Positions 1 to 64,000 of a stretch of 64,000 bases of DNA are shown one piece after another (positions within the stretch are counted from its first letter, which is position 1; each line of letters begins with the position of its first letter). The position numbers and the translations under genes were made by a program. This DNA is from Thalia democratica (taxonomy: Eukaryota): contig OZ241829.1 in assembly GCA_965202585.1 (NCBI GenBank), positions 29,884,001 to 29,948,000 of the forward strand. Reading direction: 5' to 3'. The notes beneath the pieces were generated by a model, which worked only from the letters and a program-made list of their open reading frames with translations, ran no database searches and was not told the DNA's origin.

Positions 1-345
1 TTTTGGGTAACAATATTAAACTAGATAATTAAAATTTACAATTGTAAGGCTCCAGAGTAATTATTTAGAACAGCCTTGTGTGACTAAATTTATAGCTGGC
101 GGTCATTTAGTTGATGGATTATGCTATGCGGTCACATTTAGTTTCAGCCATCTAAAAGCAAGAAGTTTCATACTTAAATAGCGTTGTAACTCAAAAATCT
201 TTACATTTTTGTTACCTATAAATGTTTTTATTAAAACATTAAGGCCAGAATTTTTACAGTTTATTTAATACAAAACGATTTTATTTTTTGATTTTTATAG
301 TCAAACTGTTGTTTCAAGCATGTCTATAGTTAACTTGCTTTTTAG

Positions 346-534
346 TTTGTGAAAGTCTGCCGATTGTGAAAAACGCATACATGAGAGTTAATAACTTGCA
401 AGTAAGTTCACCTGGTGTTTACCTCAGTGGAACAGAAGTTATGTACATATGCGAAGATGGTTACGAAATCAAACAACCAAATATCACTTGTGGTTTGGAT
501 GGAAAATGGAGTGACGTTGTCTTCTGTTATCCTA
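346..534 (+). CDS. CCP exon 1 (type D)
   Basis: 189 nt, phase 1-1; CESLPIVKN..CGLDGKW..CYP. Confidence 0.9.
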
Positions 535-3500
535 GTTCGTACTTTAAAACTGTTGTTTATACATATATAATGGAACTTAAGAATTTTATACAACTTATTT
601 AATAATATATTCATTATGAATTTAGATAAATTTTATTTATATTTTTAAGACTAAGTAAGTGTGTCTTAAAAATTTGAACATTTTTATAACTAAAAATTTA
701 ATTTGTTTTCGTAAAAGGTTAGTATACTTTTTTTTAAATATTTTAACAAAACTAAAGAAATAAACAAGTAACACAAGTTTTTTCAATATTTAGTAAATAA
801 CCAAGTTAAAGCTCTACTTGAGTAAAAATTATAAACGTTTTGGCTTTCTCATTTCTAAATTAATTTTAAACTTTGCCTACGGGCTGAAAAATAAAAAAAA
901 TACTGCTTATTTTTTCCACAATTTCAAACAAAGTAGTCTTACAAGTTTGTTTTCTAGTTTGCGGACCACTGCCTGACATACCGAATTCCATCAGAAACAC
1001 AACTGAAGACGTGGAAATAAGTGAAGACGTTTCTCTTGACTTGGTGGTAGAGAATTTTTGTGACACAGGCTTTAACCTGGTACCTCCTGGCGTTGACACC
1101 TTTCTCAGATGCCTTACAAGCGGATCATGGCAGTATGACGATTTTCAATGCCTTAGAGGTGTTTTTGTTTAAACAATATATTTACTAAATGTTATTATGC
1201 AGTAGCTTTAATTATACGTTTCAAAGAAAAGACTTGAGAAAATAAATAGAGACCATTTCCTACAAAAATAAAATGTTGTGTGTAAGAAATAAAACACTTT
1301 ATTCTTATTATAATGCCAAAAACTATTTCAACTATCTAATAACAATAAAAAGTAATTAAATGTTAGGTCATTCTCTCTAAAATCATAAGCTGACTTGTTG
1401 TATAAAGTTTAATTTTGCTGTATAATTTCTACTTATAGTACATTTTATATCTACAAAAAACATCACGGTAAAAAATCCAAAAAACTCTATTGTAAATGAA
1501 GTTTAAATTTTAAAAAATATATATTACGAAAACTTAAAAATAACGACAAGTTGTTAACCTGAAGCAAACGTTTTTAGAATGTCCTCCTTTCAACCAAACG
1601 ACAAACGTGAAGATAACCAACCACACGATGCTCCATGATGAATTGTACGTGTCAGGATCTGTTGTGATCTTTTCCTGTGAAGGTCAAGAGATTTTGAGCG
1701 ATCCAGCAACAAGCATCGTAGGTTGTTCTCAGGACGGATACTGGAACTCATCTTTTCCCACCTGTGAACTAGGTTGGCTAAAGTTAATTATCGTGATATT
1801 TTTGTCTAATTTTTAATATGATTTGTTTTTATTTCAACCTAAAACTTTATTAACGTTTATTTTTGTACTAATCTGAGTTCTAATTTTCTAGAATGTCCAT
1901 CTCCAACATTAGACATTTTGAACGGTTCAGTTCACCTACTAACCCAATTACGCACTGATTACTTTCTCAACGGTGACGTAATAAAATACACGTGTGATGA
2001 GGATTACGAGCTTGTCAGCGGAAATGAAAACCATTACTTCTATGCATGCCAGAGCGGATCTTGGAACAATACAAGGATCCCGCTGTGTATTAAAGGTAAA
2101 AATATATGAAACCTTTAAACAACATTTTCGTAGCGTTTTAACTGCTTATATCGCAAAAGTTATTTAAAGAATTACTAATTTAAATTCTCATTAGCTTAAA
2201 ACTTAGTTATCCACTTGAAGTGATTTAAACCAACTAACAAAGCTATATTATAGTTTATGTTAATAAGATTGATAAGTACCTAAGTTGTTTTTCAAAACTA
2301 ATCGATACTTGCGTACACTCGTAATATCAAGCTCATCTTTAAAATAACTGTAACCTATTCAGAGTGTCCTGAACCACCTGAGAGTCCCCAATCCACGTGG
2401 CAAATCACGCAGTCTTACAGACAGGGAGAGTTTTACACCGGCACCACCGTCACCTACAAGTGTCAGCCTCTTCACGAGTTCGAATGGGACATGCCCGCAG
2501 AACGAACTTGCGACAGAAACGGAAATTGGAACATAGAAGACGCGCCAAAATGCCAACCATGTTAGTTTGTATTTATTTTTTTGTTAGTATGCTTTATATT
2601 TCATTCTTACTTAAGCTTTATTTTATGTTAAGCTGCTAGATTAGACTGTTCGTTAACACACAGCTATCCAAAGTAAAAAGCTAAAACAAAACAGATAATT
2701 TTTTAATTACAACAACAACTTTTCACAGTGTGCGAAGTGCCTCCGTTTGTCGACGATGCTTCCGTTCGAGTGCTGTACGAAACAAGAATTCAAAGCGGCG
2801 AAGTCGTACTGAGCAGGATCGAGTACGAATGTGATCAAGGGCACCTCATCAACGACGAGCTGCTGAGTCAGACTCGATGCTCGTACGGAGCCGTTTGGGA
2901 CTACCAAGAGTTGCCAGTGTGCTTCAAAAGTAAACAATCTAATTAATTTCGTAAAATCTTTAAACTTTTTATACATGATATCTTCACGAAATTATAAACA
3001 GTCTGTGAAGATAAGCCCATCGTGAACAACTCTATGAACAGCACGTATCTGTTCGTTGAAAAAAGAGAGGAAGAATATGTGAAGGGAACGACACTTGAAT
3101 ACAATTGCACTGATAATCACAAGCTCAGTCAACCGGAAACAGTTTGCGGCGTTGATGGAAAATGGACCCCTGAAGTCTACTGTCATCCAGGTAAAATTAT
3201 TTTGCATGTATCTAGTTTAGACTCAATTCTATTTTATAAATAATGAAGACATGATGTAAAAAAGAATGTAAGAGCAAGCTTATGCTTTTTGATTACAGCG
3301 TTCTATAGTATATTACAATGACTAGCTGTTTACGTTTAGACTGTGGAAAATCTGCTACAATACCGAACACGGAAAAGAAAATCATCAAGCAGTTTTCAAT
3401 CTCTAGCAGTTCTTTGTTCGGAAGCAGTAGTCTGGAGTCAGTAGTGGAGTACAGTTGCGTGGGAGACTACCATGTTGTACCCAGTACTGCTGACACCACT

Positions 3501-6500
3501 CACGCTTGTTTGACCGGCGGCTTCTGGAACTTTGACGACTTTGTATGTTTGAAAGGTGATACAAGCAATTTTTTTATGTACAGACTAGACATCTGTACAG
3601 AATACATGTATACACAATTAGTAAATATACTGTAATTTCTCATATTTTTTGTAATACTTCTGATTCCACAATTTTAAGTTTTTCAAATTACATTTTAGTT
3701 TCAATTTTTAGAGTGTCCTGCAATGTCAATAAGCGACCTGATAATCGTCAACGTAACGACGGAAAAAGAAAAGGATAGGCTTTTCAGCGGAACTGTGGTT
3801 GATTTCAAGTGTGTGAACGGGTATAGAATGAACAACTCGACTCTTAGTGAGAACATGTGCTTACCGAACGAAGAGTGGAAACTTGAATTTCCATCGTGTG
3901 TTCCAGGTTAGTTTAGTATTAGATATTTTTTTTAAGAAGTACGACAATTCAAGCTCACTTTAAGGTTTAAAAATCTTAAGAAGTAATGTTTGAAAAGTCG
4001 ACGGTACTAACACTTGTTGTTGTTCTACAGCATGTTCTAAACCTTAAACAAAACAAAGCTGATAAATTATAAAAATGTTTTAGATTGTGGTACTCCTAAA
4101 ACTTTTGACAATGCAACGCTAATTATACAATCAAGCAAAGAAGTTTATGATGAAGAAAGTGTTATAAGTTTGCCTCAGCAAGTAACTTACAACTGTAGCG
4201 CAGGATACGGTTTGGTTAAATTGTCGCATAAGGATGGAATCTGCGTTGGAGGAAAAAATAGTTCGCAGTTTTTATTCGGACCCGAAATGCTGGAGGATTA
4301 TCCGCAATGCGTTTTAGGTATTATAAAACGATAATATTAGTTAAAATGTTTATAACAATAAAAAGAATAATGGGATTAGTGTATTTGTAAGTCTATATAA
4401 TTTTCAAAGCAATAAATAAGCAAATAAAACAAATAAAGATATAGATACGTTCTTTATCAATCAGTAGGACTACTCCTTTATATAAAAATTTCAACAAATC
4501 TTTAAGTTTTCATTACAATAAAGAGGTTTTAATAAAAAACTACTTTTAAAGACTGTGGTGTCCCTAAAAGCTTCCCAAACACAACTGTCGAAGTCACTAT
4601 GAACGAGTCAGACGAAATTTATACGGTAAACACTCTTTTGACTTTTTCTTGCACAGCTGGCTATCAAATTTTACCTGCAGAAGATAATAAGGTTGTTTGT
4701 AATGAAGCAGGTTCATGGGAAGGCGAAGTAGGAGAATGTTACACAGGTGGGCTTTATATTCTAATAACAAAATGCATGTCTAATAAGCAAAAGTAAGGCT
4801 CGTTGGTAGTTTTTGTAAAGCACATAATACATTCTACTTACAACAAAATTTCAACTTGAACATTTTTCAGAAATCCAATGTCTGTCACCCGCGCCTGTGG
4901 TGGGCGCCACATACGAAGTAACAAAATGGGTCTACAACGGCATCTACTTGTCCGGCACTGAGATCAGCTTCACTTGTACTAAAGGTCTCACCATGACCCC
5001 TGATTCTTTCACCGGGAGAGTTTGCAAAAACAACGGGCTTTGGAGCTACCCCGCCAACGGAATCAGGCCAAAATGTGTAAAAGGTTTTTTTTTTTTGTAT
5101 AAAACCATACAATCATGAAGCTTGTATGATTTAGTTTGTTGCTAGCTTTTGATAAAACAAAAGTGTTTGATTTTAGACTGTGGAAAGTTTCCGTCAGTTG
5201 AAAATGGCAGAAAGGTTTTACTTGAATCAGTTATGAAGAACTCTACCTACGCAATAGAAGTCAGCGTTGAGTACATTTGCAATGAAGGTTTTATTTGGAG
5301 CTTGGACAGCCCGACGACTATAAACTGTGGGTTTGGTGTTGACGGTTTGGAATACGAAATAGGAAGATGCGTTGTTGGTAAGAGTAATTTAAATTGTGCT
5401 GATATATGAAAAGTTTATGTCGGTGTGGTAGGAATATTAATGTATTTAAAGATTAAGTTTAACAAATATATGAGTTTAGTCCTTCATATTGTAATTTATT
5501 TTAGTTAAGTTGCAAGTTTTATTAACAAGTTAATGTGACTAATCTAAACTTCGAGAAACACAACTACCTTTTAATACTTAATAGCAATAAAGTTCATAGT
5601 TTTCCAACTACTTTATAGTTATTAAGTTCTTTAACTTACTTTTGCAAATAAAAGCTAGTAGTACAAATGCCCTAGTAAAACTCGCAGTCTTACGTTTGTT
5701 TACACCATAACAAACCACTATGTTTATAACAGAGCTGCCGGAATTACCTGCAGAAATACAGAATGGAAGAGTGATTGTGAACAACAAACCGAGACAGAAC
5801 TCGAGCGTGGTCGGAACAGACATCACGTATGAGTGCGACGGAGACTTCGTTCTTTCAACTGGAACTTCCCAGTTTGTCGGAAACGCCGACGGCACTTGGA
5901 ACAGCGATGATCTCAACCCCATGTGCTTGAGAGGTAACAAAAAGCTAAAATTAGTATTGCAAATAGAGTGAGCGAAAGAACTATGGTTGAAAAAACGCTG
6001 TTTGATAGCTGTTTTACTAACTAATTTTAAGTTTTTGACTCTTTCTATCTTCAAATATAAGAGCAGTTTGTTTACTTCTATTTTTTTATGTTATTTATTT
6101 TTTCTTAGCAGTGCTTGACCTTTTCCTACACTAATACTTTCTGATGATGTTATAGTTAAATACTTTTTTGCAGAATGTCCGGATATACTAGACGTTTTGA
6201 ATGGCTCAATAGTGATAACAAATAAGATTTTGTCTGGACGCATGCTAGCTGGTGATGGGTTCAAGTACAAATGCGATGAAAACTACAAGTTTCACGAAGG
6301 TGCTGAAAGCGATTACAACTACGAATGCCAAGAAAACGGTTCTTGGGACAATGATAGAGCAGCACTTTGTATCACCAGTAAGTTACATTTGTTATATGTA
6401 TGATTTTTTCGATATGCTTCACTTTTAAATTTGAGGTTTTTAGTTTAAACCAACTTTTAGTTCTGACAAGTATTAAGATAATAAAAGCAGTCTCACAACT

Positions 6501-9500
6501 TTTCTGTATCGTTTTTAAGTTTGCTCGTTACAATTTAAAAGATATTATTTGCAGATATTATAAAACGGTTGCAATTCAAAATATGTTAATTTGAAAAAAC
6601 ACTTACAGTTTATTTAACACTCGATTGTTTTCAAGGGTGTCCAGACCCGCCCAAGCTCCCCGCTTTCGTGTCGAGGAAAATTTCCTTCACGCACATCACA
6701 GGTGAGTTTTGGACGGACACGGAGCTGACTTACGAGTGCGAGCCCATGCACAGCTTTCTGTTCGGTGCCAGTAACACTCGTGTCTGCGGCAGAGATGGAC
6801 AATGGGACGATAGCACTGTACCAAGATGTGTTCCAAGTTAGTTGAAAAGTTCGATTTCCGATATATAGTTCAATATGTGGTTTTGACACTCTGGTATTTT
6901 ACATAAGAATAATTCTAACATCAACAATGGCTTTACCTTTTTATCTATTTAAAATTTCACTTTTTAAAGCCACTGAAACTTTTTAAAGAACTACAACTCA
7001 GGGCCTCCTAAAAAGGCCGATTCAATTTAAACGCTTAATTGATTAAAATTTCACCAGTTTGCGAAGCCGCACCGACGGTAGAAAACAGCGGAATAACCAC
7101 CAGTGAACAGACGCTTTCCAACGGTGAAGTTGCCGAAAGCACTGTGACGTACACATGCAACGCGGGGTATTACATTGATGACGAAACGAACAGCGTGTTG
7201 ACATGTGAACTTGGTTCCGTGTGGAGGCCATCGAAGTTGCCTGTGTGTTTGAAAGGTTGCTGTAGTCATCCTTTGTCATAAAGTGTTTTAGCCGTGAAAA
7301 AGCAATAACAGTTTTATCGTTTCAGTTTGTGATCCGGTGCCGGACGTGGCGAACTCGAGAGCTACGTTGAAAACCGACGAATCAAGAGAGGGTGACTACG
7401 TGAGTGGTACAACTTATGAGTTTGAATGCAACCAACACTACGTTCAAAGCCACACCGAGTCAGCTTGTGGCGTCGATGGAAAATGGACTCCCGTGGTTGA
7501 ATGTGTGCCAAGTAAGCAGTTTATGGAGAATTTATTAAAACCAAAATAGGAAACTGATACATAATTGTTTAACGCACAGATTGTAAGTCACCAGCTACAA
7601 TTAAAAACGGTTTCTTCGATATTAATTTGGAGGTTGAAGTTTTGGTCGGTGGTGATGCTAAAACTTTCCAACAAGAGGTAGAATACAGTTGTAACGAAGG
7701 TTACGCGACGGTACCTTCGGCAGAAAATGTTTTGACTTGCAGTGGAAGCACAGGAGAATTTGAGCCATCTTTACCTGAATGCCTTCGTGGTAAAATACTA
7801 TGTATTATTGCAAATGCAAATTTTATAAAAACAATTTTGAAACAACTATGACTTAACTTTATAGATATAAATTATTTAAATATTGAGCTGTTACATTCCC
7901 TTTTAAAAACTAAATAATGGTAACAAAGTAATTTTTTTTTTACAAAACGGTAGCAATAACAAAAATATTAAGGTTAAGAAGTATTTCGTTGTAAATTGTT
8001 TGCAAATAGTGTGTCAATCTAAATAAATCTTTAAAATATCTGTACGATTTTAAACTAAACTTATCTGATGTACAATAGAAAAAGACTATAACATTTCTAC
8101 TCCTATTTTGAATTTTGATAGAGTGCCCCAAACCGCTGAAAGTTGAGAACGGAGAGCACACTGTTCACGAGAGGTACTTGTCCGGAATGTCGGTGAAGTA
8201 CACTTGCTCACCTGGGTACAGGCTCCTACCTGCAAACGAAGACACAATCACATGCACTGATGACGGGTCTTGGTCTGGAGACTTTGGCGGCTGCTATTCA
8301 GGTTAAAGTTGTTTGAAATCTTACTGAGTCGTGAGTTTGCAGCAAGTTTTAGTTACAAAAACAAAAAGCAGCTCTGTATTTCAAAGATTTTTTTTTGTGA
8401 ATTAACAACTTTTACTGCAGAAATCGAGTGTGAAAGCCCGCCTGGCATGGACAACGCCGTGTATGAAGTTCAAAAAGTTATTTATAAAGACGTTTTCCTG
8501 CCCGGCACTGAGCTGAAGTACACTTGCAACGGTGGGTACATCATGGCACCGGAATATTATGTCGGGCTGGTTTGTGGCGAAGATGGTAATTACGCCGCAC
8601 TGAGTACAGTCCCAGGCTTCGCAACCGGAGCTTGCTTGCCAGGTTTGGTTAATTTGTTGTAGTTTAGAAAAGTTAAAGCTTTAAATCACTCGAGTCTGCT
8701 TTCTTTAACTGTCATAACAAACATATTGTTTTTTGTGTTCAGCCTATTTAATTGTATGTAACGACGACTATGTAAGTTTTCTACGTGTAGCAACTTCATT
8801 GTAGCTATTATCTCATATTTTATATTTTGCTATGTTAAATTTAATTCTATTTTGTCAATGATTTAGAAAAAAAACTTTACTATCTTAATAAAAAACTTGC
8901 TCTCAATGAGTATTAACAGTCTAAATTAACATAACGGTTTTATCAACACTTCTGAATTAATTTCAGATTGTGGAGACTGGCCATCAGTAGAAAATGGAGC
9001 CAGAGTCAACCAAGATGTGAGAATGGTAACATTCGAAATTTTTTTAATTTTGTCTGCGAGGTTCTATTGTGACGAAGGGTACATTTATTCAAGAGAAAAC
9101 AGTTTGGTTACTTGCAGTGATCCCACCAGAAAATTGGAATTTGGAAACTGTGTTAAGGGTACATTTTTTTTGCACCTTATTTTAAGTTTTTATACTTAAG
9201 CAACTTTTTGTATAATGCTTGTAAACAAAAAATAACATCAACATTTTATAACTTATGGTTTCTATTACACAATCAAACATTTAGTTCATAAATAAACTAG
9301 TCCAAAAGTATACATAGCCGGAAAATTTTGACTTTTCTAAAATTTTAAATTAAATAAAAAACATTTCCAAGCCACTTATATATTCTTTTCATCAAACTCG
9401 TCCAAATTTTCAAAAACTTTTCAAACATCCATCAGCGTGCCCAGAGATACCAGAAAGCATAGAAAACGGAATAGCAACAGTAGAAGAGAGGCCAAGAGAA

Positions 9501-12500
9501 AACGTGAACGTGTTTGGCATGGTAGTTTCGTACAAATGCAATCAGGGCTACTTTCTTTCAACGCGAACCTCATTGTTTTTATGCGGGGAAAACGGCGAAT
9601 GGAACAGCAAAAACTTGAACCCCAAATGTTTCAAAAGTAAGTAAAGTCACAGTAAACTATAATGTAATTTTTGTTTACTAACGTTTATAACCTTGAATAC
9701 CTTTTCAAAACTTAAGTTCATGTTTTTTTTTACTTTTAAAGAGTGCCCGCCGTTTCCTGATATTACAAATGGCAAAAAAGAAGTGATAAGAAGCGAGAAA
9801 GTGAACGAAACTCATTCCGTGGAAGTCAGCGTGAGGTATGTCTGCACCAAGTGGCTTTTCTACACCCAACAAAGCCCCACTTTGTCTTGTGTTGAAGGTG
9901 GCTTTGACAACGAAGTTGGAAAATGTGTCGAGGGTGAGATTTCAATAAGTAACCTGGAAGAGTATTGATCAAACATTAAATTTATTCTTTAAAGTATACT
10001 TTTTTATGTAAAGTTTTTTTTTTCTTTTTCCAACGTTGTGTAGAAAATAGTAAAGAAAGTATCCAAAACGATTTTCGAACAATTAAATATTTCTTAAGCA
10101 AAAAAGTTTAATTTTAGTTTTTTTATTTTACATTTGTTTTAAAATGTTTACATCTTTTGCTGAAACTTGAACTAACAGTATAAAAAGGTTAATGGAAAGC
10201 TTCAAAGGTTTTATTTTTATTAAAAATACTATACGATGGTCTAAAAATTTCATGTTAATTAAAGCTCGAATTTATTTCACACAGAATGCCCGCCTCTCCC
10301 AGAGTTTCTGTACAGGGGTGAAATAACAGTAAACGCCAATCCGAGGTCGGACATTAAAGTTTTTGTGGCGGGCACAAGCATCACCTTTCAGTGCAACCCA
10401 GGTTATGCGCTGTCATCGCAAAACACCAACTACACTTGTCAAGATGACGGATCTTGGGATAATCAAGACCTTAAACCTGAGTGTTTGAGACGTGAGATAG
10501 CTTCTTTTACTTTAAGCATTTATATTATTTTGTAATATATACACACGTACTTTTTTGATTTTTTTTTTAATTTATTTTTACTTAATTAAGTAAACTCAAT
10601 ATACTATATAATACCAGTTGAACTTTTAACTAAAATTTATGAGAATTTATATTTGTAAGATATATTTTCTTACATTTCTTTGTATATCTTCTAACTGAAT
10701 ATAAGCTAAACAGCTGTATTTGTTACTGTAGCTCAACACACTTCTGAATAAGTTAAAGCTCAATTTTAACTCACAGAATGCCCTGCCCGAGACGGAAACA
10801 ACGTCCAGATCGAAATATCGAAGCAGTTTCGACCTGGTACTTTCGTAGGAGGCGACGTAGTAAAGTACACTTGCAAAGACGGCTACCGGTTTGCAACGGG
10901 GAGCGACAGCGACTACGTGTACTTGTGCGAGCAGAGCGGGTTTTGGAACAGCAGCGAAAATCCTTTGTGCATAACTGGTTTGTTTTTTCATGTTTAATGA
11001 ATTGAGCAACTTAGTATAAAATTTGTTGTTACAAAGTTGGCAGACTACTTTTATGATCGGCAGGCCTGATTTATCGGAAAAAATATTTTGCGGCCGCAAT
11101 TTAAAAAAGTGTTAGCAAGCTGCATATTTTTAAAAGTATACATTATAAACATTAAAAAGAATCTTACATAATAACATTACTACTGTTTATTGAAAACAAA
11201 TTAGAAGCTTATTAATAACAAATATTTCAAAACATGATCCTAATTTGTTTTCAGAACACACACATAAATTGTTTGTTAAACATGTGTACACAGTAGTGTT
11301 TATTAAACAGTATTGATTCAGTACACACTTTTTTTTTTCGATCTTTACAAGATGCTTTCAAACTAAAAAACTACGCCACAGGCCAAATATTTCTGCTGGC
11401 CAGTCAGAACCGGCCCGCAGGCCGTACGTTTCTCGCCCCTGTTACTTTTTGTACAGTTTGAAACATTAACACAGCCTTCGTTCATAGCTGACTGAAAAAC
11501 AGTGTAAATTTCAACACAGAATGTCCTCCGCCACCCAGCAGCAACTTCAGCAGCTCGACAATAGAATTCACCTACTTTGTTAACGAGTACTGGACGTTCA
11601 CGCAAGTTTCCTACACCTGCAACCCCGGCTACACGTTCCTGCCCGGAGAAACAGACAGGCGAGTTTGCGGAGTTGAAAACGAAGACGGCGTGTGGGACAA
11701 TTACAAGGCTCCTGAGTGCGCTCCCGGTCAGTAGTGAACTGTTTTTTTTTAATTATTAAAGAAAAACATTTTTTTTACTAAATAAAGACTTGTAGCTATA
11801 AATTACATGAATCAAATGTAGACATGGTTTATATCAGTTAACCCTTTCAAATACTGTGCTCATTAAATTACTAGAAAACAAAATATGTGCACACTAGACT
11901 GTAAAAATATTAATAAATATTCAATAACAATATTCTTATTTTTTTAGTGTCTTAGTATACAGATAATGAGTTATAAACTATTAATTTAAGTTATAATTAG
12001 CTTTTTTCAATTTTGAAAATATTTTCTCAATTTACTAAATTTATGTGGACAGTGAAATAAAGTTTGTAAACACCGTGAAGACCACTGCTTTGTACACTTT
12101 ATAAAGATTCACTCGTTTTCGTTTTAAAACTTTAGATATGAAACTAAACATCGGTCGTTAAAACAGATTGCAGCGCACCTCCAGCCATACCGTACGCCAG
12201 ATACGAAGCTCCTCTTGTTGACAGGTACTTGTACGGTACTGTTCTCAACTACCAATGTTTAAACGGCTATGCAAACAAAACGACCATCGCTGGCACTATT
12301 GAGTGCAAAGGGGGATCGTGGAGCGAAGCGATAAGGTGTCCGCCCGAAACATTGAAAGGTTTGATTTGCAGTTGATATCATAACTACTTTATATTGCATT
12401 TAAATAAAAAAACTAGTTTTTTTTCTAGTTGAAAGAATTTTTTCAAACTTTCTAGTGTTTTTATATGTACTCTATGTTAACTGTTATTTCGTTTGAGTTG

Positions 12501-15500
12501 AAAACTACAATATATTATAAAAGTAATTTACGATGACACAAACTCTAAATCAGGATTTCTCAAAGTGGGCGATTGTAAAAATGAGCTAAGGAAACCCTGG
12601 TCTAAAGCCCTAAAAAATATTCTGCTAAAATTAAACCAAACATCAAGTTTTCAAACATTTAAACTGTTTTTATTTGCAGAATGCAAGGACCCGCCCGAAC
12701 GATCGACGTCTTCGTGGCAGCTTTCCTACTCACCGCTGAACAACCAACTTCTGACGGGAGCGCAAATCAACTACACTTGCAATTACTTTCACGCGTTTGT
12801 GGGAAACAAGTCGAATATTCTGACTTGTCAAAGCGACGGAAGCTGGTCCCCAGAGTTCCCGTCTGATTGCATTCAAAGTTTTAACTTCAAGCTTTGTTAT
12901 AGTAAAACGAATTATTTAAACTATCTAAACGCTATAGAAAATTAGCTTCGAGTCATTTTTTTCTAATAACTTTTACTAACCTTTTTTTACAGTTTGTGAT
13001 ATAGTTCCCCCTATAGACTACGGTAGGTATGAGTATGAAAATCATGTTGCAACTGAGGCTCTAGGATCGATTTTTGTGCTAGTTGAGTACATTTGTTTTT
13101 CCGGCTACGCTTTTGTTTCAGACTCAACAATTGGCTTCGTAGAATGCTCATACGGTAACGGTTGGCCTGAAAGCACGCAGCTTCCCACATGTAAAAAAGG
13201 TTTAAAAAAGTGTTTGAAGTTGAACTTTTTTATTTCAAGACCAAAAAATTCATCAAAAGTGTTTACAACTTTAAGTTTTTTGTTTAATTTTTTCCTTATA
13301 ATAAATGCTATCTTTTAAATTATTTTTTAAACACATTTTAACTAAAAATTTCAAAAACGCAAAAAAATCAATATTTTTTAGTATGTGACGAGCCACCATC
13401 CATCAGAAACAGCGACAAATACAAACTGTTGAGTTCGGTTGCGTCCGTTGAAGAAAATGTGTTTTTCTTAGGCAGTGATGTTGAGTTAACCTGCAATGAT
13501 GGCCATTTTTCTGTGAATCATATAACACACTGTGATATGAATGGTACTTGGAGCCCGGTGGAAGACTGCTATCCAGGTTTCATGCGTCTTTTGAGTTGAT
13601 TTGAATATATTTTAACTAAGTATGGTTGTTTTTTCATTTAAAAACAGCAATCTGCCTCTTAATTGTTTTGCCGCATAACTTTGCTAGCAATACTTTATTA
13701 TTAAAAAAAGCTTACTTTCAACATTCAACACTAACTTAGTAATAACGTTTTTGACCCCCAACAACAATCCAATTGTCCTGGTTTTGTCTTCGTAACGACT
13801 CATCAGGCAGACAATAAATGCATAATATTTTAGTTGAAAATGCTTTTATGTACCTTCTTTAAAAACTAATTTATGTACGCACAGCTTTAAAATGCTATTT
13901 TGTAAAAAAAAATTAAGTAGAGAAAAATAAAGATATCCGAATGTAAAATTATATTTATATATTATACTGAACTTTTTTTTCTTATGTTATGATTTATATA
14001 GAGAAGAAGCCTAGGTAGTCAATTAATTAGTGGGCTAGATGCTAAAAATTTGAATGAGGCATATCTTAAAGAAAAGTTAAAACTCAAAAAATTAAATACA
14101 GCAGAAATAAAGAGGAAAAATAAAAAAGTTAACCAAGGGTAAAAAACTTGTAGCTTTTTATTTTGTCTATACATAAAGCTAAGTAAAATCGTTTAAAAAT
14201 GTATGCATTTTTAAATTGGCCCTGCATCAAAATTTTAACTTCAAAAAAATTAGATTTAAAACAAGAAAAATTATCAATGTTAGTACTTGAGTTCTTTTTA
14301 AGATTATTATCTAATAAATACATTTATTTTAAGTACAATTTTTATTAGCTTAAGCCTTAAGCTATACAAACTAAAAAAAACAAATAGGCCAAAATAGTAA
14401 AGTTCTCTTAAAACGCCTGTATTTCAACATGCCACGGTTCTTCTTACCTCCTGTTAATTTCCGCACTTTTAACCTGAGTTTAATTTGAAAAATTAAACTG
14501 CAGATTAGTGTAATTTAAGTAGATGTTTTAAATCGAGTTTTTTGAACTTTTGATAGTTTAGTTTTTGTTATAAATTTAGATAATATAATAGAGAACTAAA
14601 TAAAAGTTCAAACTATAAAAACTTTAAAAAAAAGTGTATCAAAGCTTGAATATAAAATGTTTATCCGTTTCCTTTTGTAAAGATTATTTGTTTTTAAAGT
14701 AAGATAAATCGTCGTTTCACAACAAAATCACTCAGTTGCAAACTGCATAGCTATTACACTTTAAGATAAAAATTTAAAAATTAGAAACAATGTATGTAGG
14801 TTTTGACTGTTTTTAAATCTCAACTGCTCTTAAATCTGTCAAACCTAAATACTTTTACAGACTGTAAAATTTCACCTGACATTTATAACTCGACGAAAAA
14901 AGTCACTAAGTATCTTCGCTTGAACGACACTGTTTCACTGGAATCGGTCGTGGAGTACACCTGTAACAAAGACTTTTTTGTCATTCCTTCGAGCACCGAC
15001 GATACCACCTACAGGTGTATTGACGGCGGAAACTGGACTTACAACGAATTTAAATGTCTAAGAGGTTTTTAATTCTAATTTCGGCTGATAAATTAAGCAA
15101 TTTCGTATAGCTTTGTGATAAGTTGCAAAGCAACAACATTTATTTGATAACTTGTATATCTTTTTTATATTATAAAGTAAACACTTTCTGTAAATATTTA
15201 GAATGCCCACCTTTTAATGTTACCACTGGGCTGTTGGTAACAAACCAAACAGAATCCGATGACTCGAGATACGCATCAGGCTTTACTTTATCGTTTGCAT
15301 GTGAAGACGGTCTAGTTTTAAGCGATCCAGATTCGAGTGAAGCATTTTGCAACGAAGATGGAAGTTGGAATATAACTTTTCCTACCTGTAAAAGAAGTTA
15401 GCTGAGTTAATTATGTAAACTGTAAACTAGTAAACTAAATTTTAAATCTTTTATATCATACACTGTTTTGTTTTTGCCATCATTATACTTTTATTATTTT

Positions 15501-18500
15501 TAATACACGCATGTTTTTTGTAATTTACATTCTGCTTTATTACATTTCTAATTTGTTTTTAGCGTGCCCGACACCCGGGATCACCGAACTTAAAAACGGC
15601 CGGTTCCGCATCAACAGGTACGTGAGAGCAGGCTACTTTCTCGTTACTGACATTGTAGAGTACACTTGCGACCAAAACTACATGTTTCACATCGGAAACC
15701 AGAGCGACTACTTGTTCGAATGCTCTCAAGACGGAAACTGGCACAACTCCGAATCGGGAAACAACTTGCAAACAGTGACACCGCTCTGCATTACTCGTTA
15801 GAAATTTTTATTCAGAAGAGCAATATGTTTAATAATACTTTAGTCCCACCTGTCTTATTTGTTCAAAAGTATCGAATCTAGTTATAGTATGTTTAATTTC
15901 TAGAGTGTTCTGACCCGCCCGCAGGAGCAAATGTGTTTAGTAATATTTCGTTTACTCATATTAAACGTGAATTTTGGTCGCATACGGAATTGACTTATCA
16001 GTGCGAACCTAGACACAGCTTTAAATGGGGTGAAAAAAGCACTCGTGTTTGTGGGGGCGATGGAAATTGGGACAACAATAATGCACCAATATGTGTCCCA
16101 GGTAAGCTAACTTTTTATCTCAGGTATAACTAAATATCAAACACATAAAAATAAAACATTAATTCAAGTGTGTGAAGACCCTCCAACTGTTGATAATTCA
16201 GTACTAAATGAAGTAAACAGCGTATTACTTCAATCTGGTGATTATTTTACAAATATTTATGAGTATGCTTGCAAAAACAACTACCACATTGATGACATAT
16301 CAAAAATGGTCATTAGCTGCCAATCGGGTTCAGCAACTTGGAATTACACATCCTTACCTGTTTGCTTGAAAGGTTTGTTTTACATTAATCATGTAAAATA
16401 TTTGAATTGTAACTATTGTTTTTACAGTTTGCGACTCATTACCAACTGTTGAGAACTCCGAAAACAGTTACACAACTCCAATTATTAAAGAGGGAAATTA
16501 TGTAAACGGAACAACAGTTACATACACCTGCAGTAATAATTACGTACAAAATGGAAAATATATTGTCTGTGGTGTTGATGGTACTTGGTCTGGAAAAGTA
16601 GAATGTTATCCAGGTAACCAACTTCTCATACTTTTTTTTTCCAAAGGTACTAAAACAAATACTTTAATTTCTGCTGTATAAATATTTGTACCTTTATCAT
16701 AAATGAATATTAAAAATACAGTCTCTTGTAAAAGTATATAAAGTTCTAGTTTTTAGTACCTTATTAACCTTTGCACACATTTTTGGGAGAATTTTTGTTA
16801 GAATGTTATAATGGTCTATTCATTGTATCGTATGCAGTATCTCACTGTAAGCAAAAAAAAAACGTTTGTAAATTTCATCCAAAAGTATCTATTTACAGAT
16901 TGTGGAACGTCACCAACTATACTAAATTCGCGGAAAAACGTTAAAAAAACAATAGTTGTAAGCGACACTGTAACGTTAGAGTCTGAAGTTCAGTATACTT
17001 GTGATATAAACTACAGAAGTAACCCATCAACTGCTACTAGAACATACACTTGTGAAAACGGTGGCAACTTTACACACACACAATTTGAATGTCTAAGAGG
17101 TAAAGTTTTAAAAAGTAAACTGAAGCTTTATGCATATTTAATTTTAAAATCACTATACTCTAAGTTTATTTCTCAACCTGAACACTTAAGTAAAGTAGAA
17201 CAAGAACTGTTTAAATTGATAGTGTGAGCAAAACTTTTTTTAAATTTGAAATTGTAACTGAGACAATGATTTTGTTTGAAGTTTTAAAATTATATAATTA
17301 TTAGTTACTAGTAGAGTCTTTTTTTTCGTTTTTTTTTTTTTGCATTTATAAAGGTTAAAAAAAAAAGAAACTGTCTGATAGCTAGACGTATATTTGAGTG
17401 CTTTAAAACTAACGAGCAATAATAGTAAAAATGTTCAGCGAATATTTATTATTCAACAGATGTTTCGTTATAACTATTAGTTTTTCAACTACAATAAAAT
17501 GATAAGATCAAAATCATTTTTTAAGGGCATAGGGGAGTTCACCTTGATTTTTACAAGTTAATCTTATTTTATAGAGTTTTATCTGAGCTATCAGACACTT
17601 TCAAGTGCCTAAAAAACACAAATTAACTTTTGAGATATAATCGATCAGAGTCGGTGTGCTCAATAGGTTCCATATGGAAGGAGCAAACCAAAAACGAGGA
17701 AAAAACTATTTCATTTAAAATCTGCCTTCTACTTAATTTTTAACTAATCTTCTTTAAACTTTTACAGTATGTCCATTACAAAATTGTAATTAAGTTTAAT
17801 GAAGATTTTTTTTTACTTTTGAAAAATAAAGTTATTATCAAAATTAAAACGACTTATTTTTTTTTTTATTAGTTTTTGTTTTCATATATTTTTGAAACTG
17901 CAACATTTAAAATTCTTTTAAACATTAAAAAAAGTTTTAAGGTCTCTAGCTCAAAAGTTGGAGAATAAGATAGACTTTTAACGATTTTTAAAGTTTCCCA
18001 GAAAATTGACCCTGAAAAAATTGCGGTCCATATGTTTGTATCGGAAACTTTTTTACAAAAAATACAGTATCTCAAAATTTGTATAAGATTTTCAAATTCT
18101 ATAAAAACTGGCTCGTAGTTTGTATTTAAAGCTTTGTTTTTATTTGTAAAAAAATATGTTTAAACCCTATATGCCCTTAATCCAAATAAAAACTATGAGT
18201 AATTAGTGTTTTTACAACTAATTAGTTTTTGATAAATAAAGCTTTAAAATAGTTAATCAAAAAAGTAATTAAGTATTATTAAGTTGTTATTAAAAATTCA
18301 TAGCAACCAAAATTTTAGGTCTTTAACCTTTAAAACTATTTATGAGTGACTATTAATTGTTATACAAAAACAAGACTATTAAGATGTATAACAAAAATAT
18401 ACACAAAAAGTTATTCGAAAATTAAATTAAAATGAAATAAATTTTAAGTAAGACAACTTGAAATGCGGACATAAAGTAGAAAGTTTAGTTCTTAAGTTCA

Positions 18501-21500
18501 AAGATTTTCCTCTTCATAAACTAGAGTAACATGCTACTAAACAAAATATAGAATGCCCATCTGTCCCCACAAGTGATGATGCATTATCATATGTTGTATC
18601 AAATGTGATAGAAGAAGGAACACTTTTTAGTGGAACTGTAATTAAATTTTCTTGTATCACTGGTCGTCCGATTAACAATGACGGATTAACAATCAATGAA
18701 TGTCTTGATAATGGAGAATGGGAGTCACCATTTCCATATTGCTTAAAAAGTTTGTCATTTCTTTTAGTTCTTTCATGATCAGTGATATCAAATAAAACTT
18801 CTAATTGAAACAAATTTCTAATTATCGCATATATATAGTGTCTTGAATAAACGCTAATAATTCTTTCCTTTTTTTCATCAAAATACCTGTTGAATCAGTT
18901 TTTAAATAAAAACTTTAGAATGTCCCGATCCCCCTGAAGGTTCTTCAGTGTCCTGGAGTATCACTTCAAGTCTGGTAGCTGATGAGTTTTGGAGCGAAAC
19001 TGTAATTACTTACGAATGTAACCCAATGCATGGTTTTGCGTGGCTTGAAAACAGTGTCCGCGTCTGTGGAAAAGATGGTAATTGGGACGACAATACCGCA
19101 CCAAAGTGTACTCCGTGTAAGTAGAAACTTAAAAAAGTATAGTTTGTTCAAGGTTTTGTTTTTTTTTCTTAGACTTATAATTAAAAGTAATTTAAAGTTT
19201 ACGTGAATGTATTTCGAACTGTCTTTACTTACGATTATCAAAAACCATGCCTAGTGTTATTTTTTAGAAAATATTTTGCTTCTTTTTTATCCAGTAGAAT
19301 TCAAATAAGTCAAGTCTAAATAGTGTATGTTTTTAATTATTTTAGTATGTGAAACCCCACCGACCGTGCCGAACTCAAATGTGAGTGAGTCTTATAACAA
19401 GTTGTCCGATGGTAGTGTCACTTCTAGTTCTGCTCAGTATCTCTGCCACCCAGGGTATTACATCGATGACGAATCAAACAGCGATTTTCAGTGCACTTCT
19501 GACGGTATTTGGTCGCCGGAAGAGTTACCCGTCTGTTTAAAAGGTTACACAACTTATTAATTGTTTTATTGTTTGTGTGCAACAATATTAGCACCTGCAA
19601 GGTGTTTTGTAGCAAAATAAGCTTAGCAGATTCCATTAAAGTAATTTTCTGTAGTGTGCGACAATTTACCAACTGTGAGCAATTCAAATGGCCCTATTAA
19701 ATCAAATGAGAACGTAAGAGATGGCAATTATCTAAACGGAACGACATTTGAATTTGAATGTCATGAACATTACGTTCAAAGTTATAAAGAAGTTACTTGT
19801 GGCGTCGATGGAAAATGGACACCTCTAATCGAATGTGTACCAAGTAAATAATAACATTAAAACATTAATTAATAATATTTGGTATAAAAGATTTAAATCA
19901 TACTTTACAGACTGTGGAGACTTTACAGAAATCGTAAACGGGCACTTGGCAAATTATTCAGAAACTTTGCTTTCAATTGACGGTTCATTGGTAGGCTATC
20001 CACAAACGCTAAGATATGCGTGTAACGAAGGTTACGCAACGAACCCGGGTACAGAAACAGTACTGAATTGCAATGGACTAACAGGAGCTTTTGAACCTGC
20101 ACTACCCGAGTGCTTCAGAAGTTAGCAAACCCCTATAAAAAGTTGTGTTCAGCTGGTATCAGTATTTAGTGTAGTTATTTTTTTGTATACTTATTTCACT
20201 ATAGTTTGTTTGAAACCTTAATTTGATGTTCAGTTTTTAGCCATTGCATGCTTAAGTACTTAAAGGTTTAGTAAAGCAGTTTACTTTGTAAGGCTCCCAA
20301 TGTTTCACCATATTAAATTATGATTTTTTTTTGAAGCTGATGATTGTACACCGATTAAGGTTGTTCTCATTTTAAAACTTATAAATGAGCTTTGATTTAT
20401 TTTGCTCCTTCAAAATATTCTTAAAAGTTTTAAAGTTTCTAAGTAGCAAATTAACTTAGTTTTAAACTCATAAACTTGCAGAATGTGAAGACCCACCGTT
20501 AGTTGACAAGGCAAATCATTCAACTCACGATATTTATCTGTCGCCCGTTTCTATTGTGTACACTTGCATCACAGGATTAACTCTTTTACCTAGGACTGAT
20601 ACTACAGTTACTTGCACTGACCATGGATCTTGGTCTGGAGTCCTTGGAAAATGCTACTATGGTTCGTTGCTATTTTGAATAACTTCAAAGATTTTAAACT
20701 CTTAAGAATTTTATACTAAAGCATTCAAAACCAGTGAATGGTAATTTACAAGATTTAATAATTTTAAACCAGATAACTTTTTTCGGCATGAACTTTAACA
20801 TCACTACATAAATAATAATTTTGGATTTAATATACAGGAAAGTAGAACTTTCTGTAAGCAAATATCGTGATCATTTCTTGTAGCACATATTTAAACAAAC
20901 TAAAATTTATAAATATTTTTATATTTAATTAAAATAAAAGTACTTTACTGAAAAATTTGAATATTTAATATTGTAGGTTTGATTAAACCATATAAATCTA
21001 AATACTTTTGTAGTATATTAGCAAAAAAAAGTTTTACTATTTTTCATAAATTATAAATCACATAATAAACTATTGCTTAATCTTTCTAGAAGATACATTG
21101 TAAAAAAAGTTCAAATAGACATTAGCGCAAGAAATTAAACTTAAACAAGTTTAAACTGTTCAAAAAATTATTAATTTATTTATATTTATTAGTTAAGTAT
21201 TGACAAGTACTTCATTTTTAAATAAAAAAGAACAATCTTTTATTTAAGAGTAAAATTTAACTTTTTGTAATTATGACTTTTTTAGAAATTTCCGTTGCGT
21301 AGATTTTAGAAAGTTTCGATTATATAACTCTTTAGCTTATATCAAATAACTTTTTGACTTTCTTTTCAAACAGTTAAAAATCAAATTAAATCTGAAATTT
21401 TATTATGTCTTATTTATTTAAAAAATCTATTTATTTTGTTACACATATGCCTAAAAATACTACCGTGAGTTTATACTTTTATAGACTTTTTTCTGTTTAA

Positions 21501-24500
21501 AAAAAGCAGCTGTAGTAAACTATGTAGCTTTAAAGTTTATTATTTAGGTTTTTTACATAGTTTTTCAACATTAAAACGTTTATAAGCATTAGTTTTTACA
21601 GTTATTTAAATAAAGATATTTTTAGAATGTCCTAACCCGCCTAACAGCGATCTTTTAAAATGGACTATTTTACATTCGGAAATACCAGATGAAATTTGGT
21701 CGGGTTCAGAAATAACGTACACGTGCATACTTTCTCATAGCTTCAAATCAGGTGAGAGCATAACTCGCGCTTGTGACAGCGAAGGAAATTGGAATGACAG
21801 TAATCCACCAAAATGTGTCCCAGGTAAGCTGACATTTTATTTAAGATGTAACTAAATGTCCAAAAAAATAATAAAACATCAATTCAAGTGTGTGAAGACC
21901 CTCCAACTGTTGATAATTCAGTGCTAATTGAAGTAAACAGCGTATTACTTCAATCTGGTGATTATTTTACAAATATTTATGAGTATGCTTGCAAAAACAA
22001 CTACCACATTGATGACATATCAAAAATGGTCATTAGCTGCCAATCGGGTTCAGCAACTTGGAATTACACATCCTTACCTGTTTGCTTGAAAGGTTTGTTT
22101 TACATTAATCATGTAAAATGTTTGAATTGTAACTATTGTTTTTACAGTTTGCGATTCTTTACCAACGGTTAATAACTCTGAATTCATATATTCAACTCCA
22201 ATTATTAAAGAAGGAAATTATGTAAACGGAACCATAGTTACATACACCTGTAATGATGATAACAAACAAAATGGAAAAGATATTATCTGTGGTGTTGATG
22301 GTACTTGGTCTGGAAAAGTAGAATGTATTCCTGGTAAAAAAACGCTGTCTTTCATTTTTCGACGCACATTGTAATCTGTGTCGTACTTTGATTTTTGTAA
22401 AAACACATAAAGTATTTTTGTTCTTTTGAATGATACTAACAAATTGTGTTAAGTGTATTAATATTACAGACTGTGGAAAGTCGCAAAGCATTCCAAACTC
22501 AAAAAAGAAAGTCGTCAGCACAATCACTTTAGAAGATGGTTCAGTACTAGAGTCCGTTATACAGTATACTTGCGTTAAAGATTACATAACTACCCCACAG
22601 AATGCTGATAGAACTTACACTTGTGTGAATGGTGGCAACTTTACTTACACAAAGTTTCAATGTCTAAAAGGTTTTTTCTTTTAATTAGTACTTTGTAAAA
22701 ATGCTCAGTTTCAAGTTTACTTATAAAGTTTTAGAGAAACTGGTTCTTTTAAAACTGTTTTGCAATAGGTTCACTTTAAATTAGTTATCTATAAGAAACA
22801 AATTTACAAAATTCGTATTTCAAATATATCACTTTCGGACCAAAAGTTTTTAACTTTCGGACCAAAAAAAGTAAATGATAATCTTTCAAACGGGTTTTAC
22901 TTGTCTCAATCAATTTTCAACGTTGTTTTTTACAAGTCGGTGTAATTACTAAAAATTTTCTTGCAGAGTGTTTGAGTGATGAAATAAGTTTGCCTTTAAC
23001 TTTCAATGTTGATACTGCAATAGAAGAAGGATTACTTCTTAGTGGGACTGTAATAAGACTATCCTGTGAAGGTGGCTATTCACTTAGCAATTCAGCATTA
23101 GAGCTAAACAAGTGTCTTCCCAATGGAAAATGGGAACTTGTTTTCCCAACTTGCGTACCAGGTATGTTAGTTATTTAATTAGATGATAGATAAGATTACA
23201 TTAAATAGAACAAAATATTTAGTTTTGTTTGACAAACAATTCTTTAAAACTCTCAAAACTTTAGACTGTGGAAGCCCAGCTATTAAGAATGGAAATTACA
23301 TCACGTTGTCGAGCAAAGAAATTTTAGTTAACGGAGTGACAACGCTTCTGCCTCATTTCGTTAAATACTCTTGCAACAAAGGTTACGCCTTAAGGTCACC
23401 TGACTTTGCAAATTCGACCTGCAACGGAGAAAGTGGAAATTTTGAACCGGAGATAAAGTGTTTAACATGTAAGAAAAGCCACTTTGAAATGCAATAAAAT
23501 GTAGTTCAAACAAAATATTCAAGTTTGCTGTTAAGATAATGCATAACCATTAACTTAATTTAAATTTATCAAAAGTGCATTCAGAAAAACCAACTTTTTT
23601 CTTTCAGATTGCGGTGACCCTCCAAACATACCAAACACGTGGTTAATTGTATCTCCAATTAGAAGTATAGTAGGTGAGCGAGTTATTTATGTTTGCAAAA
23701 TTCAAATATTCTTGCCGCAGAAATTAGAAACAAAATTCTGTATGGAAAATGGAAAATGGGAGCCGGAGGGAGGAAAATGTTACACAAGTATGTATTCAAT
23801 TTAATCGACATATCTCAAAGTTTTAGCAAAAGCGTTACTTTATTCCAGTAGATTAATATAGCCATGCATGTCCATAACTACTCGTTTCATACTTTTTATT
23901 TTTTTCTAAATTAAAAACCCTTACTTGTGTAGTGATGTCATCAATGTTACTCCAGGCCAAAGGTGTGTTACAAATCCTGGTCCAATTTCGAACGCAGCTT
24001 ACACTGTAACCAAATGGATTTACGATGATAACCGAGAGGGTATATGGTTTGGTGGCACGGAAATTGAATGGAAATGTGACCCCGGCTGGACCATGACCCC
24101 GGACAGCTTTTATGGCCAGTTGTGTGGAGTCGGCTGGAGATCTTTGTACAGGGATGGGCGGAGTGATATAGATGAAGTAAAAAAAGGAAAATGTGTTAGA
24201 GGTAAAAATTTACAAGCCGTTTTGTGTTTTAATATCAGTACGTTCGATCTTTAAAAATAAGTATTTATTTAAAAATAATACAATTATTATAGTATAAGCA
24301 TTTAATCTATTTAGCTTTTTAATTTTTGTGTTCTTTTCAAACTAATTTAGATTGTGGAGCCTTTCCTACAATCGAAAATGGCATAAAGCGGGTTATTAAT
24401 AGCACAATAGTTAATTCTACTTACTCGATTGAGTTGGTAGTTTCGTACAAATGTAAAGAATTGTACTTCTGGACTGGCGGTCAGACGACCACCATAAACT

Positions 24501-27500
24501 GTCAACAAACCTCCGACGGCACTTACGACAGCGACATCGGAAGATGCGTGCCGTGTAAGTTGCTTATCACATCAGTTTTACTTGCACTTCAGCATATCTC
24601 AAGTTAAGCCTTTCAAAACTAGCAGCGGGTAATTAAAAAATGCCTGTTCAATTCATTTTATTAAAGATAATTAGTGCAAATCAAACAAATTACTAGTTTT
24701 TTTAACCAAAAGTATTTTGAATGTGCCATAAAATTTATTTTTATGTTACGATGATTCTTGTTAAAGGACTTTTCATTTAAAGTTTAACTTTGAGGGGGAT
24801 TTTGTATTTTTTTTTTAAACACGTTCGATTATAGTAAGTACGTTTTGTATTAAAAGACTGTTAACGCTTCTCTACTTCTGTAGCATGTGCACCAGAGTTG
24901 CCTATGTCCATAGAAAATGGAAATGTTGAAGTATTCCAATCTTACCCGCCGAGCTACACGGCTTATAGAACGAGTTTCAAGTATGTTTGCTACGAAAACT
25001 ACAAGCTTTCTACTTCGTTCAACGAAATTACTTGTGGTGCTGACGGATGGAACAATCAGGTGACTCAGCCCAGATGTCTAAAAGGTGAGGCTTTCGCTCG
25101 AAAATTAGCAGCTATAAAGATAAATAAAACTTAAAATACTAAACTGAAACAAAACAGAATGCCAGCCTCCAGGCGTACTTTCAAACGGCAAAATTACCAT
25201 CGACCGAGTTCGAGAAGGTTACATCCTGAGCGGTGACGTCATAAAATACAGTTGCGATGTGGGTTTCCAGTTTCACGAGGGAGATGAAACAGACTACGTC
25301 AACGAATGTCAAGGAGACGGCAGCTGGAGCAACACAAGAGTTCCATTCTGCGTCAAAAGTATTTTGTCAGATCCAAACGTTATTTAAGTCGATATTTTCT
25401 TCAAATTTTTAATTTTCAATGTGTTTTTAGAATGCCCCAATCCACCCGAAGGCCAAAGATCATCGTATGAAATTTCATTCACGCATATTAAAGATGAATA
25501 TTGGACTGACACAAAAGTGACATATGCGTGCAATGCTGGCTACACTTTGTTTTGGGAACATTACGTTTATCAGACATTGGAACGTGTTTGCACCAGTGAT
25601 GGGGTTTGGGATGACAACACAGCTCCAAAATGCGTTCCAAGTTTGTAGTTTTATAACACGAAAGTTTATTCATCACATTTGAACTTTGAAGCATAAAAAC
25701 AAAATAAAGTTGGCTGGTATATTTTCTAACTAAATAAATATAAAATGAAGCTCTAATGTAACAAAAGAAAAAAAATGTTAATATTCAAATAGCGTGTGAA
25801 GTTCCACCATTCTTGGACAATTCGTATATTAAAGAAATAAACGCAACTCACGTGGAATACTGGTGCATTAGAGGTTATTACATCAGAGGCGCGGACAACA
25901 GGCTCTTTGGATGTCAGAAGGCTGAGTCTGGAGATTTTTGGTATCCTTCAAAATTACCTACATGCCTCCCAGGTATTTTCAAACTAGTTAACATTTGCTC
26001 ACGTTTAAAATTTTTGATTAAAACGACCTGATATTTTCAGGCTGTGGTGTAAACCCCGTGGTTCCAAATTCGAGTGGGAGTAAAGCCGTAGTGAATAATT
26101 CTGTGGTCATTGATAATGAAGTCTTTTTCACACACGGCGCCAAGATTGAATACACGTGCAACAACAACTATGGCTCTCGGTATTCACAGACAACTTGCAA
26201 CAGAAACGGAGAATGGTCACATGAAGTCATATGCGTTCCAGGTTAAAACAAATTCATAATAAGAAAAAAAATTCTACAGTTTTGTTGAAACACACTTTTT
26301 AACAGACTGCGGTCAGCCTACTCAAATACAAAATGGGGTCGTAGAGAAGTCGATTGACGGAAATAGCTTTAGTATCAATTCAGAAGACTTACCTTATTAC
26401 CAAAATAACTTTCCTCAAACGGCACTGTACACTTGCCACCAGTTCCATTCAATGCGACCAGGAACAGATAATCAAGTTGAATGTAGCACAACAACTTTTA
26501 TGTTCGAGCCGTCTGCCCCTGATTGCTTACCTGGTAGTTTATCGACATGTTTTAACAATCGTTATAATTGACCTTCGGGTTTTCAGTTTTTACTGTATAA
26601 GTTTATATGTTTTTTTCACAGAATGCCCAGACCCACCAACGTTTAAAAAAGCAAGTTTCACAAAAGAAGATAAATACTTACCTGGTTCAACCGTAGAGTA
26701 CACTTGCGAAAAAGATTACTCGTTCTTACCCGAGGGAAAAAACACAATTTCTTGCGCTGAAAACGGAACTTGGACCTTGAATCTCGGCATATGTTACTCT
26801 AGTTTGTTTCCGGTTTTTTTTTAATAACCCGCTTCTACATCTGAATATTTTTTGTAATGCGCTTGCTTACTTATTAAAAGTTTAAACGCTCGATATCTAA
26901 TTGATAGTTTTTTTACACAATTATAGACAAATTATTGTGCAATTAAAGCTATGCTCATAAGACTATAAATTAACTTAAGGTTTTAGTATAACAAAGCTAA
27001 ACATACTTTAGACGTACGGTGCAAAGAATACACGTTTGAAAATCTTGAAAACTCGGATCCGAAATTTATTTGGATACACTCCCCCTACTACCTGCCTGGC
27101 ACTGAAGTGAGGTATGAGTGCCTTCCTGATTACGTGAAAGCGCCATCGTATTACAAAGGAGTTGTTTGCGGCGAGGACGGTCAGTGGCAACCAGTGACTA
27201 CGAACAGTTTGCACACATCGGCTTCTTGTATAGCAGGTTTAATGTTTAACTTTGTTTTTTAAGTTTCAAACTTACAAGTGCTAAAAAAACTTTTAAGACT
27301 TAGCGTTTAAAATATGGTTAGACTATTATATAAAAAAACAAATGTAAGCTAAATTAATTTTTGATTCTTGCTGCTTTACTTTAAATCAAGCAGTTATTTT
27401 TTTACAAGTTTTTTGTTTAAAATGTTTTAAGAACTGTTCATATTCAAAACATTCATGGTGTTTGAACCACTAAAAACCGTATTTGTGCATTAACTTTTTA

Positions 27501-30500
27501 TCACCTAAAAGCAACATGTTTGATAATTTGAAACTTGAAAACAGTCTAGGAATAAAATGTCACCTCTTCTATACTGATAAACAGACTGCGGTGAGTTTCC
27601 ACCAGTAGACAATGGTTACTTGACGCGTTTAGTGGGGCCATTTGAAATAGACGAAAACCGATTTGTAACAACCGAAGTGAAGTACAATTGCCACCGGGGC
27701 TACGTTTACTCGAAAGAAATCAGCAAATTTACTTGCAATCACCCCTCGGACACGTTTAATTTTGGAACCTGCGTCACAAGTATTACTTAGTATAGATATT
27801 ACAAGTTTAGTTTATTTTTAAGCCACGAGTGTAAAATATAACAGCAAGTTGTCTTTTACCGTAACAAAAATAACACTATTTAAAAACGCGTTCACTCTGC
27901 CTTTTGTGTTCAACTAATCTTTCAATGTACAGCTTGCAATAGTGACCTAAAAGGCTCAAGTCCAAGTATGAATGTGATATTATCCGCAGCACGCTCGATT
28001 TACATTACACCAGGAACAACAGCAGAGTACACTTGCAGGTATAAAGGCAAGTATCTTACGCCGGGCATCGCATCGTCTTGCGTCTCAGTTTCCGATTGGA
28101 GATATCCCGACGAACTTTTGTGCCCGAGAGCAAAATACCTTTGCTTGTCGGACGGAAGTTGGGAAAGAATCGGGCAGTTTTCTTGCCGCACAGGTTTGTG
28201 AAGAAGTAACTGTGCAAAAAACAAACGGTACAAAACAAAATTTAAACTGTAGTTTTTAGCTTCGCAACGTTTTGTTTTTACTTAAATAGACTTAGGATCA
28301 ACCAAGTTACGCTTTTTTCCAACAATTTTTTTATTGCTTACGGATGTCTAAACTTTATTACACTTTTATAAAACCACAGTACCTCTACGAGATAAAAATT
28401 AAATTTAGTGTGTTTTAGTATTTTAATTCCTTTGATAACTTAAATTTCAACTTCACACCAACAACATGTACAAAACTTAAGTGTTACAAAGCTTATACAT
28501 TGAAACAATTTAGAATGCGGGAGTCCTCCCGAGAGTAGTACTACAGAATGGACTTTAATTAGTTTTGATAGAGTCGACGGCAAATTTTTTACTGGCAGTT
28601 TAGTCTTTTACTCCTGTGTTGATACCACTTTTGTGGCAAAAGAGTCCAAAGCGCAACGTACTTCATATTGTACAGACAAAGGAGATTGGGACAGGAGCGA
28701 AGCGCCTATTTGCGTTCCTGGTAAGACTATAAGTATACTTTTCTGTCTTAACTTTTACAGCGCTATTTATGATAGCTTTTTTGTGTGCAACTTACTTGCT
28801 AGAAAATTTTTTCATGTCGTAACTATTAGACTAGCAATCTTTTTACTCTTATTTGCATCTGAAACCATAAAAAAACTCAGCTTGCACTCGACTACCAAAG
28901 ATTACTTTCGGAACATCTGAGGTTGTCAGAAACGGTCACCCTGACGGTCATAGCGTGCAGGGAACCGCAGTGAAAGTCACTTGCGACGACAATTACTACC
29001 TGTCAGATCCTGTACACTCACCGGCTTCTGTAACTTACGAGTGCGTAGAAGACGCCGCAAGCAGCCACGTTAAATGGAACAACCCAGACGTGCACCCTAT
29101 ATGCTTGAAGAGTTTGTGATCTTTTATATATTTCAATTGACTTTTTTCTGGTTTTGTGTAACTTTACCTGTATCTAATTTGCTTAAAACAATACTTACAA
29201 AAGACTTGAATTGAGCACTTTTCATTTAAATATTTTCAATATTGAATACTTGAATTTTTGTATGATACAAGTACAGTAACCTCTCGCTTATTCACGCACA
29301 TTGTGTCCACAGAAAAAGTACGTAAAGATACGAGAGATCGTAATGATACGAGAGGTACCAAATATACTTACTTTAATGGCTGTTTTTTGATATTGCTTCT
29401 ACTTAAAAGCAGACTGGGGACTTTCCCACTTTTAACAATTTTTTACTTTATTTATAAATATGAAGAGAAAAGATAAAACCATACATATGTTAAAAAAAAG
29501 GATTTAAATTTATATAGAATAATAATAGTTGTAGAAAAATTTACTAATTTTAATAATAAGTAGATTTTATCTTTATGTGACTTATTTGATACTTAACATT
29601 TATACTCTATTCTACTTAGAAAATTCAATTTATAATTAAGCATTTGTTTACAATAAAGAACTTAGACTAAAAAAAGTCAAAAGAAAATTAGTAATATAAG
29701 TACTACAAAAAAACAGTTGAGATTTGTGTTAAGTGTAAGTTCTATATTTATTAAGCATCACTTTTTGTTAGGAAGTTTAATTAGATTTCTTTTTTAAATG
29801 CTTATACATCTATAGGGCAAGAGAGCTGTATAGTTTATTTGTGTTTTAAAATATTTATTATACTTACTCACAATTTCATTATACTTCCATTATTTAACAC
29901 AGTCATATTTCTTTCAGAATTTTAATTTAATCTCTTATTGTTAACAAAATTTCTGATATACCAAAGTATAAGTAAATATTTATCAATTAGTCAAGGAACA
30001 TAAGTTTACAAAGTCTAAAGATATATAGAGAGGTGAGTTAGCATTAAAAAACATGTTTAAAAGTATACAATAAACCTAATTTGTGCAATATTAAAAAAAA
30101 ATTTAAAATATTTATTTTTTGAATTTTTTTGAATTCTATAATAAACGAGAGTGCGTAACGTCACGAGTGCGTAAAGATGCGAGAGGTTACTGTATTTAAG
30201 CTTTCATGCTGTAAGAAAATTTTGTTAAGAAAATTTTATAAATTCTACAATTTTGTTCATTATTATGACGTAATTATACTACTAAAGATTACATTCTATT
30301 TATGTTCAAAACTAGTTTAGTTATCAAAAAACGTTTGCATGTAAAGTAAGTTAGTTTTAAAAAAATTTAAACAATTTTTTTTTAAACATAGCTTATAGTT
30401 TTTTATTTAAACTTTCTAAGTTTTTATTTAGGTAATTAAATTCTGAGTTTTTTATAAAATAAGTGTATAACAGTTAATTTATGTTTGATTTTAAATTCAA

Positions 30501-33500
30501 ACAATGTTACAAAAGTTGTTAATTCAAACACTTTTTGTTTAAGATGAGGTGCATGAATATATATATATATTTATTATTTTATATAAGTTTGACACACTTA
30601 GCATACCGTATATCGTTACAGAGGGTTAGTAAGTCAGATGTTTTTCTACCTTAGAAAAATTAAATTAATTAAACTTTAATTTAGCTTTTATTATTTAACT
30701 GTTCAAAATATAGGTTTAATCGTTTGCTAACAAAAGATCCTAGTGAAATAACTTAACTGGAATATAAATAAAAACAACTTGTACAGTAATCTTCCTTTAT
30801 TGTACCAACATATGTTTCTGTGTGTTGATTCGTTAAAACACAGAAACATATGTTGGTACAATAAAGGAAGGTTACTGTACAATTTGCTTTTATTATTTAT
30901 CATTTTATTATATATTACTCACAATTACTATGTATTTGTTTATACCATAACACTTTTATTATGCATTGCATTTTATGCAGCAATTATATTGTTATATAAA
31001 AAATTAGATTTTTTGTACTTATCCAGAATTTTGATTATCCGGACATGTTTACAGAAAAGTCTTGCCAAACGTGTCCGGATAAGTGAATAAGCACTGTATT
31101 GCATTAGTATCAAATTATGACATTGCTTTTAACCTTTTATTGTAGTTTTATACTGCTTATATTCTAATTTCAGAATATTTCTAACTAAATGTTTACATTT
31201 GGAGCTATTAGTTTACTTTTCAAAACTTCTGTTACGATTGTTTATTAGAATAAAAAAGTTGCTAAAAGTAACACTAACATTTATTTACTCATCAAAAACA
31301 GAAAACTGTTATTTCTATCTTTTGTTGTTACCATCTACATACAAGGAAGCTTCGAAAGAATGCCAAAAGCAATCAGGAAGACTTCTTCAATCGACCTTAA
31401 CCGACGCTGATTATACCACGTTTGTTTGTTTGAGAACAAGTTTTCATACAAACAACAACGCTTAAACTTCACAATTTTAACAGGCATTTGAAGCGAGTAG
31501 AGGTTACGCTGAAGCAAAACAAAAACTGGAGGTACGCGTACGTGCACAAAAACTTAATTTTGAGCGGAGACGCAACATATATAGTGAAATATTGCAAAGA
31601 CTTTGCAGCGGGCTCTTCTCCTGAGTGTCTGGCCTTCGACAGCAACTCCAAATGCATCAAAGACGTGAGCTGCGACGAAAGACACGTTGCAGTTTGCGAA
31701 GTTCCCTACTTCTCCATAGAACTTACCGAGTCGGCAAATTACGAAAACAACGATCTGCAATGCAGAAAAAAAGAAGGGAGGCTGCTTTCCAGAGCTTTTA
31801 TGGTTCCGTTTTATAGGAGGTTGTTTACTATGTGTTACTTCAAGTTGATGGTTTAAAAGCTTGTTTTCTGCCATGCCTTTCAGTTTATTTTCTGACAAAT
31901 CAAAGTTTTAATTTACTAAACATTAATATGGCTTAAGTTAAAGATTTAAATTTTATTAAAAGTTTGAGTACGTGGTATTTCTTGTGTGCTCAGTTTACTT
32001 GGTGATCAAGTTTTTGTTAAATATTTTTACTTTTTCTACTATTGACACATACTTCTATATTATACAGCTAGTTTTAAACAATTATTTTTTCATTATTTTG
32101 ATCAACATCTTTTTTACTAACAACAAGTCTGTTATTTAATTGCGCTTTGTAAGCTTTGATTGAAAAGTTATAGTTACTTTATTCTGTAACTTTTAATGCG
32201 AAAACCCAAACAGTTTTAAACAAAGTCTTTGTTCTCGGTTCTCTTTTAAACTCGTCAAATTAAGGCAACAAAACACACGTATCACAAACATTTAAAAACA
32301 ATACAGAAACTTAGAAAGCTGGATAGACGAACTGACAGAAAACGCCGACATCTACTTGGGACTTTACCGGCCGGGCGATCAAGTTTCCGCCGGCGGCCAC
32401 GTCCTTACCGGGTACGGAGAAAAAATAGAAATTTCACGGCTGCAAGACAACAGTCTCCCGCTCAGGTTCTGCCACCGCCAGCCGGACAACCTGGTGAGGC
32501 AGCAAAACTGCGTCATGTACAGCAGGCGGGACAAATGCGCGCACGACGGCTTCTGCTACCCCTCGAGACGCACCATGTGCGAGCGTTCGACGTGCGCCGC
32601 GACCGAGACGACCGCGGGAGCTGAAAAGTGCCAAGGAGGAAGCTGGTACGTCGATACCAGGATCGACCACCAAAGTGCAAACCTGAACATGGCGTGTTAC
32701 AGAGGTACGAACTGCTGTTTGGTTGTTTATGCGGTTCAGATTACTTTTTGTAACGATGCAAGTTATATAAAAACTAACCTGTTTTAACGGATAAACTGCA
32801 TTTAGTGCTGTTTTTATTTAAACTTTAGCAATCTAATGCAACAAATAAACAGGGTTTGAAGTAAGAAAGACTCCGAAGCGGGGAACGTGGGCGGAGGTGA
32901 GGAAAATGTGCCGAGATTTGAGGGGTGACCTCGCGCATAACACATTGAAGAAGTACGTCGGTCAGCAACAAGTCAGCTACAAAGAGTCAGTTCAAATTGC
33001 TTTTACGTATGAAGCTGTTTAGTCAGTTTAGATGCCTGATTAATGAATTTTTGTTTTAAAAAAAGTTTTTCAGTTTTAAATTGAGTTTTTTTATCGTTTG
33101 CAAAATGCTGCACCAAAATATCGGTAGTGAAATATCAATTTGAAATTTAAACTGTGAATTCAGTTGCAAACAGCATAATTGCCATTGTTTAGAGCTTTTT
33201 GGTGAACTGTCATGTAATTTACATAAGCGTAAATAAAAAAACTCTGAATTTTGGTAACTATTGCTAACGGTTACATGACAATTCAAATTCGGACAACTTA
33301 AATTCCGATAACTAAGATTCTTAAAAAATAATTAAAAGGCTATATCTCCAAAAGTAATATAAATTTGATAAAAAAAAACAACTCGTATGTATATATTATT
33401 AAAATCTACAAGCCACTATTTGTTTTTTGCAAAATCTTAAATATTTTTTAAGATTTAAAAAAAAAAAATTAAATTACTATGTTTTTTTACTTTATTTAAG

Positions 33501-34065
33501 CCATTTCTCAAAAAATATTTTATGTTATGCAAAAAAAAACGGTTTTTATATATTAATAGGATCTACACATGTATTTTTTTATGTTTGACAAATATACATC
33601 AATTTTTTTGTTGTGACGCTTTTAAATTTTTTTCAAAGAATTTGAATTGTCTGAATTTGAATATTCGTGCACCCATTGCTAACAGAATCACCTTAATTGT
33701 TTCAAACGTGTGACATTTTCTAAAATACCTTTAAAATTTGTGTAGTTTTCATCTGACTGTGAAAGTATTGAACCAACAAACATTTTTACAGGCAAATAGA
33801 CGACCTCCTTCAAACGGAAGGGGCGTGGGTGGGCGTCGTAGTCACCGATTTGGATCTGAGCACTTCCCAATTCGAATACCTCGACGGCGAGCTGTTTTTC
33901 GCCGATGAAAGCTCTGCTAGCAGAAGCCTCAATTACTACTGGCAGCGCGGCTACAACTACAGAAGACCCCAAGCGAACCGGGCCGTCGCCATCAACTCCC
34001 GAAATTTTGTGCATTATCCCACCGACACCGTGCTACCGGGACTTTGTGAAATTGGAATGGTGTGA
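346..34065 (+). CDS. Giant multi-sushi (>=65 CCP) plus 3 C-terminal C-type lectin domain gene; 5' end outside window; 70 exons here
   Basis: 65 AG/GT-bounded phase 1-1 exons with the CCP pattern C..C..(W)..C splice in frame to 5 CTLD exons ending LCEIGMV-TGA at 34063-34065; AATAAA at 34174. Confidence 0.9.
958..1158 (+). CDS. CCP exon 2 (type E)
   Basis: 201 nt; CGPLPDIPN..CLTSGSWQYDDFQCLR. Confidence 0.9.
1578..1772 (+). CDS. CCP exon 3 (type F)
   Basis: 195 nt; CPPFNQT..CSQDGYWNSSFPTCEL. Confidence 0.9.
1892..2095 (+). CDS. CCP exon 4 (type A)
   Basis: 204 nt; CPSPTLDILNG..CQSGSWNNTRIPLCIK. Confidence 0.9.
2363..2560 (+). CDS. CCP exon 5 (type B)
   Basis: 198 nt; CPEPPES..CDRNGNWNIEDAPKCQP. 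Confidence 0.9.
2729..2929 (+). CDS. CCP exon 6 (type C)
   Basis: 201 nt; CEVPPFVDD..WDYQELPVCFK. Confidence 0.9.
3002..3190 (+). CDS. CCP exon 7 (type D)
   Basis: 189 nt; CEDKPIVNN..CGVDGKWTPEVYCHP. Confidence 0.9.
3340..3555 (+). CDS. CCP exon 8 (type E)
   Basis: 216 nt; CGKSATIPN..SLESVVEYSC..FVCLK. Confidence 0.9.
3712..3906 (+). CDS. CCP exon 9 (type G)
   Basis: 195 nt; CPAMS..CLPNEEWKLEFPSCVP. Confidence 0.9.
4084..4317 (+). CDS. CCP exon 10 (type H)
   Basis: 234 nt; CGTPKTFDN..YNCSAGY..YPQCVL. Confidence 0.85.
4552..4746 (+). CDS. CCP exon 11 (type I)
   Basis: 195 nt; CGVPKS..CNEAGSWEGEVGECYT. Confidence 0.9.
4871..5083 (+). CDS. CCP exon 12 (type J1)
   Basis: 213 nt; IQCLSP..TMTPDSFTGRVC..KCVK. 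Confidence 0.9.
5177..5377 (+). CDS. CCP exon 13 (type K1)
   Basis: 201 nt; CGKFPSVENG..EIGRCVV. Confidence 0.9.
5733..5933 (+). CDS. CCP exon 14 (type L, lacks Cys1 and Cys3)
   Basis: 201 nt; ELPELPAEIQNG..YECDGD..FVGNADGTW..PMCLR. Confidence 0.85.
6174..6377 (+). CDS. CCP exon 15 (type A)
   Basis: 204 nt; CPDILDVLNG..CQENGSW..LCIT. Confidence 0.9.
6636..6836 (+). CDS. CCP exon 16 (type B)
   Basis: 201 nt; CPDPPK..ISFTHITGEFW..RCVP. Confidence 0.9.
7058..7255 (+). CDS. CCP exon 17 (type C)
   Basis: 198 nt; CEAAPTVEN..GYYIDDETN..LPVCLK. Confidence 0.9.
7326..7511 (+). CDS. CCP exon 18 (type D)
   Basis: 186 nt; CDPVPDVAN..CGVDGKWTPVVECVP. Confidence 0.9.
7580..7789 (+). CDS. CCP exon 19 (type H)
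   Basis: 210 nt; CKSPATIKNG..TGEFEPSLPECLR. Confidence 0.9.
8122..8301 (+). CDS. CCP exon 20 (type I)
   Basis: 180 nt; CPKPLKVENG..GSWSGDFGGCYS. Confidence 0.9.
8421..8642 (+). CDS. CCP exon 21 (type J2)
   Basis: 222 nt; IECESPP..APEYYVGLVCGEDG..ACLP. Confidence 0.9.
8967..9158 (+). CDS. CCP exon 22 (type K2)
   Basis: 192 nt; CGDWPSVENG..LEFGNCVK. Confidence 0.9.
9436..9636 (+). CDS. CCP exon 23 (type L)
   Basis: 201 nt; CPEIPESIENG..CGENGEW..NPKCFK. Confidence 0.9.
9742..9933 (+). CDS. CCP exon 24 (type K1)
   Basis: 192 nt; CPPFPDITNG..EVGKCVE. Confidence 0.9.
10285..10491 (+). CDS. CCP exon 25 (type L)
   Basis: 207 nt; CPPLPEF..YTCQDDGSWDNQDLKPECLR. Confidence 0.9.
10777..10977 (+). 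CDS. CCP exon 26 (type A)
   Basis: 201 nt; CPARDGN..SDYVYLCEQSGFW..PLCIT. Confidence 0.9.
11032..11441. mobile_element. Degenerate hAT-like non-autonomous element (intronic)
   Basis: Right end reads CAGGGGCGAGAAACGTACGGCCTGCGGGCC on the minus strand, a hAT-type terminus; left end weak; no TSD seen. Confidence 0.35.
11520..11726 (+). CDS. CCP exon 27 (type B)
   Basis: 207 nt; CPPPPS..DGVWDNYKAPECAP. Confidence 0.9.
12167..12358 (+). CDS. CCP exon 28 (unique type M)
   Basis: 192 nt; CSAPPAIPY..CKGGSWSEAIRCPPETLK. Confidence 0.85.
12551..12599. mobile_element. 49-bp hAT/Charlie-like mini-element
   Basis: CAGGATTTCTC...GAAACCCTG termini; flanks CTCTAAAT/GTCTAAAG (6/8 match, NTCTANAN-like). 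Confidence 0.55.
12680..12877 (+). CDS. CCP exon 29 (type B-like)
   Basis: 198 nt; CKDPPERSTSSW..CQSDGSW..DCIQ. Confidence 0.9.
12993..13199 (+). CDS. CCP exon 30 (type C)
   Basis: 207 nt; CDIVPPIDY..CSYGNGW..LPTCKK. Confidence 0.9.
13382..13576 (+). CDS. CCP exon 31 (type D)
   Basis: 195 nt; CDEPPSIRN..CDMNGTWSPVEDCYP. Confidence 0.9.
14861..15064 (+). CDS. CCP exon 32 (type E)
   Basis: 204 nt; CKISPDIYN..SLESVVEYTC..FKCLR. Confidence 0.9.
15202..15396 (+). CDS. CCP exon 33 (type F)
   Basis: 195 nt; CPPFNVT..LSDP..WNITFPTCKR. Confidence 0.9.
15563..15796 (+). CDS. CCP exon 34 (type A)
   Basis: 234 nt; CPTPGITELKNG..CSQDGNW..PLCIT. Confidence 0.9.
15904..16101 (+). CDS. CCP exon 35 (type B)
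   Basis: 198 nt; CSDPPAG..ISFTHIKREFW..APICVP. Confidence 0.9.
16169..16372 (+). CDS. CCP exon 36 (type C)
   Basis: 204 nt; CEDPPTVDN..WNYTSLPVCLK. Confidence 0.9.
16428..16613 (+). CDS. CCP exon 37 (type D)
   Basis: 186 nt; CDSLPTVEN..CGVDGTWSGKVECYP. Confidence 0.9.
16899..17099 (+). CDS. CCP exon 38 (type E)
   Basis: 201 nt; CGTSPTILN..CENGGNF..FECLR. Confidence 0.9.
17525..18176. mobile_element. TTAA-flanked MITE (Kolobok- or Harbinger-like), 652 bp
   Basis: TTAA-GGGCATAGGGG ... CCCTATATGCCC-TTAA; related left end at 42199-42212. Confidence 0.65.
18552..18749 (+). CDS. CCP exon 39 (type G)
   Basis: 198 nt; CPSVPT..LFSGTVIKFSC..WESPFPYCLK. Confidence 0.9.
18919..19116 (+). CDS. CCP exon 40 (type B)
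   Basis: 198 nt; CPDPPEG..CGKDGNWDDNTAPKCTP. Confidence 0.9.
19346..19543 (+). CDS. CCP exon 41 (type C)
   Basis: 198 nt; CETPPTVPN..GYYIDDESN..LPVCLK. Confidence 0.9.
19655..19843 (+). CDS. CCP exon 42 (type D)
   Basis: 189 nt; CDNLPTVSN..CGVDGKWTPLIECVP. Confidence 0.9.
19911..20120 (+). CDS. CCP exon 43 (type H)
   Basis: 210 nt; CGDFTEIVNG..TGAFEPALPECFR. Confidence 0.9.
20482..20661 (+). CDS. CCP exon 44 (type I)
   Basis: 180 nt; CEDPPLVDK..GSWSGVLGKCYY. Confidence 0.9.
21626..21823 (+). CDS. CCP exon 45 (type B)
   Basis: 198 nt; CPNPPNS..CDSEGNWNDSNPPKCVP. Confidence 0.9.
21889..22092 (+). CDS. CCP exon 46 (type C; near-identical to exon 36)
   Basis: 204 nt; 2 nt differences from 16169-16372. 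Confidence 0.9.
22148..22333 (+). CDS. CCP exon 47 (type D)
   Basis: 186 nt; CDSLPTVNN..CGVDGTWSGKVECIP. Confidence 0.9.
22470..22670 (+). CDS. CCP exon 48 (type E)
   Basis: 201 nt; CGKSQSIPN..CVNGGNF..FQCLK. Confidence 0.9.
22967..23161 (+). CDS. CCP exon 49 (type G)
   Basis: 195 nt; CLSDE..CLPNGKWELVFPTCVP. Confidence 0.9.
23265..23468 (+). CDS. CCP exon 50 (type H)
   Basis: 204 nt; CGSPAIKNG..SGNFEPEIKCLT. Confidence 0.9.
23608..23787 (+). CDS. CCP exon 51 (type I)
   Basis: 180 nt; CGDPPNIPN..GKWEPEGGKCYT. Confidence 0.9.
23956..24201 (+). CDS. CCP exon 52 (type J1)
   Basis: 246 nt; QRCVTNP..TMTPDSFYGQLC..KCVR; acceptor chosen by phase. Confidence 0.85.
24351..24554 (+). CDS. CCP exon 53 (type K1)
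   Basis: 204 nt; CGAFPTIENG..DIGRCVP. Confidence 0.9.
24884..25084 (+). CDS. CCP exon 54 (type L)
   Basis: 201 nt; CAPELPMSIENG..CGADGW..QPRCLK. Confidence 0.9.
25158..25358 (+). CDS. CCP exon 55 (type A)
   Basis: 201 nt; CQPPGVLSNG..CQGDGSWSNTRVPFCVK. Confidence 0.9.
25431..25640 (+). CDS. CCP exon 56 (type B)
   Basis: 210 nt; CPNPPEG..ISFTHIKDEYW..APKCVP. Confidence 0.9.
25793..25972 (+). CDS. CCP exon 57 (type C)
   Basis: 180 nt; CEVPPFLDN..WYPSKLPTCLP. Confidence 0.9.
26041..26241 (+). CDS. CCP exon 58 (type D)
   Basis: 201 nt; CGVNPVVPN..CNRNGEWSHEVICVP. Confidence 0.9.
26306..26533 (+). CDS. CCP exon 59 (type H)
   Basis: 228 nt; CGQPTQIQNG..FEPSAPDCLP. Confidence 0.9.
26622..26801 (+). 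CDS. CCP exon 60 (type I)
   Basis: 180 nt; CPDPPTF..GTWTLNLGICYS. Confidence 0.9.
27012..27236 (+). CDS. CCP exon 61 (type J2)
   Basis: 225 nt; VRCKE..APSYYKGVVCGEDGQW..SCIA. Confidence 0.9.
27585..27779 (+). CDS. CCP exon 62 (type K2)
   Basis: 195 nt; CGEFPPVDNG..FNFGTCVT. Confidence 0.9.
27933..28193 (+). CDS. CCP exon 63 (6 Cys, internal insertion)
   Basis: 261 nt; CNSDL..YTC..SSCVSVSDWRYPDELLCPRAKYLCLSDGSW..FSCRT. Confidence 0.85.
28514..28720 (+). CDS. CCP exon 64 (type B)
   Basis: 207 nt; CGSPPESSTTEW..KGDWDRSEAPICVP. Confidence 0.9.
28881..29111 (+). CDS. CCP exon 65 (last CCP, L-like)
   Basis: 231 nt; CTRLPK..VTCDDNY..YEC..KWNNPDVHPICLK. Confidence 0.85.
29274..30192. mobile_element. 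pogo/Tigger-like MITE, 919 bp
   Basis: TIR CAGTAACCTCTCGC perfect for 14 bp, 23/26 extended; TA on both flanks. Confidence 0.85.
30784..30877. mobile_element. 94-bp hairpin MITE (Tc1/mariner-pogo type)
   Basis: 40-bp inverted arms with one mismatch, 14-nt loop, begins CAGTAA, TA flanks. Confidence 0.85.
31302..31419 (+). CDS. CTLD exon 1 (start of CTLD1)
   Basis: phase 1-2, 118 nt; NCYFY..TYKEASKECQKQSGRLL. Confidence 0.85.
31484..31819 (+). CDS. CTLD exon 2 (end of CTLD1, start of CTLD2)
   Basis: phase 2-2, 336 nt; CLAF..KCIKDVSC..AVCE then YF..QCRKKEGRLL; donor at the same domain position as in CTLD1. Confidence 0.8.
32307..32704 (+). CDS. CTLD exon 3 (end of CTLD2, lead-in to CTLD3)
   Basis: phase 2-1, 398 nt; YLGL..FCHRQPDN..NCV..KCAHDGFC..TMCE..CQGGSW..ACYR. 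Confidence 0.85.
32853..32985 (+). CDS. CTLD exon 4 (CTLD3 N-half; donor ambiguous: 32952, 32985 or 33006)
   Basis: phase 1-2; GTWAEVRKMCRDLRGDLAH. Confidence 0.75.
33269..33674. mobile_element. Mutator-like MITE, 406 bp
   Basis: Perfect 9-bp direct repeat ATTGCTAAC at 33260-33268 and 33675-33683; about 36-bp imperfect TIR starting with G; related end at 57469-57503. Confidence 0.8.
33792..34065 (+). CDS. Terminal exon (CTLD3 C-half and stop)
   Basis: phase 2 start; GAWVGV..FEYLDG..YYW..PGLCEIGMV*. Confidence 0.85.
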
Positions 34066-34173
34066 ACTGTTCGTTAAAAGAAATTTGTTTGTGTTCAAAA
34101 ATTTAAAACTTACAAAACTTTATTTTTTTATTTTCAGTATTTGTTTTCAATTTTTTGCAGTTTTGTTTTGTTG

Positions 34174-34179
34174 AATAAA
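34174..34179 (+). promoter_or_regulatory. Putative polyadenylation signal of the CCP-CTLD gene
   Basis: AATAAA about 110 nt after the stop; the motif is common by chance in AT-rich DNA. Confidence 0.45.
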
Positions 34180-34635
34180 ACAAATAAGAAACTTTTAGGT
34201 TGTTTTTTATTTATAACTTCAAATTACTTATTTGAAACTTCTTCAACTACAAAGTTAGAAGTAATTTTAAAAGGATTTGTAAGTTTTTTTACTAAATAGT
34301 AAGCCTCATTTATATTTGTTTCTAATCAAAAACTCTTTATTGAGAATGTGTTTAAATGTAAGACTTGAAAAAATTAAGTTTAAAAAAAAAAAATATAAAA
34401 GTTAGTTAAATAATTAAGTTAGGTAACATGATATTATTCAACTTCAATTTAAAAATATCGTTGTTCTTAAACAAGTTAACAAGTTTTTTGCTAAGAATCA
34501 TTATTAGTTGTTTCGGCTATCTTCAGCAAAGCTAAGATGATTTACGACATCATTCGATAAGCACTAGACTGAAACACATGAACATCAATAACCGCTCATG
34601 TGACAACCCTTGGTTTTACGATTATCATTCTATAA

Positions 34636-34843
34636 CAAGGGTTGGCAGGTCAAAACAGAAACGTTTTTTATGTGCTTTAAAAAACATATTTGAAGGTAAG
34701 TTTTTTGAACAATAAAAAAATAGGCGATAGATTATCCTTTAAAGAAAGCACTAAAATTTATTTTTTTTTGAAAATATTAATAAATTAAACTAGTAGAAAC
34801 AAAACTTTAATACGGCCCGCGGACCGCAGTTTTCCGACCCCTA
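34636..34843. mobile_element. hAT (Charlie-like) MITE, 208 bp
   Basis: Perfect 8-bp TSD TTCTATAA on both sides; termini CAAGGGTTGGCA / TAGGGGTCGGAA. Confidence 0.8.
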
Positions 34844-34997
34844 TTCTATAATAAGGGGAAATTTGAGACTTTTTTGTGGACTAAAAATTTCAAAACAACA
34901 ATTTATTTCTTTGATCTAAATTCTAAAGAACCACTTTTTAAATAATCTAATAGCTTAATGTTACAGCTAACGAAAACAGTTTTTTTTTTGTGTTTGT

Positions 34998-35707
34998 AGG
35001 GTCGATACTAGACTCTATAGAAAAAGTGGACCATTTCGGATTTTTTTAAAGTTTTTTCGCAACATATCTAAAAAAATGGGTACTTCTTTTTATCTTTTTT
35101 TTTAAACATACTTTAGTGAGTAATCTTTATTGGTGAGTGAATTTGTTTTTTATGTAAACTTAATGTGTATAGAGATAGAACCCATTTATGATTTTTTTAG
35201 TTTTGTCTTTAACTAGGGTCTTGTTGGTTAGTCAAAAAAAATCTAAGAAACTCTTAATTCACTTACTAATAATGATACTTTTTTTAAGCATTTTAAATGA
35301 AATGCTTATTTTAATCTTTTTTTGTATATTGCGAGAATCAAGAAACCCCAAAAGGGTCTATAAATATTTCTTAGTTCTCGCAGCATTTTTTATTTAATCA
35401 TAATAAGATTTTTTATTTAAAAATACTTACAAAATTATCTTTATTAGTGATTTAGTTTAAATATTATAAAAGAGATGTTTTTAGACTAAGCAAGAAGACC
35501 ATAATTAAAGACCAAAACTAAGAAATGTCCTATATTTCAATAAATATTAAGTTTTTATAACAAAACTCACCCGCCAATTAAATTATTTCACTCAAGAATA
35601 TTTAAAATAATTACTTCAAAAATATATAAGTTTTTTGAGATATGTTGCGAGAACTAAAAAAAAAGCCAAAATGTCCCACTCTTTCTATGAGCTCTAGCAC
35701 CGACTCA
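34998..35707. mobile_element. Old MITE-like element with about 75-bp degenerate inverted ends
   Basis: Left arm ..TCGATACTAGAC..AAAGTGGACCATTT..TCGCAACATATCT matches the reverse complement of 35630-35707; no TSD resolved. Confidence 0.55.
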
Positions 35708-37199
35708 TCACCCAATAAACCCAAACACAAAAAAGTATAATTCGTTTAAGCTGTATCATTAAGATATAAATTTCTATAAGAAATATTCTTTAAGTACAAA
35801 GAACAAACAAATTGTTGCGTTATGAAGTTTTTAAGTCAACATAAAAGACTTAAACTTCTTCTTATTTTAGAATGATTATCGTTTCGGTTTTGCCTTTGGT
35901 TTAGGAAAAAATAGTTTAAAACTTTAGTTTTTCAAAGATATATATCTTTTTTATAAGTTATTATTTTGTTTCTAACAATCAGTTTTTCAAAGTACAATTG
36001 GTATTTTTTACAGTTTTCTTACAGTTTTCTTATTTAATTGTTCAACAAGTGCAGTTAACCTTTTCGACGTTTAACATTAAGTTCTCATACAATAAACTTA
36101 ACAGTTTTAGAACTTTTAAAGGTAATAAAATAAATGATAATTACAAATGCTTGATACAAAAAAAAATCACAAAAAGATAATAAAACACTAAAAAAAGTTT
36201 GAACTGTGTTTCAATATGTTTTAAATTACAATCATTTAAAAAAGTACTAAAAACTTGTTATTATTTATTTAAAGGTGCTTAAACTACGTGTTATAATTAG
36301 TGATGTACCGGACCACAGTTGCCAGAATTTTATAGCTATTTTTGCCCTTATATAATTTTCAATGAAAACTTGACATACAAAATATTTTAACCGTTTGGTA
36401 TCTCCCAAGAGCTAAGTTTGACTTACTTTGAATATCAATGAATGCTTAGCTTACTATTAAAAAGTTATAGTATTGTGCTTTTCTCACAAATTTAAAGTTT
36501 ATGAAAGTAAACTTTTTCATGACTAAATACATACTTTAACTAAAGCTTCCTATACTGTTTTTTAGGTGATTGAAAAGCTACTTTCAAAAATTAAAATTTT
36601 TTGTTTATATAACTAATTATTTTATCTAAATAGAGAAATTTGTGAGTTTGCACATTCGGTTAAATGTGAAAGTTATGAGTTTGCACTGCTGCTTAAGTTT
36701 GCATTTTAAGAAATTGTATTAATAGTATTTTTTCTATTTTTTGCTAAGTAAATTAAACTTGAAAACTTTTTTTTTTAATGTAGTTATTTTTAATTCATTA
36801 ACTTCTATTTAATATACTTGAACGAAATATATTAAAAAATATTATGATACAATGCAAAAATTACATTAACATTTAATGGTCTAATCAACAAAAACCATTC
36901 GCTAGTTTGCAGTTTTAGCGATATTTTAAAACTAAATTTATATAAGTAATCAATACTTATGCTTTTAAAAACAAAAAATTCCCTTAATACTTTTGTTTCT
37001 TTATTAAAAACTTACCTTATTTGTAAAATATATTGCATTCAATGTTTACATTTTTATCAATACCTAAACTATTTTACATTACCTATAACATTTATAAGCT
37101 CTCAGTAAAAAAAATAAGGCTTTTTCATAGTTAACATTTTTATAACGTGTGAAAGTCATGTAAAAGTTTTAAATGGTTAACTTTAAAAAAAAAGTTGTA

Positions 37200-37770
37200 A
37201 ATTAATCCTATAGACAGTAGAATATATTTAACAACAACAGTATACATAAAAGAATTTTTATTTAAATTTAAGCTGGTCTTATAATAATTTTTGTTCATCA
37301 TACCAATGAAAAATATAAGGATTAAAGCTATTGAAAATAGATACTTTTATTGGTACTCATTAAAACTGAATCATAGAAAATAGAATTTCCGATTAACGGT
37401 TATTTTTTATTGATTATTTTTTAGATTTAAAAAAAAATTCATATGGTATAAGTTAATCTACAAAAAACGTTTTAAAAAAGACTAATAAAAACTAAAGCTT
37501 TTTTACAAACAAAAATCAAAGAAAAAGTAAATGTCAATATATAAACTGAAAATGTTAAGAAACAGTTTATTATTTGTAACTTAGCACAACTAAAAGTGTG
37601 AATACACCCTATAACAGTAAAATCTATTAAACAATGAAAGATACACAAAAGCTTTATTTTTAATTTGAAGCTGGTCTTATAATCTTTTATGTTCATCATA
37701 AAAATGAGAAAACATATGGATTAAAGCTATTTTAAAAATAACTTACATTGGTATTTATTAAAATTATTTA
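37200..37770. repeat. Degenerate direct repeat, 2 copies about 400 nt apart
   Basis: AAGCTGGTCTTATAAT..GTTCATCATA..GGATTAAAGCTATT occurs near 37270 and 37668. Confidence 0.6.
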
Positions 37771-40700
37771 AAAAAATATGTTATTTACATTCCTGTTCTA
37801 ATAGTTTTATGTCATTAACTAAGTGAAAATGAAAAAAAGATCTAACAACACCAGTAAATATACTTTGAAATGTAAAAAAGTTGATTAAGAATAGTATCTA
37901 CACTGGTATTCATAGTAGTTAAATTTTAATCAAAATGTAGAGCTTAAAATTATAGTTTTAAAAATTCAATTAAAAACTTTCAGTTTGTAATTAAAAAAAG
38001 CTAACTTTTATCCATACTTTTAAAAATAAATAAAATCGATGGGAAGATATAGCTAAAAATACTTTTTACACTCATATAAAATTGAATATCAAAAACTACA
38101 ACATTAATTGAAAGATTACACACTTAACCTCAAATGTACAAGGTAAAAGTGTAATTAGTTTAAAGCATTCATGTATTACCAATGATGTAAAAAAAAAACA
38201 GAGATTTAAAAAAAAAAACAAATTTAATATTAAATGTTTTAAAACATTACATGAGCTTAATTATATACAATAATTAACAATAAGGTATGTACCTTTAATC
38301 TAATTAATTTAAAATCTACTACACAACATTTTTAATCATATAGTATATATGAATTCTGTCTTAAAAGTTTTTTTTTTTTCTGAGATTAAAAAAATTAAAC
38401 TACATGTTTCAAATAACTTACTACAATACAATTTTCAAATAAGTTTCAAATAACTAAGCTTTATAATGCATTTTATATTGCAAGCTTGAGTAATTTTGTT
38501 TATTCTACAAAAATTTGAAAATCAGTTAAAACAAAGCATTTTGAAATCAATTTTTAAACATAAACTTAGTTAAATGTAGTTTAATAAAAATAAATATAAA
38601 AAAACACTAAGTAATAACCTTTTTGTCGATATTAAAGTTGACTTAAAAAGTAAAGAAACTTTTAATGCAATCAAAAACTAAATTGCTTTAAACAGTTACT
38701 TTTTTTTAGAGTCACCTACTTTCTTAAAAAAGCTTAAAGTAGCATCAAAGTTAAAAGAAAATTCACACAAGAAGGAACTTTCTTTCGAAAATTTTACCTT
38801 TTCAACATAAAACTCGTTAAAATGTTATATGTTTGATTTGTTATTAACATGTAGAAAACAAAAACAGCAAAAATATATTTTTTTTTTCAATTTTAAGTAG
38901 ATTAACACACTCTTATAGTTTAATACAACAAAAAAATAGAATTAACAGGAGATTTTAAGCACATTTTAAGTTAAAAAACAATACTTTATCTAATTGTTAA
39001 GATTTTTACACAAATCAGTGATTGATAAAACTATAATTCTAATAAAATGATAAAACAATTGAGTAACAAATTCTTTGTTAAAATATAAATTAAGTTTAAC
39101 TTTTTAGAAAAAAAACTGTGAGTGATAAAACTACAAATATGTACTAAACTAATTAATAAAAAACATCTCTAAAAAGTTTTCATTTCCTAAAAACTCAGAT
39201 AAAATAAAACATTAAGAACAAACTATTTCAATATATCAAGTATACCTAGCTCTGAAGTTGGTGATTTTACACTTAAATCTTAATAAAATTGCAAAACCTC
39301 TAGGAAACACGACAACTTATTCATAATAATACATACTATTATCTTTAATTACAAGACATGTATAAAGGTAATTTAAACATTTTTACAGAGTTTAAAATTT
39401 CAGCTTAACCATTCAAAAATGCTTTTAGCATTGAAACATATTCTAAAAAACAAGTTTCAAACCTCTTGAATTATATTATTGGGTAGTTGAAGCATCTAAT
39501 GTGGGTCTGCTATTTTTTAAATTGAACTTTTTAATTTTGGACAAAGAAGCTAATTTGAGGTTTCTATCCAACCACTTTCATTGGTAGTATTTTTCATATC
39601 AACCTACAGAATATAAAAAGTAATTATGCTCCCTTTAATATATATATACTGGTTATGAAAAGTGCATGAACAAGGGCATTCAAGTAGACCAACTAAAGTC
39701 AAAAATTAAAGTCAAGCTATATACAATTTATTCATATAATTTTTGAATTTGTGATTAAAGAGATTTTGATAATAATGTTTAAATGTTCGAGATGATCAAC
39801 AGAACTAGAATTGACTATTTTCTAAAATTATTTCATAAGAAAAGCGTTACAATTTATATGTATAATTTTTGTAGCTTGTTTTACTTCATTTGCTTTAAAC
39901 AACTTTTACTGATTTTTAATTTAGGGTAAATTTACAATTTATAATAACAAGCTTTTTTTGTAAAAAAAAAACTGTTACTTGGATAAATCTATTCATTTTA
40001 CATAAGACTCTAAAAATAATTTTCAAAATGATTACAAATAAATAATAATTATACATAATATTATTACAAATTTAGAAATTAAAACCTTTCTACTAAATAA
40101 CTAGAAGAACTTAATTAAATTCTAAAAAAAATAACTCTTTACAAGCAGAACCAATATTACATAATGTTAGTAAATTTGGTATATAAAAAATAGTTATAAC
40201 TTTTGGATGCTTACCAAAATAGCTGATTTCGCCAGCCTTAACAGTAGCCTTGTCAACAAAAAGGGAATTATAAGTCATCTCCAACTTTCTTTTTGAGTAA
40301 TCCTTGCACATGGGCCAAAGGTCATGTTTTATCACAGCTGTGCACTCGCTACGCCTCAAATGAGCTGCTGGTACTTTATCATCAAACATTTAAGCAAGCA
40401 GCTGCTTATGCCCAGTATTGCCTCAAGCATCTTAGCTTGAGTTGTAACATTTATGACACCTATTGTGAATGATGAGGGAGCCTGGTGTAGATTTGTTTTT
40501 AAGCCTCCACTACAAATAATTGATTATAACTTAATAGTAATTATAATTTCAGAAATCTACTCAAATTTTCTTTATTAAAATTTAAAAAAGTCATTTTACA
40601 ATAACCTTTGTGAAAAAGTCTTAGAGGCCAAAAAAAACTCAGTAAGTTTTAAAAATGATCTTTGCTCTTTTTCCAAGTATAGTTATAATTTAGTTAATTC

Positions 40701-43700
40701 AAATTTAACTTACTTTTTTGAATTTAGTTTTTATATTCTAAGTTTAATTAATTTTGTGTTTACAAATTAAGCAACAATTACAACACTGTTACATAATTAA
40801 GTTACAAAAATATTTTTAGAGTAACTCAAAGTTTCTGTAGGGTGAGGTTTGATTTACATTTAATAAACTTTTAATAAATAATAATTTATATATGTCGAAT
40901 GAACACTCATAGTTAATAACACCATATTACAGAAGGCGCATTCAACTAACGCAGTTTTACAAATGTACAAAAAATAACTTTACATAACAGTTATATTTTT
41001 ATGAAATGTTTATAGCACAAATTAATTAAAACTACCATTTGTTAAATGCTGGCTACTTATAGCATGGTGCATTAGAGTAAAACTTTTAGTATTTTGGTAA
41101 TATTTAAAACCCATCAATTATTTTGTAAAAATAAATAAATTACATATATAATCTGTCCATACTATTTATAGGTTTTGTTTATGTCTGTACAGTTTATTGT
41201 TATGTTTCCTATATTCTATAATTTTTACTTAGAAAAATAAGTGAACAAACTAAAAAGCATCTAGAAATTTATCAAACTATACAAATATCTGCTGAAAAAT
41301 ATAAGAGATTCTTTATGTCAAACCAAAATTTTACTACTTAATATGCAAAAATTGTTAACAATTACAGGTTTTCTAGTAATTTGTTTTGATTATTCAAGGT
41401 TTTTCCAGGATTCTAGAATTTTTTACCACTCTATCAAAAGTTTATATTTATGTTTTACATAATTTCTATAATAATTCATTAGTTGGACCTGTTGTACATT
41501 CCATACCACTTGTTAAAATGTTTTTAATAAACAGGGTAGCTAGTGATTTTTATAAATTTCTTCCTGGTTATCTGATTTCGTTCTACATTTTAGTTTTTAA
41601 TTACAAGTTTAGTTGTTTCTTTAAGTATAAAGTTAAACTAAAGGTAAAAAAATAATGAAAAGATACTATACAGCTACTTGATATAAATGGGTTTTTTATT
41701 AAACAAAAATATGAAAAATATTTAAACATATTATCAATATATAGTAGTTCATTTTATAAAGAACTTGTTTAAATTTTTAGTTTAAAATTCAAGGTAAAAT
41801 GGGGAACTGAAAAAGTTTTCTTTTAAAAATTTTTGAGAAAATTTTATAAAGTTTGTTGTACCTTTATAATCAAATTGAAAGTATTTTAAAAAACAGTGTA
41901 AAATTAAGTGCAGGAGCACAAATATAGAAAATCAATATAGTATGACAAAGTGTTAGTAGCCTCCTAAAACAGATCAAACTTATTTTTAGTCTGGAACTAT
42001 TTAAAAAATCATCAAGGTAAATTGTGTATATAAAAATATAACAACTAGTCCAACACTATGCAAAATAATTAAATCTATTGTTTCAATCAATATTTTCCAA
42101 TCACCATATAAAACAACAAACCGAACAAAACAGTTGCAAATGTTTCAAAATGACATTAAAAAATCAAGAAGTGATTTTGTAATTTTTTCGAAAATAATTT
42201 AAGGGCATGGGGCATATAATCATAAAACACTTTTTTTCACAATTTTATTTTATTTTATATATTTTTACTAAGCTACAAAATGCTTTTTACAGCTTTTAAA
42301 AATTCAAAATAATTTTTGAGATATAGCCAGTCAAAGTAAGAGGCAAAAATAGGTTCCTTACAGGAGTTGCAGACTAAAACTGCAAAAATAGACTATTTTA
42401 CTAAAAAGTTATCTTCTCCTACGTTTTTTGAGATTAGTTATTTTAAAAATCTGGCCAAGAGAGAACCTTGTATACACTAAACACATTTAACTTTGATTAT
42501 AAAAACTAAAATGTGCAATTTTGTATCTACAGGTAGAATTTAAAAAACAAATTTACCACTTCTGTATCAAAACAGATCCTTTCTATTTTTTTTATAAAAA
42601 TATTCTTTAAATACTATCCTTTTGAAACAGTTAGTATTTTATAATCTTAAACTAATATATCTACCAAAAATTCAACTTCACAAACTTCATACAAATTTTG
42701 TCTTAAATATAAGTCCATTAGCAACCAGAGAAAAAGCACATTTTCAATTTATAACTTAAAGTTTATTAAAAAAAGAAAACATGTGAGGCTCAAAACTAAG
42801 GTCGATGGATTGGTGTGCAGAAGGACCTTTCAGTCATGGGCTGCGCATCATTTGCTTGTGACTAATACTTTGAGCTAAATTTAAAAACAATAATAAGTAA
42901 AAAATAAACAAAAAACTTAACAACTATTTATACATACAATAAAAACAATAGTAAGCACTTTTTTTAACTCATTACTGCCAATATTGACCATGGAAACTAT
43001 AGTCTACCATGGGCTCCACCCACACTGTCTCCTACCCTAGATTTTGATTTTTACATCATTTAAATTTTACTTTTCCCTTTCTACAAGAGCAACCAAAAAA
43101 ATGCAATAAATAACTCAAAAATAAATAAAAGGAAAGAATTGGTAAATTCACTACAATAAAATATTTAGTATAATCATAATTCTTAAGATCACCATGTATT
43201 TTAAATATTGTCTAGAAAAATTTTGTATATGTATGTAGGTAAAAATTTTAAATATTTGCTTAACTGCTTTATTGATTTGTAAACTCGTTTTATTGAATAA
43301 AACAATTAACACGTCCAACCAGCATAAAGTTTGTTTTAATTTAAGTAAATTAAATGAAAAACGTAAAAAAATGTCTAAGTGCAAAAAAGAGTTAAAAAAT
43401 TTGCTTTTTCACATTGCTTATGTTTACTTATATACCAATATTCAAGAAATTTTAGTTTGAAGTTTATAAAGTTAATTTTTAAGATATAATATGTATAAAA
43501 TGAAATGATAAAATACTTTCTATCAAAAGGAATAGATATTTTTTTAACTAATATACTATGAATTGAGCTGTTTGATTTTTTTATATGGTGAATAAACATC
43601 AGTCTCAAACTCTACTGCTTATTTTACTCAAACAATGAAATTATTTTAATTATCTTAAACTAACAAACAAGATTATAATTAACTTAACCTTTTTAATGAC

Positions 43701-44153
43701 AGTTTTTAATTAGATTTCTAAATATTTTTTAAGGAAATAACTGATTGTAATAATTTTACTTTTATCATTCAACAAGAGTTTGTAAACAAAATTTAAAGCT
43801 AAAATTTAAGTTAATTTAAAACTCATTTTGACAAAAAATTTTATTATCATACATTAATTTCAGTTTACTAATTATTTATGCTGTTTTACTCTTTATAAAA
43901 GGTTACTTTAGATCAAAAAGCTATTACTAGATGAGCCAAATGTTAGAGTTATCAGAAACTAAAAATTTTAAAGCTTTTAAAAAAGGGGGTTTTATTTATT
44001 CTAAAGGCAATTTTTTTTTTAAAACGGCAATATTTTTTTCCATAAGCTTATAGTGTGAAATCACTTATCGCAATTATTTAAGGGCTAAAAGCTAATTTAT
44101 TACCACCTTCCAAAAAGCAATTTTTTTACTAAGATTTATAGCTTTATAGCTAC

Positions 44154-44757
<604 letters not shown>

Positions 44758-46327
44758 ATTACAAAAAACTTACGTATAAACCTATTAAACTTCCTTTTAT
44801 TTACGAGAATAGTAGTGCATAACCACGAAGTTTGTTTATTAACCGATATACAAACATAAAAACCTTAACATCATTCTATTAAAGGTGTTTTTTTATGTAT
44901 TTCAATCATTTCTATTTTTTTATAGAATACATTACTAATAAACATAAAAAACTTCTGAAACAAATTTTTAGTAACATTAGTGCTCACTATCGAAACTTAA
45001 AAAGCATATATTTAATAAGTTCCTACTACTTATCTTTTCAGTGTACAGCTCAATGTTCGGTTATTAATCAAAAATAAAAGATAATAACTTAGTAATTGAA
45101 AAAAAATATTATTCGTATAATAATGTATACTAAATTTCGATATAATTGAAGTGTTCAAATAGATCATAAATGTTTGTTCAATTAATAGATACACTTGTTT
45201 TATTTTTTAATAGGTACAAAAAAAATTAAAATACTAAATTTGTTGAAAGAAAAAATAATCTTTTTAATTTAAAGAAAATAATGAAAAATACTGATTAATG
45301 ATTACTAATTTAAGATGGTAAAAATAAATCTTAAGAGTAGTTTTTTTAGTTAAATTTCAATAGAATTTTTACAAATTACTTACATACATTTTATCATTTA
45401 GTAAAACAATAAATATAGAAAAAACTCATTAGGAAGTTTTTTAAACACGGAAAAAAACTGAGTTGGTTTTGAAATATTTCTAAGTATTTTGAAGTTTTTG
45501 TCAAAATCTAAACTATTATTTTTTTTAATTTTTGAAAATAAGAGATTTTTTATTAACAAAACTAGATTATACACAAGTACTTATTTTTAAAATAAAAGCT
45601 TAGTTTATTTTAAGTACTATAGCTTTTTGATTTTCTTTAAATAATATTTTTAATTTTGTTACAAATATCAATTTACAAAATACTTAAATGAATTACGGCG
45701 TTTCGCTTCACAGAAAATAATTATCTTTACAAAATCTAATATTCACAAGTTTTAACCACAGGTATTCTCCTGCGTAAACTTCATGATGTGTTATGTAAAT
45801 TTATATAATAATGCTTAGAACACAATTAATTTAATTTTAAAATAAGCTCTTCTGTTAAGAATTTATTTTCTTTTTAAACAAATAAAATTGTGTATATGTC
45901 ATAAATAAACAAATTAAGTTTTCTTATTTAATTAAAAATTTAAAAAGTTGAAATATTTTATTTATTTTCAACTTTTACATATTAAAGCAACACATAAACC
46001 TAAAACAGTGTTTAAAGAAAAATTTTAAAAATTAAAATTTTCAACAATTTTTTAAACAAGCTTTTTTTTAACAAATTTATCATAGAAATATATATATTAA
46101 CTTGTACTTATACAATTAAAAAATCGTTTAAATTGTATATAAATTATAAAAAATTTTAATTAAACAAGAACATACTAGTATACAATTTGGTATATGTCAA
46201 CTTACAACTAGGTAATAAAAAACAACGCTTCTATGTATTTAACATTTAAGTTCTGATGCTATTTTATATTTAACTATTTTGATGACTTCGTATATGCTTA
46301 TTTCTATCAGACCTAACTATTTACCAA

Positions 46328-46933
46328 TTCAACATTCTGTAGAATCATAAGGTTTTTCTCCAAATAAACTCTAAAGTGTGTGACAAATTTACTTTTTTAC
46401 CAAACTCTTTCTAGCAAATATCACATTCATGAGCTTTTATTTTTGCGTGTGTCGACATACGAGTTTTAAAATTTTACTTTTCGTAGAATTTTTTTACAAA
46501 TCCCACATTACAAATACTTTACTCCAGTATAAATTAATATGTGTTTATTTACGCTAAAATTTTAAATAACACTACTATCAACTAAACTATTTTTATTTAT
46601 AAATTCTAGTGTTTGAGCATATTTAGACGTTTTTTTCTAGTTTGAGTAACAAAGTCACTTTTCATATAAATTACCTTTTTTACTTCTATGTACTATAATA
46701 TCTAGCGTCAAACAATTTTATTGTGAAAACATCTTGTGACCAACATACATTAAAATTCTTTATTATTATTAACCAGCAAGCATCGCTCAAATATTCTTTT
46801 GATGCTAAATTGTTTTACCAACAACACATTGGAATTCCTTTTGACCTGATTTTTGCATCGATATTTGTTGACTCCAACTAATTTTACGAGTGAAGTTTTT
46901 ATTACAATCATCACACTTATATGATTTCTCTCC
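46328..46933 (-). pseudogene. Highly decayed C2H2 zinc-finger copy 2
   Basis: Remnants GEKSYKCDDCNKNFTR, KEFQCVV, AHECDIC, GEKPY..EC with many stops and shifts. Confidence 0.7.
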
Positions 46934-48307
46934 GAACTAAATTTTTTAGTATTTATTCAAGTTTAATTTCCTCGATTATTTTTTCTGACACAATTCTCGA
47001 AACTTGCATTTGCCATCAAATTGCATAAAACAACATAGCTCTTTCTAAATCAAATGCTATAAAGTTTGTTTTTCTAATAAAAGTAAAAATGACATACTGC
47101 AATTAAATCAGCTTAAAATATACGTTTAATAAACTGTTTTTTTATAAAATATATCATATATTGTAAATATTTTTGAATCAAATATAACTTTTTCAGTAAT
47201 TGCTAATGGTTTAATTTTTTTATAGAAAAATATTAAGTGATTATGACATACTCCATAATATAATAATACAAAATAAATTTTAGTGAATAAGTTTTAAACT
47301 ATTCTTCTTTAACACGATGAAACAGAATCATACAACTTTAGTTAATTTATAAAACTTCCAAGAAATTAAGTGACTGTTTTTTAATTATAGTCTATTCGTT
47401 TATAATGTCGTAAATAACTTGATAAAACTAAATATATTCCTATAGAAGAATTTGTTGAGCTGAATATACACCATTGATTTTTGTATGTTTTACTATCTTT
47501 TCAAATAAGGTGGTTTACTTAAAATTAATATAATCTTTGTGTCGATACACACGATGAATAAGTAAACTAGGTGTTTTGCAACTACAATGACAATTAGTTC
47601 CTCTCAAATTATTTACTACTTTCCTATTAAATATATGTAGCATATTTAATTTATCTACAAACGAATATATTTAATAAATTTTTAACTGTTGTTTAAGTAA
47701 CTTCGTTATGTTGTTAGTAATTTAAAAAAATTGTCAATGAAAACAAAAATAAATTATCAAACTACGGATATAGCTTTCTAGTTGAACTATTTTAAATAAC
47801 TTTAGCTTAACAATGAAAAATTTCTAAAATTACGTTTTCAAATACTTGTAAGTATAAACAAAAAAAAGCATTAAAATCTTAAAAAACACCATGATCGATC
47901 AAAAACAGTTAAAAAATGTAATCTAAAATTGCAAAATTTTCTTTTTTAATAATGAATAAAAGTATTGTACTTTAAAGTAGGTCTGCCGTCTGCCAATTAG
48001 ATTACACTAAAATTTTATTTTCTTAATTTATTATACAATTTAAATACAGTTTAAAACAACACAAAAAAAAAGACTTCCTAAAAAATTTATATGATTATCA
48101 ATTGAGTTTTTTCTACTTTGACTTAAAACAATAATAATTTGAATGTTGTTATCACAATTAAAAAGATATTTCAACAAAAATCAGAAAGTCTTAAACCTTT
48201 TAAAACGATTTAAAAACTTTTAAAAGAGCTTTAAATGAGTGATGCTCAATTAAAAAGTCGGTTACAATGAACTAGTTCTCATGATAAATCAAATTATTCC
48301 TGTTCTT

Positions 48308-48860
<553 letters not shown>

Positions 48861-49601
48861 TTGTTTTATATTTGAAAATATTTATTTTTGAAACAAAGCT
48901 TAGTTTGTTTTATACTAGAAATATTAATAAAAAATAAGATTAATCGCTTAAAAAAATATTAAAATGATTTGAATATAATTTATATTATTTAGGCAGCCTT
49001 AAAACTGTTTAGTATATAAAAAAGTATAAGACTTTGAATAAAAATATTAGATGTAACAGTTTTATATGCTTTTTTGATATAAGTTTTACTACGATAAGAT
49101 TTTTTTTTGTTTGTCTTTAAAATAAATTTAATATATTAAGGTTTTATGTTTGGTTGTAATACATAACTAGTACTCAATTTAATGATTGATAATATTGTAA
49201 GTTATAATCTATTATAGTAAGTTGTTACTTAGAAAAGAAACTATTTAAAATATTTTTTTTCTTTTTCTAATGATTAAAAACAGTTTTTTAACTTTTTGTT
49301 TCAAAATTTTTATCTAAACTTAATTATTTATGCTATCTGGTTAAAGTTTTTTTTCTCTAGCGTTTTTAAGCAATTAAGATAGTTTCTTGTCAGTTATTTA
49401 CAAACAATAATAAAACCAAGAAGAATTGAAAATTGAAAATGATGTTTTTACAATTAAGAACACACTACAACAAAAGTCAGGAAATCTTAAACCTTTTAAA
49501 ACAATTTAAAAACTTTTAAAAGAGTTTTAAATGAGTGATGCTCAATTAAAAAGTCGGTTACAATGAACTAGTTTTCATGTTAAATCAAATTATTCCTATT
49601 C

Positions 49602-49828
49602 TTAATTTAACTCCTTATGATAAGTATGTATATGCTTATTTCGACCAAAGTTCTGAGTAAACCATTTTCCACATTCTGCACAACCATATGGTTTTTTACC
49701 TAAATGAATTGTAAAGTGCTGAACTAAATTACCTCTATGACTAAATTTCTTCTTGCAAGCATCACACTAATGAAATGCTTTTTAGTGTGAGTAAACATGT
49801 GAGTTTTCAGATGAAGCCTATAAAAAAA
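49602..49828 (-). pseudogene. 5'-truncated C2H2 zinc-finger copy 4 (duplicate of the copy 3 3' end and flank)
   Basis: [38 protein letters not shown]; about 48125-48535 is repeated at about 49400-49830. Confidence 0.75.
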
Positions 49829-50997
49829 TTAGGGCCTAGATGAGTTAGGGCCTAGATTCGAAAAATTACTAAATTAGGAAATTAGTATTGGTTTTTATTG
49901 AAATGTTTCATCAGACTAACATTTTATAAAAATTGGGAAGTTTTACTTATTCATCTCATTTAGCAAATCGTCAAAATAAGGTTGCTAAAACTTTATACCA
50001 TACTTTATCAGTTTTTAGCAACTTTATTCTGATGTGCTTAATAAAATTAACCAATTTACTTTCAAATTTTAAATAAATGAAAGACATTTAATTTTAATTT
50101 TAATTAATTTTAAATATATGATATATGATATATATGATATATAAATTAAAATAAAAATAATATTTTTATTTTAATTTTAAATAAATGAATATTTTTCTAT
50201 AAATTAGAAGAACTAACAACATTTTTATTTTCTACAAAAAATATTCATAAGTTATAAATAATAATTACTGTAAAATATTATTAGAATTAAGCTTGAATAA
50301 ACAGTAATAATATATTGCTTTAAAAATGAAATTTATTTTAAGTTATCTACGTTTTATGATGAAAATACTTAATTATTTTCTGAACCAACTTCAAATGGTT
50401 AAAAAACTTTATTTTACTAGTAGTTATTATTCTAACTACACCTTATTTTAGTTAACTATCTTAAAACTTGACTTTGTTTCGTTTTTGTTGTTTGTTATAT
50501 ACCAAATATAATCTAAACGAAACATCTGTTTTTATGGTCAAACTCATATGCGATTTATTTTGTTTATAAATGTTATCTTTTAATATATTTGGTAAATTAA
50601 TGATATAGTCTACTTTCTGTATTTTATTTAAGAATGTTTTCATTTAGTTTGTAATTTATCAAGCTAATATTATAAAACCGGTCCAAATGCTTGTTAGCAG
50701 TCTAAAAGATGTTTTATCATTTAGTAGTGTAAAGTAGTTTATTGTGTAAAATTTTTGAGACAAAGATATTAAATATAAAACAATAAAACACAAATTAACT
50801 TTTAAACGTTTTAGTACTTGCCATAACTTTTTTAATAAACCCATAGACCATAAAACACTTAATAAACAAATAATATACAATATAAAAAATGTTTAAACAA
50901 ATTGTTTTATAAAAGTAATAAGATTTTAAAAGTTTGAAACAGTGTAGTAGTCCTAAGCAGTGTATTAAGTTGAAAACACTTTCAATCTACACAAGGT

Positions 50998-51610
50998 AAT
51001 CATTAACAATGCTTCTCGGTATTTTACATTTCAGTTTTGATTGTTCTTCACTCTTTAGTTCTTTATGGTGAGTTCGTATATGATGATTTCTAGAAGATCC
51101 TTGAGTAAACCACTTTCCACATTCTGCACAACCATAAGGTTTTTCTCCTAAATGATTTCTAAAGTGTTGAACTAAGTGTTCTTAACGAGAAAACCTCTTT
51201 TTGCAAATACTGCATTCATGAGCTTTTTCTTTAGTGTGAGGCAACATATGTCTTTTAAAACTACTTTTTATAGAAAACTTCTTCTCACAAACTTCACATT
51301 GAAAATCTTTCTTACCCGTATGAAGTAAGATATGTGTCTTTACACTACTTTTTTTAGAGAAAAGTTTGTCACACAAATCACATTTAAACATTTTTTCTTT
51401 TCTGTGAGTAACTAAGTGAAGCTTTAATTGACCTTTGTCCAAATAACTTATGACAAACAAAACATTGAAATTCTTTTTTACTAGTATGTACTATCATATG
51501 CTGTTTCAAATTACTTTTATATCACAAATTTCACACTTAAACGGTTTTTCTCTAGTATGAATTCTTTCATGAACTTTTAGTTGTGATTTTGTTTTAAAAC
51601 TTTTTTCACA
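50998..51610 (-). pseudogene. C2H2 zinc-finger copy 5, inserted duplicate of copy 6 with a 14-bp flanking direct repeat
   Basis: About 7 substitutions and 2 small indels versus 51693-52307; private TAA at 51182; AATCTACACAAGGT on both sides. Confidence 0.85.
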
Positions 51611-51687
51611 AATCTACACAAGGTTATTACAAATTTTACAAATTTGTTTATTTAATGTTAATGTTTAAATTATTTATGTTAATGATT

Positions 51688-52366
<679 letters not shown>

Positions 52367-52875
52367 GTTTAAAAAAACTTACGCATAAACCTATAAAATT
52401 TTCTATATTTAACAGAATTTAAGTGCATAACCACGAAAGTTTCTTAATTATTCCACATACAAACATAAACATCTTAACATCATGTCATGTTAAGATTTTC
52501 ATATCAAATTTATTGAAAAAAAGTATTGTTTATATATGGGTTTTTGTTTAACTCCGAACGATCTAATAATTTACACAAAGATAAGCATTTAAAGTTAAAT
52601 AATAAAGTTACAACTACATAATCAACAAGAAGTTTCATTATATTGATTTATTTTCATAGCTTTACAAAACAGGCAATATACGAGCAAAATTATAAAACTT
52701 AAGCATCTCAAACTTAATTATAAAAAATTATATATAACGTGTGAACTAAAACTTTCATTTTTTTAACTTAAAGTCCTATTATGAAAAATTGGAGATTTAT
52801 TTTAATTAAAGTTAAACTAATTTATGATTTTAATCATTTAATTTCAAATATATGGAGGATTTATATATAAGTTTT

Positions 52876-53098
52876 TTAAATTTGAAAATAATAATAATTC
52901 TGAACGAAAAATTCACGCCTTTCGTCGATAAAATCATCCGACAAGTCACTAATACACCGCACGATCCCATAATAATTTCGAACAATTTGTTCTAACGTCA
53001 TGATGTTAGCCTTAAAGTTCTGTAGGCTACCAGCTTTTTCAACAGATCTTAACAAAGCTTCATATAATCCAATTAAGTAATCAGCGTTTACAACACAT
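52876..53098 (-). CDS. Terminal exon of the predicted 177-aa gene
   Basis: TTTTATTTTAG acceptor; 73 open codons CVVNADYLIGLYEALL..FIDERREFF..QI*. Confidence 0.65.
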
Positions 53099-54194
53099 CT
53101 AAAATAAAAATATATTTACGCATAATTCGTTTGTTTAAATTATTTTTGTTTTAATTTTGTTAAAAATTTTATACTATTAGAATACTTCAAATGAGTAAAA
53201 TAATCAGTGTTACAAAGATTCAGTGTCACAAAAAAGTTTATACAAACAAGTTTTTTACAAGTTATGCACTTTCACTAAGTAAATTACATAAACTTTATAC
53301 TAAACACATTATGTTCTTTAGTTATGCTTTTCATTTAATATTTAATGTTTACAGTTAACTTTTTTATTAATCAGTGTAAAAAATTTATAGTTTTATAAAA
53401 GACTCATGTTATTTATATACTTAAACTATTATCAAATTAGTTTAGATAATATAATTTCATACCGTTCTTTCGTGGTCGCACAAATTTCTGCTTTAGGTAC
53501 ATTTTCATCGCGTTCATCACTCACTTTGTACCTAAAGTGCCTTATCATCTGATTGTTTGGATATGTTCTTTGCAAATCGGACAGGCTGCTATAATCGGAT
53601 TTCGTTGTATTACCATTAATTATAAAAAAAAGTTTTTTTTTTTAAATTAATTTTAAAAGTTTAAACATATTGTTTAGTAAATTATCTCATATGTATTTTG
53701 TCTTACTAATTAATAATAAACATGGTTAACATTTTTCTTTACCTACATCAATTTTAATAATTGAACAAAAATAAAAACATAATGCAGTCATGATTGTTTA
53801 CAATTGCACAAACTTAAAATGAACTCCAGCAGGACTAATGAATCGTTCTTCTCGTGCTATGTTTGCACAAAATAAAGCAAAAACTCTCCATTCTCCATTT
53901 TCCGTCCCTAGCGTTTCGTTGACAGTGGTTTGATCCATTTTCAACCAATCCTGTTGATAAAACAATTTTTTGACACAACAGTCTGTTGAAAGTTGACTGA
54001 TAATATTTTGTACACGTGAAAATTATCAACATACTTTCCTTTAAAATTTAATTAAAAGTTGTTTCACAAGTTTAAGTTTCTTATACACATCTTTTTAGTT
54101 GGCATTAGTTAAACTAATCATATTTTGTTTATACCAGATACAATGAATTAATTATACTAAGTAAATAAAATAACTTACACCAGAAGGCACCCAT
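52876..54194 (-). CDS. Predicted 4-exon gene, 177 aa, unknown function, MBD-like motif
   Basis: Exons 54194-54179, 53982-53814, 53588-53463, 53098-52876 join in frame at GT-AG sites (phases 1,2,2); AATAAA on the minus strand at 52801-52796. Confidence 0.6.
53463..53588 (-). CDS. Exon 3 of the predicted 177-aa gene
   Basis: 126 nt, phase 2-2; SLSDLQRTYPNNQMIRHF..ICATTKE. Confidence 0.65.
53814..53982 (-). CDS. Exon 2 of the predicted 177-aa gene
   Basis: CCVKKLFYQQDWLKMD..GEWRVFALF..FISPAGVHF; donor AA|GTTTGT; 5' boundary less certain. Confidence 0.6.
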
Positions 54195-57100
54195 GATTTA
54201 TAATTTCTAAGTGATGACATTGTACAATATTAAATCCTGAGGCTTACAAAAAAATATAAATAAAATTATTGTTTTGATAAGTAAGTAATAGTTTTTTAAT
54301 AAGTAAAAATAAAGAAATGAGGTTATCAAAAACAATTTTAATAATTAGTAAGGTATTTAGTACATAAGCTTATGAAACCTTTTTAGTTATATGTTAAGAG
54401 TATCTACTTTATTTAATGTCTTTGCTAAACTAATTTGATTACTGTTTTATTAACTAAACAAAGTAAACTTAGTATATAACTGAAACAGTGATTACTTCAC
54501 GATTTAGTTAATTAATGATGCTGTTTATGTAGATTAAATACTTTTTTGTACTTTTCATTTATGTGACTGATTATTGCTTTGTATACAGTTTTAATTTATC
54601 ACATTACTTATTGATTAATTCAATACTGCATATATCTTAACTAGACCAATCTCAAAAGTCAGGTAAAATAACGTCAATTTTTTGATTTTTCATAATTTAA
54701 ACCAACATAAAAATTTAGTCCCGTATTAAAGTTTTTCTAGATATACCATTAAGTACATTATACTAGTACCACAGTAGAAAACCCTGAAGTAGTTTTTTAT
54801 TTAGTTAAAACTAAAACCAGAGAGCAAAGAAAAAACTTGATTAAAATTTTATTTTTCAAAAGTAAATTATGGGCGGATTTTTCGAAGTTTGTTTTTAGAA
54901 GCTGTGAAAACTTAATTTTAAGTTTCAATCGTTAAAGAAAATTTAATAACTCCAAATAAAGTAGTTAACTGTTTAACTTTAAAATAGTGTAAAACTTAGT
55001 AATCATAACTAACAAAATGTTTTTAGAAGCTTAAACAAATATTTTTAAATTTCTGGCTTTAAATTATTTAAAGACTTCTAAATTGGGAGTGATTGATCTT
55101 TCTATGACTAGAGAAAATAAACTAAAAAGAATTTAGTATATTAGTATATAAATAACAGCTCTAGTGATACTTACAAGCAAGACAAAGTATTGGCTTAGAA
55201 TGAGAATACTGGAAAGTGGAATGTAACACAAGCACATGTGAAGCGCCCTGTATTGGAGCTAGTAGTGTCAAAAAACAAACTATTATGCTGTCTACACAGT
55301 TTCATTCAGGGGCGTGTTTTGACTTGTTTCCTGTTTCCTGTGAACCTACTGAAAAAAAAAAAGAAAATATTCTTAGAATATCACTAAAAACGTTGTTTAT
55401 TGACTTTGCTTTGGTTATTTGATAAACTTTTAATAATGAATGTTGAATTTATAACACTGAAAGATTAAAAGTTGCAGTAACAAAAAGTGCTCGATTTTGC
55501 CTAGCTGTATTTAAATAAAATTTCAATTTTGTTGTCATAATAGGTAAAAGTTTTTAAGTAGCATTTTCTTTCTAGGAAACTTTTTACTAAGGAGCTCTTA
55601 GTTTCCATTATAAGTTGTTACTTAATGTAAATAACTTTTGATTAAGTATTGTTTTTGAACTAGTAAGTACAATTTTACTTAAAAATTGTCCAATATAATC
55701 ACTAAAGTTTTATTTTACTAAGTTGGTTGTATGTAATAATGTTGTGCTAGCTTTTGTACTTGAACATTTACGTATTTTGTTTATGTGTCAACCAACTTGG
55801 TTTAAAATTTGAAAAGTTCAGTTCAGAGAGTATTCAAAATCATCTTTAGACCACTACACCACCTGGCAACTTATTCTTTTTTCATTTAATGGTTTTTTAA
55901 TGTTTTTATTTAAGTTTTTTTATTTTTCTGGAGGCCACAAAGTTGATTTTTGATTTTTTGAAATTTTCAACTCAGAGAGATTTCATAATCATCATTAGAA
56001 TCCCTGTACCATCAGGCAAACATTTAACTATATATATATAGTTTAAAGGTATTTTTTTTTATTTGTATGAGTTTAAAAATTTTTTTTAGTAAAATTTAAA
56101 CTTCTATTGATAAAATTATTTAAAATTTAACAATAAAAAATATATTTTCATTATAATTAGATATATAAATGTAAAGAGGTATAATTTAAAAGAAAAATTT
56201 GTAAGATCTCCATCTATACTAACATTTAAATCAAAATTGAAATTATCTTTATAAAAATTTATTCTAGTTTTAATAATTTTATAATACTGTTTCCTGATTA
56301 AAAGGCTATTTTTTTATAGAATAAGTTAGTTATGACTGTAACAGTTGAAGAAATAAAAAACGATTGTTTTTCAGACCTTTTATTGAAAGAAAAAATTCAA
56401 ATAAAGATGAGAGGAAGAGCAACTCCTGATGTTGAAATTACTCAAACAACCATAGTAAAAGGTTAGTATATTTTTAAAACAGTTTCAAGTATGATTTGAT
56501 ACTAAATTAAAATAAAAACATTTCATTAATTCAGAAATAAAAAAGTGTATAATAACAACAAAGTTGATAAAAACATTTGAAAGTTTTAAATTTATAGTGT
56601 TTTAAAAATTAATTATATATATAAAATAAAAACTTTTTTAAAAAGTTAGTGGTTTAAGTCATGGTTTCAACTAATTGGTTAATAAAGTTTAATAGAAAAA
56701 GTTTTAAACTATCTATAAAAATATTTCTATTTATACTAAAGATATATTGTTGTAACTGTCATAAATTATACTAAAACTTTTCAAAAAGTGTCTAGAATAT
56801 CTTATAAAAATACATATAAAATAGAGCATAAGCAGAAAAAGCATTTTAAACACAGAGTTTTTCGGCTAAATATTGCGTACTTAAGCGGCAAATTAAGAAC
56901 AAAAAAAATGTTAACCCTAATCGAAATAAGTCTAGACACGCCCCTGGTTCCATTATTGAAGAAGACTCATAACTTTATCACAAACTCTTTTTTTGTAAAC
57001 TTTGTTTAATTTGATTTCTATTTCAGGAACTATTAGAAGCTTTTTGCTCTGACTCTGAGACAGAAGTTGACAAGCGTTATTATCGGTTATATTTACTTGA

Positions 57101-60100
57101 ACTTATACAAAGCATTAATCGAGTTATAATAAGTTTAACTAAACTTTACTTTAAATGGTACATGATAATTCAAGTTCTAAAAAGTATTTAAGAGACCATA
57201 TTTAAAAGTAAAAGTACATAAACAAAAAATAATATATGTGTAGGTTTTAATAATACCTACAAGCCTTCTTTTTGAATCTGTTTTTCTAATAAATAATTTA
57301 AAATTATAAAAAATAGTATAAAAAAAAGTGTTTAACTATATCTTTTAAAAATATTTTAAACTTTAAAAAATGAAAAAAAGCTTATAGATATCAACAAGTT
57401 ATACATACGTATTTATTATTATTTTTCTAATATGCAGTACATTTTGAGTTGTGGTATTAAAAGAAAGAGTTTGAATTGTCCGAATTTGAGTAGTCGTGCA
57501 TCCATATTTGTAAATGTTTGGACCATTTTTATTTGTTAAATTTAAATTGAACATTAATTTGAAATACGTTACTTTAAAGTTAATTTAAAAGAAACTTTAA
57601 AAGATCTTCAAACTTTAAATTACTAAATGGCTTTCATTTGAAAATATAAAACTTCTTAACTTGATAATAAAATCTAGTAAATAACAACTAGTGTATGTTT
57701 TAACATTGCACTCTTAATAAAAAGTGTTTTATATATATTCCAAATAATTTGTTTAGTTGTTAGTAACTCTTCAAGTATTTTTAACATTGTTGTATATCAA
57801 ACTTTTAAAAATGATCATATTAAAAAAAACAGAGTTTTATATCTACCCACGACTTAGTTAAGTAAGAACTAAATATTTAAAGAAAATGATATTTTGTTTG
57901 AATATTTTTAATACTTTGCCTAACATTTTTCAATGATGTTTATAAATAATTCCGATAAAAAATTTCTAAATAAAAATTACTAGGAAAAAATCTTTACAAT
58001 AAAAATATACGTGTGTGATTTTTACTACATTTTTCTCAGTTTTTTTAACAATCGAAGACCACAAAGGATCCGTCAAAAACAGCGAAATATTTCAACATAC
58101 TTACAACTGCAAAACCTTTCAAAACACAAGCATCTATGACAATTTTAAAATTTTAAAGCGATATAAAATAAATAACCTTTTTAGTTTAGAATCAATGGTC
58201 GTTAAAGAAGAAAACCTTGTAGTAAATACCCAAATAACTTTAAATGGAAAACAAATAAAAATAAGTATATATTGGTTTTAATGTTTTAAGTATTTTTGTC
58301 ATAACTTTGTTTTAAATTTTGTTTAGTTAGCACATTTACTGTTTAAATTATTAACATCTTTAATCTAAACTATTTATTGTTAGCTTCATATTACTATTTT
58401 CTATATTTTGTTTAGTTTTAATAATTAAGTTTGTGATGCTTAAGTTTTGTAATTTGCTCGTATGTTGCCTCTGTTTTGTTTTAATATATGAATAAGTTTA
58501 TAACATCTTGTTGGTTATATAATTCTAACTTTATTATTTAACTTTAAATGCTTATTTTTGTGTAAACTAATAGATAGTTTGGATTTAAACAAAAAATCAT
58601 TAATAAACAATACTTTAAAAAAATTTTTTTTTTTAATCCGTAAGAAATCAAATACAATTAATAGAATTAATTTATAAATAGATATTATTTTGTACACTGT
58701 CTACTTAATTACTTTAAATCAACAAAACTCTAAAAACTCTATAGTTCATGGTTTACCTTTTAGCTTTTGAATTTATTTCAAAGCGACTAAAAGTAATAAA
58801 CTAAATTTACAAACGCAAAAAAAAGTTTAATATACAACAATGTTAAAAATATTTGAAGAGTTACTAACAACTAAACAAATTATTTAGAATATATATAAAA
58901 CACTTTTTATTAAGAGTGCAATGTTAAAACATATACTAGTTGTTATTTACTAGATTTTATTATCAAGTTAAGAAGTTTTATATTTTCAAATGAAAGCCAT
59001 TTAGTAATTTAAAGTTTGAAGATCTTTTAAAGTTTCAAACTTACCTTGTTTAGTTTAAAAGAATTGTGATCTGATAATTAAATTTAGAACATTAATATTA
59101 AAACAAAAGCCATTTAGTATTTAAAAATTTTAAATACTTTCGAAATTAAAACTTTACTTACCTTAGTTTCAAAAGTAAGTAAGCTAAAACAGACTAATTT
59201 TAAGTACAGTATTTTATATCTTTATATCTAGTTTTCGTTCTGCTAACAAAAATCTAGGCTACAGATAAAATAACACTAAAGACTACTGAAGTAAGTCCAA
59301 GGTAATACTATTAAAGATACATGAATTTTTTGTAGCATTCAAAAAAATCAGAATCAAAAGTTCTTCTAATGGATTGTTTGTATGAGTAAAATTTTTACAA
59401 AAATAGTATATATTTAACACAAAAAAGTAAAAACTGTTATCTACTAAAAATAAGATATCAATTATACGCCTTTCTCATTAAATATATGTAGCGGTATACA
59501 AATGTAAATTATGTAAAAAAAAAACTATATAAAACAAGAAAATAAATATAACACGATTAAAGAAAAAAAACTTTCCGAAGGTATGGGTTAGAGGTTACAG
59601 TTATACTCACTAACAATAAATATTAATCAAAAAAAAACCGCCCAGGATAATAGTTAGGAGCAACAACGTAAGCATAAAAAAGCTAAACTAAAATATTTTT
59701 TTTTTAGTTTTTAATGCAACAATTTCCTCATGCAAAACTGACGTGAAAAAGTGACGCTGTTCAAACGTTTCCCCTCGTGCAAAAGGTACACCCAGCCATA
59801 CTTAAATATATTGTCTTTTGAACGACGAAAAAGCGCTTAAAATAATTGGGACTAGTATCTTGTGTACGAGAAAACATTTCGGTAATCAAGTCGTACACCT
59901 ATTGGATACAGTTAAACATCTTGTCCAGAGCAAATATACTCATATACTGCAGATAAGTTATGAAACATAAATTTCCTCAACAAAATATATTGATAATAAT
60001 TGAATTTGTCTGCTTTTTAAAAGTTAAGTGTACTACCTAAAATCAACTAAGCTTGTAAATTTTGCTTCGTAAAAATTATAGTACTTGGTGTAAAACTGTA

Positions 60101-60765
60101 AGTTTCGGATGTAAGTATTACTCATAATAGTCAAATCCTATTTTATTTAATTATAAACATATAACTGCTATTTGCATTTTTAGTCTAGTTTATAAAAATA
60201 AGAAACAAGACTGTTTTACTAATGAATGTTTCATATTAAGATAGAAGAAAAAACACTATAATAAGAACATTATTGCAAAAATAAAAGTGACATATCTCTA
60301 GTATAAGGAAACGGGTCTAAATTGTCCTAAAACAGAGTTGAACGCGGTTATCAAATTTCTTGATATCAAACTTGACAGCTACCCGTAGTATACATAAAAA
60401 GTTATAATTTTAAGAAATAGTTTGACAAAGTAAATTTTATATTGAACCTATTTAAAAAAGATGAGTACTTGTAGAAAAGAATATATCGAAAAAAAAATTA
60501 TTAAAATTATTTTCAATTTCACATTAAAGTTCCAGAAAAAATAATTAACATGTGATGCCACTAAAGTTTAACTATTTCATATTAAATTTTATTTTAAAAA
60601 ACCTTATTTTTTAAAGCTTTAATAAGTAATTGCAAGAAAGCTTATTACTTTACATAAATTCTAATCAGTACCTGTAATACATGCAAACATTAGGTGTTTA
60701 ATAATTTAGAGCAATGACATATTTTTTTTTTTTTAATGAGTTTTATCAATATTTTTCAAAAGCTA

Positions 60766-62148
60766 TTACACAGGTATTTTAAGACAATAAAAAGTTCCTA
60801 TATCTCTCGTTGCTTCACATTTTTTTACTGACCACTCATTGTTTTCAAAATCATATATCATGAAATTATATATATTATTGTTTTTGCCAAACACAAAAAT
60901 CTTCCTGCCAATTGTAATCACTCCAGAAGGATTTAATAATCTAAATTTATAAGCTGGTGAAGGTTGTTTTAACAAAGTAAACTTGTTAGTAGTTGAATTA
61001 AAAACTTCACACTTGTCTGTATTAAGTCCACAAATAACAAACAATTTGTTCTTCACTGCAACTGATTTGTGACCGAATCTTCCAGTAATCATATTTGGCA
61101 TATTTTCCCAGATATCTCCGACATGGTCGTATGCTTCAACACTTGATCTACCACTATAATATCCACCAGACAAGACAATCCTTCCTTCAAATACCGAGCA
61201 ATCTGAAAGCCTACGTACACTGCTCATCCTTGATATTCCTTTCCATTCGAGACTTTTTGTGTTGAACTTAAAACAAGCAGTTGTATCATATCCATCGTTT
61301 AACTTTTCTATACGACCGCCCATGAAATAAACACTATCCATTAAAGAACAGGCACAAAAATACTTGAGATTGTCTAACATGTCAGCAACATATTCCCAAG
61401 TGTTAGTAACAGGTGAAAATTTTACAATCGACTTAATGATGTTATCATCACGATCAATGCCACCAAACACATAAATTTCACCTTTGATACGAACTGCTCC
61501 ACAATTGAAACTAGCGCTTTTCAACTGTGGAAAAATTTTTACTACACGAAGACTTTTTGCATCAAAGAAATTAACATCATTAGAATAATTATGTACATCA
61601 AAATTTCCATCTCCACAGACTACTATGTTAAAATTACTTTGGTTGCAGTACCTACTTGCAATATTGTAACTGAAAGGTTGTAACTGTTGTTTTTTGGCTA
61701 AAACATCTTTAATCATGTTTTTACACTCATTACTAATGCTAAAAGATGATTTTTTCTTTAGAATCTTATTTAATGCATGAACTGATAGAAGCGGAATTCG
61801 AACCTTAGACAAAAGCTTTTTTGCATACTTGATACGTCCAGATATGTATTGACACAACCAGCTATCCGCTGCATTGAATACTTGCAGCTCTGAGTCAATG
61901 TCTAATTCACTGCTTGAAAGTATTTTTACAAGCGAGATAAAGTCCAGTTCTAATAAGTTGAGGGAATCGGCGATCAGCGGAAAATGCCGCTCAATAAGAT
62001 TCATGGAGACTTTAGATGAACTTGATAGCTTGAAAATGTTTGATACGTAATACATGACTAAACAGTTTTGAATATCTGTTTTTGAAATTATAATTTTGTT
62101 CAGTTCATTATCTTCAACTTCACCGACTAAAACATTTTTAAATTTCAT
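60766..62148 (-). CDS. BACK-Kelch protein (kelch-like family) with no visible BTB; 460 aa from the first ATG
   Basis: BACK motif NCL..IERHF..LELDF..LSSSELDIDSELQVFNAADSWL; six kelch blades (IYVFGG, VYFMGG, IVLSGG, LFVICG); phase-1 acceptor before 62186. Confidence 0.85.
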   Translation of the reverse strand: MKFKNVLVGEVEDNELNKIIISKTDIQNCLVMYYVSNIFKLSSSSKVSMNLIERHFPLIADSLNLLELDFISLVKILSSSELDIDSELQVFNAADSWLCQYISGRIKYAKKLLSKVRIPLLSVHALNKILKKKSSFSISNECKNMIKDVLAKKQQLQPFSYNIASRYCNQSNFNIVVCGDGNFDVHNYSNDVNFFDAKSLRVVKIFPQLKSASFNCGAVRIKGEIYVFGGIDRDDNIIKSIVKFSPVTNTWEYVADMLDNLKYFCACSLMDSVYFMGGRIEKLNDGYDTTACFKFNTKSLEWKGISRMSSVRRLSDCSVFEGRIVLSGGYYSGRSSVEAYDHVGDIWENMPNMITGRFGHKSVAVKNKLFVICGLNTDKCEVFNSTTNKFTLLKQPSPAYKFRLLNPSGVITIGRKIFVFGKNNNIYNFMIYDFENNEWSVKKCEATRDIGTFYCLKIPV

Positions 62149-62580
62149 TATAGGCAAAAGCTTTTTCTCGTTCACAACAAAGTTCCCTGCAAAAATTATA
62201 ATTTATTTTTTAAAATAAGCTATTATTAAATATTAGATGGCAAACTTTTAATTAACTTACAAGCTTACCAATGATTTCCTAAAGTGGATGATATCAGCGA
62301 TTCAGGTCAATTTTTAATATCAAGCAGCACTGACTGTTTAGGGCAGTGGTCTTCAAGGTGTACACTGGTGCAAACTAGTGTAAACAAAAACTTTTTTAGG
62401 GTACATGAAAATTTTAGGGTGTTTAAAATGGTAATTTTTTTTTTGTTTAGTTAAACGATAAGTTAAGCATTGTATTGATATTCAGCCCTGATGATTTTTT
62501 ATGAATTTGCTTTATTAGTTATTCTGCTAACTGACCATTTTAGTACTCTCAAGGCCGAAATCAATTTAGTTGAACAATTC

Positions 62581-63399
62581 ACGAGTGTGAAGTTAGCTTG
62601 GTAAAGTTTTTCAAGAACTTATAAAGACTGTCAAACTTTAGATCCAATTATCTTCCTTATCTTAATAGCTAAATAAAAACTTTTTTTTTTTATTCTACAG
62701 AACGGTCCTTTGTCTTTTATTAAAAAGAGAAAACATAAAAATGTTTATGTTTATTTTTGTTAATATTCATACTTATTAGTAAATAAATTTTGTACAGCAC
62801 TTTTTCTATCCAACTCTAAATATTTTGCAGTATTTAGCCTTATTCTAGATTTCCTAATTCCGAAATAAGGCCAAATAAAGCAAAAATTGATAAATTAGAA
62901 TTAAATAAAATTGTATAACATTTTTCACATATAAATATAAAAATTAAAAAAAAACTAATTTGACCTTTTTTATTTTTAATTCGAGCTAAGTAAAAATCGA
63001 TAACAAAACTCATATTTCGTACTATTCGGCCTTAGTCCGGAGTTAAGAACTCTAGAATAAGGCTAAATAGTACAAAATATTAAAAGTTATAAAAAAAAAG
63101 TGTCGTACAGAATTTACTTACTTATAAATTTGAATAAGAGAAAAAAAAATTATTCTGTTTTTTTTCTTAATTCGAGCTAAGTACGAATTGATAAAAAAAA
63201 AGATTTTTTTCTAAGGGCCCCACTCTTAAAGTCAAACCCCAATCCAATGGTTTTTTTTTTAAATTAAAGACAAAGAACCGTTCTTTAAAATAAAAAAAGT
63301 ATTTGTTTAGCTATTAAGACAATGAAAATAATTGGGTCTAAAGTTAGGACATTTTTTAAAAATACTTGAAAAAAGTTACCAAGCTAACTTCACACTCGT
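62581..63399. mobile_element. Foldback-like element with about 300-bp imperfect inverted arms
   Basis: ACGAGTGTGAAGTTAGCTTGGTAA perfectly inverted at the ends; similarity continues through TATTTAGCCTTATTCTAGA. Confidence 0.75.
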
Positions 63400-64000
63400 C
63401 ATTGGTGAGTTGGAGACCTATTATTAATCAGCCACAAACAAGAGGGGAACCATAAAACTTATAGAATATCTAAAATGTTAATTAGTTTTTATAACTAATT
63501 TTTCTTGTTCAACTTTTTTTTAAATTCTAAATATCTACTTATTTCTTTAAATATCTATATTTTAAAATTAACTCTACAACTAATTTTAAATGCATTATAA
63601 TGAATATAATTATAAAGTAAAAAATGTTTAGTGTCTAGTAACACAGGGTTGCAACAGACTCATGATACTTAATATACTTTGTACAGTATAAAACTTTTCA
63701 AATATCCAGGAAAACTCAGGCTGGTTTAAAATTTTCTACTAACACAGGCCAGCTAGGTTATTTTTAAGGTTTTTTAAAAATATCAATCTAGTTTATTATT
63801 ATGTCTTGAATGAGATTTAGTTCTTCCAGTTTTAACATTTTGATATTTCATAACCAATTTTGTTCAAAAACTTGATTTCTTTAGTTTTAAAAAGTTAGTT
63901 AAATTTTTTTATCTATTTATAACATAAGTTTTTAAAGACTTGAAATAACTTTAGACATTTTAAGGTCATTATATTTTTAGTCACTACAAATAGTTTTTTT

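Follow-up and report, generated by a model that had tools for sequence, protein, structure and literature searches.

The stretch analyzed here, a window of 64,000 nucleotides from Thalia democratica, consists of AT-rich eukaryotic DNA without N runs. Its 5′ half is taken up by a 70-exon gene model on the plus strand (346–34065), whose exons join into 14,369 nt and read as 4,788 codons in one frame. The only stop is the TGA at 34063–34065, at the very end. All 69 introns are bounded by GT and AG and have a median length of 168 nt, and GC content is 44.6% in the exons compared to 24.9% in the introns. Of the 70 exons, 65 encode CCP (sushi) modules amounting to 4,385 amino acids and five encode a C-terminal tail of 404 amino acids made up of C-type lectin domain (CTLD)-like modules. 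The original prediction, which had placed 65 in-frame CCP exons of about 4,390 amino acids ahead of lectin-like modules and a stop, about 4,800 amino acids in all, is therefore borne out in count, order and length. It had also proposed that the 5′ end of the gene is missing. Indeed, bases 1–345 contain neither an exon nor a 66th CCP as judged by a search for GC spikes followed by translation. The model covers the 3′ 34 kb of a gene whose 5′ end lies outside the window, so that 4,788 amino acids is a lower bound. Within the window, GC spikes outside the model have no coding translation, leaving no hidden CCP and no alternative 3′ lectin exon. Features of the locus other than the CCP and lectin exons are as follows.

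29112–31301, plus strand: largest intron of the model (2,190 nt), between CCP65 and lectin exon L1
34174–34179, plus strand: candidate polyadenylation signal, the first AATAAA past the stop codon and about 108 nt after it
51182–52071, minus strand: ORFs for C2H2 zinc fingers, containing repeated segments that are almost identical; located past the 3′ end of the giant gene
60766–62175, minus strand: intronless BACK-Kelch ORF of 469 amino acids

Downstream of the candidate polyadenylation signal GC content falls to 22–25% with no further exon-like stretches, and the next genes are at least 16 kb away on the opposite strand.

The visible 4,788 amino acids of the predicted product have a mass of ∼534 kDa before glycosylation and a pI of 4.66, with 57 N-glycosylation sequons and 278 cysteines. 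None of the 19-residue windows across this length is as hydrophobic as a transmembrane segment, and a hydrophobic C-terminus is lacking, as the original prediction had stated. To our knowledge, CCP and CTLD domain types are exclusively extracellular. Because a transmembrane segment is lacking, sequons and cysteines are abundant and both domain types are extracellular, the product is predicted to be an extracellular protein.

To map the CCP array, we built an HMM from the CCP exons of the locus and searched with it all open stretches, in any of the six frames, that were 25 codons or longer. Across the whole window this returned exactly 65 CCP units, all on the plus strand and none past 29110. 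Each of the 65 occupies a single exon with AG/GT flanks and phase 1-1 introns. When the exons were scanned one at a time, the Pfam Sushi profile (PF00084) matched 59 of them at E≤0.01 (best 2.6e-12). The modules have a median length of 67 amino acids; 63 of the 65 contain exactly four cysteines and 51 the conserved tryptophan. A linker of exactly 3 residues, counted from the last cysteine of one module to the first of the next, is found at 57 of the 64 junctions. The profile matches, the four-cysteine modules with their tryptophan and the one-module exons of phase 1-1 together identify the units as Sushi/CCP domains. Genes of the RCA, selectin and CSMD groups typically have the same arrangement of one CCP per exon with phase 1-1 introns. 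A single marginal cEGF match was the only EGF match among the 65 exons. Two modules are unusual. CCP14 has lost both Cys1 and Cys3, which is one whole disulfide, and CCP63 is aberrant in having 86 amino acids, 6 cysteines and no Pfam Sushi match. A run of 65 CCPs joined by near-invariant 3-residue linkers points to a long, fairly stiff rod resembling beads on a string. At about 3.5–4 nm per CCP, its extended length would be roughly 200–250 nm.

All-against-all comparison and clustering grouped the CCPs into about 11 sequence types, which recur in a fixed order (ABCDEFABG.IJKLDEFAMINOLKLDE....BCDEFABGEFAMIEFABGM.JK.DE...INO...). The modules, all on the plus strand, are given below with the type and coordinates of each.

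CCP1–5, plus strand: type A, 346–534; type B, 958–1158; type C, 1578–1772; type D, 1892–2095; type E, 2363–2560
CCP6–10, plus strand: type F, 2729–2929; type A, 3002–3190; type B, 3340–3555; type G, 3712–3906; untyped, 4084–4317
CCP11–14, plus strand: type I, 4552–4746; type J, 4871–5083; type K, 5177–5377; type L, 5733–5933
CCP15–19, plus strand: type D, 6174–6377; type E, 6636–6836; type F, 7058–7255; type A, 7326–7511; type M, 7580–7786
CCP20–24, plus strand: type I, 8122–8301; type N, 8421–8642; type O, 8967–9158; type L, 9436–9636; type K, 9742–9933
CCP25–28, plus strand: type L, 10285–10491; type D, 10777–10977; type E, 11520–11726; untyped, 12167–12358
CCP29–31, plus strand, all untyped: 12680–12877; 12993–13199; 13382–13576
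CCP32–36, plus strand: type B, 14861–15064; type C, 15202–15396; type D, 15563–15796; type E, 15904–16101; type F, 16169–16372
CCP37–41, plus strand: type A, 16428–16613; type B, 16899–17099; type G, 18552–18749; type E, 18919–19116; type F, 19346–19543
CCP42–47, plus strand: type A, 19655–19843; type M, 19911–20120; type I, 20482–20661; type E, 21626–21823; type F, 21889–22092; type A, 22148–22333
CCP48–53, plus strand: type B, 22470–22670; type G, 22967–23161; type M, 23265–23468; untyped, 23608–23787; type J, 23956–24201; type K, 24351–24554
CCP54–59, plus strand: untyped, 24884–25084; type D, 25158–25358; type E, 25431–25640; untyped, 25793–25972; untyped, 26041–26241; untyped, 26306–26533
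CCP60–65, plus strand: type I, 26622–26801; type N, 27012–27236; type O, 27585–27779; untyped, 27933–28193; untyped, 28514–28720; untyped, 28881–29111

The underlying cassette can be written D-E-F-A-[B-C/G]-[M]-I-J-K-L and recurs five to six times. Copies of the same type are 40–60% identical, and their introns can no longer be aligned. Since the types recur in a fixed order while their copies and introns have diverged to this extent, the history of the array is one of expansion through old duplications of multi-CCP cassettes, with the exons kept since. Self-BLASTN additionally revealed one pair of segments with a different history.

15968–16617, plus strand: duplication or conversion tract comprising CCP36–37 and their introns; partner at 21690–22337 (CCP46–47)

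The two segments are 87% identical over 650 bp, exons and introns included. Identity peaks at 99.0% between the CCP36 and CCP46 exons and 98.2% in the next intron, and decays outwards. With exon and adjacent intron both nearly identical, this tract is a recent duplication or gene conversion and reflects ongoing homogenization within an otherwise old array. The pair was rejected as a gauge of selection, since the exon (99%) has diverged no more than the intron (98%) and the tract is thus too young. The locus is a clean example of how a giant repeat protein grows, with an old 11-type cassette multiplied and one fresh conversion tract superimposed.

The 404-amino acid tail is composed of three modules of 112, 128 and 164 amino acids, each split by introns, and is encoded by the following exons.

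31302–31419, plus strand: L1 (phase 1 in, phase 2 out), β1-α1 of CTLD-like module 1
31484–31807, plus strand: L2, remainder of module 1 (ending ...VAVCE) and β1-α1 of module 2
32307–32704, plus strand: L3, remainder of module 2 (IYLGL, QPD, ...TMCE) and the N-terminal Cys hairpin of module 3
32853–32952, plus strand: L4 (phase-1 acceptor, phase-2 donor gtacgt), β1-α1 of module 3 (TWAEVRKMC...)
33792–34065, plus strand: L5, remainder of module 3 (AWVGV ... LCE) and the stop TGA at 34063–34065

Family searches of the tail were run with single exon pieces, and the matches obtained in this way were weak but fell without exception in the C-type-lectin clan. L1 matched the Pfam profiles Chordopox_A33R (E=0.023) and Intimin_C (E=0.15), both of which belong to the C-type-lectin clan (CL0056). 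L2 matched Lectin_C (PF00059) at E=0.041 over profile positions 51–106 of 107, scoring 15.1 bits against a cut-off of 22.6, and gave weak PDB matches (E=0.19–0.6) to the C-terminus and last strands of mannose-binding protein A. L3, L4 and L5 had no Pfam match when searched singly, and no lectin exon reached the gathering score. Likewise, L3 found no match among PDB sequences, nor did profiles of three, or of two, of the C-terminal lectin halves. The Pfam scan suggested with the original prediction thus succeeded for Sushi, while for Lectin_C it yielded only the sub-cut-off L2 match. AlphaFold2 applied to exon L3 alone gave an unusable model (pLDDT 39). In the ESM Atlas, Lectin_C accounted for 91, 89 and 88 of the 100 nearest clusters of L2, L3 and L5, respectively, with top scores of 0.92 for L5 and 0.83 for L3. 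The open stretch of L3 extends over 163 codons, far beyond expectation for DNA of 25% GC.

Once spliced, the modules display landmarks in CTLD order: an aromatic β1 stretch, an α1 segment of the form "W/Y..A...C...G.L", a WIGL-like motif (WRYAYV, IYLGL and AWVGV in modules 1, 2 and 3) and a terminal "CE". Modules 1 and 2 are similar to one another by Smith-Waterman comparison (z=4.5, equalled by 5 of 2000 shuffles); the same procedure detected no significant similarity of module 3 to either module 1 or module 2. An intron falls at the homologous α1/α2 position in all three modules, each time in phase 2; the shared position is evidence that the splice model is correct and that the modules have a common ancestor. 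Canonical CTLDs have two disulfides, one joining α1 to β5 and the other joining β3 to the loop past β4, and cysteines occupy all four of these positions in modules 1 and 2. Module 3 has the first canonical pair and the N-terminal pair of long-form domains and lacks the second (C2-C3) disulfide. These features constitute weak but convergent support, with no significant HMM match, and we consider it justified to describe the three modules as very diverged and CTLD-like. The original prediction of three CTLDs accordingly holds for their number and layout; a firm family assignment did not follow, as no lectin exon reached the Pfam threshold. Modules 1 and 2 also share an extra pair of cysteines absent from canonical CTLDs. 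The first precedes the EPN/QPD position by 2–3 residues, and the second immediately precedes the site of the WND tryptophan. This pair may mark a distinct CTLD subfamily.

The residues associated with sugar binding are largely missing. True C-type lectins combine EPN or QPD with WND and with the Glu/Asn ligands of Ca2+ site 2. A QPD motif occurs only in module 2, and WND occurs in none of the three modules. As read from the sequence and an alignment to MBP-A, module 2 shows AHD where WND would be, and glutamine at the position of the expected glutamate ligand. Modules 1 and 3 have neither EPN/QPD nor WND. On these residues, none of the modules would qualify as a Ca2+-dependent carbohydrate-recognition CTLD, and sugar-binding lectin activity of the tail appears doubtful.

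With a profile of the 65 CCPs we searched 1.84 billion representative proteins. All matches were generic CCP giants with 22–25% identity, those at the top including proteins from Lingula, Branchiostoma, Elysia, Mercenaria and Styela clava, and no ortholog was found among these representatives (best identity ≤25%). The best match (P0001) has 78 Pfam Sushi stretches in 4,739 amino acids, proteins of Lingula (5,081–6,559 amino acids) contain up to 89 matches to the locus CCP profile, and a 3,714-amino acid protein of Styela clava has 59 CCPs. SVEP1 has about 34 CCPs. The original prediction had judged the length exceptional by comparison with selectins, CR1 and SVEP1 only. That judgment falls, because database proteins with 78–89 CCP matches mean that the predicted length is not unprecedented and at least 65 CCPs is not a record. 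P0001 was considered as a truncated ortholog and rejected, since its coding sequence is one 14.2-kb ORF, free of introns, on a contig of environmental origin. This uninterrupted ORF (L001:10001-24220, on the 54-kb ENA contig ERZ26052449) is odd as an intronless giant sushi gene, and another short Sushi ORF lies 3 kb downstream on the same contig.

No Lectin_C domain was detected in the non-CCP C-terminal tails of 30 CCP-rich giants scanned, which instead carry VWD, EGF, fasciclin, TSP1, trypsin, P-domain or somatomedin B domains, or nothing recognizable. Neither BLAST nor phmmer detected a relative of the 404-amino acid tail among the CCP-profile matches. Searches of L3 and L5 against 5.8 billion clusters, with a length filter that leaves long proteins outside, gave no match, and exact-pattern scans of the metagenome collection returned no transcript or genomic copies. 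In the literature searched, which covers small tunicate CTLD lectins, proteins with few CCPs and loosely defined invertebrate "P-selectin-like" genes, we did not find (CCP)n followed by a triple C-terminal lectin head. The original prediction did not recognize the architecture as a named gene and held that a characterized protein with it would count against the proposal; the databases and literature searched contain no such protein.

Several known systems resemble parts of this gene. Selectins (P-, E- and L-selectin; C-type lectin group IV) have an N-terminal CTLD followed by an EGF domain, 2 to 9 CCPs, a transmembrane segment and a cytoplasmic tail. They are likewise extracellular adhesion molecules in which a run of CCPs distances a C-type lectin domain from its anchor. 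However, the giant gene places the CCPs first and its three lectin-like modules last, has 65 or more CCPs, lacks EGF and transmembrane segments in the window and has no EPN...WND Ca2+/sugar site; it does not have selectin architecture. CR1/CD35 has about 30 CCPs, a transmembrane anchor, no lectin domains and 7-CCP long homologous repeats. CR1 and other RCA genes share with the giant gene long CCP arrays, short linkers, phase 1-1 one-module exons, a higher-order cassette multiplied through unequal crossing-over and traces of recent conversion. RCA regulators of the CR1 and factor H type are known for binding C3b/C4b and for cofactor or decay-accelerating activity. The CR1 repeats are 60–99% identical, whereas the cassettes described here are 40–60% identical, and sequence similarity between the two is at the generic CCP level only. 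The hallmarks of SVEP1 are VWA, EGF and pentraxin domains and that of CSMD proteins is the alternating CUB-sushi unit; within the window, no VWA, EGF, pentraxin or CUB domain is found between or after the 65 CCPs.

Among annotated tunicate proteins, the nearest analogue is Styela clava XP_077970683.1, also a CCP rod, predicted to be secreted but carrying another kind of head. It has a signal peptide, 59 consecutive CCPs with uniform short linkers, a small non-CCP head at the C-terminus and no transmembrane segment, a design comparable to that of the giant product. Its head consists of two somatomedin-B domains, its sequence identity to the giant product is ∼23%, and its CCPs follow a different cassette order. 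NCBI names this protein (P0013) 'CUB and sushi domain-containing protein 1-like', a misleading name since CCP mapping and a Pfam scan of the tail leave no room for CUB domains. Lingula XP_023933392.1, Elysia KAK3796936.1 and Branchiostoma XP_078687161.1 are also CCP-dominated extracellular giants (3,000–6,500 amino acids). P-selectin-like, SVEP1-like and CSMD-like giants of invertebrates differ in their extra VWD, EGF, fasciclin, TSP1, trypsin and SMB domains. Lecticans (G3 of aggrecan and versican) are comparable in being secreted into the matrix and in binding its ligands through a CTLD close to their C-terminus, but this CTLD is the only one, a lone CCP follows it, and the core bears glycosaminoglycans. 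Some bivalve 'type-A' members of the P-selectin expansion also carry CLECT domains (PMC9484242). House proteins of Oikopleura with CLECT or CCP domains are known, and binding to the cellulose scaffold has been suggested for their C-lectin domains (PMC3390340). Unlike the giant gene, these Oikosins have only one or two CCPs.

Taken together, we consider it probable that the locus is one intact protein-coding gene for a giant extracellular CCP rod with a CTLD-like C-terminal head that serves as a tether or cross-linker. The single-gene reading rests on the junction between the two parts, where the phase-1 donor of CCP65 at 29111 fits the phase-1 AG acceptor of L1 at 31302 and nothing exon-like lies between them, GC spikes in this interval translating into nothing. 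Alternatively, a CCP-only giant could end after CCP65, and a separate secreted protein of ∼430 amino acids with the three lectin modules could start from a leader exon within the intron, as distinct transcription units or isoforms. That intron is the longest at the locus, and it holds a candidate leader exon at 30544–30628 (ATG-MRCMNIYIYLLFYISLTHLAYRISLQRV followed by 'gtaagt', a strong donor) in phase 1, which is splice-compatible with L1 and more hydrophobic than candidates from control DNA. Such candidates are nevertheless common, since AT-rich intergenic controls yield 3 and 6 ATG...GT candidates compared to 5 in the intron, and 30544–30628 lacks an exon-like GC spike. Read-through of the CCP65 donor does reach a stop after two codons, at 29116, but nearly all CCP exons meet a stop soon past their donor, making this uninformative. 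We regard two separate products as unlikely. A decaying locus, in which a recently expanded exon array no longer expresses the full-length protein, might explain why CCP14 is short of two cysteines, CCP63 has six, six exons have no Pfam Sushi match, module 3 lacks one disulfide and the divergence of the lectin modules is so great. Nevertheless, 4,788 stop-free codons are incompatible with neutral decay where non-coding DNA has 25% GC, every intron keeps its GT-AG boundaries, and old cassette copies retain the cysteine framework while their introns have become unalignable. Moreover, cysteines have been lost in pairs (Cys1 with Cys3; C2 with C3), the pattern that selection to keep the domains foldable would produce. 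Decay therefore seems highly improbable.

A functional sub-case of the one-gene reading is that the protein is a complement-type regulator or opsonic receptor, whose cassettes would bind C3b-like fragments in the manner of the CR1 repeats while the lectin head sees microbes. It would then be an immune molecule, humoral or of haemocytes, and not part of the matrix. The cassette repeats parallel the long homologous repeats of CR1, and a role in complement regulation or as markers of individuality has been proposed for CCP proteins of tunicates (PMC5465252). In a single-cell atlas of the ascidian Botrylloides, circulating phagocytes are marked by a multi-sushi 'CSMD3-like' gene, and a different cluster of blood cells by C-type lectins (PMC12212465). 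However, the resemblance to CR1 is generic, lizard CR1 (P0016) sitting among matches that are all 22–25% identical, and the lectin modules lack the canonical sugar-binding residues. We find a complement role rather unlikely.

Returning to the single giant gene as a tether or cross-linker, the original prediction had named a secreted or type II-anchored filament, and the protein would be secreted, or held at an N-terminus beyond the window. The CCP rod would act as the tether or cross-linker and the C-terminal head would bind the ligand, with the repeated cassettes potentially offering multivalent binding surfaces. For module 2, which keeps QPD, the ligand could be a glycan, and for modules 1 and 3, which are missing the Ca2+/sugar residues, a protein or non-canonical ligand would be more likely. 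The likeliest setting would be the extracellular matrix of the tunicate, in tunic or mucus, or recognition by haemocytes. Tunicates are the closest invertebrate relatives of vertebrates, which lends comparative interest to their systems of complement, selectin-like proteins and matrix. Should the model hold, a layout without a name joins those known for C-type lectins and CCP proteins in animals. It could be called an "inverted selectin", its rod exceeding 65 modules and its lectin head being triple and probably non-canonical. Its parts are common and similarly long CCP proteins are known, so that its value lies in being a lead for tunicate matrix and immune biology and not in any surprise in principle. 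As a speculation that we rate quite unlikely, the gene could belong to a family, evolved in this tunicate lineage, of CCP rods tipped by lectin modules, (CCP)n-(CTLD-like)3. A constant head would serve one ligand class and graded stalks would set reach or spacing, the rods being employed as tethers or rulers to build or police extracellular material such as the tunic and the mucous feeding net, or in self/non-self contact. If such a family exists, animal lectins would gain a new functional class.

Two introns of the giant gene contain stretches that match their own reverse complement, at 30767–30894 (128 nt, 89%) and 33300–33658 (∼360 nt, 66%); these palindromes look like hairpin or MITE-like insertions. 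Lastly, the Kelch ORF at 60766–62175 has more than 160 relatives with 35–61% identity, nearly all on short environmental ENA contigs, which suggests a very large intronless Kelch family in the Thalia democratica lineage.

Follow-up and report, generated by a model that had tools for sequence, protein, structure and literature searches.

Results

A giant CCP gene and its tail

Positions 346 to 29111 of the window (the whole stretch analysed here, 64,000 nucleotides of Thalia democratica DNA) carry a tandem array of CCP (sushi) exons on the forward strand, and a profile search of this interval recovers exactly 65 domains, placed where an earlier note on this DNA had put its 65 exons. Every exon is phase 1-1 with a length divisible by three, each is bordered by an AG acceptor one codon ahead of Cys1 and a GT donor two codons past Cys4, and joined together they encode 4385 amino acids with zero stops. 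Family membership is evident both from the Pfam profile and from the four cysteines with a tryptophan before Cys4: Pfam Sushi (PF00084) is matched by 59 of the 65 exons at E<=0.01 (best 2.6e-12), and the other six, exons 13 and 63 among them, match the gene's own CCP profile only. The domain alignment has the consensus C..PP..N....G....Y.C..GY....C...G.W....P.C, in which Cys2 is invariant and the remaining three cysteines are each present in at least 90% of domains. Exon 14 lacks Cys1 and Cys3 in all three paralogs described below, exon 63 is an atypical module of 86 residues with six cysteines, and the linkers between CCP domains measure three residues in 58 of 64 cases.

Four additional CCP exons (u1-u4) lie 204-2259 bp before the window start, so that the gene comprises about 69 CCP exons of one domain each, plus a 3' tail. 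These upstream exons include domains of types M, B and C (types are defined below); the DEF that opens the window is thus the tail of an M-BCDEF block. No CCP exon was found upstream of u1-u4 across the preceding 77 kb, and the 5.7 kb searched ahead of the array's leading CCP exon gave no convincing candidate for an initial, signal-peptide-coding exon. The product is probably a giant, rod-like, extracellular protein, secretion being judged from domain content only. A Kelch ORF neighbours the CCP gene.

The CCP gene is expressed. RNA contigs confirm three predicted introns (57/58, 61/62 and 62/63, with joints 25972 to 26041, 27236 to 27585 and 27779 to 27933), support that spans only the last tenth of the array. 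A further joint, 29111 to 31302, splices exon 65 to a 3' exon: beyond 29111 the RNA contig runs into letters present only at 31302. In a look-up of sequencing runs, the stretch turns up in marine metagenomes as well as in a metatranscriptome of marine origin. The joint defines one more feature:

31302..34062, forward strand: 3' part of the same gene, joined to exon 65 by the RNA contig; the frame ends near 34062

The exon at 31302 is followed by about three cysteine-rich modules, all outside 346-29111. Their matches are sub-threshold: against Pfam, Lectin_C (PF00059) at E=0.041 and 15.1 bits (cut-off 22.6) in a piecewise test of the exon-split domains, and Chordopox_A33R at E=0.043; against PDB sequences, mannose-binding protein A at E=0.25-1. 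The same tail is present and conserved past the last CCP of the C9 paralog. From these comparisons it appears short, cysteine-rich and possibly lectin-like.

Domain types and block map

The earlier note had sorted the exons by motif into a string of 13 types, from which the following map of blocks derives (u, upstream exons; paired numbers are tree supports).

346..1772, forward strand: exons 1-3 (D, E, F), tail of the first M-BCDEF; block tree (u3-01,29-31) 100/98
1892..5933, forward strand: exons 4-14, 11-domain ABCDEGHIJKL, copy one; best matches and block trees
6174..9636, forward strand: exons 15-23, 9-domain ABCDHIJKL, copy one; best matches and block trees
9742..10491, forward strand: exons 24-25, additional KL of the 13-14/53-54 lineage; KL tree {13-14,53-54,24-25} 96/96
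10777..11726, forward strand: exons 26-27, AB pair, with B27 sister to B56; type-B tree (27,56) 91/86
12167..15396, forward strand: exons 28-33, M-BCDEF copy two; (u3,29) 97/93, (u4,30) 84/95, and 3/33 are mutual best hits
15563..18749, forward strand: exons 34-39, ABCDEG; BCDEG tree (05-09,(35-39,45-49)) 100/100
18919..20661, forward strand: exons 40-44, BCDHI, inserted in the second half and copied from the 16-20 lineage; BCDHI tree (16-20,40-44) 100/100 with 56-60 outside, and DNA-level matches 18/42, 19/43 and 17/41
21626..25084, forward strand: exons 45-54, BCDEG + HIJKL, of which 45-49 copy 35-39 and 50-54 partner 10-14; best matches and block trees
25158..28193, forward strand: exons 55-63, ABCDHIJKL copy two, partner of 15-23; best matches, block trees and three RNA-confirmed introns
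28514..29111, forward strand: exons 64-65, divergent terminal CCPs with weak labels B and L; best matches and ML tree

Most of the type string stands. When similarities are averaged across three paralogs, 60 of 69 positions (u1-u4 plus exons 1-65) have their closest match in a position of the same type, compared with 5.2 on average and 17 at most over 20000 label shuffles, and unsupervised clustering agrees with the assigned types at an ARI of 0.77-0.79. The labels 63(L), 65(L), 10(H), 31(D) and 64(B) are weak. Types A, E, F, G, I, J and K each occupy one side of a branch in the ML tree, and position 30(C) groups with a C domain in the type-specific tree only. These single-domain trees draw on about 65 columns and leave many forks without resolution; only unrooted splits were used, rooting of single-type trees with other-type outgroups being unreliable.

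The subtype motifs quoted in the earlier note all occur in the exons, and among the proposed long-range pairs 12/52, 13/53, 22/62, 9/49, 3/33, 17/41, 18/42 and 19/43 rank as each other's best hit or close to it; the pair 21/61 is no better than a tie by identity but is backed by the trees. The off-diagonals are contiguous, as predicted: we count 25 collinear adjacent best hits, versus 8.4 +/- 2.9 after shuffling within types, and 0 of 5000 shuffles reach 25. The best-hit diagonals exceed what type order alone yields.

Nested duplication history

Concatenated block trees lend good support to the proposal that successive nested block duplications built the array. The HIJKL blocks resolve as ((10-14,50-54),(19-23,59-63)) at 100/99, and the BCD tree that unites the two M-BCDEF copies also groups (35-37,45-47) at 100/100. 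The claimed mirror of exons 1-9 in 31-39 runs further upstream, outside the window, to u2-u4/28-30; the derivation of 24-25 from the 13-14 lineage is borne out by the KL tree. The mirror of 5-23 in 45-63 is only partly correct: 50-54 pair with 10-14 and 55-63 with 15-23, but 45-49 were copied directly from 35-39, at offset 10, and their likeness to 5-9 is indirect. The 16-20 lineage, and not 56-60, is the source of exons 40-44. Some signals cut across this scheme. The ABCD four-block tree joins 04-07 with 55-58 (79/79), the A domains conflict with BCD, B16 is closest to B35, and 05-07 are not sister to 35-37; on these trees the history is partly mosaic, not strictly hierarchical. Intron similarity between blocks has vanished except in the conversion tract described below.

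Symmetric phase 1-1 exons would allow unequal recombination to copy any exon block with the frame intact. In the order suggested by the trees, an ABCD(EG)HIJKL unit would have doubled, giving one unit of 11 domains and one of 9; about 26 domains in a row (M-BCDEF + 11 + 9) would then have doubled whole, producing the offset-30 and offset-40 diagonals; the second half would next have gained ten domains, with the 16-20 lineage supplying BCDHI and exons 35-39 supplying BCDEG; and minor KL and AB additions would have followed. All these steps predate the split of the paralogs, and the array has since been frozen save for recurrent gene conversion.

Three paralogs with one domain order

Two paralogous genes on other chromosomes share the domain order across 65 positions (the three genes lying on chromosomes C5, C1 and C9), which indicates that the grammar is old and conserved. 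Positional best hits between paralogs cover 60-64 of 65-66 positions, paralog sets are monophyletic at 61 of 66 positions, and mean positional identity is 69-76% between paralogs versus 37% among same-type positions within the grammar. With dS of 0.56-1.0 and dN/dS of 0.20-0.31 between paralogs, the 65-position order is, by these sequence measures, maintained under purifying selection in all three genes. Exon 45 of the C9 paralog carries a 5-bp frameshift; this copy may be decaying or mis-assembled.

Conservation among the paralogs drops from 0.78 in the first half of the array to 0.68 in the second (p=4e-7) and does not correlate between offset-40 partners (Spearman -0.28, p=0.26). As estimated from these comparisons, constraint tracks position along the protein, not type.

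A homogenised tract

One pair of segments departs from the general antiquity of the repeats:

16150..16606, forward strand: conversion tract copy a (intron 35, exon 36, intron 36, exon 37), matching 21870-22326 at 93.9% identity across 457 bp and at 97-100% in its core
21870..22326, forward strand: conversion tract copy b (intron 45, exon 46, intron 46, exon 47), same alignment with 16150..16606

A homogenised tract of about 450-570 bp, exon 35-37 versus 45-47, is found separately in each of the three paralogs. Identity between copies a and b within a gene is 0.8-1.0 and exceeds ortholog identity inside the tract only, in three of three paralogs, and the C36/C46 domains group by gene (100/99 and 99/95). 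This pattern is the signature of recurrent gene conversion within each paralog, as read from the aligned copies.

Discussion

Taken together, these data make it very probable that the locus holds one expressed giant CCP gene that grew by nested block duplication, was fixed before the three-paralog split and has since undergone conversion only. The alternative that duplication did not produce the types, which would be chance or convergent groups within a generic CCP fold, draws on the mean identity of just 0.37 within types versus 0.26 between them and on the labels 63, 65, 10 and 31, which are not recovered. This reading is scarcely credible against same-type neighbours at 60 of 69 positions where 5 are expected, collinear runs of 25 versus 8.4, the strong monophyly of several types, and independent domain types that return the same block pairs. 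The near-identity of 36-37 and 46-47 could be taken for a recent duplication or an assembly artefact, as the proteins of exons 36 and 46 are 99% identical and long repeats are prone to mis-assembly. We regard that as very unlikely: each of the three paralogs has both copies at matching positions, the sequence on either side (exon 45 in its 5' part, and exons 48-49) is orthologous among paralogs and only 50-60% like copy a, and in every gene the stretch of high identity begins and ends sharply.

The earlier note also suggested that the 9- and 11-domain super-repeats may set a periodic spacing for binding or assembly, as in titin. On that reading the units would be kept because they fix such a spacing along the rod, much as titin's super-repeats match the thick filament. 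The A-band region of titin is built of ordered domain types (Ig/FN3) in 7- and 11-domain units that arose by block duplication of symmetric exons, and the recurrence of ordered types in multi-domain units is a shared feature. Order and position-specific identity are kept in three paralogs under purifying selection, and the three-residue linkers are uniform, as such a function would have it. The arrangement nevertheless speaks against it. Titin forms a regular lattice in register with the thick filament, its units being repeated 6 and 11 times; in the present gene the units of 11 and 9 domains occur twice each, from one large duplication, in a series of irregular block sizes (11, 9, 2, 2, 6, 6, 5, 10, 9), corresponding domains of the two copies are only about 35-50% identical, and conservation declines along the array without repeating with the unit. 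To our knowledge, no periodic partner has been described. A titin-like spacing function is therefore improbable. An alternative, itself speculative and rather doubtful, is that the array is a position-coded scaffold in which an early duplication burst was followed by each of the 65 positions acquiring its own role, as a partner site or self-assembly register. If so, such roles would explain why every position is kept in three paralogs at dS of about 0.6-1.0, and the converted tract (exons 36-37 and 46-47) would mark two must-match sites, such as a pair with equivalent roles in binding or dimerisation, separated by ten domains.

For the nested-duplication history that we favour, the pattern is real and yet an ordinary growth route for such genes; a new biological question would arise only if the position-specific conservation reflects a defined binding register. 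The locus offers a clean, well-dated case in which symmetric phase 1-1 exons allow nested block growth that then freezes, and three intragenomic paralogs serve as a built-in outgroup that separates old duplication from ongoing conversion. For annotation, the gene exceeds what the window suggests (about 69 CCP exons and a tail), and exon similarity inside it is not a sign of recent duplication, the single conversion tract excepted.

Relation to other CCP arrays

Complement receptor CR1 shares with this gene a long tandem CCP/SCR array containing a repeated multi-domain unit. Copies of the CR1 long homologous repeat (LHR) have very high identity and run head to tail, several of one unit; those described here are much older (35-60% identity), occur twice and are separated or interrupted. 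The CCP gene further differs in having about 69 domains of about 13 types in nested block sizes of 2, 5, 9-11 and about 26, and a tail that is possibly lectin-like where that of CR1 is a membrane anchor. The LHR of CR1 (CD35) consists of seven SCRs present in 3-6 copies in human alleles, has its multiplication attributed to unequal crossing-over, and belongs to a gene cluster with active gene conversion (PMC10086816). Block duplication thus works as in the CR1 LHRs, and the architecture differs.

One profile search against 1.84 billion representative proteins found no orthology to CR1 or RCA proteins by sequence comparison and, among its many giant CCP matches, no protein with the same type grammar. 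The best identity per domain to giant CCP proteins in the database has a median of 36%, with matches scattered over many proteins. Several giant invertebrate CCP proteins carry SVEP1-like or CSMD-like annotations (amphioxus XP_078687161.1, Styela clava XP_077970683.1, Lingula XP_023933392.1 and Mercenaria XP_053403087.1). Such proteins resemble ours in carrying 50-80 CCP domains per array, and some have evident higher-order repeats, for instance with a period of 10 CCPs in P0002 and of 2/6 CCPs in the protein from Mercenaria. Their repeats are mostly young and regular and none is an ortholog, whereas those of the Thalia gene are old, multi-level and fixed across paralogs.

Exon organization of the CCP array

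The window is AT-rich animal DNA (C5:29884001-29948000). A search with a CCP profile built from its own domains places exactly 65 CCP domains on the + strand, so that both the span and the count given in the earlier note are exact.

Features of the gene, its paralogs and its surroundings (window positions unless a chromosome is named)
C5:29881741-29883796: four additional CCP exons (u1-u4) of the same gene, 204-2259 bp 5' of the window start
346-29111 (+): CCP exons 1-65
5733-5933 (+): exon 14, an L-type CCP
15968-16617 and 21690-22337: homogenised tract, copies a (exons 35-37) and b (exons 45-47)
27933-28193 (+): exon 63
31302 to about 34062 (+): 3' tail of approximately three cysteine-rich modules, in exons spliced to exon 65 (RNA contig)
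60769-62202 (-): one 478-aa open frame with BACK and Kelch repeats
C1:35133652-35163716 (-) and C9:25777183-25808863 (-): two collinear paralogs on other chromosomes

Every domain forms a separate exon, with an AG acceptor one codon 5' of Cys1 and a GT donor two codons 3' of Cys4; all 65 exons are phase 1-1 and a multiple of three in length. Spliced together they yield 13158 nt (4385 aa) free of stops, and the array introns have a median length of 167 nt (range 55-1452 nt). The linker from Cys4 to the next Cys1 comprises three residues in 58 of 64 junctions, and Pfam Sushi PF00084 is matched by 59 of the 65 exons at E<=0.01. Exon 63 is atypical: it encodes 86 aa with six cysteines and an insert, Pfam Sushi does not match it, and its 'L' label is unsupported.

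The upstream exons u1-u4 are, in order, unclassified, M, B and C in the earlier note's scheme of 13 motif-based domain types (A-M). Because M, B and C exons precede it, the "DEF" that opens the type string is the tail of "M-BCDEF". For u1 and u2, a phase-1 donor past the last Cys was not found, and their 3' borders are uncertain. The next 77 kb upstream contain no CCP exons, and a search for a signal-peptide exon found none.

Domain types and their order

An all-against-all domain alignment backs the letters, and more strongly when similarities are averaged across the three paralogs. For 60 of 69 positions the nearest neighbor carries their own letter (mean 5.2 and maximum 17 in 20000 label shuffles), and unsupervised clustering agrees with the labels at an ARI of 0.77-0.79. 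In the maximum-likelihood tree, computed on 200 domains, a single branch sets each of the types A, E, F, G, I, J and K apart from the rest; B, C, H and M take two changes each, D three and L four. Single-domain trees draw on an alignment of only about 65 columns. The labels of exons 63, 65, 10, 31 and 64 are weak. Exon 30 groups with the upstream C exon solely in the type-specific tree (84/95, two branch-support values, as below).

The off-diagonals are contiguous: adjacent positions have adjacent best hits 25 times, vs 8.4 +/- 2.9 when positions are shuffled within types, and none of 5000 shuffles reaches 25.

Best hits by offset (distance in exons)
Offset 40: 51-54, 56-59, 61-62 with 11-14, 16-19, 21-22
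Offset 30: u3, 2, 3, 9 with 29, 32, 33, 39
Offset 24: 16-20 with 40-44
Offset 11: 13 with 24; 6-7 with 17-18
Offset 10: 35-39 with 45-49

Nested block duplication

Block trees were computed from concatenated domains, with the three paralogs representing each block.

Block trees and support
HIJKL: ((10-14,50-54),(19-23,59-63)), 100/99
BCD: (u3-01,29-31), 100/98; (35-37,45-47), 100/100; (16-18,40-42) with 56-58 next, 88/85
BCDEG: (05-09,(35-39,45-49)), 100/100
BCDHI: ((16-20,40-44),56-60), 100/100
KL: {13-14,53-54,24-25} vs 22-23 and 62-63, 96/96

The HIJKL tree recovers the nested block duplications proposed from the order of types, and its topology indicates that two HIJKL subtypes predate a large duplication that copied both. 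In the simplest scenario, whose order of steps we infer from these trees, an ABCD(EG)HIJKL unit would have duplicated, and approximately 26 domains would then have been duplicated as one whole. The second half would next have gained ten domains, BCDHI descending from the lineage of 16-20 and BCDEG being drawn from 35-39, with KL and AB as later small additions. Inter-block exchange or differing duplication borders must be allowed, since ABCD trees join 04-07 to 55-58 (79/79), B16 is nearest to B35, and 05-07 is not the sister of 35-37.

Age of the array and gene conversion

Positional best hits link the paralogs at 60-64 of 65-66 positions, paralog sets are monophyletic at 61 of 66, and 50 of 65 exons do not differ in length among the three genes. 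Positional identity between paralogs averages 69-76% vs 37% among same-type positions, at an inter-paralog dS of 0.56-1.0 and dN/dS of 0.20-0.31. Inter-block DNA similarity in the window is confined to six short exon matches, with intron similarity left in one tract only. This collinearity and the near absence of inter-block DNA similarity indicate that the order of types arose before the gene was triplicated and has stayed the same afterwards.

The exceptional tract peaks at 16150-16606 vs 21870-22326 (93.9% over 457 bp); its core, at 97-100%, takes in both introns. A recent duplication or a mis-assembly might produce such similarity. Within each of the three paralogs, copies a and b are 0.8-1.0 identical, vs 0.6-0.9 to their positional orthologs, and this relation is reversed in the flanks; C36 and C46 group by gene (100/99 in C5, 99/95 in C9). 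Both copies therefore predate the triplication and were homogenised separately in each gene. Recent duplication and mis-assembly are both rejected, as the two copies sit at matching positions in all three paralogs and have flanks that are orthologous between paralogs. The tract is an instance of concerted evolution through gene conversion.

In all three paralogs, exon 14 has lost Cys1 and Cys3, which pair in one of the two CCP disulfides; the rest of the domain is conserved, and the loss is an old and tolerated one. The fastest-evolving exons are 43, 50-52, 58 and 60. In C9 exon 45 (C9:25782989-25783191, -), expansion of a 5-bp GGCGA tandem repeat shifts the frame, either as the start of decay or as an assembly error; all other C9 exons are open. 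Past position 62, the C1 paralog carries a different tail (C1:35130735-35133452, -), in which five CCP exons, alternating between two kinds, replace exons 63-65 along with the lectin-like modules; the second halves of its exons 66 and 68 are nearly identical.

Comparison with known arrays and predicted function

Like the window gene, CR1 is a CCP array with higher-order repeats: its long homologous repeats comprise seven SCRs, human alleles hold 3-6 copies, and gene conversion is common in its gene cluster (PMC10086816). Our profile search returned 1363 proteins at E<=1e-30, none of them an ortholog of the window gene. The set includes proteins of amphioxus, Styela, Lingula, Mercenaria and Elysia that carry 50-80 CCPs, some with clear multi-domain periods (10 CCPs in P0002, 2/6 in a Mercenaria protein). 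Higher-order repeats in CCP arrays are already known; those of the window gene are unusually multi-layered and old.

From its domain content, the protein is predicted to form a very long rod outside the cell, one end of which may be lectin-like. A CCP measures about 3.5 nm, which would give a rod of roughly 250 nm. The suggestion that super-repeats set a titin-like periodic spacing fails in the comparisons made here. The units occur just twice and are irregularly placed, conservation among paralogs does not correlate across matching positions of the two copies (Spearman -0.28, p=0.26), and mean identity between paralogs drops from 0.78 over the protein's first half, through exon 27, to 0.68 over the second (p=4e-7). 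Positional conservation is compatible with position-specific roles.

Expression, 3' tail and neighboring gene

RNA support spans exons 57-65: marine metatranscriptome contigs are spliced at 25972|26041, 27236|27585 and 27779|27933, the predicted introns 57/58, 61/62 and 62/63. One contig passes from the end of exon 65 (29111) into letters that are unique in the window to 31302 and preceded there by AG, and the gene therefore extends beyond exon 65. The 3' modules resemble C-type lectins at sub-threshold scores (Lectin_C, E=0.041; mannose-binding protein A, E=0.25); the C9 paralog has kept this tail after its CCPs, and it was not found in the C1 stretch examined.

Positions 24300-29200 are matched at 90-99% identity in several marine and seawater metagenome runs, and also (share 0.71) in another labelled organism; this animal or close relatives are therefore common in marine samples. 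The minus-strand frame at 60769-62202 belongs to a BTB/Kelch-like gene that apparently has no introns in this part.
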